Source: a phage. Taken from it: a stretch of 42,242 bases of DNA. The notes beneath the pieces are model-generated. The model saw nothing but the letters and a program-made list of their open reading frames with translations. It was not told where the DNA came from and ran no database searches. Positions 1 through 42,242 of the stretch are shown here, piece by piece. The position numbers were made by a program, and so were the translations under genes. The stretch lies in sequence record PX871047.1; one strand, given 5' to 3'. Position 1 is the stretch's first letter; the number at the start of each line of letters is the position of its first letter.

Positions 1-53
1 GAGGTACGCGCTATCTGCTCACCTAAGCGACTTGGTAAACAGGAGAAGTGATT

Positions 54-326
54 ATGGTACAGAGATACGATTTAAAAGAAGACTGTGTTACAGGGCATAT
101 TGACTTAGAGAAAGACGCAGACGGTGACTGGGTGCGTTATGGGGACTACAAGGAACTGGACGGCAGTTTCCAGGACTACATAACCGCTACGGACATGGAA
201 ATCGAGGGGCTTGTGTCAAGACTGGCAGAAGTAAACGCTGAGTTACAGAAATACAAAGACCAGTTCCCGGATTACGTCGAGTGCGCGAACTGTGGGTCAA
301 TTACACATGTGGAAGGGGTGGTGTGA
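54..326 (+). CDS. hypothetical early protein (MVQRY paralog A)
   Basis: Track ORF 48..326; ATG at 54 preceded by AGGAGA; N-terminus MVQRYD. Confidence 0.5.
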   Translation: MVQRYDLKEDCVTGHIDLEKDADGDWVRYGDYKELDGSFQDYITATDMEIEGLVSRLAEVNAELQKYKDQFPDYVECANCGSITHVEGVV

Positions 327-508
327 TGGTACAGAGATATGAAGTTAGAGGGAGTGAAATTGGAAGTGGCGCGGATTGGGTCGCGGTCGTTACCTATGCG
401 GATTACGTAAAACTTGAGCTTAAGTTACGTAGGCTTGCCAAACAGGTGATAGACCGCCAGTGCGACTGGAAGACGTATGAATTAGCGCGCGAGATTCTCG
501 ACCTATGA
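326..508 (+). CDS. hypothetical early protein (MVQRY paralog B)
   Basis: ATG at 326 overlaps upstream stop (TGATG); GGAAGGGG upstream; N-terminus MVQRYE paralogous to the preceding gene. Confidence 0.5.
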   Translation: MVQRYEVRGSEIGSGADWVAVVTYADYVKLELKLRRLAKQVIDRQCDWKTYELAREILDL

Positions 509-798
509 GCCTCGCAACTGACATCCTGAAACGAAGCGGCCTTACGCCGCTATCACCGAGAGCGAACACCCGGATATACAAGCGCCGCCGTAATTCGCTA
601 TACTCTGAGATTCAGGCCAGACGCAAAGCTGTCCGAGCCTGTGGATTCCAGAACGGGAAGGCCGTGAACCTCGGTGAGTTTAAAACAAAGGAACGCGCCG
701 CAATCGCTAATCGGCTATTTAATTACTGGAAATCGCTGGGGTACGATGATATTCCGACGAAACCGCAGAGACGGCAATACATCTGGAGACACAAATAA
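505..798 (+). CDS. hypothetical basic protein
   Basis: 97-aa ORF, Arg/Lys-rich, start overlaps upstream stop. Confidence 0.5.
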   Translation: MSLATDILKRSGLTPLSPRANTRIYKRRRNSLYSEIQARRKAVRACGFQNGKAVNLGEFKTKERAAIANRLFNYWKSLGYDDIPTKPQRRQYIWRHK

Positions 799-828
799 AC
801 CGTTATTAGGATAATTCCTACCCGTGGT

Positions 829-868
829 ATCCTCCAGTTACTGCATACTTAATACGCACCTGGAGGAT
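829..868 (+). promoter_or_regulatory. stem-loop that would sequester the RBS of the holin-like gene
   Basis: 9-bp inverted repeat ATCCTCCAG (829-837) / CTGGAGGAT (860-868); 3' arm contains the GGAGGA SD for the TTG start at 874. Confidence 0.35.
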
Positions 869-873
869 TCATC

Positions 874-1182
874 TTGGATAAATTTACTGAAACAGTGACA
901 GGCTGGCTTCTGGCTGCCGCGCTAGCCGGAGGGGTAATCGGGCTACGACAACATAAGTCCGCTATTTCCGGCCCTATCGACGGATTCTGCTTTATCGCAA
1001 CTGGCTTCACTTGCGCTGTATTTGGCGCACCTCTTGCCGCTCAATGGTTTGGAATCACGGGCGACCGTGAAATCGCTGGCCTGGGCTTCATTATCGCTAT
1101 TCTCTGGATGCCTATCTATTCCCGTCTCTCCGGTATCGTTGCCGGAGAATACATCGCGCGTCGAGGAGGCACAGATGAATGA
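874..1182 (+). CDS. holin-like membrane protein
   Basis: TTG start 6 nt after GGAGGA; three hydrophobic segments; immediately upstream of lysozyme gene. Confidence 0.55.
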   Translation: MDKFTETVTGWLLAAALAGGVIGLRQHKSAISGPIDGFCFIATGFTCAVFGAPLAAQWFGITGDREIAGLGFIIAILWMPIYSRLSGIVAGEYIARRGGTDE

Positions 1183-1447
1183 GTTATTCTGGTTCGGCGG
1201 TATGCTGGCAATCGGGGGTACATCGCTGTTTAATGTGTACCATCCCAGCGTTGATGACGGGCTGTTCGGCCGGGTGCTCTATATCCTGACTGCTATCGTC
1301 TGCGCCGCCGGATGTATCCACCTGTTACAGGGCAGCATGTCACCAACACTGCCCGAGACATTAATCACATTAGTTGCGCTACGCCAGATTCGCCAGGCGT
1401 GGTTATCGTACGGAGGACATAAGCGTGTCTCGAAACATTTCAGATAA
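1175..1447 (+). CDS. second small membrane protein of the lysis cassette (holin/antiholin-like)
   Basis: ATG 1175 after GAGGAGG; overlaps upstream stop (ATGAATGA); two hydrophobic segments; track ORF begins 1022. Confidence 0.5.
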   Translation: MNELFWFGGMLAIGGTSLFNVYHPSVDDGLFGRVLYILTAIVCAAGCIHLLQGSMSPTLPETLITLVALRQIRQAWLSYGGHKRVSKHFR

Positions 1448-1910
1448 TGGATTGCATTTCACCGCTGCGTTCGAGGGATTCCGCGGGACTGCGTATCGTG
1501 CTACGCCTAACGAGAAGTACCTTACCATAGGCTACGGTAATTACGGCCCGCATGTTAAGGCGGGGCAAACCATCACGCCGGGGCAAGGCCTCCTGTTACT
1601 GAATCGCGATATGGCTAAGGCCGTAGCTGCGGTTGATGCAGCAGCGCACCATTCGCTTACACAGGCACAGTTCGATGCAGTGTGCGACCTGGTGTATAAC
1701 GCAGGTGCCGGCGTGATTGCCGCTACCACTGGTACGGGTAAGGCGCTGCGCACAGGCGATATTGCGACGCTGCGGGCTAAGCTAGCGCTGTTCATAAACC
1801 AGAACGGCAAACCGCTACTCGGCTTGCGTCGCCGTACAGCCGGGAGACTGGCATTATTTGACGGTAAACCGTGGCAAGAGGCTGAGGCTATTGGGAGGGC
1901 TGTTAAATGA
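1425..1910 (+). CDS. endolysin, phage lysozyme-like
   Basis: FEGFRG...YLTIGYGN motif resembling the catalytic region of T4-type lysozymes; GTG 1425 after GGAGGA (track ORF begins 1374). Confidence 0.7.
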   Translation: MSRNISDNGLHFTAAFEGFRGTAYRATPNEKYLTIGYGNYGPHVKAGQTITPGQGLLLLNRDMAKAVAAVDAAAHHSLTQAQFDAVCDLVYNAGAGVIAATTGTGKALRTGDIATLRAKLALFINQNGKPLLGLRRRTAGRLALFDGKPWQEAEAIGRAVK

Positions 1911-2037
1911 TGGACGAATATGAAGGCGTTTAGTAAACTTATCCCTACGCTGCTTGTGCTTGCATACTAAGCCCCGGTAAACCTGAAGCAGCAGCCCAAG
2001 CGGTGGAGACTGCGTAGGGTTCAGGGGCTTATGACCG

Positions 2038-2068
2038 AAACCCGGACCGCGAATCCGGGTTTTATTTT
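2038..2068 (+). terminator. intrinsic terminator
   Basis: AAACCCGGA / TCCGGGTTT stem followed by TATTTT. Confidence 0.6.
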
Positions 2069-2141
2069 ACCAATTGACACCTAAGACTAATCCGACGATA
2101 CTTAAATCACCTCCTGTTCTATCCCTCTGCTCTCCAGTTTT

Positions 2142-2173
2142 ATCCCGGCCCTGACCCAGCCGGGATTTTTTTT
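2142..2173 (+). terminator. intrinsic terminator
   Basis: ATCCCGGC / GCCGGGAT stem followed by seven T. Confidence 0.75.
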
Positions 2174-2195
2174 ATCCATTTTCTGCTATGACTAG

Positions 2196-2224
2196 TTGAC
2201 TATTACCCTCGACCCTATTATATT
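2196..2224 (+). promoter_or_regulatory. sigma70-like promoter for small-gene block 2258-4168
   Basis: TTGACT - 17 nt - TATATT. Confidence 0.5.
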
Positions 2225-2331
2225 TACTCCATCGACAACGAGAACGGAGTAGAGAAGATGAGTAACTTCCATAACGAACATGTGATGCAGTTCTACCGCA
2301 ATAATCTGAAAACTAAAGGAGTGTTTGGAAA

Positions 2332-2481
2332 ATGAAAATCACAGATATCGAAGCATTCAAAGACGCACAACTGATGGCACGTATCGCCGTTAGTAACCTT
2401 AGTAGCAGTATCCCCGCTGACGCGTTCTGGTTCGCTGCGATGCAGACACTTAAAGCAGCATATGCAGGAGAGAAGAAATGA
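2332..2481 (+). CDS. hypothetical small protein (49 aa)
   Basis: ATG after AAGGAG; below track size cut-off; stop overlaps next start. Confidence 0.35.
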
Positions 2482-2675
2482 AAGTTAAAGCAGCTAAAAT
2501 TCTCTGGTTACCCGCCCTTGACTATGTGACAGAGGGTAAAGTGTATGACGTATACAACCCGAAAACTACTGGTTTTGGTTATATAGTTGCCGATGACGGC
2601 TGTGATATTTACATAGACTTTGGTAGCGATGAAGGTGATGGTTTCCACGGCGTTAAATGGGAGATTGTCGAATGA
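2478..2675 (+). CDS. hypothetical protein
   Basis: Track ORF; GGAGAGAAG upstream. Confidence 0.5.
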   Translation: MKVKAAKILWLPALDYVTEGKVYDVYNPKTTGFGYIVADDGCDIYIDFGSDEGDGFHGVKWEIVE

Positions 2676-2827
2676 GCGAACAAACACCAATCAGCCAACC
2701 GTTACGAGTAGGCCGTAAAGTCAGTCACATCCCGTTCCCGACACGCGAGGAACTGATGAAACGTAACAGTTTCCCGGGACCGGACAAGAACAAGTATCTC
2801 AATCGCATGTGGGGAGAGAAGAAATGA
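2672..2827 (+). CDS. hypothetical small protein (51 aa)
   Basis: ATGA overlaps at both ends with flanking genes. Confidence 0.35.
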   Translation: MSEQTPISQPLRVGRKVSHIPFPTREELMKRNSFPGPDKNKYLNRMWGEKK

Positions 2828-3060
2828 CTGACCGTGAATACGAAAAGATGATGGTAGAGGCTGTTAACGGCGGCATAGACATCAGCCACGTGATGCACGT
2901 CCTGAATACTAAAATCGCTGTAGCGGAGCAAATGGTTGAGTCGCTTTATGAGACGCGCCGTGAACTGATTAACCGCTTCAACCTAAATAAGGGGCGCGCT
3001 ATTTCTGATGATTTCGATGGTGATTACCGAAATGGTGATTTTTATGAGGGAGCCGAATAA
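2824..3060 (+). CDS. hypothetical protein
   Basis: Track ORF 2809..3060; ATG 2824 after GGGGAGAGAAG. Confidence 0.5.
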   Translation: MTDREYEKMMVEAVNGGIDISHVMHVLNTKIAVAEQMVESLYETRRELINRFNLNKGRAISDDFDGDYRNGDFYEGAE

Positions 3061-3299
3061 TGCCTAAAATCACAATCGCATCGCTGGAGCGCCGTATTCT
3101 GGTGCTTGAGTCAGAGAAACAGACGTTAGGCGGGCAACTGTCAATTAATGGTGAGTTTCAACTGGAGGCGTTTAAGTTGTTGCTTGATAAGTTGAAAGCG
3201 GACGAAAAGCCTTGCGAGCACGATTACTACCTACATGTGGTTGGTGGATTACATCGGGCCACGTGCATCAAATGCGGTAAAGCGTATGGAGTCGCCTAA
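3060..3299 (+). CDS. hypothetical protein with Cys/His cluster
   Basis: Track ORF; C-terminal CxH...CxxC pattern. Confidence 0.5.
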   Translation: MPKITIASLERRILVLESEKQTLGGQLSINGEFQLEAFKLLLDKLKADEKPCEHDYYLHVVGGLHRATCIKCGKAYGVA

Positions 3300-3468
3300 G
3301 CCGGTAGTTATTGAGGGCGTCCTGTGGAAACCTTACTCGGTTAACCACATCGACGCCGACGGGAAGAAGTTCAGCTTCTACATTTTTGCAATTAGCCGGG
3401 AGCACGCCGCTTGTGTGGTAGACGATATACGAGAAACGGCGTGGCTTGGTGATGAGATAGTGGGGTAA
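3286..3468 (+). CDS. hypothetical protein
   Basis: Track ORF 3235..3468; internal ATG 3286 chosen to limit overlap; start uncertain. Confidence 0.4.
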   Translation: MESPKPVVIEGVLWKPYSVNHIDADGKKFSFYIFAISREHAACVVDDIRETAWLGDEIVG

Positions 3469-3555
3469 GAGTATGAGTCTAGAGGTGGTTATCGGTCTGG
3501 TTGGTCTTAGTTACTTCGTTGGGCTGTTGGTCGGGTTTATGTGGGGTAGATACTA

Positions 3556-3837
3556 ATGGCACGCACTGTTGCATCGAGATTCACTGATATTGAATCTGCG
3601 ATAGAAGAAGCTGTTTATAGCAAATTCTGTAACCCCTCTGCGACCCATAACTATGGGGTTATTATTAAATACGGCAAGTTTGAAATCAGGAGAGTGCGCG
3701 CCGGTCGTCCGCACGAGTTTTTATGGACCACAGAAAGCCTCATCCCGCGATGCCACGTTTACACAAGCGGTGCACATACGATTTTTGTAGACCTGGACAA
3801 GAAAGATATTACTGTCACTAAAGGAGAGACAAATTGA
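3556..3837 (+). CDS. hypothetical protein
   Basis: Track ORF. Confidence 0.5.
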   Translation: MARTVASRFTDIESAIEEAVYSKFCNPSATHNYGVIIKYGKFEIRRVRAGRPHEFLWTTESLIPRCHVYTSGAHTIFVDLDKKDITVTKGETN

Positions 3838-4070
3838 TTACCAGCATCCCTAAACTGATCGAAGAGTACGGCAATATGTCTGAGACATGCCGACAAACCG
3901 GCATCAGCGAAATGACGATTGCGAAGTACCGCAACGACGTGAACTGCGAGCGACATGTAATTTATAACAACCGTCTGATGACACACGTTAAGACAAGCCC
4001 GGTGTTATTCACGCGCCGTGGTATCACTAAAACTGAGCAACGCATTGCTAAAGAGGAGAGCGGGGAATGA
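3834..4070 (+). CDS. hypothetical protein
   Basis: Track ORF; start overlaps upstream stop. Confidence 0.5.
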   Translation: MITSIPKLIEEYGNMSETCRQTGISEMTIAKYRNDVNCERHVIYNNRLMTHVKTSPVLFTRRGITKTEQRIAKEESGE

Positions 4071-4171
4071 AATTGCTAATCATCCCTAACGCTTGGGCTA
4101 TCGCTGTAGCTAACGACCACTACGGCGGCGACGGTAAAAGAGCACCGCGACACGGCCTATATAACTGATAC

Positions 4172-4194
4172 AAGCCCTCTACGGAGGGCTTTTC
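4172..4194 (+). terminator. intrinsic terminator
   Basis: AAGCCCTC / GAGGGCTT stem followed by TTTC. Confidence 0.55.
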
Positions 4195-4224
4195 TGTACA
4201 TCCCGCCCAATCCCCTTATATAAT
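4195..4224 (+). promoter_or_regulatory. possible promoter upstream of terminase genes
   Basis: TATAAT at 4219-4224 with weak -35 (TGTACA/GTACAT). Confidence 0.3.
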
Positions 4225-4289
4225 CCCTTTAGACGCGCAGGGCGCGTCTGGTGCGCTCTGATGGTCAGACGCATATGCAAGGGGATTAT

Positions 4290-4838
4290 ATGAAGCTGAA
4301 ACTCAAGCAGCCATCGCCAGAGGTGGTGCAAGCTGCACATGAAGAAGCTGTTAGCGCAAACCGTCGCCGTAAACGACCGCGCGGTGAACAGAGCCTTTAT
4401 CAATCGTCCCGTAATTCCGCAGCGTTGTGGGACACGGACTATTGCGACGAATTGATTCGTTTCTTCGACCGCACGTCATGGGAGGCTATGCCGACCGGTG
4501 CGCACGGAGACTACAAAGCAGTCATTGCGGATAAACCGCCATCACTGGCTCGCTTCGCCTTACACATCGGTGTCACTATCCCGATTATTAAGCTGTGGCT
4601 GCGTGAGATTCCGGCTTTCGCAGAAGCCTATGAAACTGCACAGGCGCTGGAAGAGGCGTATTTCACCGAGACCGGGGCCGCCGGTATCTCGGCTACGTTT
4701 GCCGCCGCGAAGCTGGGCCTCGGAAAAGAGAAACCAGTTGAATCAAGCGAAGAAACTGCACCTACTGAGATTATTTTCAGTGTTGCAGAGCCCGTGGGTA
4801 AAATCGTAACAACGAATATGGGTGAGGTAGAGGAATGA
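4290..4838 (+). CDS. terminase small subunit (putative)
   Basis: Immediately upstream of and overlapping terminase large subunit; ATG 4290 (track ORF begins 4251). Confidence 0.5.
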   Translation: MKLKLKQPSPEVVQAAHEEAVSANRRRKRPRGEQSLYQSSRNSAALWDTDYCDELIRFFDRTSWEAMPTGAHGDYKAVIADKPPSLARFALHIGVTIPIIKLWLREIPAFAEAYETAQALEEAYFTETGAAGISATFAAAKLGLGKEKPVESSEETAPTEIIFSVAEPVGKIVTTNMGEVEE

Positions 4839-6085
4839 GTATTCAGCTATCCGCCCCGCAGGCACTGTTCCTGAATTGCGATAACAAATACAAGGCCTAT
4901 GTCGGCGGCTTCGGCAGCGGCAAGACATTTGTCGGCTGTCTGGACCTGCTTACTTTTATGCTAAAGCATCCCGGTACGCGCCTCGGTTACTTCGGACCAA
5001 CATACCCGGCCATCCGCGACATCTTCTACCCGACATTCGAGGAAGCGGCTAACCTGCTCGGCCTCGATGTTCTGGTTAAATCCGGAGATAAAGAGGTTGT
5101 TGTTACCCGCGGTAAGACGGTGCTCGGAACTGTTATCTGCCGCTCGATGGATAACCCCGGCTCGATAGTCGGCTTCAAAATCGCGGCTGCGGTCGTGGAT
5201 GAGCTGGACGTATTGAGCCGCGAGAAAGCTGAGCTGGCGTGGAACAAAATCGTAGCCCGTATGCGTCTTGTTATTCCTGGCGTAACCAACCACATCTCTG
5301 TAACCACGACGCCGGAAGGGTTCAAGTTCGTCTACGCCAAGTTCAAAGAGAATCCGACACCGAGTTATTCAATGGTGCAGGCTTCCACTCACGAGAACGC
5401 GCGGTTCCTGCCGCCTGACTACATTAGTTCGCTGACCGAGACTTACCCCGCGCAACTGATTAACGCGTACCTGAACGGGGAGTTCGTCAACCTGACATCC
5501 GGCAGCGTGTACTACGCCTATGACCGCCGTAAGCATCGCAGCAAAGAGACAATTCAACCGGGCGACACGTTGTACATCGGGCAGGACTTCAACGTTACGA
5601 AGAACGCCAGCGCCGTGTATGTACAGCGTAAAGATGGCTGGCACGCGGTGGCGGAACTGAAGGGTCTGTTCGATACGCCAGACACCGTGCGTGTAATTAC
5701 TGAGAAGTGGAAGTCCCAAGGACACCGCATCGTCGTTTACCCCGACGCCAGCGGCAAGAACCGCAAGACAAACTCGGCATCAATCTCAGATATCGCATTA
5801 CTCCAGCAGGCCGGTTTTGATGTTCGCGCTAAACCAGCCAACCCTCCGGTTAAAGACCGTGTTTTAGCAGTGAATACCGCGCTGGAAAAAGGTAAGCTGT
5901 GGGTTAATGACCACTTATGCCCGGAGATAGCCAAGACGCTGGAGCAGCAGGCATACGACGATAACGGAGAGCCCGCTAAAGACGGCGTTATCGACCATAT
6001 GGCGGATGCTCTCGGCTATCCTGTAGTTTACGAGATGCCGGTGGTTAAACCAGTAATCAACATCCCGGTGACTTTCGCACTTTAA
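4835..6085 (+). CDS. terminase large subunit
   Basis: N-terminal Walker A GGFGSGKT; position before portal. Confidence 0.8.
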   Translation: MSIQLSAPQALFLNCDNKYKAYVGGFGSGKTFVGCLDLLTFMLKHPGTRLGYFGPTYPAIRDIFYPTFEEAANLLGLDVLVKSGDKEVVVTRGKTVLGTVICRSMDNPGSIVGFKIAAAVVDELDVLSREKAELAWNKIVARMRLVIPGVTNHISVTTTPEGFKFVYAKFKENPTPSYSMVQASTHENARFLPPDYISSLTETYPAQLINAYLNGEFVNLTSGSVYYAYDRRKHRSKETIQPGDTLYIGQDFNVTKNASAVYVQRKDGWHAVAELKGLFDTPDTVRVITEKWKSQGHRIVVYPDASGKNRKTNSASISDIALLQQAGFDVRAKPANPPVKDRVLAVNTALEKGKLWVNDHLCPEIAKTLEQQAYDDNGEPAKDGVIDHMADALGYPVVYEMPVVKPVINIPVTFAL

Positions 6086-6097
6086 GAGGATTATTCA

Positions 6098-7570
6098 ATG
6101 TTAACTATGAACGGTCAGAATCAGGGTGTTAAGACAAAACACCAGGAATGGCTGCAGCACTTCAATAAATGGCAGAAGGTTCGCCATGCTCTGGAAGGCG
6201 ACCTTATTCGCTATCTTCGCAACGTCGGGAAGAATGAGCCTGACCCGACCTACGCGGCCCAGCGCCAGGAAGAATACGAGAACGGCGCCATCTGCTACAA
6301 CTTCACCAAACGTACCCTGGCGGGGATGGTCGGCAGCGTTATGCGTAAAGACCCCGAGCAGATTATCCCGCCTGAACTGGAGTACCTGTTGCGCAACGCC
6401 GACGGTTCCGGTGTCGGGCTGTGGCAGCACGCGCAGGATACGCTAATGGAGATTGACTCAGTGGGCCGTGGCGGGTTGCTGGTGGACGCCCCGGAGACAG
6501 CCGCAGCAACGGCGGCAGAGCAGAACGCAGGGTTGTTAAACCCGGTCATCGCATTCTACACCGCAGAGAACATCATCAACTGGCGGCTGACACGCATCGG
6601 TTCAGTTAACCGCGTGACGATGGTCGTGCTGCGCGAGGCATGGGAGTACTCAGAACCTGGCGCGGAATTTGATACCAAGTTCGGCGAGCAATACCGCGTC
6701 CTTGACCTGATTGACGGTCGCTACCGCCAGCGCATCTATCGCTTCGATGCCGAAGGTGGCGCTCAGGATGAAGTAATCGAAATATTCCCGGAGCTTGGCG
6801 AACAGTTGCGCGGCAAAATCCCGTTCACGTTCATTGGGGCAAGCAACAACGATGCAACCATTGACGACGCACCTTTGCTGCCGTTGGCTGAGCTTAATAT
6901 TGGGCATTTCCGCAACAGCGCGGACAATGAGGAATCCAGCTTCGTTGTAGGGCAGCCCACTCTGTTCATCGCCCCTGGCGAGAACATGAGCGTGGAACAG
7001 TGGAAAGAAGCCAACCCTCACGGCGTGCGCATGGGGTCGCGCTCAGGCCATAACATCGGTTACGGCGGCAACGCGTTTCTGGTTCAGGCCGGAGAGAACA
7101 ACCTCGCCAAACAGAACATGCTGGATAAAGAGAATCAGGCCATCCAGATTGGTGCGCAGCTTATCACGCCGACGCAGCAGATTACCGCTGAATCAGCCCG
7201 CCTGCAACGTGGCGCTGATACATCCGTAATGGCAACCATTGCGCGTAACGTAAGCATGGCATACACAGAGGCGTTGCGTTGGGTGGCTGCTATGCTTGGG
7301 CTGCGTGAAGGCACGGAGATTGAGTTCAAACTGAACATGGAGTTCTTCCTGCAACCGATGACGGCGCAAGACCGCGCACAGTGGATGGCAGACATTAACG
7401 CTGGTTTACTGCCAGCAACCGCCTACTACTCCGCGCTGCGTAAGGCCGGGGTAACTGACTGGACCGACGAGGATATTCAGAACGCTATCGAAGACGCACC
7501 GCTGCCGTTAGGCGCCGCTTCTCAGGTAGCAGGAGAAATTCCGCAGTCGGCGCAGCAACAGCAGGAGTAA
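6098..7570 (+). CDS. portal protein (putative)
   Basis: 490-aa ORF directly after terminase large subunit; AAGAGGA RBS. Confidence 0.6.
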   Translation: MLTMNGQNQGVKTKHQEWLQHFNKWQKVRHALEGDLIRYLRNVGKNEPDPTYAAQRQEEYENGAICYNFTKRTLAGMVGSVMRKDPEQIIPPELEYLLRNADGSGVGLWQHAQDTLMEIDSVGRGGLLVDAPETAAATAAEQNAGLLNPVIAFYTAENIINWRLTRIGSVNRVTMVVLREAWEYSEPGAEFDTKFGEQYRVLDLIDGRYRQRIYRFDAEGGAQDEVIEIFPELGEQLRGKIPFTFIGASNNDATIDDAPLLPLAELNIGHFRNSADNEESSFVVGQPTLFIAPGENMSVEQWKEANPHGVRMGSRSGHNIGYGGNAFLVQAGENNLAKQNMLDKENQAIQIGAQLITPTQQITAESARLQRGADTSVMATIARNVSMAYTEALRWVAAMLGLREGTEIEFKLNMEFFLQPMTAQDRAQWMADINAGLLPATAYYSALRKAGVTDWTDEDIQNAIEDAPLPLGAASQVAGEIPQSAQQQQE

Positions 7571-7575
7571 AGAAA

Positions 7576-7602
7576 AAGGCCCCTTAAGGGGCCTTAGTTT
7601 TA
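7576..7602. terminator. bidirectional intrinsic terminator
   Basis: AAGGCCCC / GGGGCCTT stem; A-run upstream and T-rich downstream. Confidence 0.65.
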
Positions 7603-7845
7603 TCGCACTCTCATAAATAGCTTACCTTTGCGTTGCAACAAATCCATACCGACAGCACCTTCGCCAGATTTGTTCGGACGGCGCATTAAACTAAAGTTCC
7701 ATACTCTAGCTTTTGAAGCATCTTTCGCATTGCACACCCAAAGTCTACCATTTTCTCTTAGGTCAAATAAGTCCGATATACTGAGATTATTAACCGGTAT
7801 GAAACCGCCAATGAACTCACGTTCGCAACTAGGTAATTCCTGCAT
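7600..7845 (-). CDS. hypothetical protein, reverse-strand gene within the head module
   Basis: AGGAGG 5 nt before ATG; own promoter 7871-7899; ends at the bidirectional terminator; AT-rich. Confidence 0.6.
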   Translation of the reverse strand: MQELPSCEREFIGGFIPVNNLSISDLFDLRENGRLWVCNAKDASKARVWNFSLMRRPNKSGEGAVGMDLLQRKGKLFMRVR

Positions 7846-7870
7846 ACACCCTCCTGTTTAAGTTAACTGA

Positions 7871-7899
7871 ATAGTACCCTATTATATTGGTGTCTGCAA
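7871..7899 (-). promoter_or_regulatory. promoter with embedded AATAG-N4-CTATT dyad (type A)
   Basis: Minus strand reads TTGCAG - 17 nt - TACTAT; dyad at 7870-7883. Confidence 0.55.
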
Positions 7900-7943
7900 A
7901 TATTATTTTTATGCGTTACACTGGCGATACTACAGGAGGGCAT

Positions 7944-8987
7944 ATGAGCTTACTTACATCCCTAATTAGCCACCAGATATGGCTACAACGCACCGCATCC
8001 GGCGAGGTGAAAGACCTTGCGCCGTTCATTCAGGAAATGCGGGACGAAATCAAACGGCAGGTGTTGCTGTTCGGCGACGACGGTCGCAGCACCGCGCGAC
8101 TGAATAAACTGTTACGTGACCTCGAAGAAGCACTGACCGGGCTTACAGGCGACTGGCAAACGAAGCTGACAGAAGACCTAAAGGAACTGGCGGCGTATGA
8201 GGCCGAGTGGAACGTGAAGACACTGACGACTAACGTTAACGCGGAATTTGTTACGCCTACCGCCGAACAGGTGTGGGCCGCTGCCGAGTTTCAGCCCTTA
8301 TCATTAAGTGACAAGCCCGTTGATTTCGCCAAGCTGATGGATGGCTGGGGTGAAACAGAAGTATCGCGACTGGTAACTGGTGTTAAGATGGGTTTCGTTC
8401 AAGGCCAAACCACACGGCAGATTGTTAAAAATGTCGTTGGCGCTGGCGGACTGGCGGACATCTCTGAGCGCAACGCAGCTACGGTAACCCGCACCGCGCT
8501 GTCGCACATATCCAACGAAGCACGCAACGAGACGTACCGTCAGAACGACGACATCATCGAGAAATATGAATGGGTATCGACGCTTGACAGCCGTACCAGT
8601 ACGATTTGCAGAGCCAGGGACGGAATGACGTGGGAAATCGGTAAGGGGCCGATGCCCCCCGCCCATTTTGGCTGCCGAAGCACCACAGCACCTGTAATCA
8701 GTTCAGAATTCGACTTCCTCGATAAAGACGCAAAACGTGCAGCTAAGGGTGCGGACGGCGGAACTCAGGTAAGCGTGGACACCTCTTACTACGAGTTCCT
8801 AAAACAACAACCGGCATGGTTTCAGGATGAAGCACTCGGTCCTGTTCGCGGTAAGATTTTCCGCAACAGCGGTATATCGCCGGAAGAGTTTCGCGTAATA
8901 TCTGTAGATGGTTTCGGGAATCCGCTTACGCTTAAGCAGATGGCGGAACTCGATAAACGTGTTGCTGATTATCTGAAAGGGGAATAA
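7944..8987 (+). CDS. head morphogenesis protein (putative)
   Basis: Position after portal; ATG 7944 after AGGAGG (track ORF begins 7887 inside the promoter motif). Confidence 0.5.
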   Translation: MSLLTSLISHQIWLQRTASGEVKDLAPFIQEMRDEIKRQVLLFGDDGRSTARLNKLLRDLEEALTGLTGDWQTKLTEDLKELAAYEAEWNVKTLTTNVNAEFVTPTAEQVWAAAEFQPLSLSDKPVDFAKLMDGWGETEVSRLVTGVKMGFVQGQTTRQIVKNVVGAGGLADISERNAATVTRTALSHISNEARNETYRQNDDIIEKYEWVSTLDSRTSTICRARDGMTWEIGKGPMPPAHFGCRSTTAPVISSEFDFLDKDAKRAAKGADGGTQVSVDTSYYEFLKQQPAWFQDEALGPVRGKIFRNSGISPEEFRVISVDGFGNPLTLKQMAELDKRVADYLKGE

Positions 8988-9448
8988 TGATGGGCTTTTT
9001 CAAAGTAACTGACGTACCTTCGCGTCGCGTTGTCCAGTTTGCTCGCGTGTCTGGCTCCGGTGAGAACGTGGTGTCTATTGGGGACGAAAGTGTACTAGGT
9101 ACGCCAGTAGATGATATGCCGTTTGCAGATAAGACCGGTATTGCGCTACCCGCCGCGGGGATGCTTTACGAGATTCCGTATCTGGCTGACGCCGGCGACG
9201 TGTATTTCTCTGTGCAACCGCAGGACACGGAACTGGCAGACGGCAGCGCAACTATCACTGTCGAAGTTAAGGCGGGCAAAGCACCGTATGCGCTGACCTG
9301 GTACAAAGACGGGAAGGAAGTGGTAAATGCCCCTGAAGAGGCCTTGTCTCTGACAGTTAATGCGGTCGGCGAATACTTCGTTAAAGTTACTGATGCCGAT
9401 GGTGTGGAGGCTGTTAGTAAAGCGGCGAAGGTCATTAAGCCAGAATAA
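8987..9448 (+). CDS. Ig-like domain virion protein
   Basis: C-terminal APYALTWYKDGKEV...GEYFVKVTD, Ig-like pattern shared with the 12660 protein. Confidence 0.45.
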   Translation: MMGFFKVTDVPSRRVVQFARVSGSGENVVSIGDESVLGTPVDDMPFADKTGIALPAAGMLYEIPYLADAGDVYFSVQPQDTELADGSATITVEVKAGKAPYALTWYKDGKEVVNAPEEALSLTVNAVGEYFVKVTDADGVEAVSKAAKVIKPE

Positions 9449-9452
9449 ACTG

Positions 9453-9477
9453 AAGCCCCGTTAAGGGGCTTTATTTC
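9453..9477. terminator. bidirectional intrinsic terminator
   Basis: AAGCCCC / GGGGCTT stem followed by TATTTCC. Confidence 0.6.
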
Positions 9478-9486
9478 CATCAGAGT

Positions 9487-9582
9487 TCACCATTCCCCTC
9501 TATCTGCATCCTCAACCCCGCTAATAGCCCACACAAACAATCCTAAATTAACCAGTAACACAAATGAAATTGCTATCATCAT
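9487..9582 (-). CDS. small hydrophobic peptide (31 aa)
   Basis: GGAGGT before ATG; MMIAISFVLLVNLGLFVWAISG; own promoter 9609-9637. Confidence 0.4.
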   Translation of the reverse strand: MMIAISFVLLVNLGLFVWAISGVEDADRGEW

Positions 9583-9608
9583 AACCACCTCCACTAGGCA
9601 TTTACTGA

Positions 9609-9637
9609 ATAGTACGCTATTATGTTGGGGTGTGCAA
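9609..9637 (-). promoter_or_regulatory. promoter with embedded AATAG-N4-CTATT dyad (type A)
   Basis: Minus strand reads TTGCAC - 17 nt - TACTAT; dyad 9608-9621. Confidence 0.55.
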
Positions 9638-9689
9638 ACTATTTGTTTACGTATTCCAGTTATTCCGCTCAATTGTAAATGTTGGAATA

Positions 9690-9705
9690 AACTATTCGAA
9701 TAGTT
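9690..9705. repeat. perfect 16-bp palindrome AACTATTCGAATAGTT
   Basis: Self-complementary; same half-site (GAATAGT) as the promoter dyads but in inverted arrangement; abuts -35 of promoter 9704-9732. Confidence 0.6.
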
Positions 9706-9732
9706 GACTTTTCACTAAAAATATGATAAGCT
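9704..9732 (+). promoter_or_regulatory. promoter of ORF-less element, copy 1
   Basis: TTGACT - 17 nt - TAAGCT with TGn extended -10; same arrangement at 40955-40983. Confidence 0.45.
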
Positions 9733-9738
9733 CCACCT

Positions 9739-9940
9739 GAGCTTGTGAAGTATGAACAAGCGACCGCGGCGCGGGCAGGTAACGGAGCGGGACGTAAGTC
9801 CTGAGTGTAGTTACGCTGACGCGTTCGGAAGGGCCGTACCCTATTGCTTGTGTAAAAAGTAACTGGTTTACTGAGATTACGCCGTTTCTATGTTTAAATG
9901 ATAAGGACTAGCGCCCCGCTTTATGGCGGGGCTTTACTTA
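9739..9940 (+). ncRNA. candidate ORF-less structured transcript (putative sRNA or leader), copy 1
   Basis: No conserved ORF; 5' hairpin GCTTGT/ACAAGC (9741-9761); conserved block 9802-9835; terminal hairpin GCCCCGC/GCGGGGC (9913-9932) followed by TTTACTT; paralog at 40990-41234. Confidence 0.35.
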
Positions 9941-9956
9941 TCGAGAAAGGAGAAAC

Positions 9957-10343
9957 ATGAATCTTAAAGCAACTGTCGTAGCGGGGGCATGTTTCATCAT
10001 CCTGGCTTACGCACACGGCATCTACCAGTACCGCAGCGGCTGGAACGAAGGCCGGGCTAATCTAGCTTCACAGCAACAGCGGAAAGCACAGACCGAGTTA
10101 GCGAAGAAAACACAACGGCAGCAGCAGGACGAATCGAAGGCCGCGGCCGCTGACAACGAAGGCAAGACGAAATCAGAGGTAATTACCCGTGAAGTCGTTA
10201 AGTACATTAAAACGCCTGGCCGCAGCGTGTGCACTTTCGACGATGCTCGCGTCCTGCTCAAGTCCCGCGCCGTCACCAACGCCAATTCCATCCCCGGATA
10301 CGACAATGATGCAGCCGCCGTGCAAGCTGGCACCGCCAAGTAG
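9957..10343 (+). CDS. i-spanin (Rz-like)
   Basis: N-terminal TM segment then Gln/Lys/Glu-rich region; contains out-of-frame lipoprotein ORF. Confidence 0.6.
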   Translation: MNLKATVVAGACFIILAYAHGIYQYRSGWNEGRANLASQQQRKAQTELAKKTQRQQQDESKAAAADNEGKTKSEVITREVVKYIKTPGRSVCTFDDARVLLKSRAVTNANSIPGYDNDAAAVQAGTAK

Positions 10344-10452
10344 CGACGCGGACGAGGATTTGGCTATCGACGTTCAGAACGCCGAATGCGTACGGCAACT
10401 GAGACTGAAAGTGTTCATGTTGCAGGATTACGTGAGGAATATTCTGGAATAG
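10189..10452 (+). CDS. o-spanin (Rz1-like lipoprotein), overlapped architecture
   Basis: GTG start; signal peptide with lipobox LAS-C; Pro-rich mature part; starts inside Rz-like ORF in another frame and extends past its stop. Confidence 0.55.
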   Translation: MKSLSTLKRLAAACALSTMLASCSSPAPSPTPIPSPDTTMMQPPCKLAPPSSDADEDLAIDVQNAECVRQLRLKVFMLQDYVRNILE

Positions 10453-10534
10453 TTGCCTTGCATGTTGGAATAATTTATTCTTGACATGTAAATCCGGGTG
10501 GCCCGGGTTCCAACGTCCAGGGGACATACTGACT

Positions 10535-11236
10535 ATGAATCGTTTTTTACGTTATCCGTTCCAGGAAGAAGCTGGGGCAGAAGATAAAGCCGGTGGCGGT
10601 GGCGCACCGAAAATGTTCACCGCTGAAGAAGTTCAGGCGCTGATTGAGAAAGAAGTCGCCGGGCTTAAGGCTAATCAGGAAGCGTTGCTGGCGGAGAAGA
10701 AAGAAGCCGCTCGCAAAGCAAAAGAGGCCGAAGAAGAACGGCAGCGCGCACACCAGGAGGCGTTAAAAGCCGCTGGTAAGATGGACGAGTTCGAAAAAAC
10801 GATTCGTAGCCAGTATGACCCGGTGTTAGCCGAGAAAGATGGTCGCATCTCCAGAATGGCAGAGCGCATCCTCGGCAGCGAACGTAAAGCGGTGTTAGGC
10901 TCTTTCGCGGGTGACTTTATCACCCCGGAAGCAGTGGACATCCTGGCTCCGTTCGTTAAGACTGAGTTTGAAGGCGATGACGTGGTTACTAAGTTTGTCG
11001 GCGCAGACGGCAACGTAATCACGACTGACCCGGAACAGTTCCGCAAATACCTGCGTGAACACAAAGCGTTTTCGCATTTGATTAAAGCAAATGCAGCTTC
11101 CGGCGGCGGGGCTTCCGGTAGCAAAGGCGGCGGGGCCGCACCAGCGTTTAAAGACATGAGCGAAGCGGAGCGTTTAGCTCTGTATAAATCGAACCCTGCC
11201 GAATTTGAACGGCAACTTAAAGCCCTGAGGAAATAA
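10535..11236 (+). CDS. scaffolding protein (putative)
   Basis: Ala/Glu/Lys-rich coiled-coil-like sequence immediately upstream of major capsid gene; ATG 10535 (track ORF begins 10481). Confidence 0.55.
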   Translation: MNRFLRYPFQEEAGAEDKAGGGGAPKMFTAEEVQALIEKEVAGLKANQEALLAEKKEAARKAKEAEEERQRAHQEALKAAGKMDEFEKTIRSQYDPVLAEKDGRISRMAERILGSERKAVLGSFAGDFITPEAVDILAPFVKTEFEGDDVVTKFVGADGNVITTDPEQFRKYLREHKAFSHLIKANAASGGGASGSKGGGAAPAFKDMSEAERLALYKSNPAEFERQLKALRK

Positions 11237-11238
11237 TA

Positions 11239-12288
11239 ATGGCAATTACCACTATCGGCGATATCGTAACTGGCAACATCCCGGTCCTGGCGTCTTACAT
11301 GACCGAGGACCCGGTAGAAAAAACCGCGTTCTTCCAGTCTGGTATCCTTACCCCGACTCCGTACGCTGCCGAGATTGCTCGTGGCCCATCCAACGTCGCT
11401 AATATTCCTTTCTGGAAAGCGATTGATACCTCTATCGAGCCAAACTACTCGAACGACGTATATCAGGACATCGCTACCCCGCGTAACGTGCAGACCGGCG
11501 AGATGATGGCGCGCGTTGCGTATCTGAACGAAGGTTTCGGTCAGGCAGACCTGACTGTAGAACTGACCAGCCAGAACCCTCTGCAATCCGTGGCATCTCG
11601 TCTGGATAACTTCTGGCAGCGTCAGGCGCAACGCCGTCTGATTGCTACCGCGCTCGGTCTGTACAACGACAACGTAGCTGCTACCGACGCATACCACGAG
11701 CAGAACGACATGGTAATCGACGTGTCTGCTACTCTGGGCTTCGACTCCGGCGCATTCATCGACGCTACCCAGACTATGGGTGATGCGCTGATGGGCAACG
11801 GCGGCGAAGTGCTAGGTGCTATCGCGATGCACAGCTTCGTTTATGCGCAGGCTCGTAAGCAGCAGCTTATTGACTTCATCCGCGACGCCGACAACAACAC
11901 CATGTTCGCCACCTACCAGGGCTACCGCGTGATTGTTGACGACAGCATGACCGTAGTCGGTACTGGCCCGGGCCGTAAGTTCATCTCCATCATCTTCGGC
12001 AACGGCGCTATCGGTTATGGTGAAGGCAGCCCGTCCAACCCGCTGGAATACGAACGTGAAGCGTCTCGCGGCAACGGCGGTGGTGTAGAAACCCTGTGGA
12101 CCCGTAAGACCTGGTTGCTGCACCCACTGGGCTACAGCTTCACCAGCGCAGTAATCACTGGCAACGGCACCGAGACCGTCGCACGCTCCGCTTCCTGGCA
12201 GGACCTGGCGAACGCCTCCAACTGGAACCGTGTGGTTGAACGTAAGCATGTACCGATTGCCTTCCTGGTAACTGGTGTCGGGGCTTAA
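11239..12288 (+). CDS. major capsid protein
   Basis: 349-aa ORF after scaffold, strong terminator after stop; TGAGGA RBS. Confidence 0.7.
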   Translation: MAITTIGDIVTGNIPVLASYMTEDPVEKTAFFQSGILTPTPYAAEIARGPSNVANIPFWKAIDTSIEPNYSNDVYQDIATPRNVQTGEMMARVAYLNEGFGQADLTVELTSQNPLQSVASRLDNFWQRQAQRRLIATALGLYNDNVAATDAYHEQNDMVIDVSATLGFDSGAFIDATQTMGDALMGNGGEVLGAIAMHSFVYAQARKQQLIDFIRDADNNTMFATYQGYRVIVDDSMTVVGTGPGRKFISIIFGNGAIGYGEGSPSNPLEYEREASRGNGGGVETLWTRKTWLLHPLGYSFTSAVITGNGTETVARSASWQDLANASNWNRVVERKHVPIAFLVTGVGA

Positions 12289-12304
12289 GGTTAAGCTATA
12301 ATCG

Positions 12305-12333
12305 AGAGGGACTTCGGTCCCTCTTTTCATTTA
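12305..12333 (+). terminator. intrinsic terminator
   Basis: GAGAGGGAC / GTCCCTC stem with TTCG loop followed by TTTTCATTT. Confidence 0.7.
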
Positions 12334-12347
12334 CTAAGAGGTAAATT

Positions 12348-12647
12348 ATGGCCAAGACCGGAAAAGGCTTGCCGCGCAGCCTTCAGAATGTCGATTTCGG
12401 CGACTTTGATATCCCTGTCGCACCAGCTACTACCAGCGTAGTTGGTGGCGTTAAAAAGTCAGCTACTGTAGCCGCACCAGCGGCCATTACCGCTGGTGCG
12501 GGGGTGCAGTCCGCCGCCGCTCCGACTAAGGAAGAGTTCGATGCTCTTGTTGCGGAGTACAACAAACTCCGAACCGATGTTACCGCGCTGCGCACTACCG
12601 TAGCAAATCTGTTGACTGCGCTTAAAAACGCTGGAACTGTAAGCTAA
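12348..12647 (+). CDS. virion protein, possible head decoration/fibre
   Basis: Ala-rich N-terminus, C-terminal heptad-like region; AAGAGG RBS. Confidence 0.45.
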   Translation: MAKTGKGLPRSLQNVDFGDFDIPVAPATTSVVGGVKKSATVAAPAAITAGAGVQSAAAPTKEEFDALVAEYNKLRTDVTALRTTVANLLTALKNAGTVS

Positions 12648-12659
12648 AGGAGCTTAAAA

Positions 12660-13013
12660 ATGGTTGATGTAATTAAACGCCGCATTACCGGTGTCTCCGA
12701 CGACTCCCCTGCCGATGGTCAGGTAGAAATCGACATGGCGAATATCTCGCCAGCATCTTTTTCTACCGCGCTTGCGGCTACTACCGCGGTTACCGCACCT
12801 AACGCGTTAACCCTTACCGTTGCGGTAACTGGCGGTCTGGCTCCTTATTCCTACCAGTGGTATAAGAATAACAACGCCATCGCAGGCGCTACCGAGGCTA
12901 CGTACACCAAGGCCACTACTGTTGCTAATACCGACTCCGGCACGTATAAAGTGGTTGTTCACGATGTGTATGGTAATATTATCTCCAGCAGCACTGTAGC
13001 AACTGTGTCTTAA
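12660..13013 (+). CDS. Ig-like domain virion protein
   Basis: APYSYQWYKNNNAI...GTYKVVVHD Ig-like pattern; AAGGAG RBS. Confidence 0.5.
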   Translation: MVDVIKRRITGVSDDSPADGQVEIDMANISPASFSTALAATTAVTAPNALTLTVAVTGGLAPYSYQWYKNNNAIAGATEATYTKATTVANTDSGTYKVVVHDVYGNIISSSTVATVS

Positions 13014-13049
13014 TACAACGGCCCTTCGGGGCCGTAATAAGGAAAGGTC

Positions 13050-13229
13050 ATGGCAGATAATTATGTAATCCGCGAAAAGTACACCCACGTTGACGTTGTT
13101 GACGGTCAGGTGATGCCTGTTCGCGGTGTTGTAGAAGCGGAAGAACTGGTTGCAACACAACCGGACAACGAAGAAGCGCACAACAACGGCGGTGGTACTA
13201 AGCGTCGTCGCCGTAAGTCAGAGGAATAA
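13050..13229 (+). CDS. hypothetical small protein (59 aa)
   Basis: AAGGAAAGG before ATG; below track size cut-off; C-terminal RRRRK. Confidence 0.4.
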   Translation: MADNYVIREKYTHVDVVDGQVMPVRGVVEAEELVATQPDNEEAHNNGGGTKRRRRKSEE

Positions 13230-13232
13230 TTT

Positions 13233-13745
13233 ATGCCGCTAATCGTGGAAACGGGGGCAATCGTCCCGAATGCTGATTCGTACATCTCACTAGCGGACGC
13301 CCGCGCGTTAGCGGCTAATTATGGCCTTGAGCTACCGGAAGACGATACCGCTGCGGAAGTAGCTTTGCGCAACGGCGCTACTTATGTCGGGCTTGCAGAA
13401 CCTCAGATGTGTGGTCGCCGTGTGTCCGCCGAACAGTCTCTCGCATACCCTCGCACTGGCGTGACGTTGAATGGGTTCCCTGTAGCTAACAACGCCATTC
13501 CAAAACAGGTGATTCTTGCGCAGGTAATCGCTGCCGCTACGTATGGCGCGGGGACTGAGGTACGGGCTAACTCAGACGGGCGCTCCGTGCAGACTGAGCG
13601 TGTCGAGGGCGCGGTAACAGTGACCTACTTCAACAACGGCAGCAGTGGTGCTACGACCGCGATTACCGCTGCTGACGACGCCTTACGCCCGTTACTGTGT
13701 GGCGGTCTTAACAATGGCTTCTCGTTTAACGTGTACCGGGGTTAA
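13233..13745 (+). CDS. head-tail connector/adaptor protein (putative)
   Basis: Position between head and tail genes; GAGGAA RBS. Confidence 0.4.
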   Translation: MPLIVETGAIVPNADSYISLADARALAANYGLELPEDDTAAEVALRNGATYVGLAEPQMCGRRVSAEQSLAYPRTGVTLNGFPVANNAIPKQVILAQVIAAATYGAGTEVRANSDGRSVQTERVEGAVTVTYFNNGSSGATTAITAADDALRPLLCGGLNNGFSFNVYRG

Positions 13746-13747
13746 AA

Positions 13748-14362
13748 ATGGCGAAGACTAAAACAGAGATATTTACGCTAATCGGATCCGAGCTACCCGA
13801 CAACACAACCGGGCTTATCACGCCAGCGAAGTTACGCGGGGTGCTAACACAGATGGCGGACTCGCCTATTTACGCCACTCCCGGTGTTAAAGAGGTTGAG
13901 GTACTACGCGCGGCATCTACTGTCGTCCAGGCCCCGTCCGCGGTTGATACCGCGTTGCAACTAACCTTCGGTGCCGCGCAAGGTAGCACCGCTGACCCGG
14001 TTATGATTAACGCGGTGGGTCTGGTAACTTTCAATACCGCGGGCAACTATGCCGTTCGCATTAAGCTACAGGCCGGGAGAACAGGGGCTAGTGGCACGTC
14101 TATTTTGTTATCGCGCATTCTGGTAAACGGCTCGCAATACGGCTCACCGGCAGCTACGAAACTGGTTAGCGCGGAAACCACCATCCCTATTGAATCCCGA
14201 GTGGTGATTAACCCAACAGCGGGGCAAACATTTGCCGTTCAGATTATGCGTGACAGCGCCGGGACGAACTTCGGCGGCGTATACCCGCAGGCCGCAACCG
14301 TAACCGCGTGGGGTACAGCGCCTTCAGCATTACTGGTTATCTCGAGACTGGAGGCCGCGTAA
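13748..14362 (+). CDS. virion structural protein
   Basis: Track ORF in structural operon. Confidence 0.45.
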   Translation: MAKTKTEIFTLIGSELPDNTTGLITPAKLRGVLTQMADSPIYATPGVKEVEVLRAASTVVQAPSAVDTALQLTFGAAQGSTADPVMINAVGLVTFNTAGNYAVRIKLQAGRTGASGTSILLSRILVNGSQYGSPAATKLVSAETTIPIESRVVINPTAGQTFAVQIMRDSAGTNFGGVYPQAATVTAWGTAPSALLVISRLEAA

Positions 14363-14721
14363 TGAGCACCGCCTTTAGTAAACGTATGCAGGGCGTGGGT
14401 ACACGACTACTAACCAAATTCGGCAGCACGGTATCTCTGGTTCGCGCTGGCTCGAAAGTGTGGGATGAAGTTCTCGGCGAATACATCTGGACCGCAGATG
14501 AGGTGCTGCCGTTGAAAGCAGTACCTGTTCCGGTTAACGCGGGCTTGGTTAACGGTACGACGATTCAGGCCGGAGACATGATTGTTAAAGCGGATTACAG
14601 TGTAGTTCCTAAGATGGAAGACAAGGTGCAATTCGGCGGTGAGCAGTGGTCGGTAGTAGCCATCGAGAAGAAGATGGTTAACGATGACGTTGTGGCTTAC
14701 TTTATTCAGGTGAGAAAATGA
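14362..14721 (+). CDS. head-tail joining protein (putative)
   Basis: ATG 14362 overlapping upstream stop (track ORF begins 14308). Confidence 0.4.
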   Translation: MSTAFSKRMQGVGTRLLTKFGSTVSLVRAGSKVWDEVLGEYIWTADEVLPLKAVPVPVNAGLVNGTTIQAGDMIVKADYSVVPKMEDKVQFGGEQWSVVAIEKKMVNDDVVAYFIQVRK

Positions 14722-15113
14722 GTTTCGCGCTTGATGTATCTAAGTTCGTCGAGAAGGCGAAGAAGAATCCCGAGAAGGTGATGCGTCAGGTGTCTATCAA
14801 ACTGTTTTCCGCTATTATAAAGGCGAGTCCGGTGGACACTGGGCGTTTTCGTATGAACTGGATGGCATCTGGCGGAACTCCGGCTTCTGGAACTACAGAT
14901 GCTACCGACAAGTCCGGCAACACTGCAACCGGGAATGTCACAAATTTCGTACTGAAAGCCGCAGACTGGAAGGAGTTCACGCTGACCAATAACCTGCCGT
15001 ATGCGCAACGGCTGGAGTACGGTTGGTCACAACAGGCCCCAGCCGGGATGGTCAGGACTAACGTGTCTCGCTTCCAGCAACTAATTAACGAAGAAGCCAA
15101 CAAGGTGAAATGA
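14718..15113 (+). CDS. tail/neck assembly protein (putative)
   Basis: Track ORF, translationally coupled. Confidence 0.4.
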   Translation: MSFALDVSKFVEKAKKNPEKVMRQVSIKLFSAIIKASPVDTGRFRMNWMASGGTPASGTTDATDKSGNTATGNVTNFVLKAADWKEFTLTNNLPYAQRLEYGWSQQAPAGMVRTNVSRFQQLINEEANKVK

Positions 15114-15526
15114 TGGGCTACTTTGAGGACTTAACAAAAGCGTTTGACGTGCCGCTGGTATCGTTCGGAACCGCCAACGGCATCAAGGTTGCGCTTGAAA
15201 ACATCGACGCGCCAACGTCAACCAATACCCCGTATCTGGCAAGTTACATGTTGCTCGCTGATACGGAGCAGGCGGATTTGTTCTTCACGGAACAACGCTC
15301 AGGTGTTTATCAGGTCGACATTAACTACGCATCGGTGAAAGGTAGCGCGCCAATCAATAAAATGGCAGACTTACTTAACACGGCATTCAAAGCAGGTAAG
15401 TCATTTTCACGTAACGACATCTGCGCCGAGGTTCAATCGGTTAGCCTGGGGCCACTGATTGTAGAAAACGGATGGGCCAAACGACCATTGTCAATTAACT
15501 TTATTGCATTCACCAAGAGGCTGTGA
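15110..15526 (+). CDS. tail completion/terminator protein (putative)
   Basis: Track ORF immediately before major tail gene. Confidence 0.4.
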   Translation: MMGYFEDLTKAFDVPLVSFGTANGIKVALENIDAPTSTNTPYLASYMLLADTEQADLFFTEQRSGVYQVDINYASVKGSAPINKMADLLNTAFKAGKSFSRNDICAEVQSVSLGPLIVENGWAKRPLSINFIAFTKRL

Positions 15527-16695
15527 ATATGGCTACAACTCCTTTTAAGGGCGCGAATACCGCGCAATTCTATGTGGCGGAAGTGACCCCGGGCGTAACA
15601 CCAAGTAACCCGGTATGGTCGCCGTTGCGCAACACTGGCGGCGTTCCTGCGGTAACCCGCGATGCGCTGACCTCCAACGAACTGGACGGCAGCCGTGAAA
15701 CTACGTCCATCCGCACTGGTAACAAGCAGGTCAGCGGAGAGTATGCCATTGAGCTTAGCTCCCGTAGTCAGGATGATTTCCTCGCTGGTGCGATGACATC
15801 TACGTGGCAGGATGGGGTAGAGATTACGGGTGCAGAAATTACGGTCGCCCCCGTAGGTAAAACATTCACCCGCGCCGCTGGTAGCTTCATTACCGACGGT
15901 GTAGAAGTTGGCGACCTGATTGCGTTCACCGACTTAACCGGCGACAACGCAAAACCGTTTATCGTGACCGCGGTTTCTGCTCTTGTAGTTACGGGCGCGG
16001 GCATTCAGCACACGCTGACAGCAGAGACTGTAACCACCGACGCTAAAACCGGCGACAAACTGGAAACCGGTAACGCATGTAAGACGTTCTCCATCCTGAC
16101 ATGGTTCAAAGGACAGTGCGGGAACCCTGACGCGTACATGTTGACCAAAGGCGTGGAAATCTCCGGTTTCACCATTGAACAGGCCGTAAACGCGATGGTG
16201 ACAGGCAGCTTCCCGTTCATCGGTCTGAGTCAGGAAATTCTTTCCACACCGCCAGCAGGTTCTGATTTCTCTCAGGTGACGTTTACTGATGAGCCGTTCT
16301 CCTCTGTAGATGTGTCTGTGTTCGACGGTTCTACGCCGTTGCGTTGCGATACTCTGACCATCACCAACGACAACGGCGCATCTGCTCAGTTCGAACTCGG
16401 CAACAGCAGCGTTGCGTTCGTGGAACGAGGTCGCGCGGCTAACACCTTCTCCATCTCCGGCAAGCTGTACGACATGGCGATGATTCAGAAGTTTATCAAC
16501 GAACAGCAGGTAGAGATTAACTCTATTCTGGCGGGGGTAAACGGTGCTATGTCTTTCAGTTTGAAACGTGCCGAACTTACGGCGGTCACACCAGAAATAT
16601 CTGGCCCGGAATCAATTACCCAAAGTATAGAAGGGCAGTCCACAGGCAATCAGTACCAGTCGTCTATTGTTATCCAGCGTATCACCTACGCATAA
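15523..16695 (+). CDS. major tail protein (putative)
   Basis: 390-aa ORF, last gene before terminator, upstream of chaperone/tape-measure genes. Confidence 0.5.
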   Translation: MNMATTPFKGANTAQFYVAEVTPGVTPSNPVWSPLRNTGGVPAVTRDALTSNELDGSRETTSIRTGNKQVSGEYAIELSSRSQDDFLAGAMTSTWQDGVEITGAEITVAPVGKTFTRAAGSFITDGVEVGDLIAFTDLTGDNAKPFIVTAVSALVVTGAGIQHTLTAETVTTDAKTGDKLETGNACKTFSILTWFKGQCGNPDAYMLTKGVEISGFTIEQAVNAMVTGSFPFIGLSQEILSTPPAGSDFSQVTFTDEPFSSVDVSVFDGSTPLRCDTLTITNDNGASAQFELGNSSVAFVERGRAANTFSISGKLYDMAMIQKFINEQQVEINSILAGVNGAMSFSLKRAELTAVTPEISGPESITQSIEGQSTGNQYQSSIVIQRITYA

Positions 16696-16700
16696 AACTA

Positions 16701-16723
16701 AGGCCCCGAAAGGGGCCTTTTTC
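16701..16723. terminator. bidirectional intrinsic terminator
   Basis: AGGCCCC / GGGGCCT stem, GAAA loop, TTTTCT; near-identical to terminator at 29235. Confidence 0.7.
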
Positions 16724-16900
16724 TCACTCACTTTTGAATGGCATTTCGTAGAAGTTAGTTAACTGACCTCTGTCACTCCGTTCTGTCATCTCTTTTGTCG
16801 CCTCTTCCTTGCTACCTACGGCGTAAATATCAACCCACTCATCCCATTCTTCGTCATATACGCGGATAACGTATATTGCCCCCATTGTGCCTTCACGCAT
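16724..16900 (-). CDS. hypothetical small acidic protein
   Basis: Last gene of reverse-strand island; track ORF 16724..16930 begins at TTG; internal ATG 16900 chosen, start uncertain. Confidence 0.4.
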   Translation of the reverse strand: MREGTMGAIYVIRVYDEEWDEWVDIYAVGSKEEATKEMTERSDRGQLTNFYEMPFKSE

Positions 16901-17462
16901 TTGGGTAAATCCCCAGGATTCTATTGGCAACCGTGGCCGCGGTTAATGTAATCTCACCAGGAATGATGGCGACGTCATGGCATACTACCCCATCAATATC
17001 GTACAGGTAGCCACGGCTATCCCCGTCAAACGTGTAGCCGTCTCGGTGCAAGCGGACGATTCGCACGTCATGCCCAGCGGCGACGATAGGGGCAACTTCA
17101 CTGGCAAACCCACCGTCGGACACCACAAAAACTTCGTCGCCGTCAGGCAAGTTTTCAGCGAGATACTTACCGAAATAATCATTGCCAAGTACAGGCTTAA
17201 TGAATTGCTCCGAGATAGCAATCATGAACTGACGTCGCGACAACCCATTAAGGAAACATTCTGGCTTTTCTTTCCGTGCCCGGTCGTCGTAGCCGTCGAG
17301 AAATTCGTGGTAAGCATCCGGGCCTAACGCTGCCCGAGCAATATTGAACATTGGATTCTTGAAACTGGTAGTTCCTTTCGCAAAGCCCATTTCTACCATC
17401 GCCATAGCAAGCGTGTCTTTCCCGCAACCCGCAGGGCCATTAAGGATAATTACCTTAGCCAT
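16893..17462 (-). CDS. P-loop nucleotide/polynucleotide kinase-like protein
   Basis: Walker A GPAGCGKDT near N-terminus; start overlaps stop of upstream phosphatase gene. Confidence 0.6.
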   Translation of the reverse strand: MAKVIILNGPAGCGKDTLAMAMVEMGFAKGTTSFKNPMFNIARAALGPDAYHEFLDGYDDRARKEKPECFLNGLSRRQFMIAISEQFIKPVLGNDYFGKYLAENLPDGDEVFVVSDGGFASEVAPIVAAGHDVRIVRLHRDGYTFDGDSRGYLYDIDGVVCHDVAIIPGEITLTAATVANRILGIYPNA

Positions 17463-17947
17463 TATTTATTGCTCCCGTGTGATTTTAAGTGTGTAGAGTT
17501 CCCGTTACAGTCGTATTCAGTAACCGCGTGCGTAGTGACTCCTAAGCCGCGGAAATGCTTAATCACCGCGGGCGAGTCGTCGAATGCGCACAATATTCTC
17601 TCCAGCCCGATAGCACGCAACACCTCTTCTTTAATTACGATGTCTTTTCTGTTGTCGTGTTTGCTGCGCATGATTAGCTGATAAAATTCGACGCGGTGGC
17701 GCTGCAGCCACATTCTGGTTTCTTTTTCTGCATCATCACTGCGGCCCGTTAAAATAATAACGGCATAGCGACGATTAAGGGCGTTACACAGTTCGATGTT
17801 ATCTTTAATGGGCGCGTCATCTTTGCAGGCCATGTTAAAAGGCTTCCACGCCCATGTTTCGTTGTAGTTATCTTTCGGTAGCAGGTGTAAACGATGAGTA
17901 CCGTCCGCCAATGTCCCGTCTAAATCGAAAATCACAATATCTTTCAT
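17462..17947 (-). CDS. HAD-family phosphatase, T4 polynucleotide kinase-phosphatase phosphatase-domain-like
   Basis: N-terminal FDLDGTLA (DxDxT) motif; later TGR...DNRKDIVIKEEV block recalled as similar to T4 Pnkp phosphatase domain. Confidence 0.55.
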   Translation of the reverse strand: MKDIVIFDLDGTLADGTHRLHLLPKDNYNETWAWKPFNMACKDDAPIKDNIELCNALNRRYAVIILTGRSDDAEKETRMWLQRHRVEFYQLIMRSKHDNRKDIVIKEEVLRAIGLERILCAFDDSPAVIKHFRGLGVTTHAVTEYDCNGNSTHLKSHGSNK

Positions 17948-19074
17948 CCCAGCATCTCCGGTGAAATAGTTAAACGTGCAACCTCACCATATTCGGCGCT
18001 ATAAGTAATTACATTTGCACTGCGCCCTGACATCCAACCGCCGCGTGAGGCATAGGCGTCTTTAGCCGCTAAGGTTCGGTGTTGCTCAACAATCATGTTA
18101 CGGCTTTCTACAATCTTCTGATGGTGCAGGTGGCCTACGTGGGCGTAGCTGTAAACACTCTCTCCGAACGCTTTGCGGAACTTAGCAATCATTACCGGTT
18201 CGATAGCGTCGAATCGTGCTTTATGCCCGTGATGGAAGAACAGCGTCGTTTTGCCGTGTTGCACCATCTTGTAAACATCCGGCGACGTATCGACGAACAC
18301 ACGAGGCTCATTGTCGTACAGCGTGCTGAACATCTCAGCCAGCCAAATCATTCCGCTTTCGTCGTGGTTCCCTTGCACGATAAGCAAGCGAACATTTTTA
18401 TGCTTAACGAGTGCCATATCAACAACACGGCGGACCATACGAATCATGTAGCGGACCAGTTTCTGATAGCGCGTGTCCGCGTCAAGAACATGACCACTCG
18501 CTGGCGTAACCGCATCCAGGCTATCGAAGTGTGCAAGGTCACCTAGCAGATTAATAACACCCGTTCCTGCATCCGGCGCTTTCTGAAACGCAGCATCGAA
18601 CCAGCGAGAGAACAGGTCTTCCGCAATCTTCATATCCCAGTCGTCGCCGCTCTCGTCGGCCCAGGCCAGCATACCGAGATGGAAATCAGACACAGTGTAA
18701 AGGTTGAGTAGTTTATCGTCGCGTTTAGCGCGGGCGGCTTTAACAGGCGCAACTGGCGTAATCTCTGACTTCATGCCTTCGATTACGGCTTTCATCAACT
18801 CGACCTGACGTTCGGCGTCAGTGTCTGTCTTAACCCATTGCAACTTAGTGTTGCCGGACTCATCCACCAGGGACGACGTCCCTTTAATCTTGTAGCCGTC
18901 AGGAACAAGGTGACTAACGTCACGCCCGTGACCCACGCCTTTCTTGGCCAGCTTCGCTTTACGGATACGAATAACGCGGTCTGAGATGCCGTATTTACGG
19001 GCAATGTCGATATTCTTCATCCCGGCGTTCAATTCTTCCTGTAACTGTTCGTCGGTTATTTTCTTCCGGGCCAT
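17944..19074 (-). CDS. HTH-domain calcineurin-like metallophosphoesterase
   Basis: N-terminal HTH-like NIDIARKYGISDRVIRIRK; metallophosphoesterase motifs DFHLG, GDLAHFD, GNHD, HHGH, GHLHH. Confidence 0.6.
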   Translation of the reverse strand: MARKKITDEQLQEELNAGMKNIDIARKYGISDRVIRIRKAKLAKKGVGHGRDVSHLVPDGYKIKGTSSLVDESGNTKLQWVKTDTDAERQVELMKAVIEGMKSEITPVAPVKAARAKRDDKLLNLYTVSDFHLGMLAWADESGDDWDMKIAEDLFSRWFDAAFQKAPDAGTGVINLLGDLAHFDSLDAVTPASGHVLDADTRYQKLVRYMIRMVRRVVDMALVKHKNVRLLIVQGNHDESGMIWLAEMFSTLYDNEPRVFVDTSPDVYKMVQHGKTTLFFHHGHKARFDAIEPVMIAKFRKAFGESVYSYAHVGHLHHQKIVESRNMIVEQHRTLAAKDAYASRGGWMSGRSANVITYSAEYGEVARLTISPEMLG

Positions 19075-19112
19075 GCTTATGTCCTCATGTGTAGGATTTG
19101 TCCTATACTAGC

Positions 19113-19304
19113 TTACTTCTCGTTAACATTCGAGTTGCAAGCCCAGATTAAAATAAAGACCCACGGCAGCAGAGCCCAGCCAAGAAACAGGTTAGCCATG
19201 AATATTGCCAACTTCGCTTTATGGCCACGCATATGGGCTACTAAAAACGGGATAAAATAAACTAAAACGATAATGATTAAGAAGAACATAGTAATGCCAG
19301 TCAT
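19113..19304 (-). CDS. superinfection-immunity-like small membrane protein
   Basis: Two TM segments with RGH...NLFLGWALLPW pattern; AGGAGC RBS; first gene after promoter 19346-19374. Confidence 0.5.
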   Translation of the reverse strand: MTGITMFFLIIIVLVYFIPFLVAHMRGHKAKLAIFMANLFLGWALLPWVFILIWACNSNVNEK

Positions 19305-19345
19305 GGTGTAGCTCCTGTTTGAGTTAACATTGTTGGTGTAAGTGA

Positions 19346-19374
19346 ATAGTATCCTATTATGTTGGGGTGTGCAA
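19346..19374 (-). promoter_or_regulatory. promoter with embedded AATAG-N4-CTATT dyad (type A)
   Basis: Minus strand TTGCAC - 17 nt - TACTAT; 33-bp block 19342-19374 identical to reverse complement of 41273-41305. Confidence 0.6.
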
Positions 19375-19481
19375 GTAATGTGTTAGAATTATTTTGCGCC
19401 TAGTGTCGCACACGAAAAGCGGGTGGTTCCCGTCTGGCGCATTCACATTAACCAGTAACCTCTTAACCAAAGGATTAAAGA

Positions 19482-19898
19482 ATGAAACTTTCTGATTTTT
19501 ATTACGAAGCTGAGGCAGAAAAAGGCGCCCGTATGCCGATCCCACTGAAAGACGGCACCGATTCAGGGGAGTGGCTGAACGTTGTTTCACCGGAGGCAGA
19601 CGTTGCCGTTAAAGCTATGAGGGCGTTTACACTTGCGTACCGCGCGGCATTAGGTAAATTGAAACCGCTTCGTGATAAATGCGAGGAACTGAAAGATTTC
19701 TCGGAATACAATATCAAGATGGAAGACGCCGCAACGGACCTTAACCGCCAGTTAGCGCTTGAACTGGTTAACGGTTGGAGTCTCGACGATGAATTTAATA
19801 AAGAGAACCTAAATACTCTTTTCTCACAATATACACGACTCGCTGAACACGTTGTTGTTTTCCACAATGAACAGCTACGCCAATTGCAGGAAAAGTAG
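19482..19898 (+). CDS. tail assembly chaperone (G-like, putative)
   Basis: Acidic 138-aa ORF directly upstream of tape measure; followed by -1 frame ORF. Confidence 0.45.
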   Translation: MKLSDFYYEAEAEKGARMPIPLKDGTDSGEWLNVVSPEADVAVKAMRAFTLAYRAALGKLKPLRDKCEELKDFSEYNIKMEDAATDLNRQLALELVNGWSLDDEFNKENLNTLFSQYTRLAEHVVVFHNEQLRQLQEK

Positions 19899-20263
19899 AC
19901 GCGTTGCTCCAGTTTGCCCGTTGGAACTTCATAACCCGCCACAAACGGCGGGAGTTTGACAGTATCGCAGATGGGCATAAAGCCGCGCTAATTGCTATGG
20001 GGGCTATGCAAGACGCGCCGGAAGCAACGCAGGACACCGGGCCGGAATGCCCCCCTGAACTATTAACCACCTTCGAGAAGTACCGGGAAATCAAATTTAC
20101 CCGCCGAGTGGATGACGACGGCATCAAGATGTACCCGCGCGAACAGTTAAGATGGTCGGATTTAGTGGCATACAGCACCGTTTCAGGCCAGAATATAGGC
20201 ATGTTTGAATCTGACATCATCATGAGCTTAGACGCTATTTTCGAGGGTAGAAACGATGGCTGA
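19889..20263 (+). CDS. tail assembly chaperone frameshift extension (GT-like, putative)
   Basis: ORF in -1 frame relative to 19482..19898, open from 19871; candidate slip site A_AAG at 19892-19895 next to TAG stop. Confidence 0.35.
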   Translation, partial: GKVDALLQFARWNFITRHKRREFDSIADGHKAALIAMGAMQDAPEATQDTGPECPPELLTTFEKYREIKFTRRVDDDGIKMYPREQLRWSDLVAYSTVSGQNIGMFESDIIMSLDAIFEGRNDG

Positions 20264-22592
20264 TGTAGCTAGTTTAGTTGTAAAGGTATCAGAGCAAGGC
20301 GCGAAAGCTACATCTGACCGCCTTGATAATCTCTCCAAGTCGGCAAAAGTAGCAGGGGCAGCCGTAGCTGGCCTCGCTTCCATCGTCGCCGCTACCGCGT
20401 ACAAGGCCGCACAGGAACTGGTAGACTCCCAACGGCAACTGGACAAGATGTCCGCCAGCCTGAAAACGCTAACCGGAAGCACGCAGGGTGCAAGACAGGC
20501 GTTAAGCATCCTGCAAGACTTCGCGCGCGACACTCCGTATGGCCTTGAACAGGCGGTGGAGGGATTCCGCAAACTTGTGGCGCTTGGTCTTACACCGTCA
20601 GAAGAAGCGTTGCGCTCCTACGGAAACACCGCCGCCGCTATGGGTAAAGACCTAAATCAGATGATTGAGGCCGTTGCGGACGCCAGTACATTTGAATTTG
20701 AGCGCCTTAAAGAATTCGGCATCAAGGCCAAGCAAAACAAAGACGATGTTGAATTTACATTCCAGGGCACTACTACGGTGGTTAAGAAGAGCGCTGCCGA
20801 CATCGAGCAATACCTGCTCAACATTGGTAACGTAAACTTCGCGGGGGCTATGGCGGACCAGGCCAACACACTTAACGGGGCCATCGCCAGTGCCAGCGAT
20901 TCCTGGTCGCAGTTAAAAATGACACTGGCTACCAGCCTTGATGTTGGTGCTCTTGCGGGGCCTATCCGGTACATCGATGATTTAATCCAGGAACTTAACG
21001 CACAGGTAGCATCCGGTGAACTCGCCGCCGAGATGCGTATGTGGGGTGTCATCGCGTCGGAAGTAGGAAGCGCGATAGAGATGTCGTTCGATGCGGCATT
21101 TGGTTTCGTAGGTGATGCGATAAATGGACTTAATGAACTTTGGGATTTTAGCAGTAAAAGTATCACCGACAGCGGCGAACAAACGGCGACAACCATCGCG
21201 GAATCAGCTGCCGATGCGCTCGATTTCATCGCAGAAGAATTTACCGCGATGGAGCGCTTCTTTGAAGATATGGTTAAAGGGGCACAGGACGCCGGGCGAC
21301 TAGTGAAAGCAGCCTTCACACCGGGGGAATCTGTAGACGTCGCAAAAAACATTAACTTCCAGCTGGGTATGGCACTGGATACTCAGCGTGATGTTGCGGA
21401 CCTGACCCGTAAAAGTTTCCGCGAACAGGTGGAGGCCCAGCAAAATATTGTCGCGCTTAAACGCGCAGCATATGACATCGACAAAGAAGCCGCTAAGGAA
21501 GAAGGGCTTAGTAAATTTAAGGTAACTGGTACTGGTGGCGGGTCCGAAGATGATAACGCTAGCGCAAAAGCCGCCAAGAAAGCTGCGGATGCGTTCGAGC
21601 GCCAGAAGAAAGCCGCTGAGGATTTCTACTACCAGTCGATTCATCTCAATGATGACGTATTCCAGAAAATAGAAGCCAACCAGGAACAGCAGTTAACCAA
21701 GCTACAGGAGTTTTACGGCAATCAGCTTCTTAGCGACCAGCAATACGAAAACGCCAAAACTCAGATTATGCTGGAAGCGGATACTGCTCGCCAGGAGGAA
21801 CTCGCTAAGCGAGAGAAAGAAAGGCAGGAAAAGAACCAGAAAGGCGAGGACTTCATGGCTCAGATTATGGGCCAGAACGCCGCTGAGCTTGAGCTTCTGG
21901 AGATTCAGGAGCAACAAAAACTTGACGTTGCAGACAAATACCGCGAACAGAACCTTATTAACGAGGAGCAGTACCAAGCAGCGGTTAACGCGATAAATGA
22001 CCAGTACGCATTGAAACGCGCCAACGCGACAGGTAATGCTTTCGGGATGATGGCGGATAATATTAAGTCGTCTCTCGGCGAAGCGTCTACGGCGTACAAA
22101 GCGTTTGCTATCGCCCAGGCCACCATAGCCACATACACATCCGCTATAGAGGCATATAAGTCCGCGTCCGCGATTCCTATTGTCGGCTGGGTGCTCGGCC
22201 CGGTGGCTGCTGCCGCAGCCGTAGCAGCGGGTCTGGCGAACATTGGTAAGATTCGCTCCGCACGTGAACAGGGGGGTAACCTAGCCGCCGGTCAGTTATC
22301 TACCATCGCAGAACGAAACAAACCAGAAGTTATCATGCCAGCAGGCGCATCGCGTGTTCGCACCGCACAGCAAATGAAAGAGATTATGGGCGAGAACGGC
22401 AACAAGTCAGGCGGTGACAGCGTTACAATCGTCAACAACACCACCGGACGTGTTGATTCCGCCGTTACAGAGCGTGACGACGAAGGGCGGTTACGTGTTA
22501 TCATCAGCGAAACAGTATCGGCGGCGTTACAAGACAGCAACAGTGCAATCTCTAAGTCACGCCGTGCTACACGAAACCAGCCGGGGTATTAA
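20256..22592 (+). CDS. tail tape measure protein
   Basis: 778 aa, Ala/Gln/Glu-rich coiled-coil character, position after chaperone pair. Confidence 0.7.
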   Translation: MADVASLVVKVSEQGAKATSDRLDNLSKSAKVAGAAVAGLASIVAATAYKAAQELVDSQRQLDKMSASLKTLTGSTQGARQALSILQDFARDTPYGLEQAVEGFRKLVALGLTPSEEALRSYGNTAAAMGKDLNQMIEAVADASTFEFERLKEFGIKAKQNKDDVEFTFQGTTTVVKKSAADIEQYLLNIGNVNFAGAMADQANTLNGAIASASDSWSQLKMTLATSLDVGALAGPIRYIDDLIQELNAQVASGELAAEMRMWGVIASEVGSAIEMSFDAAFGFVGDAINGLNELWDFSSKSITDSGEQTATTIAESAADALDFIAEEFTAMERFFEDMVKGAQDAGRLVKAAFTPGESVDVAKNINFQLGMALDTQRDVADLTRKSFREQVEAQQNIVALKRAAYDIDKEAAKEEGLSKFKVTGTGGGSEDDNASAKAAKKAADAFERQKKAAEDFYYQSIHLNDDVFQKIEANQEQQLTKLQEFYGNQLLSDQQYENAKTQIMLEADTARQEELAKREKERQEKNQKGEDFMAQIMGQNAAELELLEIQEQQKLDVADKYREQNLINEEQYQAAVNAINDQYALKRANATGNAFGMMADNIKSSLGEASTAYKAFAIAQATIATYTSAIEAYKSASAIPIVGWVLGPVAAAAAVAAGLANIGKIRSAREQGGNLAAGQLSTIAERNKPEVIMPAGASRVRTAQQMKEIMGENGNKSGGDSVTIVNNTTGRVDSAVTERDDEGRLRVIISETVSAALQDSNSAISKSRRATRNQPGY

Positions 22593-22595
22593 CCA

Positions 22596-23978
22596 ATGAG
22601 TGATTTGAGATTCCCTATGTCCCTTCGACCAATAGTGTCGAAGGGGTACTCCCAAACGCGAGGGAGTAATATCTGGCGTACAGAAGTGCAAGGCGGCGTT
22701 CCGCGTCAGGGCCGAGACACATACTTCGAACCGGTGCCGATTAGCGTTACCCTGGTTGTGTCGTCACTAGGCCGCCAGGCTTTCTATAGCTTTCTGAATA
22801 ACATAGACGGCGGGGCGTCTTCGTTCATCATGCCTCACGATACCGGTTTAGGTATCGAAGACCACCAGGTTCTTATTACGTCTGATATTAGCGATAGCAC
22901 TGACGATGGTAAGAACTGGGTGATTACGTTCACTGCTACGGCAGAGAGAACAGCGATTCAGGAAGATACATGCTTTACGAAGAATCTGCCAGATTTGTTC
23001 GGTTGCTACGGCGATTATTTAGGTAGTTTTCTGAAAATATACGCGAACTATGAGACTACGTTCCCGCGCATCTGGAGCGATGAAGGGCCCGCAGGATACC
23101 CGCCGATTAACCTTCTGGCGTCCGCCCTGGATAGCCGCATTGTGTACGACGGGCCGCAGGTTTATTACATCAACCGAAACGGCAATCTTGTGCAGTCCGC
23201 GGCTAATGAATGGCCTCTTACGTTTATTGATGGTGTCGCTGTCGGGCGTGTGCCGCCAGAAGGTGCCTCGCGCAATTTGTACATAAATTCGGAAACATGG
23301 GCAACTGGACTCCAAACATCTGTGCGGAATAATGCCGAAGTATCACCTCGCGGCGATATAACTATGGCGGAAGTCACTGCGACAACTTCAAACTCTGAGC
23401 ATTTCGCTAACGACAGGGCAATAGGGGTGCAGCAAGATGAGCTGTATTCATATTCAATATTTGTAAAAGCCGCTAGCGACCCACTAAACCTTTACCTAAG
23501 GGTGACAGCGGGCACCGTAGCGAGCACAATGTTCAACCCTGTTACTGGCGCATTTGTCGCGAACTTAGGAGTTAATTTTGTATCAAAAAATGCCGTTAGG
23601 GTTTCCGAGGACACATATAGGGTAACAATGGTCTTCCGGGCTGGCGCAACTAGAAACTCTGTTATCCGTGTGCAGCTTGCATCTAGTGTGTCCCCAATAT
23701 TCGCGGGTACTGGGGGAAATGGCATTTATGTATGGGGGGCGCAGTTAGAGAAATCGGCAAATACTACCAGTTACATACAGACATCAGCTATTGCAGGAGA
23801 TAGAGTATCGGCATCGGCAAAAGTAGTAATGAGCGGCGCAACGAGCATTGATATTACCTATTCCGATGGTTCTGTGGTAAACGTTCCGTCTGTTAACGGC
23901 TACGCCACCATTCCGCAGGCCGATTCTGCGTGGGGGAGTAAATATATCACTCGCATTGATTTTAACGTGGACGGTTAA
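22596..23978 (+). CDS. distal/minor tail protein
   Basis: First gene after tape measure. Confidence 0.45.
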   Translation: MSDLRFPMSLRPIVSKGYSQTRGSNIWRTEVQGGVPRQGRDTYFEPVPISVTLVVSSLGRQAFYSFLNNIDGGASSFIMPHDTGLGIEDHQVLITSDISDSTDDGKNWVITFTATAERTAIQEDTCFTKNLPDLFGCYGDYLGSFLKIYANYETTFPRIWSDEGPAGYPPINLLASALDSRIVYDGPQVYYINRNGNLVQSAANEWPLTFIDGVAVGRVPPEGASRNLYINSETWATGLQTSVRNNAEVSPRGDITMAEVTATTSNSEHFANDRAIGVQQDELYSYSIFVKAASDPLNLYLRVTAGTVASTMFNPVTGAFVANLGVNFVSKNAVRVSEDTYRVTMVFRAGATRNSVIRVQLASSVSPIFAGTGGNGIYVWGAQLEKSANTTSYIQTSAIAGDRVSASAKVVMSGATSIDITYSDGSVVNVPSVNGYATIPQADSAWGSKYITRIDFNVDG

Positions 23979-23981
23979 CTT

Positions 23982-24497
23982 ATGAGCCAGGAATCAGTAG
24001 AAGCCGCCTATCGCCGCAAGCTGGCCTCAAATCCCGACGGCGAACTGGACTACATTACTCTTGAAATAACGCACCCGCTTCTCTCGAAGCGGTGGTTGCT
24101 TGTGCGCGGGACGTCTGACCTGACGGCAACGTTAGAGACCGGAGAAGTAGTTACGTTTGAGGCCACACCAATGGAGGCTAAAGGGGCCGCCAACAATAAC
24201 GACATGGACCAGCGGTCGTCGTTCGCATTACCTGATATTGGTAACCAGTTAGATGATGAGATGGACAGGATACCACCGGATAATACGGTGTTGCCTAAGT
24301 TTATATTCCGCCGTTTCGTCAGCACAGACTTAACCTATCCAGCGGATGGGCCTGTTGTTTACGAATTGCAGTCGATAAACCAGGAAAAGGGGATATTCAC
24401 AGCTGACGTCGGCGTCCCTATGTTGAACCAAAGAGCCACCGGTGAACTAATGACCCCTTCGGTAATCCCATTGTTGCGTGGTGTTTTGTCTACATGA
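23982..24497 (+). CDS. minor tail protein
   Basis: Tail-tip cluster position. Confidence 0.4.
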   Translation: MSQESVEAAYRRKLASNPDGELDYITLEITHPLLSKRWLLVRGTSDLTATLETGEVVTFEATPMEAKGAANNNDMDQRSSFALPDIGNQLDDEMDRIPPDNTVLPKFIFRRFVSTDLTYPADGPVVYELQSINQEKGIFTADVGVPMLNQRATGELMTPSVIPLLRGVLST

Positions 24498-24859
24498 ATA
24501 TTAATTCTTATACTGGGTTGCCGTACGATTTTCGCCGTCGTAATTGCTGGCACCACGTGCGTAACGTTCGTACCGACGCTGGTCTTTTTACGCCAGAGTT
24601 TAACGTCGCTTCACCAACACAGATTAACGACGCCTTCGAAGAAGGCCATAAAGACACTAAAGGCCTCGTACGCGTAGAAACTCCGCAAAACTTCGATGCC
24701 GTGCTGATGGCGACACGGCACAGAAACCGTGTAATCTGGCACGCTGGCGTATATTATGATGGTATGGTCAGTCATTGCGAGTTAGCAAGTCGCCAGGTAC
24801 GGTTAGACCGACTGGAAGACTTGCGCGAAACTTATGCGGAGATAGAATTTTGGCGCTGA
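24494..24859 (+). CDS. tail assembly protein, possible Cys/His peptidase-like
   Basis: NCWHH...HAGVYY...SHC residues; position in tail-tip cluster. Confidence 0.35.
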   Translation: MNINSYTGLPYDFRRRNCWHHVRNVRTDAGLFTPEFNVASPTQINDAFEEGHKDTKGLVRVETPQNFDAVLMATRHRNRVIWHAGVYYDGMVSHCELASRQVRLDRLEDLRETYAEIEFWR

Positions 24860-27402
24860 TATTACATTACACCCGTAACGAAGACGGTACTTTTGACCGC
24901 AAACGGTATAACGTACCTCCGATGGAATACGTCGTTGCTAACATCCCAGACGGGGTACCTGTGCGTATTTACCGCGGCGAGATTGGTGATGATACAGACG
25001 TAACGGAAAACTTCGAAGCGCTGAAAGAAGATGACGTTTTCCATATCATCGAGGGCGCTGGCGGCGGTGGTGGTTTTCTTGGTAAACTCCTGGACCCTTT
25101 GGGTGTGCTTAAATTTGTTACCAAGTTGATTTCTCCGTCGCAGAAAACGCCTAAAACGAGTTTAGCGAACCAGCAGGCGGAGTCTCCAAACAACAGCCTG
25201 ACGGACCGAAACAATAAACCGCGTCCGTATGAACGGTCGTATGATATTTGCGGCAGGGTCCAGACTATCCCTAATGACCTCATGACTACGTATAAGGTCT
25301 TCAATGACGCAGGTGTGGTAGTCGAATACGGCTACTATGACGCCGGTCGTGGGTATCTTGATATTAAAGCCGAAGACATCACCGACGGCGATACTAAAGT
25401 GCAGGAGATTACAGGAACTTCTGTAGCGGTATACGCCCCATTTACATCCCCTAACAATACAAATACGCCTCAGCTTCTGGTGGGGGACCCTATCAATCAG
25501 AATCTGTACATAACTATTGCCTCGAACGAGGTAGATGGGGCCGTTCTTAAAGCGCAGAACGATATCAGGGTTAATCCCAGTGATACCGGTGAGATTTCAT
25601 TGCAGGGGGCAACTGGTGTCGTCCGCGATAACACTGGCGACTCTGCTTTCTCTGAGATTTTATCGGTTGGGGACATAGCTGTTTTTAACCTTATTCTGGT
25701 AAAAGACGTGGCTAACGTCAGTGGTAGCTATACTGTTACATACGTAGATGACTTTGAGGTAAGAGTAGCCGCCGGAGGGGTGTTGTCAGAATGGCAAAAA
25801 TTGCCATCGGGGTTCACTCCTTTAACGCAAGGTACCGAAGCATGGATTTCACCGTCGAACACTTACGATAAGTCGTTAACGGACTGGACTACTTTAAACC
25901 GCCTGGAAGTTGAACGCGTAGTAGCCAACATCGCGGCCGCGAATGGTATGTATAAAGACAACGGCAGTAAATTGCGCACGTCGGTAACTGTCGAGCTTCA
26001 GTATCAACTCCTTGATGAAACTGGCGTGCCGTACGGGGATGTTTACTCAAAACAGGCCGTTATATCAGGTCGTTCTGCGGATTACACAGGTGTTACTATT
26101 TACGCCGACTTGCCCATGCGGTCGAAAGTTAGGGTACGGGCCCGCCGTGTTACTAACCTTGACCTTAGTTTCGAGGGGACCGTGGTAGACGAGGTTTCCT
26201 ACATCAACCTTTATGGGCAGGTACGCGACACTACACCGCATTACGGCAACCGTACTACCGTGCACTCCGCACGTAAGCAGACGCCGCGGGCCGCGGAGAT
26301 TAAGCAGCCGCAACTACGTATGGTTGCCACAGAGATGGTGTACAAATACCTCGGCAACGGCGTATTCGACACGGTTATGACACCGAATACTCAGGCGATT
26401 CAGTCCTTAATCCGTCTTGCCCGCGACCCGGTAGTAGGTAATCTCAACCTAACCACATCCAATATGGACAAGTTGTTAGCGACTCAGAACGAGATAGAAA
26501 ACTATTTCGGTAACGCAGAGGCTGGTCAATTCTGCTACACTTTTGACGATTATAAAATGACTATGCAGGACATAATCAGCACAATAGCCGACGCTATTTT
26601 CTGCACACCATATCGTAAAGGGCAAGACATATTACTGGATTTCGAGCGCCCTCGTATGGGGCCGGAGATGGTATTCACCCACCGCAGCAAAACTACCGCG
26701 GCGGAGAAGTGGACGCGCACGTTTAACGACGCACAGGTATACGATAGTCTCAAGTTTTCATACATCGACCCAGATACTAACGTCAAAGAGACTATTAGCA
26801 TCCCGGCCGAAGGAGGTGTTAATACCGAAACGTACGACTCTAAGGGTATCCGTAACTATCGACAGGCGTACTGGGCAGCTTATCGACGTTACCAGAAAAA
26901 CTTGTTGAAGAAAGTCACGGTGTCCTTTACGGCGACAGAAGAAGGAGTTTTTGTGCTGCCTGGTCGCGCAATAAGCGTCGTTAAAGGTTCGCGCGTAGCG
27001 CCTCAAGACGGCTATGTTGTTGCCGTTAATGGTCTTACTCTGACTTTATCACAGCCGGTTACTTTTACCCCCGGAGACGACCACTCATTGATTCTTAAGA
27101 AGCGTGACGGTGGTGTTCAAAGTGTTGCCGTTGTGCCCGGAAGCCACGACCGTGAAGTGGTTATGCTCTCTGCGCCTCAGGAGGCGATATACACAGGGAA
27201 TAGCGCACTAAAAACTGAGTTTTCATTCGGCAACGAAGCAAGGCATAATGCTCAGATGATTCTTGTTTCTACAGTTGACCCTGGAGACGACAGAACGGTT
27301 AAGATTACTGGGATTAACTACGAAGCAGATTTCTATAAATACGACGGCGTCGCACCTTTCGGTAGCGGTTTCTCCGGCGGATTCAGCAACGGTTTTAGTT
27401 AA
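24850..27402 (+). CDS. tail tip / central tail fibre protein (putative)
   Basis: Large ORF in tail-tip cluster; TTG at 24850 after GGAGAT; alternative ATG 24922; track ORF begins 24775. Confidence 0.5.
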   Translation: MALILHYTRNEDGTFDRKRYNVPPMEYVVANIPDGVPVRIYRGEIGDDTDVTENFEALKEDDVFHIIEGAGGGGGFLGKLLDPLGVLKFVTKLISPSQKTPKTSLANQQAESPNNSLTDRNNKPRPYERSYDICGRVQTIPNDLMTTYKVFNDAGVVVEYGYYDAGRGYLDIKAEDITDGDTKVQEITGTSVAVYAPFTSPNNTNTPQLLVGDPINQNLYITIASNEVDGAVLKAQNDIRVNPSDTGEISLQGATGVVRDNTGDSAFSEILSVGDIAVFNLILVKDVANVSGSYTVTYVDDFEVRVAAGGVLSEWQKLPSGFTPLTQGTEAWISPSNTYDKSLTDWTTLNRLEVERVVANIAAANGMYKDNGSKLRTSVTVELQYQLLDETGVPYGDVYSKQAVISGRSADYTGVTIYADLPMRSKVRVRARRVTNLDLSFEGTVVDEVSYINLYGQVRDTTPHYGNRTTVHSARKQTPRAAEIKQPQLRMVATEMVYKYLGNGVFDTVMTPNTQAIQSLIRLARDPVVGNLNLTTSNMDKLLATQNEIENYFGNAEAGQFCYTFDDYKMTMQDIISTIADAIFCTPYRKGQDILLDFERPRMGPEMVFTHRSKTTAAEKWTRTFNDAQVYDSLKFSYIDPDTNVKETISIPAEGGVNTETYDSKGIRNYRQAYWAAYRRYQKNLLKKVTVSFTATEEGVFVLPGRAISVVKGSRVAPQDGYVVAVNGLTLTLSQPVTFTPGDDHSLILKKRDGGVQSVAVVPGSHDREVVMLSAPQEAIYTGNSALKTEFSFGNEARHNAQMILVSTVDPGDDRTVKITGINYEADFYKYDGVAPFGSGFSGGFSNGFS

Positions 27403-27414
27403 AGAGGACTCTAT

Positions 27415-29229
27415 ATGTCAAGCGGATGCGGTGACGTTTTAAGCCTGGCGGATTTACAAACCGCCAAGAAACACCAGATTTTCGAAGCCGAGGTTATCAC
27501 CGGTAAATCCGGCGGCGTTGCTACGGGTGCCGATATTGATTACGCAACCGATGCTGTTACAGGGCAAACCCAGAAAACACTCCCCGCCGTGTTGCGTGAT
27601 GCCGTATTTACTCCGGTTGCGTGGGATTTCTCTACAGGCGGTACGTTAACAGTTAATGACCGCAACAAAGTGGTTTATGACCCGGTGAGCAAAACGTGGT
27701 ACTCGTATGCAGGTACGTTGCCGGTTGTTGTCCCGGCATCGTTTAACCCGGTTGGTAATGCTAACTGGAAGCCACAGACCGACCCTGACTTACGACAGGA
27801 TTTAGCGGCTACTACCGCGCAGAAAGGAGCAAGCCTTGTCGGATATAAATCACCAGTAGCAGGCTCCGTAGCTACGACCTTGCAGTCAAAAGAATCGGAA
27901 TACGTCTCTGTGTATGACTTCGGGGCGAAAGCTGAACCCGGATTTGATAATGCCACGGCATTTGCATTAGTAAAAACTGCCGCGGAAGCAGGTATTACAA
28001 TTTTGTTCCCAGCTGGGACTTATGAAACATCATCCGAGCTTACATTCACGTCAGCAGTTAAACTTGTGGGTATGCCTGGTACACGTATTAAGATAACTGC
28101 ACCAGGAAAAGCTCATGTCATGTGCATTGACCTTCGCGGCCCAGTTGGTGATTACTGGGGTTACGGGGTGCACCTGGAAAACTTCATTCTTGACGGTAAT
28201 GGTAATGCGGTAGATGGATTATCTCTGCGCGGTGTTATCTCATCACGCTTTGTTAATATACGTGCTACTAACGTTACTCGTGCCGGTTTACATCGTTGGT
28301 GGACTCAATTATGTACCTTTGAGAATTTCCAGTGCTCATCTAACGTTGAAGCATTTACTACTACACCTGTTTACGGAATCCTCACTGACTGTGAGTTTGA
28401 TACCGGAAATGACCGTGGAAGCTCTGCAGATACGATTACTAACCCAGAAATAGAGCATGTATCCGGTACAGGCATATGTGGGGTGTTTGAGTCAAACTCC
28501 GTATACATAAACGGTACATCTGAAGGTAATAATATCGGAATAGCTTTCGGTAATACTGATAGCCGAAACCAGTCTGTTAGTAATACTGTAATAGGTATGG
28601 ACCTTGAGGTTAACACGGCTACAGATATTCTACTTTATTCGAACACCTATGCTAACGACTTCATTGGTTTGAAGGCAGGATATAACTCTCCTAGCATCCA
28701 GGTACAAGGTTCTTTTGGGAATAAGTGGCTTGGCGGTTCATGTGCTGGTATTGATTTTTATAGCGAGTCCCATGATAACAGAGTGTATGGTGTTTCACTG
28801 TTAGGCGAGGGGGCTGTAATAACAGATGCGGGGAGCCGCAACAAATACACTGATTGTTTTAATATTTCTACAGCAGCGGTCTCTGTATCAACAAACCCTT
28901 ACCCAAACCGCGGTAATAATGTTCTTGCTGCGAATGCCACCGCAACGATTGACCCTTACCGAGATAATCTTACTGTTGTTACCGCAACAAGTAGCCCTAT
29001 TAATATTGTGTCCTCAACTACACCACTGGACGGCGCAAGAATGGATTTGGTAATCCATAATAAAACTGGGTCGGATACCTTAGTTATCAACTGGTCTTCT
29101 GCGTTCAGGGTTGCTGGTTTTACAGCCCCCGCTGCCGGGAGACATCGTGGTATTTCCCTGGTCTATGATGCCAACTATGGCTACTGGTGTGTTGTTGGGA
29201 TGGCAACGGCTGACGCAGTTAGCGTATAA
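27415..29229 (+). CDS. tailspike / receptor-binding depolymerase with right-handed beta-helix fold
   Basis: VSVYDFGAKAEPGFDNATAFALVKTAAEAGITILFPAGTY resembles N-terminus of pectate-lyase-type beta-helix domains; AAAGAGGA RBS. Confidence 0.6.
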   Translation: MSSGCGDVLSLADLQTAKKHQIFEAEVITGKSGGVATGADIDYATDAVTGQTQKTLPAVLRDAVFTPVAWDFSTGGTLTVNDRNKVVYDPVSKTWYSYAGTLPVVVPASFNPVGNANWKPQTDPDLRQDLAATTAQKGASLVGYKSPVAGSVATTLQSKESEYVSVYDFGAKAEPGFDNATAFALVKTAAEAGITILFPAGTYETSSELTFTSAVKLVGMPGTRIKITAPGKAHVMCIDLRGPVGDYWGYGVHLENFILDGNGNAVDGLSLRGVISSRFVNIRATNVTRAGLHRWWTQLCTFENFQCSSNVEAFTTTPVYGILTDCEFDTGNDRGSSADTITNPEIEHVSGTGICGVFESNSVYINGTSEGNNIGIAFGNTDSRNQSVSNTVIGMDLEVNTATDILLYSNTYANDFIGLKAGYNSPSIQVQGSFGNKWLGGSCAGIDFYSESHDNRVYGVSLLGEGAVITDAGSRNKYTDCFNISTAAVSVSTNPYPNRGNNVLAANATATIDPYRDNLTVVTATSSPINIVSSTTPLDGARMDLVIHNKTGSDTLVINWSSAFRVAGFTAPAAGRHRGISLVYDANYGYWCVVGMATADAVSV

Positions 29230-29234
29230 AACTA

Positions 29235-29260
29235 AGGCCCCGTCTGGGGCCTTTTTTTTT
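29235..29260. terminator. bidirectional intrinsic terminator
   Basis: AGGCCCC / GGGGCCT stem followed by eight T; A-rich upstream. Confidence 0.8.
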
Positions 29261-29398
29261 CTACTCTTCTGATAACTTCTCCAGTACAAACGCCAGTTGC
29301 GCGTTGGCGGCGTCTCTTTGCTGCCGTAATCGTAGGACCTCTTCTTCAAGTTCCTTGATACGTTTTTGCAATGCTGGAATCGGGGCTATGATGTTCAT
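29261..29398 (-). CDS. hypothetical small coiled-coil protein (45 aa)
   Basis: ATGA coupling to upstream gene; ends at terminator; below track cut-off. Confidence 0.35.
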   Translation of the reverse strand: MNIIAPIPALQKRIKELEEEVLRLRQQRDAANAQLAFVLEKLSEE

Positions 29399-29580
29399 TT
29401 CTTACCTTCGCTTTTCTTGAAACTGCGCTTTATATCCGGCGGAGTGTAGCATCGTGAATTTTCGTACTTACCGTCCGAGCTTACCAAAACAAAGCTGTTG
29501 CCGTCTTTTGATATGTACTCGATGGTGAAAGTATTGAATGAATGTACGCTGTATATTTCGTCTCCAACATTAAGTTTCAT
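29395..29580 (-). CDS. hypothetical protein
   Basis: Track ORF, coupled to helicase gene. Confidence 0.45.
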   Translation of the reverse strand: MKLNVGDEIYSVHSFNTFTIEYISKDGNSFVLVSSDGKYENSRCYTPPDIKRSFKKSEGKK

Positions 29581-31007
29581 TTCTTACTCCTACGTTTCAT
29601 GTAATTAAGCAGCTCTTCCTGTACAGATTTCTTCTCATCTGTACGCGCGGCAACAACCTCGTCCAGCGTGTCTTTAGCAACGATGTGATAGAGAAACACC
29701 GGGCGCTCGTGGCCTGCCTGTTTCTGGCGGACCGGGCCTATACGCTCGACAACCTGCAAATAGTGCTCAAGGTTCCAGCCTTGCGAGATGAACGCCAGAT
29801 GATGTCCGCCATCCTGTAAATTCAAACCATGCCCGGCTGACGCAGGGTGTACGCATAAGATTTCTATTTCGCCGCGGTTCCACGCTTCCATCTGCTTATT
29901 ACCCTTAGCACCTTTGGCAAACGCCTGTGCTTGCGGGAATCGTTTAAGGATGCGCTCCAGTTCGTGCTTGAACTGATAGGCTACCAGTAGCGGCGCGCCC
30001 TGTAACTCCTCAACAATTGACTCCAGCGCATCCAGTTTCGTGTCGTGCACTTTCTCCCAGTCTTTTGTCGCTTCTCCGTCTGGTCCCGACACATATACGG
30101 CACCGGATGCAATCTGCAAACACTTCGACGTCTTCGCTGCCGCGTTAGCTGCCTCAACTTCTCCGCTCTCCAGTTCCGCAAATAACTTCTCCTCCATATC
30201 TATGTACGCCTGACGCGCTTTCTTCGGCAGGTCGATTTCAACAGGTACGATAACCGGCGCTTCGCATCCGAACCACTCAGCGGCGTCAATCGTGAGACTG
30301 ATGTCCTTCATCTTCTGGTGGATTTCAGTATCCGCACCCGGGCGGGCGTGGTACTCACGTGCCATAGCCGATTTGCCTTTTTGCACCGAGTTAAACCAGC
30401 GGTCGGTGAATGCCGTGTACGATGAACCAAGTCGCTCGCCTGCGTCGATAAACCAGTTCTGCCCCCACAGGTCTTTGAGGCCGTTTGGCGACGGCGTACC
30501 TGTCAGGTTAATGAACCGCTTAACCTTGCCGAACGCCACTTTGCTGAGTGCCTTCGCGCGCTTGCTGCCGCCAGAACGGCTACGGAAAGATTTAAGTTTC
30601 GTGCTTTCATCGGCAACGATAACCGTAAAAGGCCAGTCGTCTTTGCCGTAGTAGTCAATCAGCCACTCGATAACTTCGTAGTTCGTACACACTACGTTAG
30701 CATCCGACTCCAGCGCCGCGATGCGGCGCTTCTCTGAACCAGTCGCATCGACGACACGCAGACAAGGGAAGTTCCAACGTGCCTGTTCCGCGGGCCACGT
30801 ACCTGACGCAACACGTAAAGGGGCAAGAATTAACACTCGGTCGTCGTCATTAAGTTGCCCATTACGGAACAGTCGATTGAGAACCCACAACGTTGACCCC
30901 GACTTGCCGCTGCCCATCGAAGCCCAAATATTACAGCGAGGGTGCCGCAGCATGAACGAAGTCATGAGCTTTTGGTACTCTCGACGGATAAATTTAGACA
31001 TAATCAA
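29577..31007 (-). CDS. SNF2/DEAD-like superfamily 2 helicase
   Basis: Walker A MGSGKSGST, motif II VADEST, C-terminal helicase-C-like region. Confidence 0.7.
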   Translation of the reverse strand: MIMSKFIRREYQKLMTSFMLRHPRCNIWASMGSGKSGSTLWVLNRLFRNGQLNDDDRVLILAPLRVASGTWPAEQARWNFPCLRVVDATGSEKRRIAALESDANVVCTNYEVIEWLIDYYGKDDWPFTVIVADESTKLKSFRSRSGGSKRAKALSKVAFGKVKRFINLTGTPSPNGLKDLWGQNWFIDAGERLGSSYTAFTDRWFNSVQKGKSAMAREYHARPGADTEIHQKMKDISLTIDAAEWFGCEAPVIVPVEIDLPKKARQAYIDMEEKLFAELESGEVEAANAAAKTSKCLQIASGAVYVSGPDGEATKDWEKVHDTKLDALESIVEELQGAPLLVAYQFKHELERILKRFPQAQAFAKGAKGNKQMEAWNRGEIEILCVHPASAGHGLNLQDGGHHLAFISQGWNLEHYLQVVERIGPVRQKQAGHERPVFLYHIVAKDTLDEVVAARTDEKKSVQEELLNYMKRRSKK

Positions 31008-31198
31008 CCCTTAACGTAGAGCACCAGCTCTTTACGCCCGAACGCCGTAACGTTACCCGTTACATCTTCGATAACCAGTTTACCGTTCGACTCGACGAAC
31101 ACCGTATCAACGGCAACCGGACGTCGGGTCTTAACGTTGAAAATCATGTCGCCCGGTACGATGTCACGTGCGGGTTTGCGGTCATATTCGTGTTTCAT
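31004..31198 (-). CDS. hypothetical protein
   Basis: Track ORF, ATGA-coupled to helicase. Confidence 0.45.
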   Translation of the reverse strand: MKHEYDRKPARDIVPGDMIFNVKTRRPVAVDTVFVESNGKLVIEDVTGNVTAFGRKELVLYVKG

Positions 31199-31237
31199 TT
31201 CTCAATTCCTTATAGTTAAGGCCCCGAAGGGCCTGTA

Positions 31238-31492
31238 TTAGTTAGATAATTCGCCTTGAACTTGCTTAATAAGTTCTCTGGCCGTTGTGAAGTCTACGGA
31301 CAGCCCTTTAGCGACGTCTTCCGCAAGCACCTTGTGGCCAACTGACCCGAAGCCCAGGATACGGTTTACTTCCGAAACCTTCATAGACCATGAGTAATTA
31401 ACTGACGCCCCTGTGTATTTACCGATACGAACAGATGAATCGATTGAACCAATAATCATGGTGTTTACTGACAGTTGAAGTTCGATAGCCAT
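31238..31492 (-). CDS. hypothetical protein
   Basis: Track ORF with own consensus promoter 31527-31555. Confidence 0.5.
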   Translation of the reverse strand: MAIELQLSVNTMIIGSIDSSVRIGKYTGASVNYSWSMKVSEVNRILGFGSVGHKVLAEDVAKGLSVDFTTARELIKQVQGELSN

Positions 31493-31493
31493 T

Positions 31494-31808
31494 TTATAAT
31501 TCCTTATATTGTTGAGGTATGTGCTTACTATAATAGTCTGCTATTAGGGTGTCAATCTGTTTTATCGAACCAACGACAAAAACATTCGCGCCACGTTTAC
31601 GCATCCGCTCGTGCTCGCGTAACTGGTGTGGGTCTGGCTTCGTGCTTTCATCTTTCTTAACCTCAACGAACCAGATGATGCCGCCGGGGAGGATTACCAA
31701 CAGGTCGGGCGCTCCGTTTCGGCCCTCATACACTATCTTACGAACGAGGCCCCCCAGGGCCTCGAATCGGTCTTTCGCGTATTTCTGTACGCGGCCCTCT
31801 TTAGTCAT
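31494..31808 (-). CDS. VRR-NUC domain nuclease
   Basis: GAPDLLVILPGG..WFVEVK...QL pattern typical of VRR-NUC; ATG 31808 coupled to upstream micro-ORF (track ORF begins at TTG 31823). Confidence 0.6.
   Translation of the reverse strand: MTKEGRVQKYAKDRFEALGGLVRKIVYEGRNGAPDLLVILPGGIIWFVEVKKDESTKPDPHQLREHERMRKRGANVFVVGSIKQIDTLIADYYSKHIPQQYKEL
31527..31555 (-). promoter_or_regulatory. promoter with embedded AATAG-N4-CTATT dyad (type B)
   Basis: Minus strand TTGACA - 17 nt - TATAGT; dyad 31532-31545. Confidence 0.6.
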
Positions 31809-31957
31809 GGGCGTAGAACCCAAGTAAGGAAAGCCCCTCCTAGAACGGCAACACCGACAAACTTAAAGAACAGGCCATAACAGAACATCGTGGCTATTCC
31901 CGCCCCGAGTAACAGTGCAAGCATGGTTACTATTGCCCAAAATACAAACATTGTCAT
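31805..31957 (-). CDS. small membrane protein (50 aa)
   Basis: GAGGGG before ATG; two hydrophobic segments; ATGA-coupled at both ends. Confidence 0.4.
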   Translation of the reverse strand: MTMFVFWAIVTMLALLLGAGIATMFCYGLFFKFVGVAVLGGAFLTWVLRP

Positions 31958-32043
31958 AATACACACCCCTCACGTTTCGTGTGCTCAATCCCGCAGCGCG
32001 GACAGATTCGACAGTCTTCTTCATAGAACCAGTAGATTTTCAT
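31954..32043 (-). CDS. Cys-rich micro-protein (29 aa)
   Basis: MKIYWFYEEDCRICPRCGIEHTKREGCVL; ATGA-coupled at both ends. Confidence 0.3.
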   Translation of the reverse strand: MKIYWFYEEDCRICPRCGIEHTKREGCVL

Positions 32044-32171
32044 TCCAGCACCCACAGATAAATTGCGATGAACATACCTAATACGGCTACAATCATGCCG
32101 TATTGGCCCTCGTGACAGTAGACACCGGCGGCAAATCCCGCCAGTACTGTGATAATCAGTTTACTTAGCAT
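32040..32171 (-). CDS. small membrane protein (43 aa)
   Basis: Start overlaps 3' end of polymerase gene; hydrophobic; ATGA-coupled downstream. Confidence 0.35.
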   Translation of the reverse strand: MLSKLIITVLAGFAAGVYCHEGQYGMIVAVLGMFIAIYLWVLE

Positions 32172-34434
32172 AACGGTACACCTCTCCCCCAGCCCATGTT
32201 AACGGGAACCCTTCGGCCCACTCAGGTAATGAGCATAGCAGGTCACCCATCTCTTTAACCGTGTACTCTGGCGTGTCTGGCGTTTCGGCAACACATTCGT
32301 CATGTACGTGGAGTACAATTGGGTAGCCCGCCGCCTCGACCGTCAGGAGTCCGTTAACCAGTAAATCACGGCACAACGCCTGGATGATGTTTTCACACAA
32401 TTTTCCGCCGTGTGTGTACAAAGTTGTCCACTGGCGGGTGGTCTGATTTTCGCCCTGGTATTTAATGCGAACGTTAGTTGTTACACGCCCGTCCTCGTCG
32501 GTCTCTTTAGTGACGCTTAAGCCTATGCCAGGGTAGGACATGATGCGCCCCGACGGCAGCTCCACGCACAACCACCAACCTGGCACAAAGTTACCTTGTC
32601 TGTCTTTCTCCTTAGTACGCCAGATGCGAATAGCTCTGTCGCCGTTGGGGCGGACTCTGGCCCCCGCCCAAAACTCTCGTCCCGGATTTCTAATTGCAGC
32701 AATCACCGAATCCTTAAGGTCGTTCCAGAATTTCACTGTTTCCGGATGGGCCTCACGCCACATGCGCTTGATAGCATCGCAAGTGCGCCAGACTTCTTTA
32801 GGCAGCACATAAGAGGCCCGTTCATCCTTTTTACCGGGTTTTGGGGGCCGCTTAGCCTCCTGAATCCGCGCCCATTCATAGCCTCGGGCAGTGGCGGCCC
32901 ATATATGGTCAGGGAATGTTCCCCGCATTGTCTCCGTCATTTTAAAGAGGTCCAGCCCGTAAGTTTTAGCCATAGTCATGAAGGCCCCCACGCCCCCCTC
33001 GTAGCCGAGGCCGAGCTCGCAACATTTCCCGACCTGTCGCAGGTCTTTACGGGTGGCTTTCAGTTCTATGGGGTCCATACCAAACATCTTGCCCGCAGTG
33101 GCGCAATAAATATCAATCCCCGCGCGGAACGTCTCAAGCGCGGATGTCTCCCCCGCGGTCCAGGCCAACCCGCGCCCTTCTACGTTTGAGTAGTCGGCAA
33201 CGAGCAACTTATTACCCTTTTCAGGGATGATGCAACTGCGAACAGTCGAGGCTGTCAGCTTGGATACGTCGAAACGACGGTGCGCCCGACCCTTTAGCAG
33301 CAGATTGATGCCGAACGATAGGGGGTTGAGACGACGGTTCCAGTCTTCGTCGGACTCCCACGGCTGGCGCACAAGTTTCTTTTCCTCGTTAGTCGGGTCG
33401 TCGTGGTAGTACCCGCGCGACAGGTTCTGCGGTTGGAACCCTTTACCCGCAAATCGTAAAGTGCGCTTTGCCCCACCGTACTGGATGCAACCGCGGCGGC
33501 GGCCGTCTTTGGACCGTCCTAGCAGGAGCGGTTTGTATTTTGTCGACGCCGTGGAGGCCGCGCCGAGGCGCATCTCAATGATTGTGCGCGCATCGTCAGG
33601 TAAGTCGTCGTCCTCTAGCAAACCTTCGAGCGTTGCTTTCTGTGCATTATAGATATTGTAGGCCGGTGCCAGCTCCCGAAGGATTGGCAGGAAGTCTTTA
33701 CCCGTTAGCTTCCCGCCAAATTTAGCCCTGGCCTCGTTTTTTAGCTCTTGCTTGTGGCGTTCAACTGCTGCTACCGCCGCCTCAGCAAGAGCCGCATCAA
33801 CAAAGAAGCCTCGGTCGTTGATTAACTGGTCAAGTTCAAGTACACGGTCCTCGAAATCGGAGTTACCCCAACGTGGCAGCTTATGGAAGACTTCACGCAT
33901 CGCTGTGATGTCGCTCACGGCATACTTGATGAACAGGGCCCACTCGTCAGGGTGAGTTTCTGCGGTGTAGCGGCGGATTTTGTAGTTCTTCGGCGTCGGT
34001 TTAGAGAAACGCTTAATCAGCGCCTTGCCGCGTTTATCTTTTGCATTGTCGGCGGATACGCCCAGCACTTCGCACAATGCGTCAAGTGACCCCGGCAGCG
34101 CGTGACGAAACGCCCAAATCATCGTATCAATGGTGTTGCTTACCGGAATATCAAAGTCCCAGCAGTGCTTCATGACGAGCCTGTCGAACATTGAGCCGTT
34201 GTGCCACACCATCTTAATACGACTGTTTGGCTTAACCAGGCGGCGCAAGGCGCGATGCAAATCCCCCGGCATGTCGCTGCCGTCAGTGCAGTCCCATACC
34301 TGAACAGGCTCGTCATCAAAAGCATAGGTGCAGATGAGCACTTCGGTAGTCGGGTGTTCGGCGTAAGCATAGGAGCCGACTTTCTTCAAATCGGCTTCGG
34401 AGAAGGTTTCAAAGTCTAAGAACAGATAACTCAT
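32161..34434 (-). CDS. DNA polymerase, family A, with 3'-5' exonuclease domain
   Basis: Exo motif LFLDFETFS; pol motifs DYSNVEGR, K...LGLGYEGG, VHDECV. Confidence 0.85.
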   Translation of the reverse strand: MSYLFLDFETFSEADLKKVGSYAYAEHPTTEVLICTYAFDDEPVQVWDCTDGSDMPGDLHRALRRLVKPNSRIKMVWHNGSMFDRLVMKHCWDFDIPVSNTIDTMIWAFRHALPGSLDALCEVLGVSADNAKDKRGKALIKRFSKPTPKNYKIRRYTAETHPDEWALFIKYAVSDITAMREVFHKLPRWGNSDFEDRVLELDQLINDRGFFVDAALAEAAVAAVERHKQELKNEARAKFGGKLTGKDFLPILRELAPAYNIYNAQKATLEGLLEDDDLPDDARTIIEMRLGAASTASTKYKPLLLGRSKDGRRRGCIQYGGAKRTLRFAGKGFQPQNLSRGYYHDDPTNEEKKLVRQPWESDEDWNRRLNPLSFGINLLLKGRAHRRFDVSKLTASTVRSCIIPEKGNKLLVADYSNVEGRGLAWTAGETSALETFRAGIDIYCATAGKMFGMDPIELKATRKDLRQVGKCCELGLGYEGGVGAFMTMAKTYGLDLFKMTETMRGTFPDHIWAATARGYEWARIQEAKRPPKPGKKDERASYVLPKEVWRTCDAIKRMWREAHPETVKFWNDLKDSVIAAIRNPGREFWAGARVRPNGDRAIRIWRTKEKDRQGNFVPGWWLCVELPSGRIMSYPGIGLSVTKETDEDGRVTTNVRIKYQGENQTTRQWTTLYTHGGKLCENIIQALCRDLLVNGLLTVEAAGYPIVLHVHDECVAETPDTPEYTVKEMGDLLCSLPEWAEGFPLTWAGGEVYRYAK

Positions 34435-34453
34435 TATTTTGACCCTTAGTAAA

Positions 34454-34473
34454 AAGGCCCAATAAAGGGCCTT
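34454..34473 (-). terminator. stem-loop, probable partial terminator
   Basis: AAGGCCC / GGGCCTT stem followed on minus strand by TTTTACT; polymerase gene lies just downstream. Confidence 0.45.
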
Positions 34474-34492
34474 AATTAAACAGATTCAGATA

Positions 34493-35125
34493 TTAACCAC
34501 GGCGACGACGTTCGCGGCGCGGTGCTTCATCTTCTTCGTCGTCTTCCAGGTCGTCGGTGCTCGCTACTACACTGGAGCCGCCGAAGCGTTTACCTTCGCC
34601 CATATACTTGATGCCGAGGATGGTAGCGCACAGGTTTTTCCAATCTTTGTGCCACCATAATTCTACAGATACGTTTGCGATACATCCGCTATATACCTGC
34701 TCGCCTTCTATTTCTTTCCCGTCGATGTTGAAATCAGGCTCGGTTTGTTTTTCACCTTTAGCCGATGTCATAATCACCGGTTGGCGGTTGTTTGTAGCGC
34801 GGAAATACAGACCTTCTTCAAAATCCTCAATCGGATTATCTCGCATTGCCAGGTCACGTACACAGCACTTGTCCGCGTGGTGGTCTACGCCGTAGTTGGC
34901 CTTCATCCATTTTTCAGCCGCAGCGGTCCCGATCGCCTCTGTTACAACTTCCAGTGCGGTGTCGTAAAGCGCGTCGATTTGAGGGTGGTCAGGCTGCATA
35001 AGAACCGTAACCTGGTATTTGCCTTTAATCAGTTTACCGGTTTTCTTGTCCTCAGAGTCGGCAGCACGTTCAAATACGTTAACCCATGCAGTGTTTACTC
35101 TACGCAGATTCAGTTTAATACCCAT
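34493..35125 (-). CDS. putative ssDNA-binding / recombination-associated protein
   Basis: Genomic context between PD-(D/E)XK nuclease and polymerase; acidic C-terminal tract; own consensus promoter. Confidence 0.4.
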   Translation of the reverse strand: MGIKLNLRRVNTAWVNVFERAADSEDKKTGKLIKGKYQVTVLMQPDHPQIDALYDTALEVVTEAIGTAAAEKWMKANYGVDHHADKCCVRDLAMRDNPIEDFEEGLYFRATNNRQPVIMTSAKGEKQTEPDFNIDGKEIEGEQVYSGCIANVSVELWWHKDWKNLCATILGIKYMGEGKRFGGSSVVASTDDLEDDEEDEAPRRERRRRG

Positions 35126-35183
35126 CGTGATTTCTCGCTTTTAAGTTTCGTTTACTCCGGGAACTGCCCGGCCAGTGATTAGA

Positions 35184-35212
35184 AATATAATAGCTAACTA
35201 TTCAGGTGTCAA
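35184..35212 (-). promoter_or_regulatory. promoter with embedded AATAG-N4-CTATT dyad (type B)
   Basis: Minus strand TTGACA - 17 nt - TATATT; dyad 35189-35202. Confidence 0.6.
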
Positions 35213-35445
35213 CCCTTCCAGCCAGTTATTTTCTCAACTATCAGTACGTATTCGAAAGGCCACTCCAAATTCTGTACCCATTTAATTTCCTTTGTCGAGT
35301 CCAGTTGCTCGGGGTCTACCGTTTCATACTTAATCGCAACGTAGACCGTGAGTGGGAGAAGGATAATTAGAAGCGGCACTAACATTGCCCAGTAACAAAC
35401 AAATGCCACAAACCCACCAAAAACCCTGAACGTTTTACGAATCAT
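35209..35445 (-). CDS. small membrane protein
   Basis: ATG 35445 overlapping nuclease stop (ATGA); GAGGAGGA RBS; two hydrophobic segments; track ORF begins 35475. Confidence 0.45.
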   Translation of the reverse strand: MIRKTFRVFGGFVAFVCYWAMLVPLLIILLPLTVYVAIKYETVDPEQLDSTKEIKWVQNLEWPFEYVLIVEKITGWKG

Positions 35446-36692
35446 TCCAAATCCTCCTCTGTTACCTGATTCCACTCAGGCCGTTTGTCGTCTGCCGTTG
35501 TGACACATGGCGCGCCTGGCTTACGGGTAATAAACGGCTCAAGCGCGGCCATCTCATCCGCCGAAAGAACTTTTGCTGCCTCCGTAGGGGACATCAATAC
35601 CTCTTTTTTGAGAATGTCGCCGTGTGACACTTCAATCGCATCGGCATCTTTCCACGCACGATTACCTGGGCGGCCTTCAACGAGTTTGTACCCCGGCACT
35701 TTCTTACCAGAATACAAAGCGGCGGCCATAGCTTTCTCAACCTTGTCGATGTGCTGGCGCAACAACGGCAACTTCTCATACTCAGCTACGAGTTGCTCAG
35801 GCGTAAGTTCCAGTGCAAAGTCGTCCTCCAGTTCTTCCGCCAGCACCGCGTTAACCGTCTTTGTACGCGCGGCGCACTGTTCAGAGAACCGGCACCACTG
35901 GCAACCATCGACCGACGGCTTGAAGTCCGACGCTTTAAGGTTCTTCTTGCCGCGGAAATAGGCATCAAGAGCTAACAGCGCGCGTTTGCGTGCGAACTTA
36001 GCGAACAGTTCCAGACCTTCAACCGAGATGTCCCACTCCGACGCACCCCCAGCGTACGGCTGGAAGATGACCAGACGAACAACTGTGATGTTATATCGTC
36101 TCTTGAGGCGGCGATAAACACCGAGAGCGTATAGCATAAGCTGTTTGTTTTCTTTCGCTTCGACACGATGCCGTCCGGTTTTCAGGTCACCAATAATGAG
36201 CATGTGCGCGTCGGTGTTCGCCAGTTCCTGAACAGCAACAAGGTCGGCGGTTCCGAACGTCTCAACGCCTTCATACCCAGGATGCAACACCTCAGTGAGA
36301 TTTACGCGCATTTCTAGCTTGGCGTAAGTCGCTACATCGATAATCGCTTTGCAGTAGTCGGTGTGCTTGCGCACCTGCTCAATCATGTCGGCCGTAATCA
36401 GTACCGCGCCTTTCATAGGGCTGATTAGAGCCTTAATCTGGCCTTTACCCTCGTCCAGCACGTAAGCACCTACTTCACGCTCTAACGGCAACGCAGTGCC
36501 TTTGATGTACTGGTTTAGATGGACCTCTGCTATAGTGTGGCACGCGGTTCCCGTAACGGCGGATTTACCAGATGTATTAGGAATATCTTTTTCACAGGCC
36601 AGTGATGCGGCACAACTCAGCCACTTTTTAGCCCCAGACGGCGACAGCAGGGCGTGCACATCGTTATTGCCGCCGCGTTCCTTTAAAATCAT
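35442..36692 (-). CDS. PD-(D/E)XK nuclease, Cas4/RecB-like with Cys cluster
   Basis: GDLKTG and QLMLYAL motifs; N-terminal Cys plus C-terminal CQWCRFSEQC; ATG 36692 coupled to upstream gene (track ORF begins 36752). Confidence 0.65.
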   Translation of the reverse strand: MILKERGGNNDVHALLSPSGAKKWLSCAASLACEKDIPNTSGKSAVTGTACHTIAEVHLNQYIKGTALPLEREVGAYVLDEGKGQIKALISPMKGAVLITADMIEQVRKHTDYCKAIIDVATYAKLEMRVNLTEVLHPGYEGVETFGTADLVAVQELANTDAHMLIIGDLKTGRHRVEAKENKQLMLYALGVYRRLKRRYNITVVRLVIFQPYAGGASEWDISVEGLELFAKFARKRALLALDAYFRGKKNLKASDFKPSVDGCQWCRFSEQCAARTKTVNAVLAEELEDDFALELTPEQLVAEYEKLPLLRQHIDKVEKAMAAALYSGKKVPGYKLVEGRPGNRAWKDADAIEVSHGDILKKEVLMSPTEAAKVLSADEMAALEPFITRKPGAPCVTTADDKRPEWNQVTEEDLE

Positions 36693-36961
36693 GCTCTGTT
36701 CTCCCACTGGTCGATTAAATGTCGTGTCTTGTGGCCGCAATGTAAGGCCCATCCATACATCGACTCGAAGACATAAAAGTCAGGTTTGGCGAATGTCGTG
36801 CGCTTAATCTGCGACACGTGACGGCCTATATCTTCAGGGCGCGGTACTTTGCCTAAGTACGCCATCTCTTCCATCTGGTGTGCACCGGACGGCGCACGCA
36901 ACAGCCATAGCGCCTCTGTGTTATCCCGCCTGTCCACGGCGCGGTAGAGTTGGTAAATCAT
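36689..36961 (-). CDS. hypothetical protein
   Basis: Track ORF. Confidence 0.45.
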   Translation of the reverse strand: MIYQLYRAVDRRDNTEALWLLRAPSGAHQMEEMAYLGKVPRPEDIGRHVSQIKRTTFAKPDFYVFESMYGWALHCGHKTRHLIDQWENRA

Positions 36962-37200
36962 TCGGCGTCCCTCGCTTCCAGCATTGCATCAGCCATGATG
37001 TACGCCTTTTGCGCTACTTGCGCGGTGTTCCCTGCAGCTACAGGGTGAACTGCATCCGCTGGGTAACTAGCAAGCCACCCTTGAAGGGCTTTAGCCGCGA
37101 AATAATCGCGTAATGTCATGCCATCTTCCGTAGTCCAATCTGAGTTGAAGCCCACGTTACCCAACATAGGGAAAGCCTGTCCGCCTGTATTTTTACGCAT
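36958..37200 (-). CDS. hypothetical protein
   Basis: Track ORF. Confidence 0.45.
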   Translation of the reverse strand: MRKNTGGQAFPMLGNVGFNSDWTTEDGMTLRDYFAAKALQGWLASYPADAVHPVAAGNTAQVAQKAYIMADAMLEARDAE

Positions 37201-37220
37201 AATTCCGACCCTCAGTTAAA

Positions 37221-37236
37221 GCGGCCCGAAGGCCGC
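37221..37236 (-). terminator. stem-loop, probable terminator/attenuator after acidic protein gene
   Basis: GCGGCC / GGCCGC stem with CGAA loop; followed on minus strand by TTTAACTG. Confidence 0.4.
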
Positions 37237-37243
37237 GGGATAG

Positions 37244-37708
37244 TTATTCTTCTTCGAAATACTTGTTCTTGATTGCCGTCAGGCGTTCCAGGTATTCGGC
37301 CAGGTCTTCGTCTTTAATCGCGGCAATCTTCATCTTCTTACCGGTGAACTCTTCCAGCAGTTCGTCAGAATCATCACACGCGGCGTCGCTAGGGCCTTCG
37401 TTGATCGCATCGTCGATAGCCTGAATCTGGTCGCGCAGAGACTGGTAATCGACTTCTTCTTTCTCTTCTTCCGGCTCTGGCGTTGGTTCCTCTACTTTAG
37501 CTTTACGCGGCTTGCGTTTCGGCTTCTCTTCTTCTTCTGCCGGTTTAGTGTCAACGATGTCTTCACCTTCGACCGGGATTTCTTTTGTTGCAACAGTAGG
37601 CGTGATTGTTGCAGTTTCAGCAACGACAACTTGTTTCGCACTGTTCGCGGCAATCAGTTCATGCGCAACTACGAAACGTTCCAGTAATACTAAGAATTTC
37701 TCTAACAT
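37244..37708 (-). CDS. highly acidic early protein
   Basis: Glu/Asp-rich 154-aa ORF; GAGAGGAG RBS; flanked by consensus promoter and hairpin. Confidence 0.55.
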   Translation of the reverse strand: MLEKFLVLLERFVVAHELIAANSAKQVVVAETATITPTVATKEIPVEGEDIVDTKPAEEEEKPKRKPRKAKVEEPTPEPEEEKEEVDYQSLRDQIQAIDDAINEGPSDAACDDSDELLEEFTGKKMKIAAIKDEDLAEYLERLTAIKNKYFEEE

Positions 37709-37739
37709 TATTTATTCTCCTCTCGTTTGGTATGTGCCA

Positions 37740-37768
37740 ACTATAATAGCGAACTATTCACTTGTCAA
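37740..37768 (-). promoter_or_regulatory. promoter with embedded AATAG-N4-CTATT dyad (type B)
   Basis: Minus strand TTGACA - 17 nt - TATAGT; dyad 37745-37758. Confidence 0.65.
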
Positions 37769-37832
37769 TGGGCTTTTCTAAAATAATTAATATGGTACTA
37801 TTCACATATCAACTAACTAAGGAGTAATTGAC

Positions 37833-38048
37833 ATGCAACCATCTGAACTAGGCATCCGTGTAGAACAGCGCCGTAAAGAACTCGGTATCTCTCAGCGCCG
37901 TCTGGCGGTCCTGACCGGGGTTTCCCAGGGCGCAATTAACCAGCTTGCGCTCGGTGTAACTCAGGACGTCCGCCCGGCGACGCTGTTTAAACTGGCGGAA
38001 GTGCTGCAAGTAGACGCCAAGTGGCTGGCGTTCGGTGAAGGGGCTTAA
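37833..38048 (+). CDS. Cro/XRE-like helix-turn-helix transcriptional regulator
   Basis: LGISQRRLAVLTGVSQGAINQL HTH pattern; AAGGAG RBS; only plus-strand gene in the replication block. Confidence 0.65.
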   Translation: MQPSELGIRVEQRRKELGISQRRLAVLTGVSQGAINQLALGVTQDVRPATLFKLAEVLQVDAKWLAFGEGA

Positions 38049-38064
38049 CGCCCCTTTCTTTTTA
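38038..38064. terminator. bidirectional intrinsic terminator
   Basis: AAGGGGC / GCCCCTT stem followed by TCTTTTT. Confidence 0.6.
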
Positions 38065-38065
38065 C

Positions 38066-40333
38066 CTATTCCAAATCCTCCTCTGTCACTATCAGCATTT
38101 CATTCGGCTCGTATATTGTCTTCGGAATCTTGTTATCCGTTATCCTGGTATTAAGCCTGTAACGACCAGGGATTATCTGATTGTTTTCGTCAGTACCCGG
38201 AACAAGATACCCGGCCTCGACCATTTTCTTAATCTTCCCTCGCTCTATGGCTTCTTTGGAGTTAAACGCCTTCGCATTGGGGTCGGACTGTGCGAGCTTA
38301 TTTGCGGCGGCTACCGTGATACCTTCGTTGCCGTTGTAGGTTCCTTCCGCCAGTTCAAACGCGGCCAGTATCGTGGCCTCGGAACTGTTGACGGCGTTCT
38401 CTACGGTTTTACGTACGTTTTCTTTACCTTCCTTTGTTAGCCCTTCTTCGCGCTCTTTTTCCTCGTCGGTTTTGAACGGTTCGAAACCCCACGGCATCAG
38501 CACAAGCGCCTTGTGTGGTTCAGGCAGGTCGAGGTTTACTATTGTGCCGTATTCCTCTGTGCTACCGAGGAACTCAACAGCGCGGTACTCTTTCGGCGGC
38601 GGCGCTTCACGGAACTGTACCGACTCAAGCACCATACCAACCGTCTTCTGTTGAGGCCCGTGCTTAAATTTCGAGTGGTATACGTTTATCTGGCGGTCGG
38701 TCGCGCGTTCAATTGTCAGTTCCACGTCGACGCCAGCATACAGCGCCCCACTACCACGGGCTTTCTTTCCACCCTTCGGCGTATGGTGAACAACGCCTAC
38801 CGCGGCTTTAGTCGCGTCACGCACTTCTTTCAGGATGGCGATAACTTTACCCATGCCGATTGCCGTTGATGAGCTGTTCTCGTCGAACTTATCAATAGTC
38901 AGTGCCAGGGTCTGGTTGAGGGTGTCAAACGCGACCATGCCAATTGGCTCGTCGCCAGCAGTTTCGCGCATTAACTTAATCAGGCTCTTCAGTTTGCCGA
39001 CTTCGCCCATATCGATGACATGTACGTAATCTTTACCCTCTGCGCCGTATTTAGCAGCGAGCGCGTCAATACGTGTACGTGTGGCCGCGCCGCCCTCACC
39101 GTCGATATAGAAGTGGTGGCAACGCTGCGTATCAGCTCCCGCAAACCGGTATCCTGCGGCGCTAAGGTACATCATCCCCAGTGTATAAAACGATTTGTAC
39201 GTGCCAGATTCCCCGACGATATCCCAGATACAATCTGATGGCATGTACCCTTCAACGACGAAATCAGCCTTTACCGGTTCCGGTAACTCATCCTCCTCTG
39301 AGTCCTCGTCGTCTTCCAGGTCGTCGAGGCTGCATGAAACTGATTCACGCGCGCCCCAGCCAATTGCCTCAGCGACTTCACTGAACGGCAGCCCAGTCGC
39401 ATCGCACGCATACTTCCACACCTCTTTCGGTGACATGCCTTCGGTTGCCGTAATGTCGGTGTCGTGAATCATGGTTACGTTAGGCGCTTCATATCCTTCG
39501 CGTGGGAAGCACAGCAGGAAGTCGTCCGGGCGCGGGGTAGGGTCACTGTAGTTTTCGGCGTGTTCTGGTGTGGCTGGCATTTTCAGGCCGCGGGGCGTCA
39601 GGACTCCGCCGTACTCGAACGCCAGTGCTTCGAACGCATCAGTAAACGCTGTGCGCAGTTCTTCCGGTATCTGGTAGTCAGATGCGCTGCTCACCTCGTA
39701 ATCCGGGGTGCCTTCCAGTAACTCGTCCGGGTCAATCAGGTCGTTGCGGCGCGACCAGATAACGGTAGCGCCGACAGGAGGCAGGTACATCGGCTGGGAC
39801 AGGGTAAAACCGCTGCGGTCGGCGCCCATGCCCTTGAAGAAGTGCTCCAGCAGACCGTGGCGGACGCGGATGATATCACCGCCTTCTACCGGGCGCGCCA
39901 GCGGCATGACGACACGGAAACGCGGCGATTCGTCAGTGTGCGATGCCGTAGTGTACAGGCACAACGCTACACGACTGCGCTTAACCAGACGCACAGCCTC
40001 CTGATACTCTTCCGGTGTTGCGCTGTCGAAGTCCAGATACGCCAGCGACGATTCGCTTACAGACGCGTCACAACGGTAGAAGAAGCCTTTACGCGCTTGC
40101 TTAAAGTCACCGGTTTCCGGGTCTTTTACGGTGCTGTGCGTTGAGTCGCACGCGGCGGTAATGTAGCCCGGCGCGGTCTTTGGGTTAATCCCGTCACGAA
40201 CAGCATCTAGCGGCTGGATTAACTCTTTCAGGTCGTCCAGTGTTGCCGTGTGCGTGGTTCTGACGTTTATATCCTTTTTCTCCGCCCGCGCGTTGCGACG
40301 AGACCATGAATAGGATAAAATTACATCGGACAT
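38066..40333 (-). CDS. primase-helicase (AEP-type primase/polymerase domain fused to RecA-like helicase domain)
   Basis: N-terminal LDFD-containing primase-polymerase-like region; C-terminal Walker A GESGTYKS and RecA-like core. Confidence 0.6.
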   Translation of the reverse strand: MSDVILSYSWSRRNARAEKKDINVRTTHTATLDDLKELIQPLDAVRDGINPKTAPGYITAACDSTHSTVKDPETGDFKQARKGFFYRCDASVSESSLAYLDFDSATPEEYQEAVRLVKRSRVALCLYTTASHTDESPRFRVVMPLARPVEGGDIIRVRHGLLEHFFKGMGADRSGFTLSQPMYLPPVGATVIWSRRNDLIDPDELLEGTPDYEVSSASDYQIPEELRTAFTDAFEALAFEYGGVLTPRGLKMPATPEHAENYSDPTPRPDDFLLCFPREGYEAPNVTMIHDTDITATEGMSPKEVWKYACDATGLPFSEVAEAIGWGARESVSCSLDDLEDDEDSEEDELPEPVKADFVVEGYMPSDCIWDIVGESGTYKSFYTLGMMYLSAAGYRFAGADTQRCHHFYIDGEGGAATRTRIDALAAKYGAEGKDYVHVIDMGEVGKLKSLIKLMRETAGDEPIGMVAFDTLNQTLALTIDKFDENSSSTAIGMGKVIAILKEVRDATKAAVGVVHHTPKGGKKARGSGALYAGVDVELTIERATDRQINVYHSKFKHGPQQKTVGMVLESVQFREAPPPKEYRAVEFLGSTEEYGTIVNLDLPEPHKALVLMPWGFEPFKTDEEKEREEGLTKEGKENVRKTVENAVNSSEATILAAFELAEGTYNGNEGITVAAANKLAQSDPNAKAFNSKEAIERGKIKKMVEAGYLVPGTDENNQIIPGRYRLNTRITDNKIPKTIYEPNEMLIVTEEDLE

Positions 40334-40391
40334 GTGTATATTCCTTCAGCAAGTAATTTAGCCTCGGCGTTCACCGCGTCGGGGCTTTCTT

Positions 40392-40682
40392 TTAACGTTT
40401 AGCCAGACATTCCATTAAATGTGAATATTTTCTGTAATAGCAAGGAACTAAATCACACCCAAAATAATGATAAACATAAGCCAAGTGGTCAGTAACATCT
40501 ATAGCGGCTGACATTGTGCTAAGACGGCGAAGGCTAATCAACTGTAATTCTTCCGTAATGCAAAATGGTTCATACGTATCAAGTTTGCAAGAAACGTTAA
40601 AACACAGAGCATAGCCGTCTTGTGCGGAGTAGACCAGAAATGCGCTGTCGTTCTCTTTATCGTGAAAAATTACACCTTTCAT
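40392..40682 (-). CDS. hypothetical protein
   Basis: Track ORF; AAGGAGA RBS; AT-rich. Confidence 0.45.
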   Translation of the reverse strand: MKGVIFHDKENDSAFLVYSAQDGYALCFNVSCKLDTYEPFCITEELQLISLRRLSTMSAAIDVTDHLAYVYHYFGCDLVPCYYRKYSHLMECLAKR

Positions 40683-40849
40683 TTCACATTCTCCTTAACC
40701 CACGCTTCTACTTTATTTCGGTCAAACGTACCCGGCATACGGCGGCCCATTACTTTAACGCTGCAATCAGGAAACTTCCCGCTTTTAATCCAGTTATTTA
40801 TTGTCTGACGAGTAACTCCGATTAATTCTGCAACCTCGTTTATAGTCAT
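40679..40849 (-). CDS. AlpA/excisionase-family HTH regulator (putative)
   Basis: MTINEVAELIGVTRQTINNWIKSGKFP; AGGAGA RBS; ATG 40849 (track ORF begins 40939). Confidence 0.55.
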   Translation of the reverse strand: MTINEVAELIGVTRQTINNWIKSGKFPDCSVKVMGRRMPGTFDRNKVEAWVKENVK

Positions 40850-40878
40850 TTCACGATCTCCTGTGTAAGATGTAGTGA

Positions 40879-40907
40879 AGTATAAAGCGGTAACTTTGTA
40901 AAAGCAA
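40879..40907 (-). promoter_or_regulatory. promoter of replication operon
   Basis: Minus strand TTGCTT - 17 nt - TATACT. Confidence 0.5.
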
Positions 40908-40954
40908 CCAAAACAACACACAAAGCCACTAAGATACAAAAGATGCTACTGGGA

Positions 40955-40983
40955 TTGACTTTTACTTAAAAATGTGCTAAGCT
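40955..40983 (+). promoter_or_regulatory. promoter of ORF-less element, copy 2
   Basis: TTGACT - 17 nt - TAAGCT with TGn; paralog of 9704-9732. Confidence 0.45.
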
Positions 40984-40989
40984 TCACTG

Positions 40990-41234
40990 AGCTTGTGAGA
41001 TATCGCAAGCGACCGCGGAGCGGCAGGGAACGCAACGCGTGCCATTAGGCACTTGAGTGTAGTTCCGCTGGCGCTTTCGGAAGGGCCAAAGTCTATTGTT
41101 AATCCCGCCTAAATACCCAAGTCACTGATAATTAAAGTTTCTATAGTTGCCGTAAGCGAGGTAGAGAGTACTTCACTCCGCTGTGGTGGGCTAACGCCCA
41201 CCCACTGCGTTGCGTACTCTTTTAAGAAACGAAA
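40990..41234 (+). ncRNA. candidate ORF-less structured transcript (putative sRNA), copy 2
   Basis: No ATG-initiated ORF; 5' hairpin GCTTGT/GCAAGC (40991-41010); conserved block 41064-41097; nested terminal hairpins AGAGTAC...GGTGGGC/GCCCACC...GTACTCT then TTT. Confidence 0.35.
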
Positions 41235-41272
41235 GAATCACAACGGCAACGTAACTATTCTCTTGCACACCC

Positions 41273-41301
41273 CAACATAATAGGATACTATTCACTTATC
41301 G
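41273..41301 (+). promoter_or_regulatory. early promoter with embedded AATAG-N4-CTATT dyad (type A)
   Basis: TTGCAC - 17 nt - TACTAT; dyad 41289-41302. Confidence 0.6.
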
Positions 41302-41325
41302 AAACGAGACAGAGGAGTGAGGGTT

Positions 41326-41517
41326 ATGTTTAAAAAGGGTCAGTTGGTTAAAAGTGCCGACGGTAAACACGGCATAATTGAATTAAAATCATCTTTATTT
41401 CCCGGGCAGTACGTAGTGACTGTGCAAAAGGTGAGAGGTGTAAATTCGAAAACATACGTAGCAGAGAGGAACTTAGAACTCATCGGCAACAATTTTAAAT
41501 TCAAAGGGGCGAAGTGA
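41326..41517 (+). CDS. hypothetical early protein
   Basis: ATG after AGAGGAG (track ORF begins GTG 41317). Confidence 0.5.
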   Translation: MFKKGQLVKSADGKHGIIELKSSLFPGQYVVTVQKVRGVNSKTYVAERNLELIGNNFKFKGAK

Positions 41518-41717
41518 TGGAAGAATTATTTGAAGAACTGAAACATCATAAACTGGAGAAAGTACATTTCCAGGTAAACAGGTACGAGGTTGTTATTTTA
41601 GATGGAAAAACAATTATCACAGATTCTGCCAGGAGAATGCTTCATATTCTACGCTTCATACGAACGGCATCGAATCATGATGCTCGTGCCTACGACTCTG
41701 AGGGAGGTTGCCGTTAA
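41514..41717 (+). CDS. hypothetical early protein
   Basis: Track ORF, ATGA-coupled. Confidence 0.5.
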   Translation: MMEELFEELKHHKLEKVHFQVNRYEVVILDGKTIITDSARRMLHILRFIRTASNHDARAYDSEGGCR

Positions 41718-41908
41718 TGAGAATTCGTATAACTGATGTTGATTATGTTCCGCCGCCGGATTATGGCGACCCTTCGTTACGTGACTTCGGTATCTCAGTC
41801 GGAGATGAGTTCGAGGTCACATTCAGTAATGTTTATGGTCACCTAGTTGAACACCGTGGCGAGGAACTGTTAATACGCGACCGTGAATGCGAAGTTCTGG
41901 AGGACTAA
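41717..41908 (+). CDS. hypothetical early protein
   Basis: ATG 41717 after GAGGGAGG (track ORF begins 41708). Confidence 0.5.
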   Translation: MRIRITDVDYVPPPDYGDPSLRDFGISVGDEFEVTFSNVYGHLVEHRGEELLIRDRECEVLED

Positions 41909-41911
41909 GTT

Positions 41912-42055
41912 ATGAGAGAAGCATTCGAACGGTGGGCGGTAGTCGAGGGTCTGCCGGTTAACAAGGGTTCAAAGAAAGAGTACCTGAATGTTAAGACGCG
42001 TCTCGCGTGGCGGGCGTGGAAAGCTGGTGTTTTGTTTATCGCGAATCAGAGGTGA
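41912..42055 (+). CDS. hypothetical small protein (47 aa)
   Basis: ATG after GGAGGA; below track cut-off. Confidence 0.35.
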   Translation: MREAFERWAVVEGLPVNKGSKKEYLNVKTRLAWRAWKAGVLFIANQR

Positions 42056-42058
42056 GAT

Positions 42059-42242
42059 ATGAGCGAGTGGGTTAAGTGTAGTGAGCGGATGCCGATGGCG
42101 TGCCGTGACGTAATAATAACCGACATGGATATGGTTTCCAGAGTGGCATGGTTCAACGATAGAAATGACGCCTGGTATGTCACAGGGGTTGGGTGGTTTT
42201 CACGTGATGAAGTGACGCACTGGATGCCGTTACCAGAGCCGC
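42059..42242 (+). CDS. hypothetical early protein, 5' partial at window edge
   Basis: ATG after GAGGTGA; ...VTHWMPLPEP pattern; ORF runs off the window. Confidence 0.45.
   Translation, partial: MSEWVKCSERMPMACRDVIITDMDMVSRVAWFNDRNDAWYVTGVGWFSRDEVTHWMPLPEP

Follow-up and report, generated by a model that had tools for sequence, protein, structure and literature searches.

The stretch of DNA analysed here (the window) comprises the 42,242 nucleotides of sequence record PX871047.1 and is the genome of an E. coli phage of the genus Kagunavirus (Guernseyvirinae), for which 240 related phage records were found. Among its plus-strand structural genes, two small units are encoded on the minus strand, one at the junction between the portal and MuF genes (slot 1) and the other at the junction between the Hoc-like and spanin genes (slot 2). 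Slot 1 holds an ATG-start ORF for a protein of 81 aa (7600..7845, minus strand; cargo family C6), preceded at a distance of 4 nt from its ATG by the Shine-Dalgarno sequence AGGAGG (7850..7855, minus strand). Slot 2 holds an ORF for a hydrophobic peptide of 31 aa (9487..9582, minus strand; cargo family C9; MMIAISFVLLVNLGLFVWAISGVEDADRGEW), with the Shine-Dalgarno sequence GGAGG 5 nt before its ATG (9588..9592, minus strand). Both ORFs had been proposed in a first-pass annotation, and direct reading of the sequence finds them exactly where they had been placed. A plus-strand shadow ORF (7628-7861) was rejected because it overlaps the 81-aa gene, and a 61-aa version of the slot 2 ORF with a TTG start (9487-9672) is not credible, as it runs through the unit's own promoter motif. 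The impression that the two units are AT-richer than their surroundings also holds: the G+C content is 0.40-0.41 at 7600-7900 and 0.375-0.45 at 9400-9700 (0.38-0.45 for the cassettes overall), compared with 0.52-0.58 in the flanks.

The type A motif and the hairpins

Each unit is headed by a copy of a 32-nt motif of the form TTGCAx-N17-TACTAT, referred to as type A, of which the window contains four copies versus 0.00 expected in shuffled sequences. The copy of slot 1 (TTGCAGACACCAATATAATAGGGTACTATTCA; 7868..7899, minus strand) has a putative -35 element TTGCAG at 7899-7894, a 17-nt spacer and a putative -10 element TACTAT at 7876-7871, and that of slot 2 (TTGCACACCCCAACATAATAGCGTACTATTCA; 9606..9637, minus strand) has the corresponding elements at 9637-9632 and 9614-9609 (TACTAT). 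The promoters that the first-pass annotation had located at 7871-7899 and 9609-9637 thus fall inside these motifs. Of the two paralogous copies, one (19343..19374, minus strand) heads an operon that starts with a 63-aa gene (19113-19304) matching the family phrog_1039, 'immunity to superinfection' (E 3e-23), and the other (41263..41294, plus strand) heads an early operon of small genes. The second gene of this early operon is a homologue of the 81-aa gene in relatives and has a different body in the window. The distance from motif to ATG is 22 nt in slot 1 and 23 nt in slot 2. Slot 1 is filled and bears the motif in 12 other relatives; whichever cargo they carry, their motif is identical to that in slot 1 of the window in 10 and differs by one base in the remaining 2.

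Because the motif matches only 7 of 12 σ70 consensus positions (3/6 and 4/6 in the two hexamers), it is not called by a generic promoter scan, and its putative promoter status stems from comparative evidence rather than from consensus strength. The same consensus was found seven times in a PHIRE analysis of the Kagunavirus fBC-Eco01 (PMC9825357), while the gene classes of an RNA-seq study of the Kagunavirus K1B4 are too coarse to resolve the cassette ORFs (PMC12645636). From its positions in the window and in relatives we infer that the type A motif is the phage's own early-type promoter, which would be read by the host σ70 RNA polymerase. The published attribution of this motif to a phage-encoded RNA polymerase needs correction, since such a polymerase is apparently not encoded by these phages; none was found among the ten window ORFs scanned, the largest ones included.

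The features of the motif could also be those of a site bound by a phage regulator or used in recombination, with the ORFs behind it silent or expressed by read-through. Besides the poor σ70 match, the conservation spans all 32 nt, spacer included, the motif contains an inverted repeat (AATAG-N4-CTATT) to which a 16-bp palindrome at 9690-9705 (AACTATTCGAATAGTT) is related, and a degenerate half-motif survives in the empty slot 1 of relatives, where there is nothing to transcribe. Yet the motif has a fixed orientation and lies 22-26 nt upstream of the RBS and ATG in 33 of 38 cassettes, and no other promoter-like element precedes the first gene of the early operon or the immunity operon. Since all the neighbouring genes are on the plus strand, no minus-strand unit upstream could read into slot 1 or slot 2, and the cargo genes, being under purifying selection, must be expressed. 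A repressor site overlapping a promoter would moreover fit the promoter reading as well, and a role of the motif in regulation or recombination instead of transcription initiation is therefore improbable.

At their distal ends, the two units run into hairpins. The G+C-rich hairpin at 7576..7595 (AAGGCCCCTTAAGGGGCCTT), a perfect 10+10 palindrome, is called as a terminator on both strands and is predicted to close the portal transcript on the plus strand and cassette 1 on the minus strand. Its type, AAGGCCCC-loop-GGGGCCTT followed by a AGTTTTAT tail, occurs again at 16700-16719, where the hairpin with its AGTTTTAT tail ends a minus-strand operon. The hairpin located after both the Hoc-like gene and cassette 2 (9453..9471; AAGCCCCGTTAAGGGGCTT) is called on the minus strand only, and its plus-strand tail, TATTTCCA, is T-poor. 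Of the two terminators initially described as bidirectional, the first consequently keeps this label and the second bears it less well. Relatives with empty slots likewise have terminators behind the portal and Hoc-like genes, which means that the operon is punctuated even without insertions. The idea of genes placed inside a morphogenesis operon hence needs qualifying: the cassettes are indeed inserted there, but into an operon already divided by terminators.

Cargo genes of the two slots

Judged by its coding constraint, the 81-aa ORF is a real gene under purifying selection, with dN/dS values of 0.04-0.16 against its homologues and synonymous sites that are saturated between slot and early-operon alleles. 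It is present on dozens of independent metagenome contigs, its homologues form 18 protein clusters of 78-98% identity, and three further homologues (P0019, P0020 and the copy of phage TS6) are about 36-39% identical to the window protein. Even in these distant homologues a motif R-x-PNKSG is invariant. The gene context of P0019, which lies on a 786-bp contig, is uninformative. The AlphaFold2 (AF2) model of the protein is confident (pLDDT 87.4), and fold searches with it were all negative against annotated folds. No match was found in Pfam, PHROG, PADLOC, NCBIfam or PDB sequences, and a profile search of 1.84 billion representative proteins returned only 3 matches, all of them members of the same small family. 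In the sequences compared, the protein is thus an orphan family restricted to the Guernseyvirinae. Neither this product nor that of slot 2 resembles known anti-defence, defence or superinfection-immunity families in sequence or fold. In GenBank, such small ORFs are missed, mislabelled ('tail length tape measure protein', 'RusA-like resolvase') or annotated on the wrong strand; the RP180 record, for instance, puts its ORF6 on the strand opposite to that of the 81-aa gene.

As the gene is located between the portal gene and a MuF-like head morphogenesis gene, its product might be a head-assembly or virion accessory protein encoded where it is used. This is very improbable, given that the gene is on the opposite strand with an early-type promoter upstream, that it is carried by only 15 of the 240 related records and is missing from most Kagunaviruses, and that relatives have the family in slot 1, in slot 2 or at the second position of the early operon, beside replication genes. 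In addition, slot 1 also accommodates unrelated genes, e.g., methylases and a clamp-like protein. The 81-aa product would rather be a basic α/β protein that is made early and is not part of the virion, and that most likely acts on a host target, binding protein or nucleic acid through the invariant R-x-PNKSG loop. Because PADLOC and all the fold searches were negative, host takeover or counter-defence as its most likely role is read from genomic context alone.

The 31-aa ORF of slot 2 is conserved in few relatives, with about six phage records carrying it, and its product has no match in Pfam, PHROGs, PADLOC or NCBIfam. Homologues of 33 aa occur in K1H, L028, phiEc4 and K-02. The full slot 2 cassette, found in L028, phiEc4 and K-02, also includes a gene for a 114-aa protein with a lipobox (…LSGC) behind the early-type promoter, the sole family match of which is phrog_13472, of unknown function. 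The peptide ORF overlaps this lipoprotein gene (ATGA) in L028 and phiEc4. The lipoprotein gene is missing from the window, where only its upstream partner, the 31-aa ORF, is retained, and the reading frame of this copy shifts by +1 five codons ahead of the ancestral stop, so that RGEW* replaces SGNGEL*. The copy of M01 / AMO_3701M is broken by a frameshift near the N-terminus. This pattern suggests that the 31-aa ORF is probably the leftover first gene of a peptide and lipoprotein cassette, and that it may be decaying, a remnant rather than a working gene. The slot 2 cargo would then be an ORF for a single-pass membrane peptide that in other phages is translationally coupled to an early lipoprotein, likely a surface or exclusion factor, and that is drifting in the window, from which the lipoprotein gene is absent.

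It is possible, though rather doubtful, that the 31-aa ORF instead encodes a functional small membrane protein, such as a superinfection-exclusion, membrane-depolarising or lysis-timing peptide, and that the one-gene cassette is stable. The ORF retains its ATG and a strong GGAGG RBS, and its hydrophobic segment, about 19 residues long, is intact. Peptides of the window and L028 types share the pattern TM-W-A-x-S-G-acidic tail and 43% identity despite synonymous sites near saturation (Sd 14/18.8, Nd 23/65), which implies some constraint. Moreover, the 33-aa copy of K1H, which lacks the lipoprotein gene, is intact, the phiEc4 GenBank record annotates the peptide ORF as a CDS, and another type A promoter of the window precedes the small membrane protein of the superinfection-immunity operon. 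What weighs against a working peptide is the small number of phage records with the ORF, the replaced C-terminus of the window copy, the early frameshift in M01 / AMO_3701M, the lack of any family match for the 31-aa peptide, and the ATGA overlap with the lipoprotein start, as expected of a coupling or leader ORF. A remnant of the longer cassette thus remains the preferred reading of slot 2.

Exchange of cassettes among relatives

The state of both slots was compared at 41 close loci (MuF identity of at least 88%). Slot 1 is empty and lacks the motif in 24 of them, is filled and carries the motif in 13, and is filled without the motif in 3; for slot 2, 10 loci are empty and motif-free and 26 hold both cargo and motif. 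Pooling both junctions, there are 34 empty cases without the motif and 42 filled with minus-strand ORFs, 39 of which carry the motif. Fisher exact tests of the association between motif and filling, uncorrected for phylogeny, give p = 5e-8 (slot 1) and p = 4e-9 (slot 2), although these values overstate independence because the surveyed loci are related by phylogeny. Empty junctions measure about 80 nt (portal|MuF) and about 345 nt (Hoc|spanin). This synteny establishes that both units of the window are insertions between genes that are adjacent in empty-slot loci (24 and 10 of 41, respectively). The putative promoter and terminator elements (the promoter with its 7/12 σ70 match) co-vary with the presence of cargo, and in 33 of 38 cases the motif is 22-26 nt away from the ATG. 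In empty slot 1, a -10 relic or degenerate half-motif stands directly against the hairpin, i.e., the composite minus its cargo.

The cargo itself is highly diverse. Fifteen families were found in slot 1 and 13 in slot 2, 5 of which are shared, giving about 23 unrelated families, mostly of unknown function. Examples include an N6/N4 DNA methylase, a Vut_1 transporter located beside a queuine-tRNA-ribosyltransferase-like gene, and a clamp-like protein. In Jerseyvirus-type loci and in two of the close loci, slot 1 is occupied by a KilA-N gene and lacks the motif. All the credible cargo ORFs at both slots are on the minus strand. This universal antisense orientation, the position of the units next to the 3' ends of late genes, and the fact that filling of slot 1 swaps out the MuF ribosome-binding region might indicate that the cassettes are mainly antisense or insulating units that tune late genes, by interference or through antisense RNA against the 3' ends of portal and Hoc, with the peptides being incidental. 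There is very little to recommend this alternative, since each cargo is separated by a terminator from the late gene upstream, which should leave little antisense overlap, many close relatives with empty slots are evidently viable, and the cargo, DNA methylases included, is diverse and yet individually conserved at the protein level.

Comparison of relatives further reveals that promoter, ORF and terminator move together between sites. In RP180, slot 2 houses the 81-aa gene, and the promoter variant and terminator flank (AGGCCCC..GGGGCCTTAGTTTTAT) around it are those of slot 1 in the window. Conversely, in slot 1 of Shashou an unrelated 173-aa gene is framed by the promoter, leader and terminator flank of the window's slot 1, though the hairpin differs slightly. 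Homology between the window and Shashou is interrupted at the RBS/ATG at one end of the gene and at the stop codon/terminator at its other end. The exact 81-aa protein of the window occurs on at least 24 contigs and is in slot 1 on all 6 of those listed, and a 96%-identical allele is in slot 2 on 8 of 8 contigs among the matches listed. In NTEC3, phiSD1 and VIPECOMC04, the early operon, headed by a type A motif, has a homologue of 77% identity as its second gene.

The two units are thus likely to be mobile accessory-gene cassettes of a virulent Kagunavirus that are traded by an exchange resembling that of PeSL elements (see below). Such a cassette would consist of a copy of the early-type promoter, a short leader with a strong RBS, one or more cargo ORFs and a G+C-rich intrinsic terminator, and would be placed antisense to the late genes at portal|MuF and Hoc-like|spanin, insulated from the flanking late genes by its terminator. 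The repeated promoter and terminator sequences probably serve as portable homology, and recombination between these repeats would allow ORFs to be gained, lost and exchanged across slot 1, slot 2 and the early operon, a mechanism suggested by the positions of the breakpoints. Acquisition of the cassettes from the host or from prophages is rejected for now, as the cassette DNA had zero matches in 5,426 complete E. coli genomes.

Known parallels and biological meaning

The first-pass annotation had regarded the two genes as classic moron architecture. The HK022 record annotates several genes as 'moron gene product', including the minus-strand srb in the tail cluster, and cor. Lambdoid morons (HK97/HK022) and the cassettes are alike in that a gene has been added between late genes that are direct neighbours in relatives, with a putative promoter and terminator of its own, an AT-rich deviation in composition and sometimes an opposite orientation, and both the insertion between otherwise adjacent genes and the deviant composition were found for both cassettes. 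Classical morons, however, belong to temperate phages and are expressed from the prophage for the benefit of the host, whereas the window phage appears to be virulent. No integrase was found among the ten window ORFs scanned, the largest ones included, and Kagunavirus papers describe lysogeny genes as absent (PMC7203180). Also in contrast to morons, the cassette DNA lacks matches in the complete E. coli genomes, and the cassette promoter is not foreign, being a copy of the phage's own early promoter. Inserted position, promoter-like motif, predicted terminator and AT-richness are therefore retained from the moron interpretation, while its classical prophage-expressed sense is inapplicable to an apparently virulent phage. 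Because the motif is of the phage's own early type, 'early accessory cassettes' is the better description.

Conceptually, these moron-like cassettes appear closest to the promoter-early stem-loop (PeSL) mobile regulatory cassettes of T4-type myoviruses (Arbiol et al., 2010, PMC2839356; Comeau et al., 2014, PMC4122927). In both, a conserved σ70-like early promoter and stem-loop terminator repeats flank small ORFan genes of hypervariable regions, and the indels or replacements that distinguish close relatives end in repeats. The window has four copies of the motif and a repeated type of terminator, its comparison with Shashou places the endpoints in such repeats, and the cargo amounts to about 23 families, most of them without known function; the empty slot 1, with its promoter relic on the hairpin, resembles a PeSL composite without cargo. 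The differences are that the phage is here a siphovirus-type member of the Guernseyvirinae of about 42 kb with an unrelated motif sequence, that the main slots number only two, besides the early operon, and that the slots are antisense within the late structural cluster, whereas PeSLs are found in early hyperplastic regions. Besides, promoter and terminator activity and mini-circle intermediates have been demonstrated experimentally for PeSLs (PMC2839356, PMC4122927), and the window cassettes are known from sequence alone. As a Guernseyvirinae phage, it provides an analogue of PeSLs, not a member of that group.

A third parallel concerns slot 2. T5 Llp and the Cor proteins of phi80 and HK022 are products of early lipoprotein exclusion genes of virulent or temperate coliphages. 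The 114-aa lipoprotein of L028, phiEc4 and K-02, encoded behind an early-type promoter, would fit their receptor-masking pattern. It differs from T5 Llp and Cor in having no similarity to any named family, and its gene is absent from the window.

Next to slot 2 lies a covarying structured RNA of about 115 nt that belongs to no family (9736-9852; second copy at 40986-41104) and is more novel than the cassettes themselves. A second, putative promoter type (TTGACT-N14-TGnTAAGCT) precedes it at 9704-9732 and again at 40958-40986. No Rfam family reached the gathering threshold anywhere in the window, and a search around 9640-9960 at E values up to 10 yielded only terminator-like noise. Homology to the put RNA was rejected because a covariance model of the RNA finds no match in HK022; a functional analogy with put is our hypothesis. 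One may speculate, with limited expectation, that transcription in the Guernseyvirinae has two tiers. Early transcripts from the portable type A promoter, those of the antisense cassettes included, would be sensitive to terminators and halt at the slot hairpins. Plus-strand late transcripts would start at the second promoter type, and their first 115 nt or so would fold into the covarying RNA, which would act like the put RNA of HK022 and allow RNA polymerase to read through the slot hairpins. If this were true, the slots could take up any promoter-ORF-terminator unit with no polar effect on the head genes, which would explain PeSL-like shuffling inside a late operon, and the 81-aa protein would be a freely exchanged early effector with a new fold.

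In all, the cassettes are ordinary phage biology, an instance of modular exchange of the moron/PeSL type and not a new principle, and the swapping of promoter-gene-terminator units is already known as a route by which phages trade accessory genes. The comparison provides an annotation rule for Kagunavirus and Jerseyvirus phages, which are common candidates for phage therapy: small minus-strand ORFs behind the 32-nt motif are to be taken as real accessory genes. The two junctions are natural, tolerated insertion sites with promoter and terminator ready, and are thus useful for payload engineering. Importantly, the cargo catalogue, with its DNA methylases, a deazaguanine-type modification set, a lipoprotein and orphan families, represents a set of candidate host-takeover and counter-defence genes.

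Two minus-strand units and their promoter motif

A megablast search with window positions 7300-9950 matched 240 phage records (best identities 88-94%), nearly all of them Escherichia or Salmonella phages of the Guernseyvirinae, genera Kagunavirus and Jerseyvirus (K1H, RP180, LM02P1 and others). The plus strand encodes the large terminase (4835-6085), the portal (6098-7570), a Mu-F-like head morphogenesis protein (7944-8987), a Hoc-like Ig-domain decoration protein (8987-9448), the i-spanin and o-spanin (9957-10452), and then the scaffold and major capsid (11239-12288) proteins. The portal/Mu-F junction (slot 1) and the Hoc-like/spanin junction (slot 2) each hold a minus-strand unit, and every element named for these units in the first-pass annotation was recovered. 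Slot 1 contains an 81-aa ORF (7600-7845, minus strand) with an ATG start and an AGGAGG ribosome-binding site 4 nt upstream (7850-7855, minus strand), and slot 2 a 31-aa ORF (9487-9582, minus strand; product MMIAISFVLLVNLGLFVWAISGVEDADRGEW) with GGAGG 5 nt 5' of its start. Both units are indeed AT-rich, with a G+C content of 0.38-0.45 vs 0.52-0.58 in their surroundings. Of the two terminators described as bidirectional, the hairpin at 7576-7595 scores as an intrinsic terminator on both strands, whereas that at 9453-9471 does so on the minus strand only.

The "type A promoters" reported upstream of both ORFs are a portion of a longer 32-nt motif, which reads TTGCA-N10-TAATAG-NN-TACTATTCA on the transcribed strand (i.e., TTGCAx, 17 nt, TACTAT) and occurs four times in the window, with minus-strand copies at 7868-7899, 9606-9637 and 19343-19374 and a plus-strand copy at 41263-41294, vs zero times in 100 shuffles. 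Because it matches the sigma-70 hexamers at only 3/6 and 4/6 positions and was not called in a generic promoter scan, its promoter status must rest on other evidence. The fourth copy lies 31 nt 5' of the first gene of a plus-strand cluster of small early genes. The third heads a minus-strand operon (16700-19374) within the structural region, which starts with a 63-aa superinfection-immunity-family membrane protein (19113-19304, minus strand; PHROG "immunity to superinfection", E 3e-23), includes a 376-aa DNA-repair exonuclease (17944-19074, minus strand) and two further ORFs, and ends at a hairpin (16700-16719) of the same terminator type as that of slot 1.

In the Kagunavirus fBC-Eco01, the same consensus (tgAATAGTa-ccTATTat-T) was found seven times by PHIRE and ascribed to a phage RNA polymerase (PMC9825357). 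Such an enzyme was not found among the ten window ORFs scanned, the largest included, and neither was an integrase; these ORFs encode, among others, DNA polymerase A, a helicase-primase, nucleases, an SNF2 helicase and the tailspike. We therefore infer that the motif is read by the host sigma-70 polymerase. An AATAG-N4-CTATT inverted repeat lies inside the motif over the -10 and, together with the conservation of all 32 nt, suggests that a regulator may also bind there.

Cassette sites in relatives

The synteny comparison covered 75 IMG/VR loci fetched with the Mu-F protein plus GenBank loci, with flanking genes placed by tblastn, and slot counts were restricted to the 41 loci with a Mu-F identity of at least 88%. 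Each junction is empty in some loci and carries minus-strand ORFs with the type A motif in others. Slot 1 is empty without the motif in 24 loci, filled with it in 13 and filled without it in three, two of which carry a Jerseyvirus-type KilA-N gene; the corresponding numbers for slot 2 are 10, 26 and 0. Slot occupancy is thus associated with the motif (Fisher p ~5e-8 for slot 1 and 4e-9 for slot 2, values that ignore the kinship among these related loci). When empty, the intergenic gap is ~80 nt at slot 1 and ~345 nt at slot 2. Every credible cargo ORF lies on the minus strand, and the distance from the motif end to the first start codon is 22-26 nt in 33 of 38 cases. The terminators following the portal and Hoc genes are also present in empty-slot relatives and hence belong to the backbone. 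The moron architecture that had been proposed finds support in synteny, composition and motif-cargo co-occurrence, although not in the strict sense of the term, which implies expression from a prophage; expression and function of both products are predictions.

Cargo genes cluster into 15 families at slot 1 and 13 at slot 2, of which five are common to both: a 173-aa clamp-like protein, an N6/N4 DNA methylase, a 94-aa and a 57-aa protein, and the 81-aa protein of the window. In one locus (L035, 2042-3400) the cargo is a set of three genes that may be a 7-deazaguanine DNA modification system: a Vut_1 transporter, a queuine-tRNA-ribosyltransferase-like protein (phrog_887) and one more small ORF. 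L016, L021 and L024 carry N6/N4 DNA methylases, and L028 a 114-aa lipoprotein (4415-4759). Counter-defence or exclusion roles are plausible for the three-gene set, the methylases and the lipoprotein. Public annotation of cassette cargo is unreliable (cases in L002/L004, L006 and L003, SHAK7693_0003): RP180 ORF6 (L002/L004; MK737937 5783-6136) is annotated on the strand opposite the conserved 81-aa gene, and phiSD1 gp28 (L006), an 81-aa homologue, appears as "tail length tape measure protein". The Mu-F gene adjoining slot 1 is variable too, with an intein in some relatives and, in one contig, an ADP-ribosylating-toxin domain match on its product (loci concerned: L097, L099, L002 (RP180), L059-L061 and L069).

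Comparison of filled slots indicates that the transcription unit moves as a whole. Slot 1 of Shashou has the same promoter, leader and terminator flank as that of the window, with a slightly different hairpin, around an unrelated 173-aa gene, and homology ends at the ribosome-binding site/ATG on one side and at the stop codon on the other. In RP180, slot 1 is empty and the 81-aa gene sits in slot 2 with the promoter variant (…ACACCAATATAATAGGGTACTATTCA) and the terminator flank (AGGCCCC-loop-GGGGCCTTAGTTTTAT) of window slot 1, the resident slot 2 hairpin having been replaced. In metagenome assemblies, the exact window 81-aa protein occupies the portal/Mu-F position in all six contigs shown (at least 24 were read), and a 96%-identical allele the Hoc-like/spanin position in all eight shown. 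Empty slot 1 retains a promoter relic fused to the stem-loop, with TAATAG-CA-TACTAT abutting the hairpin. The closest mechanism described is that of the promoter-early stem-loop (PeSL) cassettes of T4-type phages, repeated modules of an early-type promoter and a stem-loop that border small ORFans and coincide with the ends of indels (PMC2839356, PMC4122927); this is an analogy and not a claim of membership.

The 81-aa gene and the 31-aa ORF

Homologues of the 81-aa protein form 18 clusters (78-98% identity) among 5.8 billion proteins, and a profile search of 1.84 billion representatives gave only three matches for the family. By tblastn, the gene is present in 15 phage records, none with two copies, in three kinds of position: slot 2 (94-96% identity), gene 2 of an early operon headed by a type A motif (NTEC3, phiSD1, VIPECOMC04 and 590B; 76-78%), and antisense in the scaffold/spanin interval of the Salmonella phages TS6 and STP-1 (36%). 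Pairwise dN/dS is 0.04-0.16, which identifies it as a real protein-coding gene under constraint; between slot and early-operon alleles synonymous sites are saturated. An AlphaFold2 model, the input for which included two homologues at 36-39% identity, is confident (pLDDT 87.4, pTM 0.73) and predicts the order helix-strand-helix-strand-strand-helix-strand. R-x-PNKSG is conserved without exception in the family, as are a few hydrophobic positions. A search of 5,426 complete E. coli genomes gave no match to the cassette DNA. From its context, we read the product as an early, non-structural accessory protein that would act on a host component. Gene 2 of the window's own early operon (41517-41717, plus strand, 67 aa) resembles the early-operon homologues at its ends (N-terminal MEEL, C-terminal tail RTASNHDARAxDSEGGCR, the only part covered by its phrog_30617 match) around an unrelated body, making the gene a chimera and this position a replacement site in its own right.

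Three members of the 31-aa ORF family were found in the survey, and six records of the phage collection contain it. In L028, phiEc4 and K-02, the type A motif is immediately followed by a 33-aa version whose stop shares ATGA with the start of a 114-aa lipobox gene (phrog_13472, a family that gives no function), while in K1H and the window the terminator lies directly 3' of the peptide ORF. The window copy differs from those of K1H and L028 by an extra base (GGGG for GGG), which turns the C-terminal end …SGNGEL* into …RGEW*, and the M01/AMO_3701M copy is frameshifted after nine codons, possibly by sequencing error. Synonymous sites are close to saturation between the two peptide types, and 35% of non-synonymous sites differ, so that some constraint exists. 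On these grounds we somewhat favour a remnant or leader ORF of the lipoprotein cassette that may still yield a small membrane peptide over an independent functional gene.

A structured RNA beside slot 2

Directly beyond slot 2 lies a plus-strand, near-consensus extended -10 promoter of a second type (TTGACT-N14-TGnTAAGCT; TTGACT at 9704-9709, TGaTAAGCT ending at 9732). Adjoining its -35 is a perfect 16-bp palindrome, AACTATTCGAATAGTT (9690-9705), which has the GAATAG/CTATTC half-site in common with the type A motif (…GAATAGTACCCTATT…) and is kept in relatives with an empty and with a filled slot 2 alike; this palindrome may be a common operator of a phage regulator. From about +1, the promoter is followed by a ~115-nt G+C-rich element (9736-9852, plus strand) and a strong hairpin terminator (9913-9932), downstream of which are the spanin, scaffold and capsid genes. 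A second copy of promoter and element (40958-41104, plus strand) is located 5' of the early type A promoter, and the two elements differ by compensatory changes. A covariance model built from eight sequences matches only these two copies in the window and matches each of ten Jerseyvirus loci once, at the corresponding position (~5126-5230 in L037, L040-L045, L072, L073 and L077; E 1e-5 to 1e-7), the element being conserved in place in both genera. In the alignment, which is fitted to the model and so favours structure, 90.7% of cells pair vs 31-43% with partners slid, and 21 of 33 pairs have double changes, values reached in 0 of 500 shuffles. Rfam contains no family for the element, and HK022 gave no match to the model.

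GenBank relatives carry a 36-aa ORF over the element (9752-9862, plus strand; e.g., CPT_Shashou_007). At least seven close relatives have a frameshift in it, and its start codon is missing from the window's second element copy, from L027 and from a Jerseyvirus locus. Where the ORF is broken the RNA structure persists, and the annotated ORF is probably not a gene. The element may instead act as a phage sRNA of ~200 nt or as a put-like antitermination leader working in cis. In the latter case, it would account for the passage of late transcription through the hairpins at the cassette-slot boundaries.

Follow-up and report, generated by a model that had tools for sequence, protein, structure and literature searches.

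The genome of this phage, a virulent Escherichia coli siphovirus of the genus Kagunavirus (Guernseyvirinae), carries the same short inverted repeat, AATAG-N4-CTATT, at promoters scattered along its length, which raises the question of what the repeat is for and which protein reads it. The window, meaning the whole stretch of 42,242 nucleotides in record PX871047.1, contains seven exact copies against 0.02 expected, a count reached in none of 100 shuffles, and the repeat is the commonest of the 5-N-5 palindromes of the genome. The copies start at 7870, 9608, 19345, 31532, 35189, 37745 and 41279. All seven are intergenic, and each lies on a sigma-70-type promoter with a 17-nt spacing and a downstream ribosome binding site and start codon; the promoters are predicted from their hexamers rather than mapped. 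The first-pass annotation had the count and six of the positions right, while the seventh dyad occupies 41279-41292 and not 41289-41302.

The promoters fall into two architectures, whose hexamers were confirmed as first described. Type A has TTGCAC/G-17-TACTAT, with the -10 hexamer entirely within the dyad. Measured against a common 33-mer, the four copies are identical at 28, 30, 33 and 33 positions, the lowest value being one below the range of 29 to 33 first given. The two identical 33-mers, in opposite orientation, are real, although the partner of the copy at 19342-19374 (minus strand) is found at 41263-41295 (plus strand) instead of 41273-41305.

41263..41295, plus strand: type A promoter with putative operator; -35 TTGCAC at 41263-41268, dyad at 41279-41292, -10 TACTAT at 41286-41291.
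19342..19374, minus strand: type A promoter with putative operator; dyad at 19345-19358, -10 at 19346-19351, -35 at 19369-19374.
9605..9637, minus strand: type A promoter with putative operator; dyad at 9608-9621, 30 of 33 positions identical.
7867..7899, minus strand: type A promoter with putative operator; dyad at 7870-7883, 28 of 33 positions identical, -35 TTGCAG.

The first of these leads into a rightward operon of small genes, with the first ATG at 41326. The second serves a superinfection-immunity gene (19113-19304, Pfam match Imm_superinfect), a metallophosphoesterase gene and two more ORFs. The third precedes an ORF for a 31-aa hydrophobic peptide (ATG 9582), followed by a terminator at 9453-9471, and the fourth an 81-aa ORF (7600-7845), followed by a bidirectional terminator at 7576-7595.

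Type B has TTGACA-17-TATAGT or TATATT, with 11 of 12 hexamer positions matching the sigma-70 consensus. Here the dyad fills the spacer and only its last T overlaps the -10 hexamer, so the view that the dyad overlaps the -10 in both types is true only in a loose sense. The only elements common to the three type B promoters are the -35, the -10 and the two half-sites.

37740..37768, minus strand: type B promoter TTGACA-17-TATAGT; dyad at 37745-37758 in the spacer, termed O1.
35184..35212, minus strand: type B promoter TTGACA-17-TATATT; dyad at 35189-35202.
31527..31555, minus strand: type B promoter TTGACA-17-TATAGT; dyad at 31532-31545.

The promoter with O1 serves an operon running from a 154-aa ORF through a DUF2800/PD-(D/E)XK nuclease gene, and is divergent from a gene for an HTH_3 protein. 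The second serves the genes for a ssDNA-binding protein (34493-35125) and DNA polymerase A (32161-34434), and the third a series from an 84-aa ORF through a SNF2-type helicase (29577-31007). A bidirectional -10, read as TATAAT on the opposite strand of type B, was considered and rejected, as that strand offers no usable -35 at 31532 and 35189. A role as an RNA hairpin was likewise rejected, since the start site expected for type A comes after the dyad and the stem would have just 5 bp; no tRNA or tmRNA was found in the window, and a search of the whole window against Rfam at the gathering threshold gave no credible match.

Three further dyads differ from the exact form by one mismatch.

37789..37802, plus strand: imperfect dyad AATATGGTACTATT, termed O2, over the -10 TACTAT (37796-37801) of a weak promoter of the HTH_3 gene.
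2191-2204, plus strand: one-mismatch dyad ACTAGTTGACTATT (class C) in a promoter at 2191..2224; it encloses the -35 TTGACT (2196-2201), with the -10 TATATT at 2219-2224.
9699-9712, plus strand: one-mismatch dyad AATAGTTGACTTTT in an element at 9690..9712; it encloses the -35 TTGACT (9704-9709).

O2 is a putative autoregulatory site of the HTH_3 gene and lies 44 bp from O1 in the window. Among 44 loci anchored on flanking sequence, O2 has exactly one mismatch in all 42 from Kagunavirus (window included) and two in both from Jerseyvirus; O1 and O2 are 43-45 bp apart in Kagunavirus and, at 55 bp, roughly a helical turn further apart in Jerseyvirus. The promoter at 2191 lies 3' of a terminator and leads towards the packaging and structural genes. 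All 14 bp of its dyad are invariant in 28 unique Kagunavirus sequences, the sites having been picked by motif; in the Jerseyvirus counterpart the mismatch falls in the other half, and the Cornellvirus orthologue reads TAATAGTTGCATAATA. The dyad at 9699 belongs to the promoter of an element resembling a non-coding RNA (no credible Rfam match in 9690-9960 at E up to 10), overlaps a 16-bp everted palindrome, AACTATTCGAATAGTT (9690-9705), and is kept in K1G and in Jerseyvirus. Isolated half-sites are another matter. ACTATTC occurs 11 times against 4.1 expected, and because eight of the 11 copies fall within dyads the isolated motif is not enriched; lone copies were accordingly rejected as additional operators. 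Of the two extra half-sites proposed earlier, that at 37797-37803 exists as part of O2, and the other, at 41254-41260 and not 41263-41270, is not significant.

The position of the dyad relative to the hexamers is the first indication of its nature. It begins 4 nt after the -35 in type B, 10-11 nt after it in type A and 7 nt after it at the Jerseyvirus site L003:15715, and encloses the -35 at 2191 and 9699, so that at least four registers are occupied, in either orientation. An RNA polymerase recognition element would keep one register. A flip of orientation between types A and B, as first proposed, is a weaker point: the core palindrome is perfect, orientation can thus be defined only by flanking bases, and in type B the -10 fixes some of these.

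The second indication is conservation. Orthologous promoters were chosen by flanking homology alone, not by motif, and those of the two largest sets retain the exact dyad at 41 of 44 loci (O1, with one mismatch in the remaining three) and at 35 of 37 (35184..35212) while N4 varies. The dyad is exact in 7/8 anchored loci for 31527..31555, and is present at 10/11 loci anchored on the gene downstream of 41263..41295. Across 68 unique sites the half-sites are invariant and N4 comes in many versions. Among Kagunaviruses the intergenic regions are well conserved throughout, so a column-by-column comparison within the genus does not discriminate. The Jerseyviruses of Salmonella, with about 74% nucleotide identity in the replication-gene region, keep TAATAG-N4-CTATTA at five promoters.

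In the Cornellvirus-clade phages TS6 and VSiP no AATAG-N4-CTATT was found. These carry TATTA-N6-TAATA at the moron, rightward and -35-embedded promoters, the correspondence being by gene order, with just three exact sites per genome. Judged from the sequences, the swap is a concerted change across sites. Jerseyvirus and Cornellvirus phages both infect Salmonella and their dyads differ, which points to a phage-encoded factor. Varying register, conservation across genera and the different dyad of the sister clade together support the earlier proposal of a symmetric operator used by one regulator at dispersed promoters, and argue for the dyad as a distinct element, apparently bound by a protein of the phage.

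The candidate favoured for that protein, one of those listed in the first-pass annotation, is Cro-like.

37833..38048, plus strand: candidate regulator, a 71-aa HTH_3 (Cro/CI-type) protein, in a self-contained cassette.

The gene is followed by a terminator-like hairpin (38037-38057), and its divergent neighbour encodes a 154-aa protein, phrog_3127, of no known function. The product matches Pfam HTH_3 at 1.1e-12, above the gathering score. Its best PDB sequence match is 434 Cro (E 1.9e-6, residues 6-68), and the AF2 model, five helices with pLDDT 81, has 2cro (434 Cro) as top Foldseek match (TM 0.73/0.79). Identity among 37 viral contigs is 96-100% in 36 and 78% in one. Orthologues occur in all three clades, at 49% identity in Jerseyvirus and 39-41% in the Cornellvirus clade, so that the protein diverges in parallel across the clades. 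Sequence and model agree on a five-helix HTH_3 DNA-binding domain, the site is a 14-bp palindrome, within the range of about 14-18 bp usual for such operators, whose outer halves are conserved while the centre varies, and the dyads overlap the -35, spacer or -10 of predicted promoters, all as in Cro/CI-type regulation.

The best explanation, which is considered probable though far from assured, is that the dyads are operators of one phage-encoded dimeric regulator, most probably this HTH_3 protein. The outer half-sites, (T/G)AATAG, would be read by one recognition helix each, and the central 4 bp would stay uncontacted, as in the operators of P22 c2 and in those of phage 434, which are 14 bp long. 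With dyads in the spacer beside the -10, on the -10 or on the -35, a bound protein should exclude the host sigma-70 RNA polymerase, and for this reason the HTH_3 protein would repress transcription, limiting or shutting down in concert the three replication operons, the operon of small genes that runs rightward and the three inverse 'moron' cassettes. Its own gene would be autoregulated via O2, a weaker but conserved imperfect site. In this we infer binding, dimerisation, repression and timing alike.

An unlikely alternative, yet the one that survives best, accepts the operators and assigns them to another phage protein: the 56-aa AlpA-like HTH_17 protein (40679-40849) or an unannotated small early protein. 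In that case the Cro-like protein would act on some other target, or on a narrower one. Kagunavirus and Jerseyvirus, with a common dyad, carry HTH_17 proteins of 77% identity, and none occurs in the Cornellvirus clade, whose dyad differs; the HTH_17 gene has a promoter (TTGCTT-17-TATACT) that lacks the dyad, and in an RNA-seq study (PMC12645636) it is the only annotated 'early' gene. The recognition helix of the HTH_3 protein also leaves some room for another binder. The predicted base-contacting residues of helix 3 are Q, S and H in both Jerseyvirus and the Cornellvirus clade, whose dyads differ, and Q, G and Q in Kagunavirus, even though its dyad is common with Jerseyvirus; the co-variation of helix and operator is therefore not clean. 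On the other hand, excisionase/AlpA-type winged-helix proteins of 50-60 aa have no dimerisation domain, and their usual targets are direct or irregular repeats, not a 5-N4-5 palindrome. An analogous dyad system exists in the Cornellvirus clade without HTH_17, and it is the HTH_3 gene that is flanked by two dyads in an autoregulatory layout. The remaining candidate first listed, an HTH-metallophosphoesterase, shows no HTH in Pfam.

It is less likely still that the dyad has no separate function, being part of a duplicated promoter cassette in which the palindrome is a by-product of -10-like sequences (TACTAT, TATAGT and opposite-strand TATAAT). Two type A copies are identical at 33/33 positions and a third at 30/33, which suggests duplication or gene conversion, and the CTATT half-site overlaps or abuts the -10 in types A and B. 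The left AATAG, however, lies in the spacer, where sigma-70 has no base-specific need, and yet is invariant across paralogues, genera and registers. Nothing besides the dyad is common to types A and B, near-dyads also surround -35 hexamers, and the sister clade altered all its sites in concert.

A very improbable reading takes the conserved 20-33 bp as a phage-specific promoter, used by a phage RNA polymerase or by host polymerase redirected by a phage factor. The version with a phage polymerase is the published one: PHIRE analysis of phage fBC-Eco01 gave the consensus tgAATAGTa-ccTATTat-T, seven times, and the authors named the sites phage-RNAP promoters (PMC9825357). The type A copies are also conserved beyond the hexamers and the dyad. 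Against this, the sites coincide with near-consensus sigma-70 promoters and hold no fixed position or orientation relative to them. No RNA polymerase domain was found by Pfam in the large ORFs, whose matches are an AAA_25 helicase-primase, DNA_pol_A, SNF2, a DUF2800 nuclease and a tape measure protein; the tail-module ORFs at 22596-23978, 24775-27402 and 27415-29229 gave no Pfam match, and no such polymerase is annotated in fBC-Eco01 or K1G. The Pfam scan took in the large ORFs and part of the small ones, and a small sigma-like factor, though improbable, may be encoded among the rest. The phage-polymerase version is thus unsupported by any gene in the scanned ORFs or the relatives' annotations, and is already contradicted. 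Equally improbable is a host transcription factor or nucleoid protein, for although the dyad is common to phages of E. coli and Salmonella, hosts with mostly the same regulators, Cornellvirus-clade phages, also on Salmonella, use a different dyad at the corresponding promoters, and to our knowledge no E. coli regulator has an AATAG-N4-CTATT consensus.

The proposed HTH_3 repressor most resembles the Cro and repressor proteins of phage 434. The 71-aa protein is all-helical, with 434 Cro as its best sequence and fold match. As with ACAA-N6-TTGT in phage 434, the operator spans 14 bp, of which the outer half-sites are conserved and the centre, presumably uncontacted, varies; operators overlap core promoters, and divergent promoters with a strong and a weak site lie beside the regulator gene. 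The half-site sequence differs, and the phage, being virulent, lacks a partner CI repressor, an integrase and a lysogeny module. The annotations of the relatives fBC-Eco01 and K1G list neither a second repressor nor an integrase, so a lambdoid cI-cro arrangement is not seen there, and the group is described in papers as lacking lysogeny genes. Whereas phage 434 has two clusters of three operators, at least 7-10 putative operators are here dispersed genome-wide and in several registers, including over the -35.

The operators of P22 c2, with a conserved AAG-N4-CTT core (structures 2r1j/3jxb), share the 5-N4-5 half-site geometry, in which the central 4 bp are not contacted. Sequence and fold matches of the HTH_3 protein include the c2 DNA-binding domain, with a weaker sequence match (E 0.003), and the C-terminal oligomerisation/RecA-cleavage domain of c2 has no counterpart here. 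For P1 C1 and the 'stoperators' of mycobacteriophage L5 gp71, one repressor serves many operators scattered over the genome, accessory genes included, as proposed for the single candidate here. Those sites are asymmetric, 17 bp and 13 bp respectively, and both phages are temperate, with repressors that maintain lysogeny. Stoperators are mostly within transcription units and in one orientation; the seven exact sites here are instead perfect palindromes, intergenic and on promoters. Controller (C) proteins of restriction-modification systems are also small HTH_3 proteins, dimers of about 70-80 aa, and C.AhdI, C.BclI and C.Esp1396I are among the fold matches. Like C-boxes, the dyads lie on or beside the regulator's own promoter, and the strong and weak sites of C-boxes, which give time-delayed control after entry into a new cell, can be likened to the layout here. 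C-boxes are found only at the C/R operon and first activate and then repress; here there are many target promoters and no restriction-modification genes. The PHIRE 'phage promoters' of fBC-Eco01 and VB_EcoS-Golestan are the same motif in the same copy number, seven; those works read it as a phage-RNAP promoter and did not note the palindrome, the variable register or the link to the HTH_3 protein.

The literature found on characterised promoters or repressors in this group consists only of the PHIRE predictions and one low-resolution RNA-seq study, the sole one of a Kagunavirus (PMC12645636). There the genes of dyad promoters (immunity gene, helicase, methylase, DNA polymerase) belong to the latest class and the HTH_3 gene to the middle class. 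These classes fit co-regulation, but not a simple 'early shut-off'; infection was asynchronous, with phage reads of at most 8.9% and sampling to 120 min for a latent period of 30 min. A wider reading, tentative and rather doubtful, is that a single 434-Cro-like protein runs the temporal programme of a strictly virulent subfamily. The position of the operator (-35, spacer or -10) and its quality would set distinct outputs for replication genes, accessory 'moron' cassettes, the structural-gene promoter, the non-coding RNA and the regulator itself. Perfect and conserved one-mismatch sites would encode different affinities, and between genera the regulator and its operators would have evolved together to new specificities (AATAG-N4-CTATT and TATTA-N6-TAATA).

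The motif itself is already published, as the PHIRE phage-RNA-polymerase promoter consensus, and the regulatory circuit is of an ordinary, conceptually known kind; as the mechanism is known, the understanding of phage regulation would not change. The Guernseyvirinae (Kagunavirus and Jerseyvirus) are, however, among the phages most often isolated for therapy and biocontrol of E. coli and Salmonella, and their HTH 'repressor' gene regularly raises the suspicion of a temperate lifestyle. If the proposal is true, the published 'phage-polymerase promoter' annotation would be corrected, and a compact orthogonal set of repressor, operator and promoter, with two natural specificities, would be available for phage engineering. 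For the subfamily itself, the HTH_3 protein would be a regulator of the lytic cycle with a regulon of about ten promoters, which would explain its strong conservation.

The dyad AATAG-N4-CTATT is a genuine regulatory motif, strongly non-random and evolutionarily conserved. Seven exact copies occur in the window against 0.02 expected, a number that shuffled sequences come nowhere near. It is the commonest 5-N-5 palindrome of the genome, the runners-up being terminator stems. With up to one mismatch there are 11 sites against 1.05 expected, and three of the four additional sites are tied to promoters. The exact sites (first position) and these three imperfect sites are as follows.

7870, exact dyad on a type A promoter
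9608, exact dyad on a type A promoter
19345, exact dyad on a type A promoter
31532, exact dyad on a type B promoter
35189, exact dyad on a type B promoter
37745, exact dyad on a type B promoter
41279, exact dyad on a type A promoter
2191-2204, ACTAGTTGACTATT, surrounding the -35 TTGACT of a rightward promoter
9699-9712, AATAGTTGACTTTT, surrounding the -35 of the promoter for a non-coding-RNA-like element
37789-37802, AATATGGTACTATT, over the -10 of the weak HTH_3 gene promoter, at a distance of 44 bp from perfect site 37745

All seven exact dyads are intergenic, on sigma-70-type promoters whose spacers measure 17 nt; a Shine-Dalgarno sequence and start codon come 25-41 nt further on (61 nt for 35189). 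Type A promoters read TTGCAC/G-17-TACTAT, the dyad starting 10 nt past the -35. Of the 33 positions the four copies match at 28, 30, 33 and 33, the identical pair being oppositely oriented. Type B promoters read TTGACA-17-TATAGT or TATATT and are the best three consensus promoter matches within 29-42 kb; here the dyad starts 4 nt past the -35 and fills the spacer. The first-pass annotation had already recorded the seven intergenic sites and the identical 33-mers, and both observations hold. Its seventh dyad start, 41289, is approximately 10 bp too high, its 33-mer at 41273-41305 lies at 41263-41295, and the half-site it placed at 41263-41270 is at 41254-41260. The overlap with the -10 that it described for both types is real for type A, in which the -10 is inside the dyad; the type B dyad shares only its last T with the hexamer. 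Isolated ACTATTC half-sites are not enriched once those in dyads are discounted.

Megablast of two large parts of the window matched hundreds of Guernseyvirinae in GenBank, the closest being Kagunavirus isolates of E. coli (~90-92% identity) and the next Salmonella Jerseyviruses. In the annotated relatives fBC-Eco01 and K1G, a rightward small-gene block is found with lysis, packaging, head and tail genes, the replication genes are leftward, and short leftward cassettes interrupt the structural block. Neither an integrase nor a lysogeny module is reported for this phage group in the genome papers. Pfam matches were obtained for five large ORFs of the window (AAA_25 helicase-primase, family A DNA polymerase, SNF2 helicase, DUF2800/PD-(D/E)XK nuclease and tape measure protein); three other tail-module ORFs gave none, and no RNA polymerase domain was found among the large ORFs scanned.

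Bidirectional, GC-rich terminator hairpins of almost the same sequence, AAGGCCC(C)-loop-(G)GGGCCTT, are present at 7576-7595, 16700-16719, 29234-29253 and 34454-34473. They end the leftward cassettes and sit where the coding strand switches, so that every leftward cassette, with its type A promoter, is a unit complete with promoter, gene and terminator. The type A promoter at 9605-9637 serves only a 31-aa hydrophobic peptide ORF at 9487-9582 (-), MMIAISFVLLVNLGLFVWAISGVEDADRGEW. A mechanically listed ORF, 9487-9672, has its TTG start upstream of this promoter and is probably not the real gene.

The position of the dyad within the promoter is not fixed. Counted from the start of the -35 hexamer, it begins at +10 in type B, at +16 or +17 in type A and at -5 in sites enclosing the -35; at L003:15715 in the Jerseyvirus L003, where the -10 is TATTAT, it begins at +13. 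A polymerase or sigma recognition element would stay put, so the shifting register argues against one. The three type B promoters have the two hexamers and the two half-sites in common, and nothing further. Sigma-70 reads no bases in the spacer, where the left half-site of type B sits.

Orthologous regions were picked by flanking-gene homology alone, because selection on the motif was to be avoided. In this motif search, which the first-pass annotation had suggested, the dyad was exact at 41 of 44 loci orthologous to 37745 (the remaining three had one mismatch), and at 35/37, 7/8 and 10/11 loci for 35189, 31532 and 41279, respectively. Among 68 unique sites the N4 is free to vary, and the half-site consensus extends to (T/G)AATAG(T/C). 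Jerseyviruses, with ~74% identity to the window over the replication-gene region, retain TAATAG-N4-CTATTA at five promoters. Register, paralogues, orthologues and other genera together indicate that the dyad is an element separate from the promoter, which backs the earlier proposal of a symmetric operator. In L003 the orthologue of the window promoter 41263-41295 has decayed (36112, AACAGGATGCTATT, -10 TGCTAT) and no gene lies directly downstream. A perfect dyad is found on a new promoter 140 bp beyond it (36252), an example of site turnover.

As a sequence the motif is not new. The fBC-Eco01 paper (PMC9825357) described seven PHIRE hits, consensus tgAATAGTa-ccTATTat-T, as promoters of a phage-encoded RNA polymerase. 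The GenBank record of that phage annotates them, and the Golestan paper likewise lists seven PHIRE promoters. This interpretation is unsupported, since no polymerase gene was found among the large ORFs scanned and the motif sits on good sigma-70 promoters in several registers. No literature treating the motif as an operator, or characterising the HTH protein, was found.

The imperfect sites are themselves conserved. The 37789 site has exactly one mismatch in 42 of 42 Kagunavirus sequences (the window counted), and all 14 bp of the 2191 site are unchanged across 28 unique sequences; the Jerseyvirus site of this type carries its mismatch in the opposite half. The 2191 promoter has a terminator upstream and packaging genes in the downstream direction. 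At the HTH_3 promoter the perfect and imperfect dyads (37745-37802 in the window, 32685-32753 in L003) lie 43-45 bp from each other throughout the 42 Kagunavirus sequences, again counting the window, and 55 bp in the Jerseyvirus. This difference of about one helical turn hints at phased, possibly cooperative binding with face-of-helix constraints. Some Kagunavirus relatives have an additional exact dyad with a GTTA/TAAC-type N4 (L008:14750, L009:14567, L010:5998, L014:14595, L020:14663), absent in the window. It lies in the rightward small-gene operon right past a gene stop, beside a terminator-like hairpin and without a recognisable -35, and looks like an operator away from any promoter.

Two paralogous non-coding-RNA-like elements, 9704-9935 (+) and 40955-41230 (+), are 77% identical over ~150 nt. 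Each has a strong upstream promoter with an extended -10, TTGACT-17-TGnTAAGCT, and copy 1 is terminated by a hairpin at 9913-9932. Adjoining the -35 of the copy 1 promoter is a perfect 16-bp palindrome, AACTATTCGAATAGTT (9690-9705), composed of two dyad half-sites in everted order and conserved in K1G and L003. Nothing in Rfam matches the elements, nor do they match a tRNA. Four Kagunaviruses have copy 1 at 93-98% identity and L003 has it at 96%; L006, TS6 and VSiP lack it. From six sequences, RNAalifold gave 31 pairs, three with compensatory double changes; an inner hairpin persists while its sequence varies, and the single-sequence z-score is only -1.7. The fBC-Eco01 annotation has a 38-aa ORF at this position.

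TS6 and VSiP, of the Cornellvirus clade with Salmonella hosts, lack both AATAG-N4-CTATT and its one-mismatch versions. The AT-rich palindrome found most often in them is TATTA-N6-TAATA, at three exact copies per genome. Gene order puts these at promoters in equivalent positions: one precedes the leftward cassette lying between the genes for tail tube and tail chaperone, one precedes the leftward cassette close to those for spanin and scaffold, and one stands where the rightward small-gene operon begins. In all three, the -10 TAATAT is made by the half further downstream. One-mismatch versions occur on one more promoter and around -35 hexamers; one of them belongs to the orthologue of the 2191 promoter, which reads TAATA-GTTGCA-TAATA, then 17 nt, then TATAGT. 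Every site class has thus changed in concert between clades, as predicted by altered specificity of a trans-acting factor. Jerseyviruses have their host genus, but not their dyad, in common with the Cornellvirus clade, while the dyad is the same in Kagunavirus (E. coli) and Jerseyvirus (Salmonella). As the dyad follows phage clade and not host genus, the factor should be phage-encoded, and it is very probable that the dyads bind such a factor.

Of two small HTH proteins encoded in this area, the stronger candidate is the 71-aa HTH_3 protein encoded at 37833-38048 (Pfam 1.1e-12). Among solved structures its first sequence match is phage 434 Cro, also 71 aa (E 1.9e-6, nearly full length), followed by 434 repressor and P22 c2. 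When a single-sequence AlphaFold model (pLDDT 81, five helices) was used in a fold search, 434 Cro was once more the first hit (TM 0.73-0.79, 39% identity), with 434 repressor, HipB, P22 c2, R-M controller proteins and SinR as further matches. Operators of 434 span 14 bp, their outer bases conserved and their centre uncontacted; those of P22 c2 also have an uncontacted centre, of 4 bp. The 14-bp 5-N4-5 dyad shares this geometry. The gene makes up a cassette of its own, in which a weak promoter bearing the imperfect dyad is followed by the ORF and a terminator-like hairpin, and it stands back to back with a type B promoter. Homologues exist in about 560 phages of the database. In 36 of 37 viral contigs the protein shows 96-100% identity, and same-position orthologues are 49% (Jerseyvirus) and 39-41% (Cornellvirus clade) identical. 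Databases label it 'transcriptional repressor', 'repressor' or 'DNA-binding protein', nothing more. In VSiP (34477-37128) the helicase-primase gene follows the HTH_3 gene on the same strand, whereas the Kagunavirus pair is convergent, so the genera differ by a rearrangement of the regulatory cassette.

At the helix-3 positions aligned with the base contacts of 434 Cro, Kagunavirus has Q/G/Q, and the two other groups, Jerseyvirus and the Cornellvirus clade, have Q/S/H. These residues do not track the dyad pattern, so what supports assignment to this protein is co-occurrence, geometry and gene layout rather than a clean specificity code; on balance they tip slightly towards it as the dyad-binding factor. 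The first-pass annotation had also listed the Cro-like protein among its candidate regulators. Its AlpA-like candidate, the weaker one, is a 56-aa HTH_17 protein (40679-40849) found in Kagunavirus and Jerseyvirus, with no homologue in the Cornellvirus clade; proteins of this type do not usually read short palindromes. For the metallophosphoesterase that it also listed, Pfam shows no HTH.

Activation by a dyad-bound factor is unlikely, because type B promoters match the consensus at 11 of 12 positions with an optimal spacer and the sites are within the core promoter. Repression is the probable effect. A dimer of the Cro-like protein on each dyad would occlude sigma-70 polymerase, repressing three replication operons (those of the nuclease, of the ssDNA-binding protein with DNA polymerase, and of the SNF2 helicase), the rightward small-gene operon and three leftward cassettes (81-aa ORF; 31-aa hydrophobic peptide; superinfection-immunity, phosphoesterase, kinase and ATPase genes). 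Weaker action would be expected on the HTH_3 protein's own promoter, the promoter at 2196 and that of the RNA-like element. No dyad is present on the promoter that serves the AlpA-like/helicase-primase operon (TTGCTT 40907-40902, 17 nt, TATACT 40884-40879).

Kagunavirus RNA-seq (PMC12645636), its gene numbers matched to the window through coordinates and gene sizes, places the AlpA-like gene in the early class and the HTH_3 gene in the middle class. The genes named in the latest class (immunity gene, helicase, methylase and DNA polymerase) are all behind dyad promoters, which fits co-regulation of these promoters as a class. These classes are given little weight, since infection was asynchronous (latent period 30 min, samples to 120 min) and the 'late' class may stem from second-round infections.

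The best explanation is that the dispersed dyads are operators of one regulon, controlled by a 434-Cro-like repressor, in a virulent phage. The concept itself is unsurprising, being a well-known kind of system, and the regulon would be useful in annotating and engineering these therapeutic phages.

Follow-up and report, generated by a model that had tools for sequence, protein, structure and literature searches.

A folded non-coding RNA at the head of the capsid operon of Kagunavirus and Jerseyvirus phages

Leader RNAs that act on transcription

The closest described counterparts of the element analysed here are putL and putR of the lambdoid phage HK022, paralogous two-hairpin RNAs that are promoter-proximal, lie ahead of terminators, and act as factor-independent processive antiterminators (PMC9378689). 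They need no dedicated phage protein (PMC9378689). Put RNA binds the β′ zinc-binding domain of RNA polymerase, and in this way suppresses pausing as well as termination in cis. The nut sites of phage lambda are two paralogous RNA sites, one per operon, which lie downstream of promoters and make the polymerase terminator-resistant. The lambda late leader is a further arrangement: PR′ is a constitutive strong promoter immediately ahead of the late (lysis and structural) operon, and an RNA of about 200 nt (6S RNA) ends at the terminator tR′ unless the polymerase is modified, Q using DNA sites and a sigma-dependent pause. The RNase III hairpins of the T7 early mRNA and of the lambda N leader are irregular, 50–65 nt long, have an asymmetric internal loop, and occur in paralogous copies. 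Structured leader RNAs that bypass internal terminators, acting in cis and in an orientation-dependent manner, are EAR of the Bacillus eps operon, canT of Tn916 and conAn2 of pLS20 (PMC11658703).

The window (the whole stretch of 42,242 nt that was analysed) is a Kagunavirus genome. It contains two copies of a previously undescribed folded non-coding RNA, an element that is present in about 450 sequenced Kagunavirus and Jerseyvirus phages, and that we class as a new RNA family of a regulatory kind already known. Copy 1 is the 5′ leader of the spanin-scaffold-major capsid operon. Copy 2 is a paralog in the early region, at the head of a rightward early operon.

Organisation of the two copies

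The features of copy 1 and its surroundings are as follows, with the basis of each in brackets.

9606..9637, minus strand: predicted promoter/operator motif, divergent from copy 1, the same motif as at 41263..41291 (sequence)
9652..9703, no strand assigned: conserved DNA repeats 5′ of the promoter, comprising TATTCC twice, GGAATA and the palindrome CTATTCGAATAG (sequence)
9704..9732, plus strand: promoter, TTGACT - 17 nt - TG-n-TAAGCT, with an extended −10 (sequence)
9739..9835, plus strand: core RNA, consisting of P1, P2 and a tail (folding, covariance-model match, covariation)
9741-9761, plus strand: P1, a 5′ hairpin pairing GCTTGT 9741-9746 with ACAAGC 9756-9761 (folding)
9764-9828, plus strand: P2, a long irregular hairpin (folding)
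9836..9956, plus strand: 3′ part of the leader, up to the spanin gene (sequence, terminator scan, folding)
9913-9932, plus strand: terminator-like hairpin GCCCCGC-TTTATG-GCGGGGC with the tail TTTACTTAT (terminator scan)

The corresponding features of copy 2 are:

40955..40983, plus strand: promoter, TTGACT - 17 nt - TG-n-TAAGCT (sequence)
40989..41087, plus strand: core RNA, consisting of P1, P2 and the tail AAGGGCC (folding, covariance-model match, pair counts)
40991-41010, plus strand: P1, pairing GCTTGT 40991-40996 with GCAAGC 41005-41010 (folding)
41013-41080, plus strand: P2 (folding)
41088..41234, plus strand: 3′ module (sequence, folding)
about 41164-41221, plus strand: composite hairpin with the inner stem GGTGGGC/GCCCACC at 41185-41202 (folding)
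41263..41291, plus strand: predicted second promoter 3′ of copy 2, TTGCAC-17-TACTAT with the palindrome AATAG-N4-CTATT (sequence)

An earlier, sequence-only reading of this DNA had described both promoters correctly, including the TG one base 5′ of the −10 hexamer, and also the two 5′ hairpins, the stem of which extends to 8 bp in copy 2. From sequence only, the start sites are predicted at G9739/A9740 and G40989/A40990. In copy 1, P2 is built on a basal stem (CCG/CGG) and includes a bulged C and tandem G·U pairs; its internal loop is GGAG/AGUGUA and its apical stem CGGGAC-GUAA-GUCCUG. The core ends in a single-stranded tail, AAGGGCC. In copy 2 the lower stem of P2 differs by two compensated base-pair swaps, and the apical stem, GUGCC-AUUA-GGCAC, is wholly unlike that of copy 1.

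A near-identical block of 34 nt was reported to be shared by the copies. It occurs exactly twice in the window (chance expectation 0.00), although in copy 2 it is located at 41054-41087 rather than 41064-41097. The two copies had also been said to align along their full length. The 5′ 135 nt are truly shared, promoter and core together being 80% identical (111/138 aligned columns), as is a short GTTTCTAT(A)GTT block, but the 3′ parts are only 46% identical. A further motif described as common to both, GTTTCTATnGTT, is found in copy 2 only; the sequence in copy 1 is GTTTCTATGTTT, from which copy 2 differs by a 1-nt indel.

The 3′ part of the copy-1 leader contains a conserved YUAUUG motif (9841-9846), a second GCTTGT (9846-9851) that offers ACAAGC 9756-9761 an alternative partner to P1, and the ribosome-binding site of the spanin gene. 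In Jersey phage (L038:7390-7500) these parts follow one another in the same order. The 3′ module of copy 2 includes CUAUUG and GTTTCTATAGTT (41137-41148), and its composite hairpin is followed by TTTT at 41220-41223. Since phage K1G has this module without the core, it is a separable unit. A GC-rich terminal hairpin with a short T run had been attributed to each copy. Both hairpins are present, and that of copy 1 is the top terminator-like match in a scan of the window, but that of copy 2 fails the T-run rule of the scan. Only 24 nt separate the end of the copy-1 hairpin at 9932 from the spanin ATG at 9957, with no second promoter between them and no room for one. The overall order is promoter, structured RNA, terminator-like hairpin, genes, and then a strong terminator (12304-12325) located 3′ of the capsid gene and 23 nt ahead of the next gene.

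Upstream of copy 1, the palindrome CTATTCGAATAG adjoins the −35 hexamer, and the arrangement TATTCCAGTTATTCC...GGAATA is retained in Jersey phage; no such repeats are found upstream of copy 2. They are a possible binding site for a regulator. The palindromic motif TTGCAC-17-TACTAT occurs in seven copies in the window. That at 41263..41291 is predicted to drive the first early gene, at 41317, and that at 9606..9637 a small minus-strand ORF with its ATG near 9581.

Conservation, strand and coding capacity

The element in its copy-1 position is carried by 181 Kagunavirus-type records, and in a diverged form by 269 Jersey-type records. In Cornellvirus it has diverged further: the two hairpins are kept, and the conserved CCGCGG/UUCGGAAGGG base is absent. 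Copy 2 is present in about 40 genomes. A spanin at least 60% identical is found in 451 records, as against the 181 and 269 with the element, so that the two track each other nearly one to one. The arrangement of element followed by spanin is seen also in Bas70, K1G and Jersey. Each genome has one or two sites, all of them at promoters and none in the gaps between genes, and no host copy was found. Database records often annotate the element as a 'hypothetical protein', for example Bas70_0007 and Jersey gp08.

A covariance-model search, which the sequence-only reading had suggested as a check, recovers only the two sites in the window (copy 1, 144 bits, E=8e-39; copy 2, 110 bits, E=4e-29), and folding of both copies, likewise suggested, gives a common shape of P1 plus P2. 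All 20 of 20 sequence variants of P2 fold into one shape, and 13 of the 26 modelled pairs show changes on both sides. Of the cells that should be paired in P2, 96.4% are, compared to 31–43% when the partners are slid. The covariation score is 0.343 against 0.108 in shuffles, a value reached by 0/500 shuffles, and one pair occurs in three Watson-Crick forms (C-G, A-U and U-A). The element falls into five sequence types, in which the base is fixed and the apical stem is free: at least five unrelated, self-complementary sequences are found there, and the early-region copies vary in this stem as types B, C and D. The P2 base, CCG-C-GG.GC / GC.UUCGG, and the AAGGG of the tail are invariant across Kagunavirus and Jerseyvirus. 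The promoter hexamers and their 17-nt spacing are also kept in copy 2 and in the Jersey-type phages (TTGACT/TAGACT-17-TGnTACGCT), while the sequence of the spacer differs. The predicted start site of the Jersey-type phages falls within the 5′ arm of P1, and P1 is therefore perhaps not formed in all lineages.

Two G·U pairs are invariant, and the single substitutions seen keep the pair as a wobble (U-A to U·G, A-U to G·U). Such pairs and changes fit only one strand, and identify the RNA as the transcribed (plus) strand. That the element is non-coding and functional as RNA, as had been suggested earlier, is borne out by the uniform fold of P2, the covariation, the invariant G·U pairs and an ORF that is broken in relatives, and we regard a functional plus-strand RNA as very probable. 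The ORF of copy 1 that starts at 9752 has 36 codons plus a stop, rather than the 39 codons counted before, and is absent from copy 2 as claimed. It was rejected as a small protein gene: 1-nt indels shift its frame in the close relatives L021, L025 and L044, the ORF starts differ in types C, D and E, and copy 2 has only 16 codons. Copy 2 was said to have no ATG at all. This is correct for the predicted transcript, but there is one at 40972, inside the promoter spacer.

Comparison with known systems and possible functions

A search of Rfam 15 with the whole window gave no match at the gathering threshold, and relaxing this to E up to 10 for each element gave only chance matches to terminator hairpins (14–18 bits, against thresholds of 35–62). 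EAR, a published RNA family included in Rfam, was not matched in these scans of the window and elements. Nor did the covariance model (R1), run with filters off on HK022 24000-34000, which includes both put sites, give a match, and no alignable motif is common to the core and the putL/putR sequences. The likeness to put is one of architecture only. In both cases one genome has paralogs that lie 3′ of a sigma-70 promoter, in a long operon whose terminators come after them, and that consist of a neighbouring pair of irregular stem-loops, bulged and with internal loops (here P1 and P2 from +3); putL begins at the transcript start. Where putL has a −10-like hexamer in the initially transcribed region, the −10 hexamer is here repeated 3–5 nt downstream (TAAGCT then TGAGCT at 9727/9738 and 40978/40988, TACGCT then TACGCT in Jersey), the Kagunavirus repeat being without the key A at position 2. 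Unlike put, the core is about 95 nt rather than about 70 nt and has no sequence or structure homology to it, copy 1 heads a capsid (late-type) operon where put heads early operons, and the phages concerned are virulent Guernseyvirinae, not lambdoid phages.

The element resembles lambda nut in comprising two paralogous sites, one per operon, downstream of promoters. However, P2 is far larger than the 15-nt boxB, and there is no boxA (YGCTCTTWA, up to 1 mismatch) within 9704-9956 or 40955-41316; the count in the whole window equals chance expectation. The lambda late leader provides a parallel for the proposed behaviour and for the nature of the first gene after the leader, a lysis gene (here the spanin). 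It differs from this locus in that Q uses DNA sites, whereas here it is the RNA fold that is under selection. The repeated −10 hexamer is a doubtful candidate for a promoter-proximal, sigma-dependent pause element of the Q type. The annotations of four relatives (fFiEco02, Jersey, K1G and Bas70) include no Q- or N-like protein. PHROG scans of 10 neighbouring proteins found HTH regulators only, but over half of the small early proteins lack a functional assignment. EAR, canT and conAn2 are likewise structured RNAs in operon leaders, but they have Gram-positive hosts and resemble the present element neither in sequence nor in size (canT has 452 nt).

On balance, and tentatively, we favour a leader that acts in cis, in the manner of put or nut, to control whether polymerase reads through the leader's own terminator hairpin, with short terminated RNAs as the default. 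The order of parts and the architectural likeness to put favour this proposal. The lack of homology to put, the missing boxA, the overlap of P1 with the start site in Jersey-type phages and the loss of the P2 base in Cornellvirus count against it. Each element would be a transcription unit read by the host sigma-70 RNA polymerase from a strong promoter, with a structured core of about 95 nt from 2 nt after the start site, a weakly conserved spacer of 75–130 nt, and a GC-rich terminator-like hairpin. The core would act in cis on the very polymerase by which it was transcribed, either alone, like HK022 put RNA, or by loading a host or phage protein, like lambda nut. Transcripts from the promoter would then pass the leader hairpin and later terminators, such as that at 12304-12325 after the capsid gene, while the product of unmodified polymerase would be a short RNA, of about 195 nt from copy 1 and about 235 nt from copy 2. 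What the sequences show is the promoter, the RNA fold and its strand, the lack of coding capacity, the position and the conservation; termination at the hairpins, any effect of the core on read-through and the partner are inferred. The U-tracts speak against the hairpins being terminators, since they are poor (UUUACUUAU in copy 1, and UU only in the Jersey version), and this, with the failure of copy 2 in the terminator scan, means that the hairpins could be stabilising instead. RNA-seq of a phage of the same subfamily grouped capsid and tail genes with replication genes as 'middle' (PMC12645636), which fits constitutive read-through. The long and poorly conserved spacer between core and hairpin favours a distance-independent mechanism over a riboswitch-type switch. 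In the early region the core is dispensable, because copy 2 precedes another promoter (41263-41291), itself ahead of the first gene, and phages such as K1G have an early region with no core. A stronger form of the proposal is that the core represents a second class of RNA, of independent evolutionary origin, which without any protein binds the E. coli or Salmonella RNA polymerase during transcription and confers terminator resistance. This we consider unlikely, as we do its corollary, a put-like antiterminator of a whole virulent subfamily, driving the capsid operon and, in some phages, with a second copy in the early region.

The classic layout of an sRNA gene is likewise a promoter with a terminator, and this counts against a leader. 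The sequence-only reading took the copies for candidate small RNAs, each with its own promoter, and was right that the RNA is structured and non-coding. Copy 1, however, is an operon leader, inseparable from the capsid operon, and antisense matches in the phage genome do not exceed chance (longest match 13 nt, against 13–15 nt in shuffles). It is possible, though somewhat doubtful, that the terminated RNAs of 195–235 nt are themselves functional in trans, either pairing with mRNAs of the host or using the conserved P2 base and internal loop to titrate one of its proteins (an RNA-binding protein, nuclease or defence factor, for example). Read-through into the operon would then be incidental. 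In keeping with this, each unit has its own strong promoter and 3′ hairpin, and conservation is highest in a structured domain that presents sequence-specific unpaired motifs (AGUGUAG, AAGGGCC), which a protein-binding RNA would be expected to have; the copy in the early region of about 40 genomes, with a separate promoter for the genes that follow, resembles a stand-alone gene, and it is in this copy that the apical stem diversifies. On the other hand, the U-tails are short and poor for Hfq-type sRNAs, and with the 3′ halves unrelated any seed must lie in the folded core. The 24-nt gap from hairpin to ATG without a promoter, the same arrangement in relatives, the co-occurrence with the spanin, and the location of both copies upstream of, and co-oriented with, rightward multi-gene operons argue for a leader and not a free gene, and a cis-regulatory role is preferred because it fits this genomic context better. 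A discrete RNA of 195–235 nt may well accumulate as a terminated by-product. It is rather unlikely that the element serves mRNA stability or processing, P1 shielding the operon mRNA from 5′-end-dependent decay and P2 acting as an RNase III-type signal, so that together they set the half-life or translation of the capsid-operon mRNA. The 5′-terminal hairpin at +3 in Kagunavirus, the position ahead of the most highly expressed genes, and the form of P2 (about 24 bp, with a lower stem, an asymmetric 4/6-nt internal loop and a 6-bp upper stem) agree with such a role; we take this form to resemble phage RNase III sites of the T7 R1.1 type. But RNase III has little sequence specificity, and here the P2 base and AAGGG are invariant, cleavage of P2 would remove the protective P1, and the T7 and lambda hairpins lie between genes of polycistronic mRNAs whereas this element is only ever promoter-proximal. 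The early-region paralog, with its own following promoter, would also be left unexplained.

A riboswitch-like attenuator, in which the core binds a metabolite or ion and so switches the terminator on or off, is very unlikely. A conserved folded domain is indeed followed by a terminator-like hairpin upstream of genes, and ACAAGC 9756-9761 of copy 1 can pair with GCTTGT at either 9741 or 9846, but this alternative pairing is weak or absent in types B–E. The 3′ part of the core does not compete directly with an adjacent terminator: the spacer of 75–130 nt is poorly conserved, and there is no conserved helix that extends to the terminator and could compete with it. A single long hairpin makes up essentially the whole fold, without a multi-helix pocket, and Rfam gave nothing beyond chance matches even at E up to 10. 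Least probable of all, to the point of being scarcely credible, is an element that acts as DNA, whether as an origin, as a hairpin for single-strand initiation or as a packaging site, or else a gene for a small protein. The hairpins could also form in single-stranded DNA, but there the invariant G·U pairs and the wobble-type substitutions would correspond to no more than weak G·T pairs, and on the opposite strand to A·C mismatches, and the terminase small-subunit region, the usual location of pac, is elsewhere (about 4251-4838). As for a protein, the label 'hypothetical protein' is placed over the element in several records and a frame, ...AFGRA..YC..., is open in several types, but the copy-1 ORF has no ribosome-binding site. 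The conserved promoter exactly upstream also counts against this reading.

Kagunavirus and Jerseyvirus are among the phages most often isolated for therapy and for biocontrol of E. coli and Salmonella, and their gene control has so far been essentially unknown. The leader RNA is the most conserved non-coding feature found in this analysis of their genomes. Should it modify RNA polymerase, HK022 put would be the only earlier example of RNA-only antitermination in phages, and the new one would be unusually tractable, since its five natural sequence types already amount to a set of mutants. Should it prove to be a small RNA that binds protein, virulent phages would have a new kind of RNA for manipulating the host. 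On either reading it provides a new RNA family, and a handle of promoter, leader and hairpin for engineering expression in these phages.

Genomic setting of the two copies

Hundreds of complete Guernseyvirinae siphovirus genomes match either locus at 95–99% identity by BLAST, and the Kagunavirus genomes among them include K1G, K1H, Golestan and BASEL Bas70-76. The window is a single Kagunavirus genome, circularly permuted and laid out as follows.

Gene layout of the window
From ~41.3 kb, across the window ends, rightward: early region, leading to holins, endolysin, terminase and portal
To 9448, rightward: head morphogenesis genes and a Hoc-like protein
9704-9956, plus strand: copy 1 of the element
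After copy 1, to 29229, rightward: spanin, scaffold, major capsid and tail genes
12304-12325: predicted strong terminator, after the capsid gene and 23 nt ahead of the next gene
From ~40.9 kb, leftward: replication genes
40955-41234, plus strand: copy 2 of the element

Three near-identical palindromic hairpins (AAGGCCCC-N4-GGGGCCTT) also lie at operon boundaries (7576-7595, 16700-16719 and 29234-29253). Each scores as a terminator on the minus strand, and two of the three do so on the plus strand as well.

The sequence-only reading had described two paralogous elements, each with a promoter, a 5' hairpin, a 34-nt near-identical block and a terminal hairpin, and all of these are present in the sequence. 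The block occurs twice in the window, against 0.00 occurrences expected by chance, and a covariance model built from the elements matches the window at exactly copies 1 and 2 (E=8e-39 and 4e-29) and nowhere else. The copies are 80% identical over promoter and core, but only 46% over their 3' parts. A few details differ slightly from that description: the copy-2 block spans 41054-41087, the ORF that opens at 9752 is 36 codons long, and copy 2, said to have no ATG, has one at 40972, within the promoter spacer. A further shared block, 'GTTTCTATnGTT', is present in the region but is not identical, a 1-nt indel separating the copies.

Only 24 nt separate the end of the copy-1 hairpin (9932) from the spanin ATG (9957), which makes the promoter at 9704 that of the spanin-scaffold-capsid operon. 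Read from this arrangement, which is the same in K1G and Jersey, copy 1 is a predicted 218-nt leader of that operon and not a free-standing gene. The original observation holds, while its interpretation as a pair of small RNA genes is only partly supported. DNA repeats 5' of the capsid-leader promoter (9652-9703; TATTCCAGTTATTCC ... GGAATA) are common to Kagunavirus and Jersey (L038 7223-7274) and absent 5' of copy 2. They may be a candidate regulator binding site for this promoter.

Anatomy and conservation of the RNA

The predicted start sites, G9739 and G40989, are 6-7 nt past the extended -10 element. The 5' hairpin, P1, starts at +3 of the predicted RNA and folds with 6 bp in copy 1 and 8 bp in copy 2. 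A two-base linker separates it from P2, an irregular hairpin of 65-68 nt.

Parts of P2 and the sequence 3' of it
Base: CCG/CGG stem with a bulged C
Above the base: helix of 5-6 bp, the first two pairs G·U, then a small junction
Middle: CAG/CUG, a bulged G and a 5-bp helix
Internal loop, asymmetric: GGAG or GCAA on the 5' side, AGUGUA on the 3' side
Tip: apical stem of 5-6 bp and a 4-nt loop
3' of P2: single-stranded AAGGGCC, a YUAUUG motif, 75-130 nt of poorly conserved sequence and a GC-rich hairpin

The apical stems, CGGGAC/GUCCUG in copy 1 and GUGCC/GGCAC in copy 2, have no sequence in common and are both perfect helices. K-turn, sarcin-ricin and T-loop motifs were sought in the internal loop by eye only, and none fits. 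The terminal hairpins have weak U-tracts, and that of copy 2 fails a terminator scan. In Jersey-type phages the predicted start site overlaps the 5' arm of P1.

Two further features of the sequence are worth adding. A second GCTTGT (9846-9851), 3' of P2, can form 8 bp with ACAAGC(GA) and so enclose P2, as an alternative to P1 (9741-9761); the minimum-energy fold of copy 1 uses this pairing, and the same alternative is weak in other types. In addition, the -10 hexamer is repeated 3-5 nt downstream, as TAAGCT then TGAGCT in both copies (9727-9743 and 40978-40993) and as TACGCT then TACGCT in Jersey (L038 7298-7312), the third base shifting in both hexamers together. On sequence grounds the repeat could be a sigma-dependent pause element, or merely the 5' arm of P1.

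The same architecture is found in 20 of 20 distinct P2 sequences folded individually. In a model-guided alignment of 28 distinct sequences, 96.4% of the cells are paired, against 31-43% when the partners are slid, and 13 of 26 pairs show two-sided changes. The covariation score of this alignment is 0.343 against 0.108 in shuffles, with none of 500 shuffles reaching 0.343. Such an alignment leans towards the structure of its model, whereas the per-sequence folds do not depend on it. From a plain MAFFT alignment RNAalifold recovers the basal helix only, because MAFFT misaligns the variable apical part; in view of this poor structure-blind alignment, we rely on the other two approaches.

One P2 pair occurs in three forms (C-G, A-U and U-A), and two G·U pairs are invariant. 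All three variable positions of the near-identical block are informative, two being the 3' partners of compensated pairs (C-G to A-U and U-A to G-C) and the third lying in the junction. Type A itself shows single substitutions that are compatible with wobble pairing or lie in loops, the junction or the linker after GGGCC. The G·U pairs and wobble changes are tolerable only on the plus (transcribed) strand, and the element is therefore an RNA rather than a double-stranded DNA site.

A protein-coding reading was rejected, as three close relatives have 1-nt indels that break the ORF. No ribosome-binding site precedes this 36-aa frame, other types use different start codons, and the ORF shrinks to 16 codons in copy 2. 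Many records carry 'hypothetical protein' CDS features over the element, for example Bas70_0007 (L001 3152-3262) and Jersey gp08 (L038 7265-7456); since frames over the element are not conserved, these calls are probably spurious. The conserved tail also contains a Shine-Dalgarno-like GGAAGGG, ~10 nt 5' of the conserved UUG in YUAUUG (9827-9862 and 41079-41125). The frame opened by this UUG has 3 codons in copy 1, 10 in copy 2 and 6 in Jersey, and in types C and D (L052-L055) is a bare start-stop (UUG UAA). Cornellvirus has UUC in place of UUG, which argues against translation.

Distribution of the family

Pattern scans of IMG/VR yielded 54 loci, which fall into five sequence types.

Sequence types of the element
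Type A: spanin-leader copy of Kagunavirus; 181 GenBank records
Types B, C and D: early-region copies; two places in ~43 records
Type E: spanin-leader copy of Jersey-type Salmonella phages, at the same genomic spot (model E=1e-8); 269 records

Types A and E together account for ~450 records, matching the 451 records with a spanin at least 60% identical. Cornellvirus has a further diverged two-hairpin RNA in the same place (folding z-scores -4.2 and -4.5), in which the upper part of P2 is recognisably homologous (CAGG..CGGGCC-GUAA-GGCCUG..CUGA) and the base is different. As the conserved base is missing there, the 'invariant' motifs are lineage-wide and not subfamily-wide. The element is lacking in a Klebsiella phage whose spanin is distant and whose endolysin-spanin cassette is the usual one.

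A strict pattern scan of metagenomes gave 80 loci, mostly chance matches in GC-rich soil, of which 15 pass the model, all of known types. Among 100,044 species genomes there were eight pattern matches, two of which pass the model. Both come from non-enterobacterial assemblies, on short contigs of 0.7 and 6.2 kb, L185 (a MAG, 'Bacillota bacterium') and L186 ('Taishania pollutisoli', a 738-bp scaffold), which look like contamination, and we take the element there to be of phage origin. Blastn against 5,426 E. coli genomes found nothing similar. The single 'plasmid' match, CP088689.1 (E. coli, 44 kb), is a phage genome, apparently mislabelled. The DNA of these three records appears to come from Guernseyvirinae phages. 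Nothing relevant came out of Rfam, whether the whole window or each element by itself was scanned (E up to 10), and a prior description was not found in the literature on Guernseyvirinae. The element is a real, deeply conserved and previously undescribed family of structured RNAs.

Copy 2 lies in a divergent control region, with a leftward HTH gene on one side and the rightward early operon on the other; the order is core, hairpin, second promoter (41263-41291) and first gene. K1G keeps the copy-2 3' module and the second promoter but lacks the core and uses a different promoter. The core is thus a cassette that the early region can do without, and the capsid-leader copy is universal. In K1G (L039 36680-37030) the early promoter, TTGACA-17-TAAAAT, is followed by an inverted copy-1 terminator hairpin (AAGCCCCGCCATAAAGCGGGGCGCTA) and then by the copy-2 3' module, apparent evidence of modular shuffling of leader parts. 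Some genomes (L059 and L024, which are the same contig, and L121) combine the types: a type-D core stands between type-A flanks at the capsid-leader site, or promoter and core belong to different types. Their sequences suggest recombination or gene conversion between paralogous copies.

Each RNA element is also adjoined by one copy of a ~30-bp motif, with the palindrome AATAG-N4-CTATT inside sigma-70-like promoters (TTGCAC-17-TACTAT), which occurs seven times against 0.09 expected.

Copies of the AATAG-N4-CTATT motif
Minus strand: 7868-7886, 9606-9624 and 19343-19361
Plus strand: 35186-35204, 37742-37760, 37786-37804 and 41276-41294

The fBC-Eco01 paper gives the same consensus as seven 'phage RNA polymerase promoters' (PMC9825357). 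The four relatives examined have no annotated RNA polymerase gene, and from its sequence the motif looks like an operator of a phage HTH regulator.

Possible function

It is very probable that the element functions as a plus-strand RNA, transcribed from a sigma-70 promoter of its own. DNA-level or coding readings are contradicted by the strand-specific wobble pairs and the indels, and are highly improbable. What the RNA does is less certain. A trans-acting sRNA would fit the promoter-plus-hairpin form and the early-region copy, but it would leave unexplained why copy 1 is inseparable from the capsid operon, and antisense targets in the phage genome are not above shuffled controls; we consider it unlikely. 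Rather less likely again is a leader for stability or RNase III processing, which accounts for the 5'-terminal hairpin and the shape of P2 but not for the invariant sequence of its base. The long unconserved spacer and the single-hairpin fold speak against a riboswitch-type attenuator, which is improbable.

We slightly favour action in cis, as an operon leader, and put forward antitermination specifically as a tentative proposal. The polymerase would first make a sequence-specific folded RNA from a strong, constitutive-looking promoter, and would then meet an arbitrary spacer, next a terminator-like hairpin, and beyond it a long operon containing further terminators. By analogy, this layout is that of processive antitermination units. 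The nearest analogue is put of phage HK022, whose paralogous two-hairpin RNAs of ~70 nt, just 3' of promoters, make the polymerase terminator-resistant without a protein (PMC9378689). The likeness is architectural and, as proposed here, functional only: the covariance model has no match in the put region, and putL and putR, extracted and folded by hand, have no motif in common with the core. Unlike lambda nut, neither element contains a boxA, and no N- or Q-like protein is annotated in the relatives fFiEco02, Jersey, K1G and Bas70. Most plausibly, then, the element would act in cis as the capsid operon's leader, in the manner of an antitermination site.

Follow-up and report, generated by a model that had tools for sequence, protein, structure and literature searches.

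Sequence record PX871047.1 was analyzed as a single window of 42,242 nucleotides, that is, the whole stretch of DNA to which all positions below refer. At 42.2 kb, the window corresponds to nearly the whole genome of a Kagunavirus (Guernseyvirinae). Within its head module, two overlapping genes on the plus strand are predicted to encode an Rz-like inner membrane spanin (i-spanin; positions 9957 to 10343) and an Rz1-like outer membrane lipoprotein (o-spanin; positions 10189 to 10452). A total of 334 phage records, most of them from siphophages of E. coli and Salmonella, matched the 1.5 kb surrounding this pair, with identities of up to 98%, and the relatives are classified in the Guernseyvirinae (Kagunavirus, Jerseyvirus, and Cornellvirus).

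The genes ahead of the pair encode terminase, portal, head-morphogenesis, and decoration functions. Its immediate upstream neighbor is a Hoc-like decoration gene (8987 to 9448; phrog_3945, E = 9e-85), at the end of which a terminator scan placed a bidirectional terminator (9441 to 9474), and its downstream neighbor is the head scaffold gene (10535 to 11236; phrog_206, E = 3e-55). The spanin locus adjoins a variable insertion site (9475 to 9700) whose content differs among relatives. In the window, a 61-amino-acid (aa) open reading frame (ORF) is found on the minus strand between the bidirectional terminator and a 22-nucleotide (nt) motif at 9607. This motif, which contains a palindrome, is present in five copies in the window, at the starts of operons, with zero copies expected by chance. 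ARAGORN detected no tRNA or tmRNA in the window, and the tRNA-Ser annotated near the equivalent position in phage templet has no counterpart there.

The predicted spanin gene pair

The i-spanin gene starts with ATG behind a Shine-Dalgarno sequence, AAGGAG, at 9947 to 9952 (AAGGAG or AAGGGG in relatives) and encodes 128 aa. Among the PHROG profiles, its product matches phrog_2536, "Rz-like spanin," over its full length (E = 3.4e-54) and shows remote similarity to other Rz-like PHROGs (E = 1e-5 to 3e-3); Pfam searches with both spanins gave no significant match, the best being DUF2514 (E = 0.054), and it was the PHROG matches that settled the assignment. A single hydrophobic stretch follows the N-terminal MNLK at residues ~5 to 23 (nt 9969 to 10025; Kyte-Doolittle maximum of 1.72 for the averaging interval that starts at residue 5). 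The predicted topology is type II, with one N-terminal transmembrane (TM) segment and the bulk of the protein in the periplasm, and the Snoke homologue is annotated as "N-in, C-out" by TMHMM. The periplasmic domain is rich in Gln, Ala, and Lys, is predicted to be helical, and carries Cys92. A single-sequence AF2 model showed a continuous helix over residues 3 to 84, as expected of a helical stalk, with a pLDDT of 72 to 85 for residues 1 to 60 and low confidence beyond residue ~85 (the C-terminal 40 residues). Identity of the i-spanin is 63% to Jersey gp09, 88% to the Snoke i-spanin, and ~90 to 94% to the K1ind2 and K1ind3 proteins (tblastn for Jersey, K1ind2, and K1ind3).

The o-spanin gene lies in the +1 frame relative to the i-spanin gene. 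It begins with GTG inside the latter, overlaps it by 155 nt, and runs 109 nt beyond its stop codon. A Shine-Dalgarno sequence, AGAGG, is present at 10175 to 10179 (spacing, 9 nt), and the ribosome binding site (RBS) annotated in Snoke is at the equivalent place. The 87-aa precursor matches two spanin families, phrog_5672 (E = 4.5e-30) and phrog_1267 (E = 1.4e-18). By a rule-based call, the signal peptide is MKSLSTLKRLAAACALSTMLAS and is followed by Cys; cleavage at this point would release a mature protein of 65 aa that starts with CSS and whose N-terminal sequence is CSSPAPSPTPIPSP. The precursor thereby combines a basic N terminus, a hydrophobic core, a lipobox (L20-A21-S22-C23, encoded by nt 10246 to 10257), and a Pro-rich mature start, with 10 Pro among the first 30 mature residues. 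Position +2 is occupied by Ser, not by Asp, as in lipoproteins sorted to the outer membrane, and both Cys45 and Cys67 are present. In a genome-wide screen with a loose hydrophobicity cutoff, the o-spanin was the sole credible lipoprotein ORF of the window.

A lipobox ORF in the +1 frame was retained in every one of 60 related loci, 13 of them GenBank records and the other 47 IMG/VR contigs, although the signal peptide sequence diverges. The lipobox reads LASC, LSAC, LSGC, LNGC, ITGC, or LTGC among these loci, and CSC and SAC are found in two outgroups. The C-terminal half of the o-spanin is strongly conserved (…MQPPCK…DADEDLAIDVQNAEC.RQLRLKVF…). Together, the profile matches and the retention of the lipobox ORF across 60 of 60 loci indicate that the predicted pair is not a product of chance. 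A preliminary description of this DNA had proposed an Rz-like i-spanin with an N-terminal TM segment and a coiled-coil-like periplasmic region, overlapped by a Pro-rich Rz1-like lipoprotein with the lipobox LAS-C that starts with GTG inside the Rz frame and extends past it. Its coordinates for the pair (9957 to 10452) agree to the base with the ORF list, each of these features is borne out by the profile, helix, lipobox, and overlap data above, and the spanin interpretation as such agrees with published family definitions and with the curated annotations of relatives.

Family membership and position apart from the lysis cassette

The Jersey family of overlapped two-component spanins was defined by Kongari et al. 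(2018, BMC Bioinformatics 19:326; PMC6139136) and includes Jersey, the SETP phages, the Kagunavirus phages K1G, K1H, and K1ind1-3, and HK578, JL1, and SO-1. According to the same study (PMC6139136), the two genes overlap by 155 bp in Jersey versus 8 bp in the FSL_SP-031 type, Cys45 and Cys67 of the o-spanin are constant, LNGC is among the lipobox variants, and the i-spanin of the Jersey subfamily is predicted to form two helices with a beta-containing linker between them. The window pair shares with this family the 155-bp overlap, the o-spanin cysteines of the lipobox and of positions 45 and 67, the shortness of the i-spanin and its TM domain at the N terminus, and the conserved C-terminal half of the o-spanin. 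Nothing of substance differs: the window lipobox is LASC, most Jerseyvirus members have LNGC, the "separated" FSL_SP-031/Shemara type has ITGC, and in the relative Shemara the spanin genes overlap by 8 nt. At the level of individual genomes, the pair is equivalent to Jersey gp09 and gp10, with the same start geometry, and to the i-spanin and the 87-aa (264-nt) o-spanin of Snoke (CPT_Snoke_009, "Contains Lipobox motif"), with which it shares the RBSs, the gene geometry, and the slot before the scaffold gene. Homology of both proteins, the 155-bp overlap, and the presence of Cys45 and Cys67 place the predicted pair in the Jersey family. Because of the PHROG matches, the TM segment, the lipobox, Ser at +2, the Pro-rich start, Cys45/Cys67, and the 155-nt overlap, we consider it very probable that the window encodes a canonical overlapped two-component spanin of this family, which would act by the mechanism of lambda Rz/Rz1 and be transcribed by read-through.

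The holin and endolysin genes are located near the start of the window, where a holin (874 to 1182; phrog_2359), a second holin or antiholin (~1175 to 1447; phrog_2508), and an endolysin whose ORF ends at 1910 (PF00959, Phage_lysozyme; E = 7e-26) are all encoded on the plus strand. From the endolysin stop (1910) to the i-spanin start (9957), the distance is 8,046 nt. These results uphold the placement given in the preliminary description, namely, flanked by head genes and the scaffold gene, about 8 kb from holin-like and lysozyme genes at 874 to 1910. The spanin genes are thus not part of a contiguous lambda-type holin-endolysin-spanin cassette. The region that follows the endolysin gene (1911 to 2257) is noncoding and contains two terminators and a promoter-like site, and no second or unimolecular spanin was found beside the endolysin.

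The spanin slot between the decoration and scaffold genes is common to Kagunavirus, Jerseyvirus, and Cornellvirus, and in Dhillonvirus JLBYU37 a distant spanin homologue (34% identity) is found between the head-morphogenesis and scaffold genes. The constancy of the slot in the Guernseyvirinae, together with the JLBYU37 homologue, therefore indicates that linkage of the spanins to the head module is old and normal for the lineage. A head-module position remote from the other lysis genes is ordinary for the Guernseyvirinae. A classical precedent for such separation is phage T4, whose PseT.3/PseT.2 spanin genes are unlinked to the holin (t) and endolysin (e) genes and are under different transcriptional control. 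The T4 spanins have a "separated" architecture, are not homologous to the window pair, and are not encoded in a head module.

As stated in the preliminary description, the spanin finding matters little beyond being a correct rederivation, from raw sequence, of a pair that is already known: the family is published, the genes are annotated in reference genomes, and their separation from the holin and endolysin is in print. What that description overlooked is that this arrangement is typical of the Guernseyvirinae and already on record. In the Schulenberg genome paper (like that of Snoke, a Center for Phage Technology announcement of a Guernseyvirinae genome), the spanins are reported as separate from the holin and endolysin.

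The window pair resembles lambda Rz/Rz1 in comprising a type II inner membrane protein, helical in its periplasmic part, together with a small outer membrane lipoprotein that is rich in Pro and encoded in the +1 frame, in its periplasmic cysteines, and in its presumed role in the last step of lysis. Sequence similarity between the lambda and window spanins is only remote. Whereas the Rz1 gene of lambda lies entirely inside Rz, the window o-spanin extends 109 nt past the i-spanin stop; and whereas the lambda spanin genes come last in the S-R-Rz/Rz1 cassette of the late transcript, the window pair belongs to the head module, 8 kb from the other lysis genes of the window, and has a promoter/RNA element of its own in front of it. 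By analogy with lambda, the i-spanin would be anchored in the inner membrane by its one N-terminal helix and would reach across the periplasm as a long helical stalk, and the o-spanin would be exported, lipidated at Cys23, and, because residue +2 is Ser, sorted to the outer membrane. Binding between the C-terminal regions of the two proteins would produce a complex that spans the periplasm through the peptidoglycan mesh and is restrained by it. Once the holin (874 to 1447) fires and the endolysin degrades the wall, the freed complexes would collapse and fuse the inner and outer membranes, completing lysis. Coregulation with the holin and endolysin would not be needed, because the spanins would be harmless until the wall is gone. 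The lysis function assigned to Jersey-family spanins is thus a prediction from architecture and from lambda Rz/Rz1.

Two other readings of the gene pair concern what its members encode. Many GenBank records, as well as PHROG 5672, carry a truncated 47-aa o-spanin that lacks a signal peptide; the 144-nt version is annotated in Bas70, SETP13, and templet, and the profile of PHROG 5672 spans 47 residues. If this version were correct, the second gene would consist only of the ORF that starts at ATG 10309 (MMQPPCK...) and would encode neither a signal peptide nor a lipoprotein. That outcome is extremely improbable, given that in all 60 loci this reading frame stays open through the 120 nt upstream of ATG 10309, which encode a basic N terminus, a hydrophobic core, and a lipobox Cys in every lineage despite divergence. 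Moreover, the GTG start has a Shine-Dalgarno site, the phrog_1267 alignment covers o-spanin residues 8 to 86, and the long form is used in the curated annotations of Snoke, Jersey, and Shemara. Recognition of the long GTG-start form as the right o-spanin model has practical value; the truncation is widespread. We regard as very unlikely the second reading, in which the genes would constitute a moron encoding a membrane protein and an outer membrane lipoprotein that act in superinfection exclusion or receptor blocking, in the manner of T5 Llp or phi80 Cor. The location of the pair away from the lysis genes and beside the variable insertion slot (9475 to 9700) would fit such a moron; furthermore, no published genetic test of Jersey-family spanins was found in the literature, and none is known to us. 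However, the pair bears the signature of a spanin: two overlapped genes, conserved Cys residues in the periplasmic parts, an o-spanin rich in Pro, and an i-spanin with a helical stalk. It is also conserved throughout and always in the same place, whereas morons are patchy. The phage also contains no other spanin candidate, although its host is Gram negative.

A putative structured RNA upstream of the spanin genes

A sigma-70-type promoter with an extended -10 element (TTGACT-N14-TGaTAAGCT) is found on the plus strand at 9704 to 9732 and is followed by an ORF-less stretch of ~200 nt that is closed by a hairpin at 9913 to 9932. The stretch contains the core of a putative structured noncoding RNA (9733 to 9857, plus strand), which was searched for with a covariance model (R1). 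In the window, this model matched exactly two places, the second being 40983 to 41109 on the plus strand, and the promoter is present at both copies as well as in relatives. The spanin genes had been described as directly downstream of the first copy of this ORF-less element, and the measured spacing is in agreement: the hairpin ends ~17 nt upstream of the pair.

In each Guernseyvirinae locus searched, model R1 detected a single copy ahead of the spanins, apart from Shemara, whose copy is too divergent for the model; in two outgroups, it detected none. Across the Guernseyvirinae loci with enough upstream sequence, the RNA and the spanins were adjacent in all 55 (54 with the exact core plus the divergent Shemara). 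The core contains an invariant motif, CGGAAGGGCC...TATTG, which in IMG/VR was found only in Guernseyvirinae-like contigs of ~41 to 45 kb. In an alignment fitted to the model, 95.7% of cells in the predicted long arm of the RNA pair, versus 29 to 42% in slid controls, and 8 of its 18 pairs show compensatory changes. An independent MAFFT/RNAalifold run recovered the same arm, also with eight compensatory pairs. Searches against Rfam 15 gave no match at the gathering threshold across the whole window and, in E-value mode on both copies, only chance-level matches (E of at least 0.1). The sequence GCUUGUG is present twice (at 9741 and 9847), and either copy can pair with ACAAGC at 9756 to 9761, which would permit alternative folds. 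A 36-aa ORF at 9752 to 9862, annotated in Bas70 and Snoke, was rejected as a gene: neither copy 2 nor the Jersey-type copies retain it. The structured RNA is not commented upon in either the Snoke or the Schulenberg record, and in the Snoke record this hypothetical ORF lies inside it.

The hairpin downstream of the core was detected by a terminator scan and by folding. It has a GC-rich stem of 8 bp (-17.9 kcal/mol; 9913 to 9932, plus strand) and reaches 9940 with the UUUACUUA tail. Compensatory variants of the stem are found in relatives (GCCCCGC/GCGGGGC, GCCCTGC/GCAGGGC, GCCCGGC/GCCGGGC, and GCCCGAC/GTCGGGC). The stem of the 9913 to 9940 hairpin is thus conserved, whereas the U-tract is not: the tail reads UUUACUUAU in the window and UUAGCGUAU in Jersey-type relatives (a weak U-tract), and there is no U-tract in Cornell-type phages, in which the RNA continues into the spanin RBS. 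The hairpin is consistent with the upstream RNA having a terminator-like 3' end. An identical promoter also stands before copy 2, whose 3' end is a hairpin of -31 kcal/mol with UUUU after it; a same-strand operon comes next. Downstream of the Shemara spanins come a terminator and then a gene on the minus strand, such that the RNA and the spanins form a self-contained module. This covarying, promoter-driven RNA, without an Rfam family, is a more interesting object than the spanin pair itself.

Spanin transcription and possible control by the RNA

Between 9733 and 9957, no sigma-70-like site was found on the plus strand, either by scanning or by reading the sequence, with the scope of the consensus scans being such that they are blind to phage-specific or activator-dependent promoters. 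The sequence TGATAAGGA at ~9898 was considered as an internal promoter and rejected, as the final T of the -10 hexamer is missing and there is no -35 element. Because no promoter is found between the RNA core and the ATG, the spanin mRNA is probably a read-through product from 9704, the closest promoter from which the spanins could be transcribed, or from further upstream and, as judged by consensus scans only, would arise by read-through of the 9913 to 9932 hairpin. Spanin output would then be reduced and tied to transcription of the upstream RNA. The 22-nt motif at 9607 may be a phage-specific or activator-dependent promoter site. A literature search for transcriptome or promoter studies of the Guernseyvirinae yielded nothing relevant.

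Instead of leaking past the hairpin, RNA polymerase could be gated there by the RNA. The upstream RNA would then be a cis-regulatory leader, either a riboswitch or attenuator or a put-like processive antiterminator, that controls passage through 9913 to 9932 and thereby production of the spanins and possibly of scaffold and capsid. The layout of promoter, covarying multihelix domain, hairpin, and RBS plus gene is what such a leader would show, and it is repeated at copy 2 with the identical promoter, the -31 kcal/mol hairpin and UUUU, and the downstream operon. The adjacency of RNA and spanins in 55 of 55 loci (with Shemara as a divergent version), the Cornell-type RNA that runs into the spanin RBS without a U-tract, the terminator-closed RNA-spanin unit of Shemara, and the alternative folds offered by GCUUGUG/ACAAGC pairing also point in this direction. 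However, no ligand and no Rfam relative were found, the matches for an antiterminator pairing against the 9913 to 9932 hairpin are only 4 bp long and unconvincing, and the same anatomy suits a stand-alone small RNA gene whose terminator is leaky. Homologous spanins are also found without the RNA in distant relatives (Dhillonvirus and Klebsiella phage Kp4882-1); the spanins are therefore independent of the RNA in principle. On this evidence, a cis-regulatory leader is possible though unlikely. We consider rather unlikely the fuller proposal that the spanins are the conserved cargo of an undescribed, Guernseyvirinae-specific leader RNA with two paralogous copies per genome, each between a near-consensus extended -10 promoter and a hairpin, and that this RNA gates downstream transcription by riboswitch-like attenuation or by factor-independent antitermination of the put type. 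Control of the spanins by the RNA, which the preliminary description had cautiously suggested, is nonetheless anatomically reasonable and plausible from the predicted layout. If true, it would be the first case of RNA-based control of spanin expression, and if the RNA gates read-through, lysis gene dosage would be linked to an RNA switch.

The genes farther downstream may have a promoter of their own. A promoter-like sequence, TTGCCT-17-TATTCT, is present on the plus strand at 10453 to 10481, directly after the o-spanin stop. It aligns with the 9704 promoter region, of which it is a paralogue, is conserved in the Kagunavirus and Jerseyvirus types, and may be a separate promoter for scaffold and capsid.

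Spanin genes within the head module

The spanin pair of the window (i-spanin, 9957-10343; o-spanin, 10189-10452) has distant homologues in other siphophage genera. Such pairs, with 34-39% identity, were found in the Dhillonvirus JLBYU37 locus (L010, 2977-3418) and the Klebsiella phage Kp4882-1 locus (L009, 2995-3460). Both lie between head-morphogenesis and scaffold genes, and both lack the upstream structured RNA. The location in the head module is therefore older than the Guernseyvirinae. In many GenBank records (Bas70, SETP13, templet, and others), the o-spanin is annotated from an internal ATG, giving a 47-amino-acid version without signal peptide or lipobox (window, 10309-10452; related phage loci L001, 5839-5982; L004, 2202-2345; and L005, 1795-1938). 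The PHROG 5672 profile is also 47 residues long and seems to have been made from these internal-ATG calls. In ABTNLsp11241, the i-spanin and o-spanin labels are interchanged.

A structured RNA in two copies

The structured RNA is present at 9704-9940 (copy 1; covariance model core match, 9733-9857) and 40957-41225 (copy 2; core match, 40983-41109). Each copy is promoter driven and contains no ORF: the promoter (TTGACT-N14-TGnTAAGCT) is followed by hairpins, the core, and a 3′ hairpin. The hairpins covary across Kagunavirus, Jerseyvirus, and Cornellvirus copies, and the core, CGGAAGGGCC...TATTG, is invariant. Rfam holds no family for this RNA, and in IMG/VR the core motif was detected only in Guernseyvirinae-like contigs. 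In copy 1, the segment GCUUGUG occurs twice (9741 and 9847), and ACAAGC at 9756-9761 is a possible alternative pairing partner for either one.

Candidate regulatory sites and a variable slot

Repeated TTATTCC/GGAATA(A) half-sites lie on either side of the RNA promoter's −35 region (9640-9703) and recur around a promoter-like TTGCCT-17-TATTCT directly 3′ of the o-spanin stop codon (10430-10481). Jersey-type phages retain these half-sites, which are a candidate array of phage-regulator binding sites. A 22-nt motif, GAATAGTAYSCTATTATRTTGG, which includes the palindrome AATAG-N4-CTATT and in most cases is followed by GGTGTGCAA, occurs five times in the window versus zero expected by chance (plus strand, 7869-7890, 9607-9628, and 19344-19365; minus strand, 37738-37759 and 41272-41293). 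All five stand at the start of a gene block, and the motif is a candidate promoter or operator of the phage.

Positions 9475-9700, bounded by the terminator of the decoration gene and the promoter of the RNA, form a slot whose content varies between phages and which looks like a moron insertion site. In the window, it carries a minus-strand 61-amino-acid ORF (9487-9672) with a hydrophobic segment and no PHROG match; the equivalent slot holds a sliding-clamp-like gene in Snoke and a 141-amino-acid ORF in SETP13 and is nearly empty in Jersey-type phages.

Other noncoding hairpins

The scaffold 5′ untranslated region contains a conserved hairpin (10491-10509), which reads AUCCGGGugGCCCGGGU in the window versus CACCGGGuggCCCGGUG in Jersey-type phages. 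This hairpin lacks a U-tract and is therefore a possible stability or translational element. The endolysin gene is followed by approximately 350 nt of noncoding DNA (1911-2257), which includes a long hairpin with imperfect pairing (about 1969-2032), a pair of strong terminator-like hairpins (at approximately 2043-2070 and 2146-2175), and a promoter-like TTGACT-17-TATATT (about 2196).

Follow-up and report, generated by a model that had tools for sequence, protein, structure and literature searches.

The cassette described here lies on the minus strand, within the block of tail genes of a Kagunavirus-like siphophage, and it is centred on two small genes, one for a HAD phosphatase and the other for a P-loop kinase (Table 1, where positions are those of the window, that is, the whole stretch of 42,242 nucleotides that was analysed). 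A sequence-only reading of this DNA had presented them as separate ORFs with overlapping start and stop, and this is indeed how they are arranged. Their matches in Pfam and PHROG, detailed below, together with the size of their families in tblastn searches (1,863 phage records for the HAD phosphatase, 1,531 for the kinase), identify them as real genes, not chance ORFs.

Table 1. Features of the cassette and of its borders
Feature	Position	Strand	Size or remark
HAD phosphatase, stand-alone, T4 Pnkp phosphatase type	17462..17947	-	161 aa
P-loop kinase, T4 gp1 / T5 Dnk type, divergent branch of the family	16893..17462	-	189 aa
Calcineurin-like metallophosphoesterase with N-terminal helix-turn-helix (HTH), upstream operon partner	17944..19074	-	376 aa
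Small superinfection-immunity gene, head of the same minus-strand block	19113..19304	-	63 aa; phrog_1039 'immunity to superinfection', E 3e-23
68-aa ORF, 38-nt overlap with the 3' end of the kinase gene	16724..16930	-	from the ORF list
GC-rich hairpin, likely bidirectional terminator	16700..16719	.	consensus match only

The HAD gene comes first on the coding strand, before that of the kinase, and direct reading of the sequence TAATG at 17460-17464 shows that the stop codon TAA of the former and the ATG of the latter have one base in common. The end of the metallophosphoesterase gene overlaps the start of the HAD gene by 4 nt (ATGA), and the order on the minus strand is HTH-metallophosphoesterase, HAD, kinase. 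Judging from these junctions, the three genes belong to one operon and are predicted to be translationally coupled. The superinfection-immunity gene keeps its strand and position in the relatives, while homologs of the 68-aa ORF were seen in the closest relatives only (L001, L004-L007) and the ORF itself is without match in Pfam, PHROG, NCBIfam and PADLOC. The hairpin, AAGGCCCC-TTTC-GGGGCCTT, has 8 pairs, 6 of them G-C, with T-runs on either side, on both strands; as a predicted terminator, it likely closes the minus-strand cassette on one side and, on the other, the tail-tube gene that converges on it. A scan for promoters gave no excess of sites over shuffled sequence, and we therefore claim none. 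Reading the cassette as a defence or anti-defence device was rejected, none of its five proteins (0/5) having matched a defence-system model of PADLOC.

The HAD protein begins MKDIVIFDLDGTLADGTHR and carries the motifs TGRSD and DNRKDIVIKEE. It matches phrog_415 (E 6.5e-66) as well as the Pfam family HAD_PNKP (E 4e-19), and its profile comparison with T4 PseT gave 97.6% over 134 columns, the alignment covering the whole phosphatase domain of that enzyme (PseT 162-300; PDB 1LTQ, 5UJ0). Capnocytophaga Pnkp1 (4XRP) is also close, identity to it and to T4 Pnkp being only 27-31%, and the signature RKDxV(I/V)KEE is common to the HAD protein and PseT. In the alignment D8, D10, R19, R69, D102, D123 and D124 correspond to D165, D167, R176, R213, D254, D277 and D278 of PseT, and none of the seven varies among 28 homologs; the T4 Pnkp residues are reportedly essential, according to mutagenesis in the Shuman laboratory. 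The protein thus has the features, DxDxT included, of the 3'-phosphatase domain found in T4 Pnkp and, once its structure had been predicted with AF2, it proved to be closest to polynucleotide 3'-phosphatases in structure as in sequence. The resemblance to this domain that had been noted from the sequence alone is therefore borne out. The match to Pfam NT5C (PF06941), at 20.3 bits and E 5.5e-4, stays below the cut-off of 24.8, and neither this family nor fold comparison places the protein among the 5'(3')-deoxyribonucleotidases of the NT5C or mdN type. Public records mostly name it 'polynucleotide kinase', and yet it holds no kinase domain. Whereas T4 Pnkp fuses kinase and phosphatase in one polypeptide, the window has them in separate ORFs, and among the homologs listed for each of the two (the top 120) none is a HAD-kinase fusion.

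The kinase, the P-loop of which reads NGPAGCGKDT, belongs to phrog_139 (E 9e-46), the PHROG that also receives T4 gp1 (1.8e-65) and T5 Dnk (1.4e-51), the enzymes of PDB 1DEK and Pfam DNMK (PF21448). Comparison of profiles with hhalign gave 86% over 75 columns with gp1, and 96.2% over 60 columns, at E 2e-9, with Dnk. A GxxxxGKD-T P-loop followed by FKxP, which is written (F/A)(K/G)xP across the family, is common to gp1, Dnk and the window's kinase, and D16, in the GKD of the P-loop, is invariant among homologs. Searched with a profile HMM of the kinase family, the PDB sequences gave AAA+ ATPases and adenylate kinases, matched over the P-loop only; as this search was uninformative, we used structure prediction, which yielded a gp1-like fold across the whole protein. 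Like gp1 and Dnk, the kinase is a small stand-alone protein found in DNA-metabolism contexts of phages, and its divergent homologs adjoin ThyX, or dCMP deaminase with DUF4406, or DNA polymerases. It is nevertheless about 50-60 residues shorter than these two enzymes (189 aa versus 241 and 250), it is only 18% identical to gp1, and it has no match to DNMK at E <= 0.1, a model that T4 gp1 reaches with 358 bits and T5 Dnk with 43 bits. We can therefore understand it as a distinct branch of the gp1/Dnk family, the acceptor of which could differ. This branch has invariant motifs of its own, SDGGFxxE and RxxRxGxxFxGDSRxY; R77, R140 and R150 are invariant among the homologs and R137 is kept in at least 90% of them, as expected if these arginines formed a candidate site for a phosphate-bearing acceptor.

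The window's kinase has no match to Pfam AAA_33, for which T4 PseT scores 82 bits, its profile aligns with that of PseT over 25 columns that cover the P-loop only (hhalign), and that loop carries GKD where PseT has GKS; the AAA_33-like domain with GxxxxGK[ST] and a downstream general-base Asp, typical of Pnk-type kinases, is not what we find. As the kinase is not of the Pnk type, there is no support for the proposal of a Pnkp that was split and permuted, and the alternative that had been offered with it, a dNMP kinase within a nucleotide-metabolism pair, becomes the better-supported reading. The proposal was to fall if the kinase went to the dNMP kinases and the phosphatase to the 5'-nucleotidases: the former is what happened, whereas the phosphatase remains outside the NT5C-type enzymes.

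The metallophosphoesterase upstream matches phrog_704 (E 1e-167) and is publicly annotated as 'DNA repair exonuclease', with weak Pfam matches to Metallophos/Metallophos_2 and to GerE. Its motifs D130-x-H132, G178-D179, G235-N236-H237, H282 and G314-H315-x-H317 are invariant in 12/12 diverged homologs. The matches listed in the homolog search were all at least 97% identical. Searches of the PDB with phmmer and with a 12-sequence profile returned weak HTH matches only, and we assign the protein to no characterised branch. Besides Dmp and Dnk, T5 encodes a metallophosphatase with a part in host-DNA degradation, A1; this protein was considered as a homolog and rejected (hhalign 6.9%, different PHROGs). 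A conserved core made of a metallophosphoesterase and the kinase was likewise rejected, the kinase-adjacent phosphoesterases of Vp670 and L002 not being homologous to that of the window.

The association of these genes extends well beyond the present genome. Among 80 kinase loci from viral contigs, 63 have a HAD homolog 2-2173 nt upstream of the kinase and on its strand, and the order HAD then kinase is kept in every one of these 63/63 co-occurrences, at identities down to about 45%. At 25/80 loci a metallophosphoesterase homolog stands directly upstream of the pair, and identities of the proteins there go down to about 41-50%. The kinase does not depend on the HAD phosphatase, since the latter is absent at 17/80 loci and in all five of the more distant contexts examined, and alleles of the two genes have been shuffled independently among Kagunavirus genomes. 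In the T1-like phages (Drexlerviridae), the block, an account of which is given in PMC13164509 and PMC11447400, has the same gene families in the order metallophosphoesterase, HAD, kinase, kept at about 45% identity, the proteins being 41-62% identical to those of the window. The three genes are contiguous, overlapping and antisense within the tail-gene block in Kagunavirus, whereas many T1-like genomes have 0.1-2.2 kb of small ORFs between HAD and kinase, and many have no metallophosphoesterase within 10 kb. [quoted passage not shown] A role of the gene block in nucleotide supply has thus already been noted in the literature as likely, and there is nothing here to surprise the specialist.

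What the analysis shows is to which families and folds the proteins belong, that their catalytic residues are conserved, how the operon is built, and that the gene order is maintained across diverged phages. On balance, we think it probable that the metallophosphoesterase, HAD and kinase genes form a deoxynucleotide-supply operon, and not a split RNA-repair enzyme. The metallophosphoesterase, a putative DNA nuclease or phosphoesterase, may generate breakdown products from DNA. Using the aspartyl-phosphate mechanism of DxDxT enzymes, with D8 as the nucleophile and D10 as the acid/base, the HAD phosphatase would take 3'-phosphates off such products, be they 3'-phosphorylated ends, 3'-dNMPs or deoxynucleoside 3',5'-bisphosphates. 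Relieved of their 3'-phosphate, the bisphosphates would become 5'-dNMPs and feed the kinase, the putative activity of which, with ATP, would convert them to dNDPs, and the NDP kinase of the host would then provide dNTPs for phage DNA synthesis. We infer these substrates from relatives that are 18-31% identical to the operon proteins, and the logic of the pathway and the role of the metallophosphoesterase are to be taken in the same spirit. It must be emphasized that we know of no established role for a 3'-phosphatase in dNMP salvage, and that nucleases of the Mre11/SbcD type leave a 5'-phosphate and a 3'-OH, so that a 3'-phosphatase would not be needed, which counts against salvage.

An account that we consider rather unlikely, while keeping it in mind, would have the pair control the dNMP pool in a push-pull manner. 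The HAD protein would be a 5'-deoxynucleotidase akin to T5 Dmp, destroying some dNMPs while the kinase commits others to dNDPs, and the dNTP pool would be reshaped, not merely salvaged. Dmp, a deoxynucleoside 5'-monophosphatase that T5 encodes as well as Dnk, is matched by phrog_415 from end to end (E 3.6e-57) and keeps the motifs DLDGT..HR, TxR, KDxVxK and DD of the HAD protein; this common PHROG leaves the regiospecificity of the latter uncertain, and its weak, below-cut-off match to NT5C points in the same direction. Mutations that let phage escape the dNTP-sensing Clover defence can fall in Dmp (PMC12265719), a protein that disturbs nucleotide pools and increases virulence (bioRxiv 10.64898/2026.04.02.716235). 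The direct likeness of the two phosphatases is however weak when set against that to PseT: BLASTP aligns no more than the N-terminal 48 residues, at 23.9 bits, and profiles give 26% over 68 columns, so that nothing like a full-length resemblance is seen. With 244 aa, Dmp has extra insertions and a C-terminal extension and lacks a match to HAD_PNKP, and no T5-type Dmp is recognisable among the named entries of the BFVD top 50 for the HAD protein. Furthermore, the dmp and dnk genes of T5 are dispersed and differ in timing (pre-early and early), whereas the genes of the window appear to be translationally coupled, and a general dNMPase would therefore compete directly with the kinase.

Less probable again is a role in the processing of DNA ends, where the HAD phosphatase would clear blocking 3'-phosphates at nicks and ends of phage or host DNA, for a polymerase or for host LigA. 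The upstream metallophosphoesterase might have made or trimmed these ends, and the kinase would be a mere neighbour in a DNA-metabolism block. This would be in keeping with the proximity of the HAD protein to polynucleotide 3'-phosphatases and with its position beside an HTH protein annotated as a DNA repair exonuclease; many phages have the kinase without it, and the independent shuffling of alleles in Kagunavirus argues against co-adapted partners. A mere neighbour is however difficult to reconcile with an order that never varies where both genes occur, or with their predicted translational coupling, and we know of no source of 3'-phosphate DNA ends in these infections.

The split and permuted Pnkp itself now looks improbable. 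The P-loop protein would phosphorylate 5'-OH ends of RNA or DNA, the HAD protein would remove phosphates that are 3' or 2',3'-cyclic, and sealing would be left to a ligase of the host, the whole countering ribotoxins or nucleases of the host. The phosphatase is a genuine one of the Pnkp type, its gene is apparently coupled to that of the kinase, and some T7-like phages have a kinase homolog flanked by a phosphoesterase and a DNA ligase. Such adjacency is not diagnostic, since in T7 the proven nucleotide kinase gp1.7 is encoded close to ligase gene 1.3. Besides the PseT match confined to the P-loop and the lack of an AAA_33 match, the GKD P-loop and FKxP of the gp1/Dnk family sit where T4 Pnk has the region of its general base, Asp35, and the two best-characterised structural relatives of the kinase phosphorylate phosphate groups, not hydroxyls. 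Unlike T4, the window has no Rnl-type or other ligase partner, and the kinase beside its phosphatase comes from a different kinase family. With T4 DNA ligase, T4 Rnl1 and two phage ligases as the queries, phmmer (--max) found no ligase in the complete set of 480 stop-to-stop ORFs that reach 40 aa, nor is there one among the 87 CDS of a fully annotated relative of about 90% nucleotide identity; the absence of a ligase noted beforehand, and with it that of the sealing companion of a T4-type Pnkp, holds at this sensitivity and for these query types. E. coli RtcB joins 3'-P or 2',3'>P ends directly to 5'-OH ends, so that healing of the Pnkp type would remove its substrates. More improbable still is the recruitment of a kinase of the gp1/phosphomevalonate-kinase fold as a polynucleotide 5'-kinase which, with the Pnkp-type HAD protein and perhaps the HTH-metallophosphoesterase, would constitute a non-orthologous, ligase-less healing of ends relying on a host ligase, although this would explain why the kinase family recurs beside phosphoesterases and DNA ligases.

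The significance of these observations is chiefly corrective. Hundreds of phage records give the name 'polynucleotide kinase' to a HAD protein that is a phosphatase only, and this label invites an RNA-repair reading, when the neighbouring kinase is of the dNMP-kinase type. The presence of T5 Dmp in the same broad family as the Pnkp-type phosphatases means, in addition, that this family has switched between 3'- and 5'-phosphate substrates. Phage enzymes that remodel the dNTP pool are known to trigger, or to escape, defences that sense dNTPs (PMC12265719). Host DNA is degraded and its nucleotides are reused by T1 and TLS, the nuclease behind this process being still unidentified; if the deoxynucleotide-supply reading is true, the operon would be a compact candidate for the recycling of host DNA in T1-like and related phages (PMC11447400).

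Both open reading frames of the sequence-only reading are present, on the minus strand, in a window that covers most of a Kagunavirus-like (K1G/K1ind-type) siphophage genome; 327 phage records match 16500-19300, with nucleotide identity reaching about 90% in the closest of them. They belong to a five-gene antisense cassette (16700-19304), inserted between two tail genes with the same layout in relatives, an unusual site for genes of DNA metabolism. The HAD phosphatase gene lies 5′ of the kinase gene, its TAA stop sharing one base with the kinase ATG, and its own ATG overlaps the metallophosphoesterase stop as ATGA. The 68-aa frame matched nothing in any library searched and is seen in the closest relatives only; as the kinase of most relatives (184 aa) differs in its C-terminal 25 residues or so, the junction of kinase 3′ end and 68-aa frame is a mosaic boundary. 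Counting the replication-module exonuclease and the cassette metallophosphoesterase, the phage has two distinct exonuclease-annotated genes; the former seems to be the counterpart of an exonuclease that Kagunavirus relatives carry under the name SbcD-like.

Features of the cassette, its surroundings and the replication-module exonuclease
Feature	Coordinates	Strand	Remarks
Tail-tube gene	15523..16695	+	phrog_290; flanks cassette
GC-rich hairpin, bidirectional-terminator-like	16700-16719		cassette end
68-aa ORF, acidic	16724-16930	-	fifth in cassette; overlaps kinase 3′ end by 38 nt
P-loop kinase, 189 aa	16893..17462	-	fourth
HAD phosphatase, 161 aa	17462..17947	-	third
HTH-metallophosphoesterase, 376 aa	17944..19074	-	second
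Superinfection-immunity gene	19113..19304	-	first in cassette order
Tail-assembly-chaperone gene	19482..19898	+	flanks cassette on other side
Second exonuclease, 436 aa	35442-36752	-	phrog_69; within replication module

The resemblance of the HAD protein to the 3′-phosphatase domain of T4 Pnkp (PseT), first noticed from its motifs, is borne out. It scores 69.5 bits on Pfam HAD_PNKP (PF25109, cut-off 27.6) and matches phrog_415 (E 6.5e-66); phmmer on PDB sequences retrieves Pnkp1 (4XRP) and T4 Pnkp (1LTQ, 5UJ0), and its BLASTP alignment to PseT (27% identity, E 1e-8) spans the whole phosphatase domain, residues 162-300. Among viral models, Foldseek picks out full-length Pnkp/PseT and other stand-alone proteins named 'PNKP phosphatase domain'. 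Residues D8, D10, R19, R69, D102, D123 and D124, all invariant in the family alignment, correspond to T4 D165, D167, R176, R213, D254, D277 and D278, which are reported as essential from mutagenesis. In a Kagunavirus genome paper (PMC7203180) the annotation reads acid phosphatase, with a HAD-PNKP-C domain. Its family occurs in 1,863 phage records (tblastn), often labelled 'polynucleotide kinase'; this is also the name of phrog_415, yet that group includes T5 Dmp and stand-alone HAD proteins without a kinase domain, so the name is wrong for them, and numerous genome records have taken it over.

T5 Dmp, the deoxynucleoside 5′-monophosphatase (phage T5 locus L091, 124-858), has a full-length match to phrog_415 (E 3.6e-57) and keeps the DLDGT..HR, TxR, KDxVxK and DD motifs; with the T4 3′-phosphatase also present, the broad family therefore holds both 3′-phosphatase and 5′-dNMPase. 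A 28-sequence HAD profile, however, matches PseT with 97.6% probability over 134 columns (E 4e-12), as against 26% over 68 columns for Dmp, and BLASTP gives 38.9 as against 23.9 bits. Judged by these alignments the HAD protein is far closer to PseT, which favours a predicted 3′-phosphatase chemistry; the main rival, though rather improbable, is a Dmp-like role in push-pull control of the dNMP pool. In T5, dmp and A1 belong to the same pre-early operon; A1, a predicted metallophosphatase, is both required for host-DNA degradation and enough to cause it (bioRxiv 10.64898/2026.04.02.716235). Dnk is encoded elsewhere in that genome, and the three form a functional analogy to the window operon, although A1 and the window metallophosphoesterase are not homologous.

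We consider it unlikely that the HAD protein serves as a DNA-end 3′-phosphatase independently of the kinase. Of 80 viral contigs that carry the kinase, 63 have a HAD homolog upstream on the same strand (distance 2-2173 nt, median 736 nt). In 25 of these a homolog of the metallophosphoesterase directly precedes it, and protein identities go as low as 41-54%; the kinase stands alone in 17. The linkage reaches well beyond Kagunavirus, and in T1-like genomes the gap between the two genes contains small ORFs only. When the Kagunavirus-like loci L004-L019 are compared with window 16893-19074, the metallophosphoesterase is 95-99% identical, whereas two allele classes are seen both for the HAD gene (at about 94-98% and at 82-87%) and for the kinase gene (at about 92-99% and at 81-86%). 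All four combinations occur, hence recombination between adjacent, overlapping genes, a shuffling that speaks weakly against a co-adapted HAD-kinase complex. Annotation and discussion of the pair and its synteny already exist, for Drexlerviridae under the names 'DNA repair exonuclease - polynucleotide kinase - dNMP kinase' (PMC13164509); a look through the literature for biochemical or genetic work on the window-operon proteins yielded none.

The kinase resembles dNMP kinases, not the Pnk type. No Pfam family is reached above cut-off, AAA_33 (82 bits for the PseT kinase) gives no match, and a 42-sequence profile aligns with PseT over 25 P-loop columns only; a Pnk-type identity was rejected on these grounds. 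It does match phrog_139, 'deoxynucleoside monophosphate kinase' (E 9e-46), together with the characterised T4 gp1 (1.8e-65) and T5 Dnk (1.4e-51), and hhalign extends the likeness beyond the P-loop (gp1, 75 columns; Dnk, 96.2%, E 2e-9). The three have in common a GxxxxGKD-T P-loop, then an (F/A)(K/G)xP motif, whereas PseT has GKS. Since gp1 and Dnk reach Pfam DNMK (PF21448) and the window kinase stays below its cut-off, this is a divergent, shorter branch of the family. AF2 predicts its structure with high confidence (pLDDT 92.5); R77, R140, D148 and R150 are invariant, with R137 in at least 90% of homologs, and the arginines fit a predicted arginine-rich site for a phosphate-bearing acceptor. 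The family occurs in 1,531 phage records (tblastn), often labelled 'dNMP kinase' or 'phosphomevalonate kinase'.

Comparison of both proteins with T4 Pnkp and dNMP kinases thus divides the pair: the phosphatase matches PseT, the kinase gp1 and Dnk instead. The 'split and permuted Pnkp' first proposed is very improbable and unsupported, because the Pnk-type kinase that would define it was sought and not found; the alternative offered beside it, that the pair serves nucleotide metabolism, fits best. As had been noted, no ligase is recognisable: four ligase queries gave zero phmmer matches among the 480 window ORFs, and none of the 87 CDS of a complete annotated relative is one.

Farther away in the kinase family, the homologs lack a neighbouring HAD gene and sit in nucleotide-metabolism and replication blocks (PolA - ? 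- kinase - ThyX; dCMP deaminase - ? - DUF4406 - kinase - ? - ligase; helicase - kinase - PolA; in T7-like phages, EndoVII - phosphoesterase - kinase - DNA ligase). In the T7-like loci of Vibrio phage Vp670 (L092, 4593-7556) and L002 (3982-6532) the kinase homolog has on one side a calcineurin-like phosphoesterase, or else a 336-aa ORF lacking annotation, and on the other a DNA ligase, with kinase stop and ligase start overlapping, a trio loosely like bacterial Pnkp (kinase, metallophosphoesterase, ligase). These phosphoesterases were rejected as homologs of the window metallophosphoesterase on comparison.

The latter has all its motifs intact, and its residues 1-50 form a helix-turn-helix of LuxR/GerE-like type, to which GerE (Pfam) and FixJ-type models match weakly and which is kept in diverged homologs; it was placed in no characterised metallophosphoesterase branch. 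The T4 Pnkp phosphatase accepts 3′-phosphorylated polynucleotides, 3′-dNMPs and deoxynucleoside 3′,5′-bisphosphates. What is observed are the families and folds of the proteins, their catalytic residues, the structure of the operon and a gene order that is conserved; from these we lean, somewhat beyond even chances, towards a deoxynucleotide-supply mechanism: the HTH-metallophosphoesterase may degrade DNA, the HAD protein would strip 3′-phosphates from breakdown products or DNA ends, turning deoxynucleoside 3′,5′-bisphosphates into 5′-dNMPs, and the kinase would convert these to dNDPs. Phages T1 and TLS break down host DNA and reuse its nucleotides through gene products that are unknown (TLS paper, PMC11447400). 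The metallophosphoesterase could be a DNA-targeted nuclease, and as such a candidate for the host-DNA-degrading function of T1-like phages.

Follow-up and report, generated by a model that had tools for sequence, protein, structure and literature searches.

The minus strand of phage sequence record PX871047.1 encodes a protein in which a helix-turn-helix (HTH) segment precedes a metallophosphoesterase (MPE), which raises the question of what such a fusion does for a phage and on which substrate it acts. The window referred to below is the whole 42,242-nucleotide stretch of DNA that was analysed. The gene and the parts of its product are located as follows.

17944..19074, minus strand: HTH-metallophosphoesterase coding sequence, 376 residues, PHROG 704 (open reading frame, PHROG profile, alignment and model)
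18943..19053, minus strand: N-terminal three-helix HTH, residues 8 to 44 (secondary structure of the model, family HTH matches and N-terminal HMM)
18901..18942, minus strand: flexible, poorly conserved linker, residues 45 to 58 (low pLDDT, below 50 at residues 48 to 52)
18760..18900, minus strand: family-specific β-hairpin and long helix, residues 59 to 105 (alignment and model)
17947..18720, minus strand: metallophosphoesterase core, residues 119 to 376 (alignment, model and fold searches)

The open reading frame starts with ATG, and a Shine-Dalgarno sequence (GAGGA) lies 8 nt upstream. The AlphaFold2 model of the protein, with a mean pLDDT of 89.5, comprises three N-terminal helices (residues 8 to 16, 21 to 28 and 32 to 44), a linker (45 to 58), a β-hairpin (61 to 85), a helix (87 to 104) and an MPE core (119 to 376) with the four-layer α/β-β/α MPE fold. 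Residues 21 to 41 read NIDIARKYGISDRVIRIRKAK, and the third HTH helix is basic (SDRVIRIRKAKLAKKG). The hairpin and helix segment (59 to 105) carries the motif KG.S...G...W.K, in which W80 is almost invariant, and is possibly a DNA-contacting or dimerization element. The MPE motif strings quoted in the initial annotation are all present, namely DFHLG (130 to 134), GDLAHFD (178 to 184), GNHD (235 to 238), HHGH (281 to 284) and GHLHH (314 to 318). They correspond to motifs I (D130-x-H132), II (G178-D179-x-x-H182), III (G235-N236-H237-D238), IV (H281-H284) and V/VI (G314-H315-x-H317) of the core, which also contains the PHROG 704 signature VTPxSGHxLDAD at residues 189 to 200. The metal ligands are conserved in an alignment of 36 sequences with 33–50% identity: D130, H132, D179, N236, H237, H282 and H317 are invariant, and H315 is found in at least 90% of the sequences.

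The protein is a fusion of an HTH and a metallophosphoesterase, as had been proposed from the window sequence. Besides the three N-terminal helices and the MPE core of the model, the proposal is borne out at the level of the family, since at least 100 residues precede the first catalytic motif (DxHxG) in 139 of 150 representatives and an HTH HMM built from the N-terminal 46 residues matches 126 of these 139. Domain searches agreed with it in part. The match to PHROG 704 is full-length (E 1.2e-167; residues 4 to 375 against profile positions 2 to 389 of 390), whereas the scores of the protein for the Pfam models PF00149 and PF12850 stay below threshold (18.9 versus a cutoff of 21.5 bits, and 21.5 versus 27 bits), because the family is too divergent for these models. 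Just 9 of the 36 PHROG 704 members reach E ≤ 0.01 with the Pfam MPE models. The HTH of the window protein, taken alone, gives a sub-threshold match to GerE (15.7 versus 23.5 bits) and a weak one to FixJ (NCBIfam). Other PHROG 704 members match HTH_8 (2.6e-7), HTH_28 (5e-6) and Sigma70_r4 (1e-5), as well as HTH_23 and HTH_11. The HTH assignment thus rests on family-level evidence, and DNA binding is a prediction from sequence and model. Neither the protein alone nor the profile of its family had a significant match among PDB sequences, and PADLOC gave none for the protein.

A fusion of this kind was initially considered unusual. It is instead the fixed design of PHROG 704, which is carried by about 2,000 of 50,697 phage genomes (about 4%); at E ≤ 1e-3, the HTH-MPE family comprises 4,640 clusters at 50% identity. 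T1 gp16 is a member, 45% identical to the window MPE across all 376 residues, and shares its HTH, linker, hairpin and MPE architecture with no material difference. Many Kagunavirus proteins are 97–99% identical to the window protein. Members are labelled "DNA repair exonuclease" or "calcineurin-like phosphoesterase" in databases, and no experimental characterisation of PHROG 704 was found in the literature on Guernseyvirinae, Kagunavirus, T1 and phage MPE function. The fusion is therefore a common, strongly conserved, phage-specific and uncharacterised family, and not a standard characterised phosphoesterase family devoid of phage context. Copies also occur within bacterial chromosomes, in apparent prophages (one locus was scanned), which suggests that temperate phages carry the gene too.

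In the window, the gene belongs to a minus-strand islet that sits inside the tail module and contains, besides the MPE gene, the following elements.

19305..19481, no strand: divergent intergenic region preceding the islet, strongly conserved in relatives
19113..19304, minus strand: superinfection immunity protein (PF14373), first gene of the islet (Pfam and PHROG)
17462..17947, minus strand: HAD phosphatase, 161 residues (Pfam HAD_PNKP, PHROG 415)
16893..17462, minus strand: P-loop protein, 189 residues, dNMP-kinase-like (PHROG 139)
16724..16930, minus strand: 68-residue open reading frame with no assigned function, last gene of the islet (open reading frame list, domain and profile searches)
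16700..16719, minus strand: GC-rich hairpin and T-run, intrinsic-terminator-like, which closes the islet and faces the end of the major tail gene

One proposal in the initial annotation was a phosphatase that regulates its own promoter. In such a model the HTH would occupy an operator of the islet promoter, with the MPE serving as a phosphatase of proteins or in signalling. The presence of the HTH and the annotation of one relative as "transcriptional regulator" are in line with it. A dyad search of positions 19290 to 19500 upstream of the islet revealed no inverted repeat, and a sigma-70 scan found no convincing promoter in this region. Nothing else points to autoregulation, which we regard as extremely improbable.

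The MPE, HAD and P-loop genes are translationally coupled: the start of the HAD gene overlaps the MPE stop (ATGA), and the start of the P-loop gene overlaps the HAD stop (TAATG). The HAD protein scores 69.5 bits with PF25109 (HAD_PNKP), for a cutoff of 27.6, and matches Pnkp1 (3.7e-6) and the phosphatase domain of T4 Pnkp (2e-4). It also shares PHROG 415 with T5 Dmp, although a BLASTP comparison of the two aligns the HAD motif I region alone (E 1e-3). Its substrate is ambiguous, as it matches PNKP-type phosphatases yet groups with Dmp. The "polynucleotide kinase" label that this neighbour bears is a widespread misannotation of a phosphatase-only HAD protein that shares its PHROG with the T5 dNMP phosphatase. 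The P-loop protein matches the PHROG 139 dNMP kinase at 9e-46, its homologs pass Pfam DNMK, and it has no PDB match to the T4 Pnkp kinase.

This coupled trio underlies another of the initial proposals, in which the MPE would be a 2',3'-cyclic phosphodiesterase that completes an end-healing set with the adjacent kinase and phosphatase. Such a set, acting on RNA or DNA ends, would mend the breaks made by host anticodon nucleases. Bacterial Pnkp carries out 2',3'-cyclic phosphodiesterase chemistry with an MPE domain, the likeness to T4 Pnkp and bacterial Pnkp/Hen1 residing here in the PNKP-type phosphatase encoded next to the MPE, and in Erwinia S2 the gene after the trio encodes a DNA ligase. 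The set does not hold together in the window, however. No ligase-sized or ligase-annotated open reading frame was found in the 42-kb window or in its annotated close relative, the P-loop protein is dNMP-kinase-like and the window has no domain of the polynucleotide-kinase type. T4-type HAD phosphatases resolve 2',3'-cyclic ends on their own, so the MPE would be redundant in such a set. About half of the loci with a 93–99% identical MPE lack the HAD and P-loop genes, which are thus dispensable in near-identical phages; in alphaproteobacterial loci a Dmp-like protein replaces the phosphatase. Finally, lambda-phosphatase-like folds, the kind to which the MPE of bacterial Pnkp belongs, rank low against the window MPE. 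An end-healing role is, on this evidence, very improbable. Where the loci are shared, the MPE is 97–99% conserved and the neighbors fall to 70–85%, and most PHROG 704 members lack a HAD or P-loop neighbor nearby. The HAD and P-loop proteins are accessory partners of the MPE.

Structure comparison of the MPE core revealed the DNA nucleases Mre11, SbcD and DP1 as the closest folds, with sequence identities of 12–18%. Motifs I to III (SDFHLG, GDLAH and GNHD) resemble their Mre11/SbcD counterparts. These neighbors agree with the initial annotation in its broader suggestion of a phosphodiesterase directed at nucleic acid; that the nucleic acid is DNA is what we infer from them. Mre11/SbcD and PolD DP1, the latter an archaeal proofreading exonuclease, work with a Rad50/SbcC or polymerase partner, whereas the window MPE has none, and no SMC-like (Rad50/SbcC) open reading frame was found in the window or its annotated relative. 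The C-terminal capping domain of Mre11/SbcD is also absent: the core runs to residue 376, and the additional elements are N-terminal. The HTH and hairpin found there are unique to the phage family relative to Mre11/SbcD and PolD DP1. A fold search of BFVD returned family members and unnamed phage MPEs of about 400 residues, and no labelled A1, gp47 or NinI.

The substrate of the MPE is not readable from the fold. The top Foldseek match is the cyclic-nucleotide phosphodiesterase Rv0805, with E-values near those of Mre11. The MPE might accordingly be a small-molecule phosphodiesterase or diphosphatase acting on cyclic nucleotides or oligonucleotides, NAD+ or dNTPs, and might form with the HAD protein either a counter-defence in which immune signals are destroyed or a Metis/PUA-Cal-HAD-like exclusion module beside the superinfection-immunity gene that opens the islet. 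There is precedent in bacterial pairs of calcineurin-like and HAD proteins, which act on NAD+ and dNTPs (bioRxiv 10.1101/2025.11.05.686725; 10.64898/2026.01.15.699771). Escape mutants of Metis and PUA-Cal-HAD map to denA of T4/T2 and not to PHROG 704 (bioRxiv 10.1101/2025.11.05.686725; 10.64898/2026.01.15.699771). We consider a small-molecule substrate improbable.

A stand-alone phage MPE that acts as a host-DNA nuclease has a precedent in Gp48 of mycobacteriophage A10ZJ24, a host-toxic protein that is expressed early. Gp48 breaks down linear, circular and genomic DNA, and its DNA degradation occurs in vitro as well as in vivo (PMC12287305). Any relation to the window MPE would be at the level of the superfamily only: the motif I aspartate of Gp48 is residue 10, and the protein has no N-terminal HTH. 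In T5, the predicted metallophosphatase A1 is necessary and sufficient for degradation of the host chromosome (bioRxiv 10.64898/2026.04.02.716235). The T5 pre-early module comprises this MPE enzyme, the DNA binder A2 and the PHROG 415 phosphatase Dmp, in a T5-like Vibrio phage in the order A2, A1 and a PHROG 415-type gene, and the predicted functions in the window parallel these. A1 shares with the window MPE the local motifs (G/S)NHD..S.WL, HGH and GH.H, but is 556 residues long, differs in its N-terminal half and matches PHROG 1745 only. Whereas A2 is a separate protein, the window HTH is fused to the MPE, and whereas T5 discards dNMPs, the window phage additionally has a dNMP-kinase-like gene. 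An hhalign comparison of the PHROG 704 family with a 7-sequence A1 profile aligned 20 columns around (G/S)NHD..WL at 36% probability, and the window HTH had no homology to A2 in sequence-profile and profile-profile comparisons. Specific homology to A1/A2 was thus not demonstrable by these methods beyond one motif.

Taken together, the protein could well be a DNA nuclease that its HTH tethers to DNA and that works independently of Rad50, degrading host DNA or processing DNA ends and supplying dNMPs, a reading that we favor tentatively. In its favor are the invariant MPE ligands, the constancy of the HTH in the family, the stronger conservation of the MPE than of its neighbors in shared loci, and the coupling of the three genes. 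The MPE gene would be transcribed with the superinfection-immunity gene from its own minus-strand islet. The product would be a stand-alone nuclease of the MPE superfamily, whose two-metal center would cleave DNA phosphodiester bonds with no need for Rad50/SbcC, while the N-terminal HTH, on its flexible linker, would hold the enzyme on duplex DNA. The enzyme would degrade host chromosomal DNA or trim DNA ends, and the freed dNMPs would be processed by the Dmp/PNKP-type HAD phosphatase and the dNMP-kinase-like P-loop protein. Such an arrangement would be a fused, compact functional analog of T5 A1, A2 and Dmp. What the analysis shows directly is the domain architecture, the intact motifs, the neighboring folds, the spread of the family and the recurring gene order; that the enzyme acts on DNA, what its HTH does, that host DNA is degraded and that nucleotides pass to the neighbors are all steps that we infer. 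Several points stand against the nuclease reading. The phosphatase and the kinase would seem to work against each other on a shared pool of dNMPs, unless they differ in specificity, and most family members have neither neighbor. The top Foldseek match is Rv0805, and the comparisons with A1/A2 yielded no more than the one motif described above; the HAD protein is also of the PNKP type, and its pairwise similarity to Dmp is weak. Apparent carriage by temperate phages makes a host-destroying role fit less easily.

Gene context, for which a related-locus search was seeded with a 9-sequence alignment, speaks for the nuclease reading. Other phages have the HTH-MPE gene among genes of DNA metabolism: Erwinia S2 carries, in this order, 5'-3' exonuclease, endonuclease VII, MPE, HAD, P-loop and DNA ligase, and in T1 and tiwna the MPE gene comes after a helicase, a nuclease and Dam. 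The order MPE, phosphatase and dNMP kinase reappears in distantly related phages and apparent prophages; in enterobacterial phages the phosphatase is a HAD protein of PHROG 415. The same order is found in alphaproteobacterial chromosomal loci, where an unrelated PHROG 318 "5'-dNMP phosphatase" takes the place of the HAD protein and the kinase passes Pfam DNMK (55.4 bits versus a cutoff of 27.1).

These contexts, with helicase, exonuclease, endonuclease VII or ligase genes beside the MPE gene, are also what an exonuclease that processes DNA ends in phage repair, recombination or replication would show. It would trim the ends or replication intermediates of phage DNA and leave host DNA aside, helped by the HAD 3'-phosphatase, which would free 3' ends that are blocked. 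The Mre11, SbcD and DP1 folds speak for such an enzyme as much as for a host-DNA nuclease; the HAD_PNKP match, the occurrence of the family in apparent prophages and the literal sense of the label "DNA repair exonuclease" also agree with it. Nevertheless, the window has a recombination pair of its own, made up of a PHROG 69 exonuclease and a Gp2.5-like annealing protein, as T1 carries RecE and Erf. A Rad50/SbcC partner is missing, and the recurrent partners are mononucleotide enzymes (dNMP kinase, Dmp-like phosphatase) and not end-joining ones. We therefore judge a dedicated end-processing exonuclease to be somewhat unlikely.

The reading as an HTH-tethered nuclease has a more specific form. 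T1 and TLS break down the genome of their host and recycle its nucleotides, by a gene that had not been identified according to a 2024 re-annotation of the two phages (PMC11447400). T1 gp16 and the window protein may conceivably be the sought host-chromosome nuclease of T1-like and Guernseyvirinae phages, a single-chain equivalent of A1 and A2, although in this full form the proposal is on the unlikely side. The phosphatase and the kinase would then sort dNMPs, some being salvaged and others removed, perhaps among them methylated ones such as m6dAMP, which set off the Metis and PUA-Cal-HAD defences.

The HTH-MPE family is thus a concrete candidate, present in about 4% of sequenced phages, for the T1-type host-DNA nuclease, and this candidate is linked to a recurring trio of nucleotide-processing genes. 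As by-products of host-DNA breakdown such as m6dAMP are sensed by bacterial defences, knowing which genes produce and remove them bears on phage host range and on the design of therapeutic phages.

The window, 42.2 kb long, covers almost the whole genome of a Kagunavirus-like siphophage (Guernseyvirinae). The 3.1-kb region around the HTH-MPE gene (MPE, metallophosphoesterase) shares about 90% nucleotide identity with Escherichia phages EcoPhCCP1, ST20, K1ind1-3 and others, and an annotated relative has the same gene order. Five minus-strand genes, of which HTH-MPE is the second, form an islet (16700-19481) inserted in the plus-strand tail module, with the major tail gene on one side and the tail assembly chaperones on the other.

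19395-19440, minus strand: short conserved GC hairpin followed by a T-run (CGGGAACCACCCGCTTTTCG), intergenic, upstream of the first islet gene
19113-19304, minus strand: Imm superinfection immunity, first islet gene (PF14373 Imm_superinfect, 4.5e-14)
17944-19074, minus strand: HTH-MPE ORF, 376 aa, PHROG 704
17462-17947, minus strand: HAD phosphatase, third islet gene
16893-17462, minus strand: P-loop protein, fourth islet gene
16724-16930, minus strand: 68-aa ORF, fifth islet gene
16700-16719: strong terminator-like hairpin that closes the islet

The Imm protein is a 63-aa membrane protein whose sequence comes in two clearly distinct forms, at about 70% and 89-97% identity to the window copy, in phages that are near-identical elsewhere. 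Next to the islet, the two halves of the tail assembly chaperone PHROG 15027 (259 positions) are matched by adjacent ORFs (19482-19898 and 19904-20263); a split match of this kind before the tape measure gene usually marks a programmed translational frameshift. Elsewhere, the DNA polymerase ORF (32161-34434) has an internal match to the endonuclease phrog_93 (residues 468-563, E 1.9e-10), and the polymerase matches are split in this ORF.

The HTH-MPE ATG is preceded, at 8 nt, by a GAGGA ribosome-binding site, and the ORF contains all the motifs quoted in the initial annotation. The protein matches PHROG 704 ("DNA repair exonuclease") from end to end (E 1.2e-167). Pfam Metallophos_2, Metallophos and GerE are each matched below their gathering scores, NCBIfam gave a single weak match to a FixJ-type HTH, and a PADLOC search returned no match. 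Structure prediction with AlphaFold2, using a 36-sequence alignment as input, gave a confident model (mean pLDDT 89.5, pTM 0.75) with the three N-terminal helices and the MPE core:

Residues 8-16, 21-28 and 32-44: N-terminal helices
Residues 45-58: low-confidence linker (pLDDT <50 at 48-52)
Residues 61-85 and 87-104: β-hairpin, then a long helix
Residue 119 to the C-terminus: MPE core

Across all 1.84 billion cluster representatives scanned, 4,640 relatives reach E<=1e-3 and 1,160 reach E<=1e-30; most have lengths of 370-420 aa. When 36 members with 33-50% identity are aligned, D130, H132, G134, G178, D179, T190, N236, H237, H282, G283, G304, G314 and H317 are invariant, and H182, D184, D198, D238, H281, H284 and H315 nearly so; the two-metal catalytic centre is thus intact and under selection. 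Mean identity is 24% in the N-terminal module versus 45% in the MPE core. At least 100 residues precede DxHxG in 139 of 150 family representatives, and 126 of these 139 match an HMM built from residues 1-46. The module is thus variable in sequence but constant in presence, and its significant Pfam HTH matches differ from member to member (HTH_8, 2.6e-7; HTH_28, 5e-6; HTH_23, 9e-6; Sigma70_r4, 1e-5). By tblastn, the protein is found in 2,041 of 50,697 phage records. Carriers include Guernseyvirinae, Drexlerviridae and Klebsiella Webervirus-type phages, as well as Vibrio, Rhodobacter, Campylobacter and Erwinia (Autographiviridae) phages; the T1 copy, gp16, is 45% identical to HTH-MPE over its full length. 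Given this spread and the constant N-terminal module, the fusion, initially regarded as unusual, is how this common phage family is normally built. HTH-MPE is real but ordinary in occurrence: the phage-specific family to which it belongs is large and conserved, and has been annotated by guesswork.

The stop codon of HTH-MPE shares the sequence ATGA with the HAD start, and the HAD stop and P-loop start likewise overlap, in TAATG, so the three genes are translationally coupled. A phosphatase regulating its own promoter had also been proposed. The conserved region ahead of the islet (19290-19500) yielded no inverted repeat, and a consensus scan placed no minus-strand promoter in it; nothing supports this reading, which is unlikely.

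HAD scores above the threshold of Pfam HAD_PNKP (69.5 bits), and the phosphatase domains of Pnkp1 and T4 Pnkp are among its matches. It is also assigned to PHROG 415 (6.5e-66), which the T5 5'-dNMP phosphatase Dmp hits as well (3.6e-57); in a direct pairwise comparison HAD and Dmp are weakly similar. The substrate of HAD is thus ambiguous. Relatives label this gene "polynucleotide kinase", but it encodes a 161-aa HAD phosphatase without a kinase domain, and the entire PHROG 415 group, including T5 dmp (locus L108, 124-858), seems to carry a misleading label. The P-loop protein belongs to PHROG 139 (dNMP kinase, 9e-46), its homologues pass Pfam DNMK, and a PDB search did not match it to T4 Pnkp. 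HAD is 49% identical to T1 gp64 and the P-loop protein 40% identical to T1 gp62.

Among 80 IMG/VR loci surveyed, 28 have an MPE 93-99% identical to HTH-MPE. The HAD and P-loop pair lies directly downstream in 14 of these and was not found within about 6 kb in the other 14. In one pair-less close relative (L017, 7128-8079), small ORFs and an HNH endonuclease occupy its place; this slot is a swap site, filled in close relatives either by the pair or by an HNH/AP2-type endonuclease together with small ORFs. The pair was not found near the MPE in the Jersey-like group (75-90% identical MPE), nor adjoining it in T1-like, Rhodobacter and Vibrio members. T1 keeps gp64 and gp62 near each other in the left early region, with an HNH endonuclease gene between them (L115, 4948-6534) and far from gp16, so HAD and P-loop form the tighter unit. 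The MPE is thus the core gene and the pair an accessory cassette. With the pair missing from half of the closest loci, a P-loop protein of dNMP-kinase type and no ligase gene encoded in the window, the end-healing set envisaged in the initial annotation is not supported as an obligatory trio, and a role in RNA end healing is unlikely.

The order MPE, HAD, P-loop nevertheless recurs beside MPEs just 44-56% identical, in Erwinia phage S2, where a DNA ligase gene follows the three, and in seven IMG/VR loci, four of which have HAD alone. In seven of about 20 alphaproteobacterial chromosomal loci (L090, L091, L092, L094, L097, L098 and L105), which are presumably prophages, a different phosphatase (PHROG 318, "deoxyribonucleoside 5'-monophosphate phosphatase") and/or a PHROG 139 dNMP kinase lies 1-3 kb downstream. 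A gene order that survives the replacement of the phosphatase by a non-homologous one points to a functional tie through mononucleotides rather than polynucleotide ends.

Of the worked-out systems, the T5 pre-early module is the analogy that fits best. There, A1, a predicted metallophosphatase, is both required and sufficient for breakdown of the host chromosome; the DNA-binding protein A2 is its indispensable partner, and Dmp removes the phosphate from the dNMPs that are set free (bioRxiv 10.64898/2026.04.02.716235). In a T5-like Vibrio phage, A2 is followed by A1 and then by a PHROG 415-type gene. In a profile-profile comparison of the HTH-MPE family with a 7-sequence A1 profile, just the (G/S)NHD..S.WL stretch aligned (36% probability), and no similarity was found between A2 and the HTH. 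The likeness is functional and architectural, with common descent shown at the superfamily level only. A second precedent is mycobacteriophage Gp48, a stand-alone MPE that breaks down DNA both in vitro and in vivo (PMC12287305). According to a re-annotation of TLS and T1, both phages destroy the host genome and recycle its nucleotides, through a gene described there as not yet identified (PMC11447400); T1 gp16 is a member of the HTH-MPE family. In the best-supported mechanism, for which we infer the substrate, what the HTH does and how the neighbouring genes are linked to it, HTH-MPE would be an HTH-tethered, Rad50-independent DNA nuclease. Processing of DNA ends for phage replication or repair is the main rival role for it, but the most plausible one is in breaking down host DNA and supplying dNMPs.
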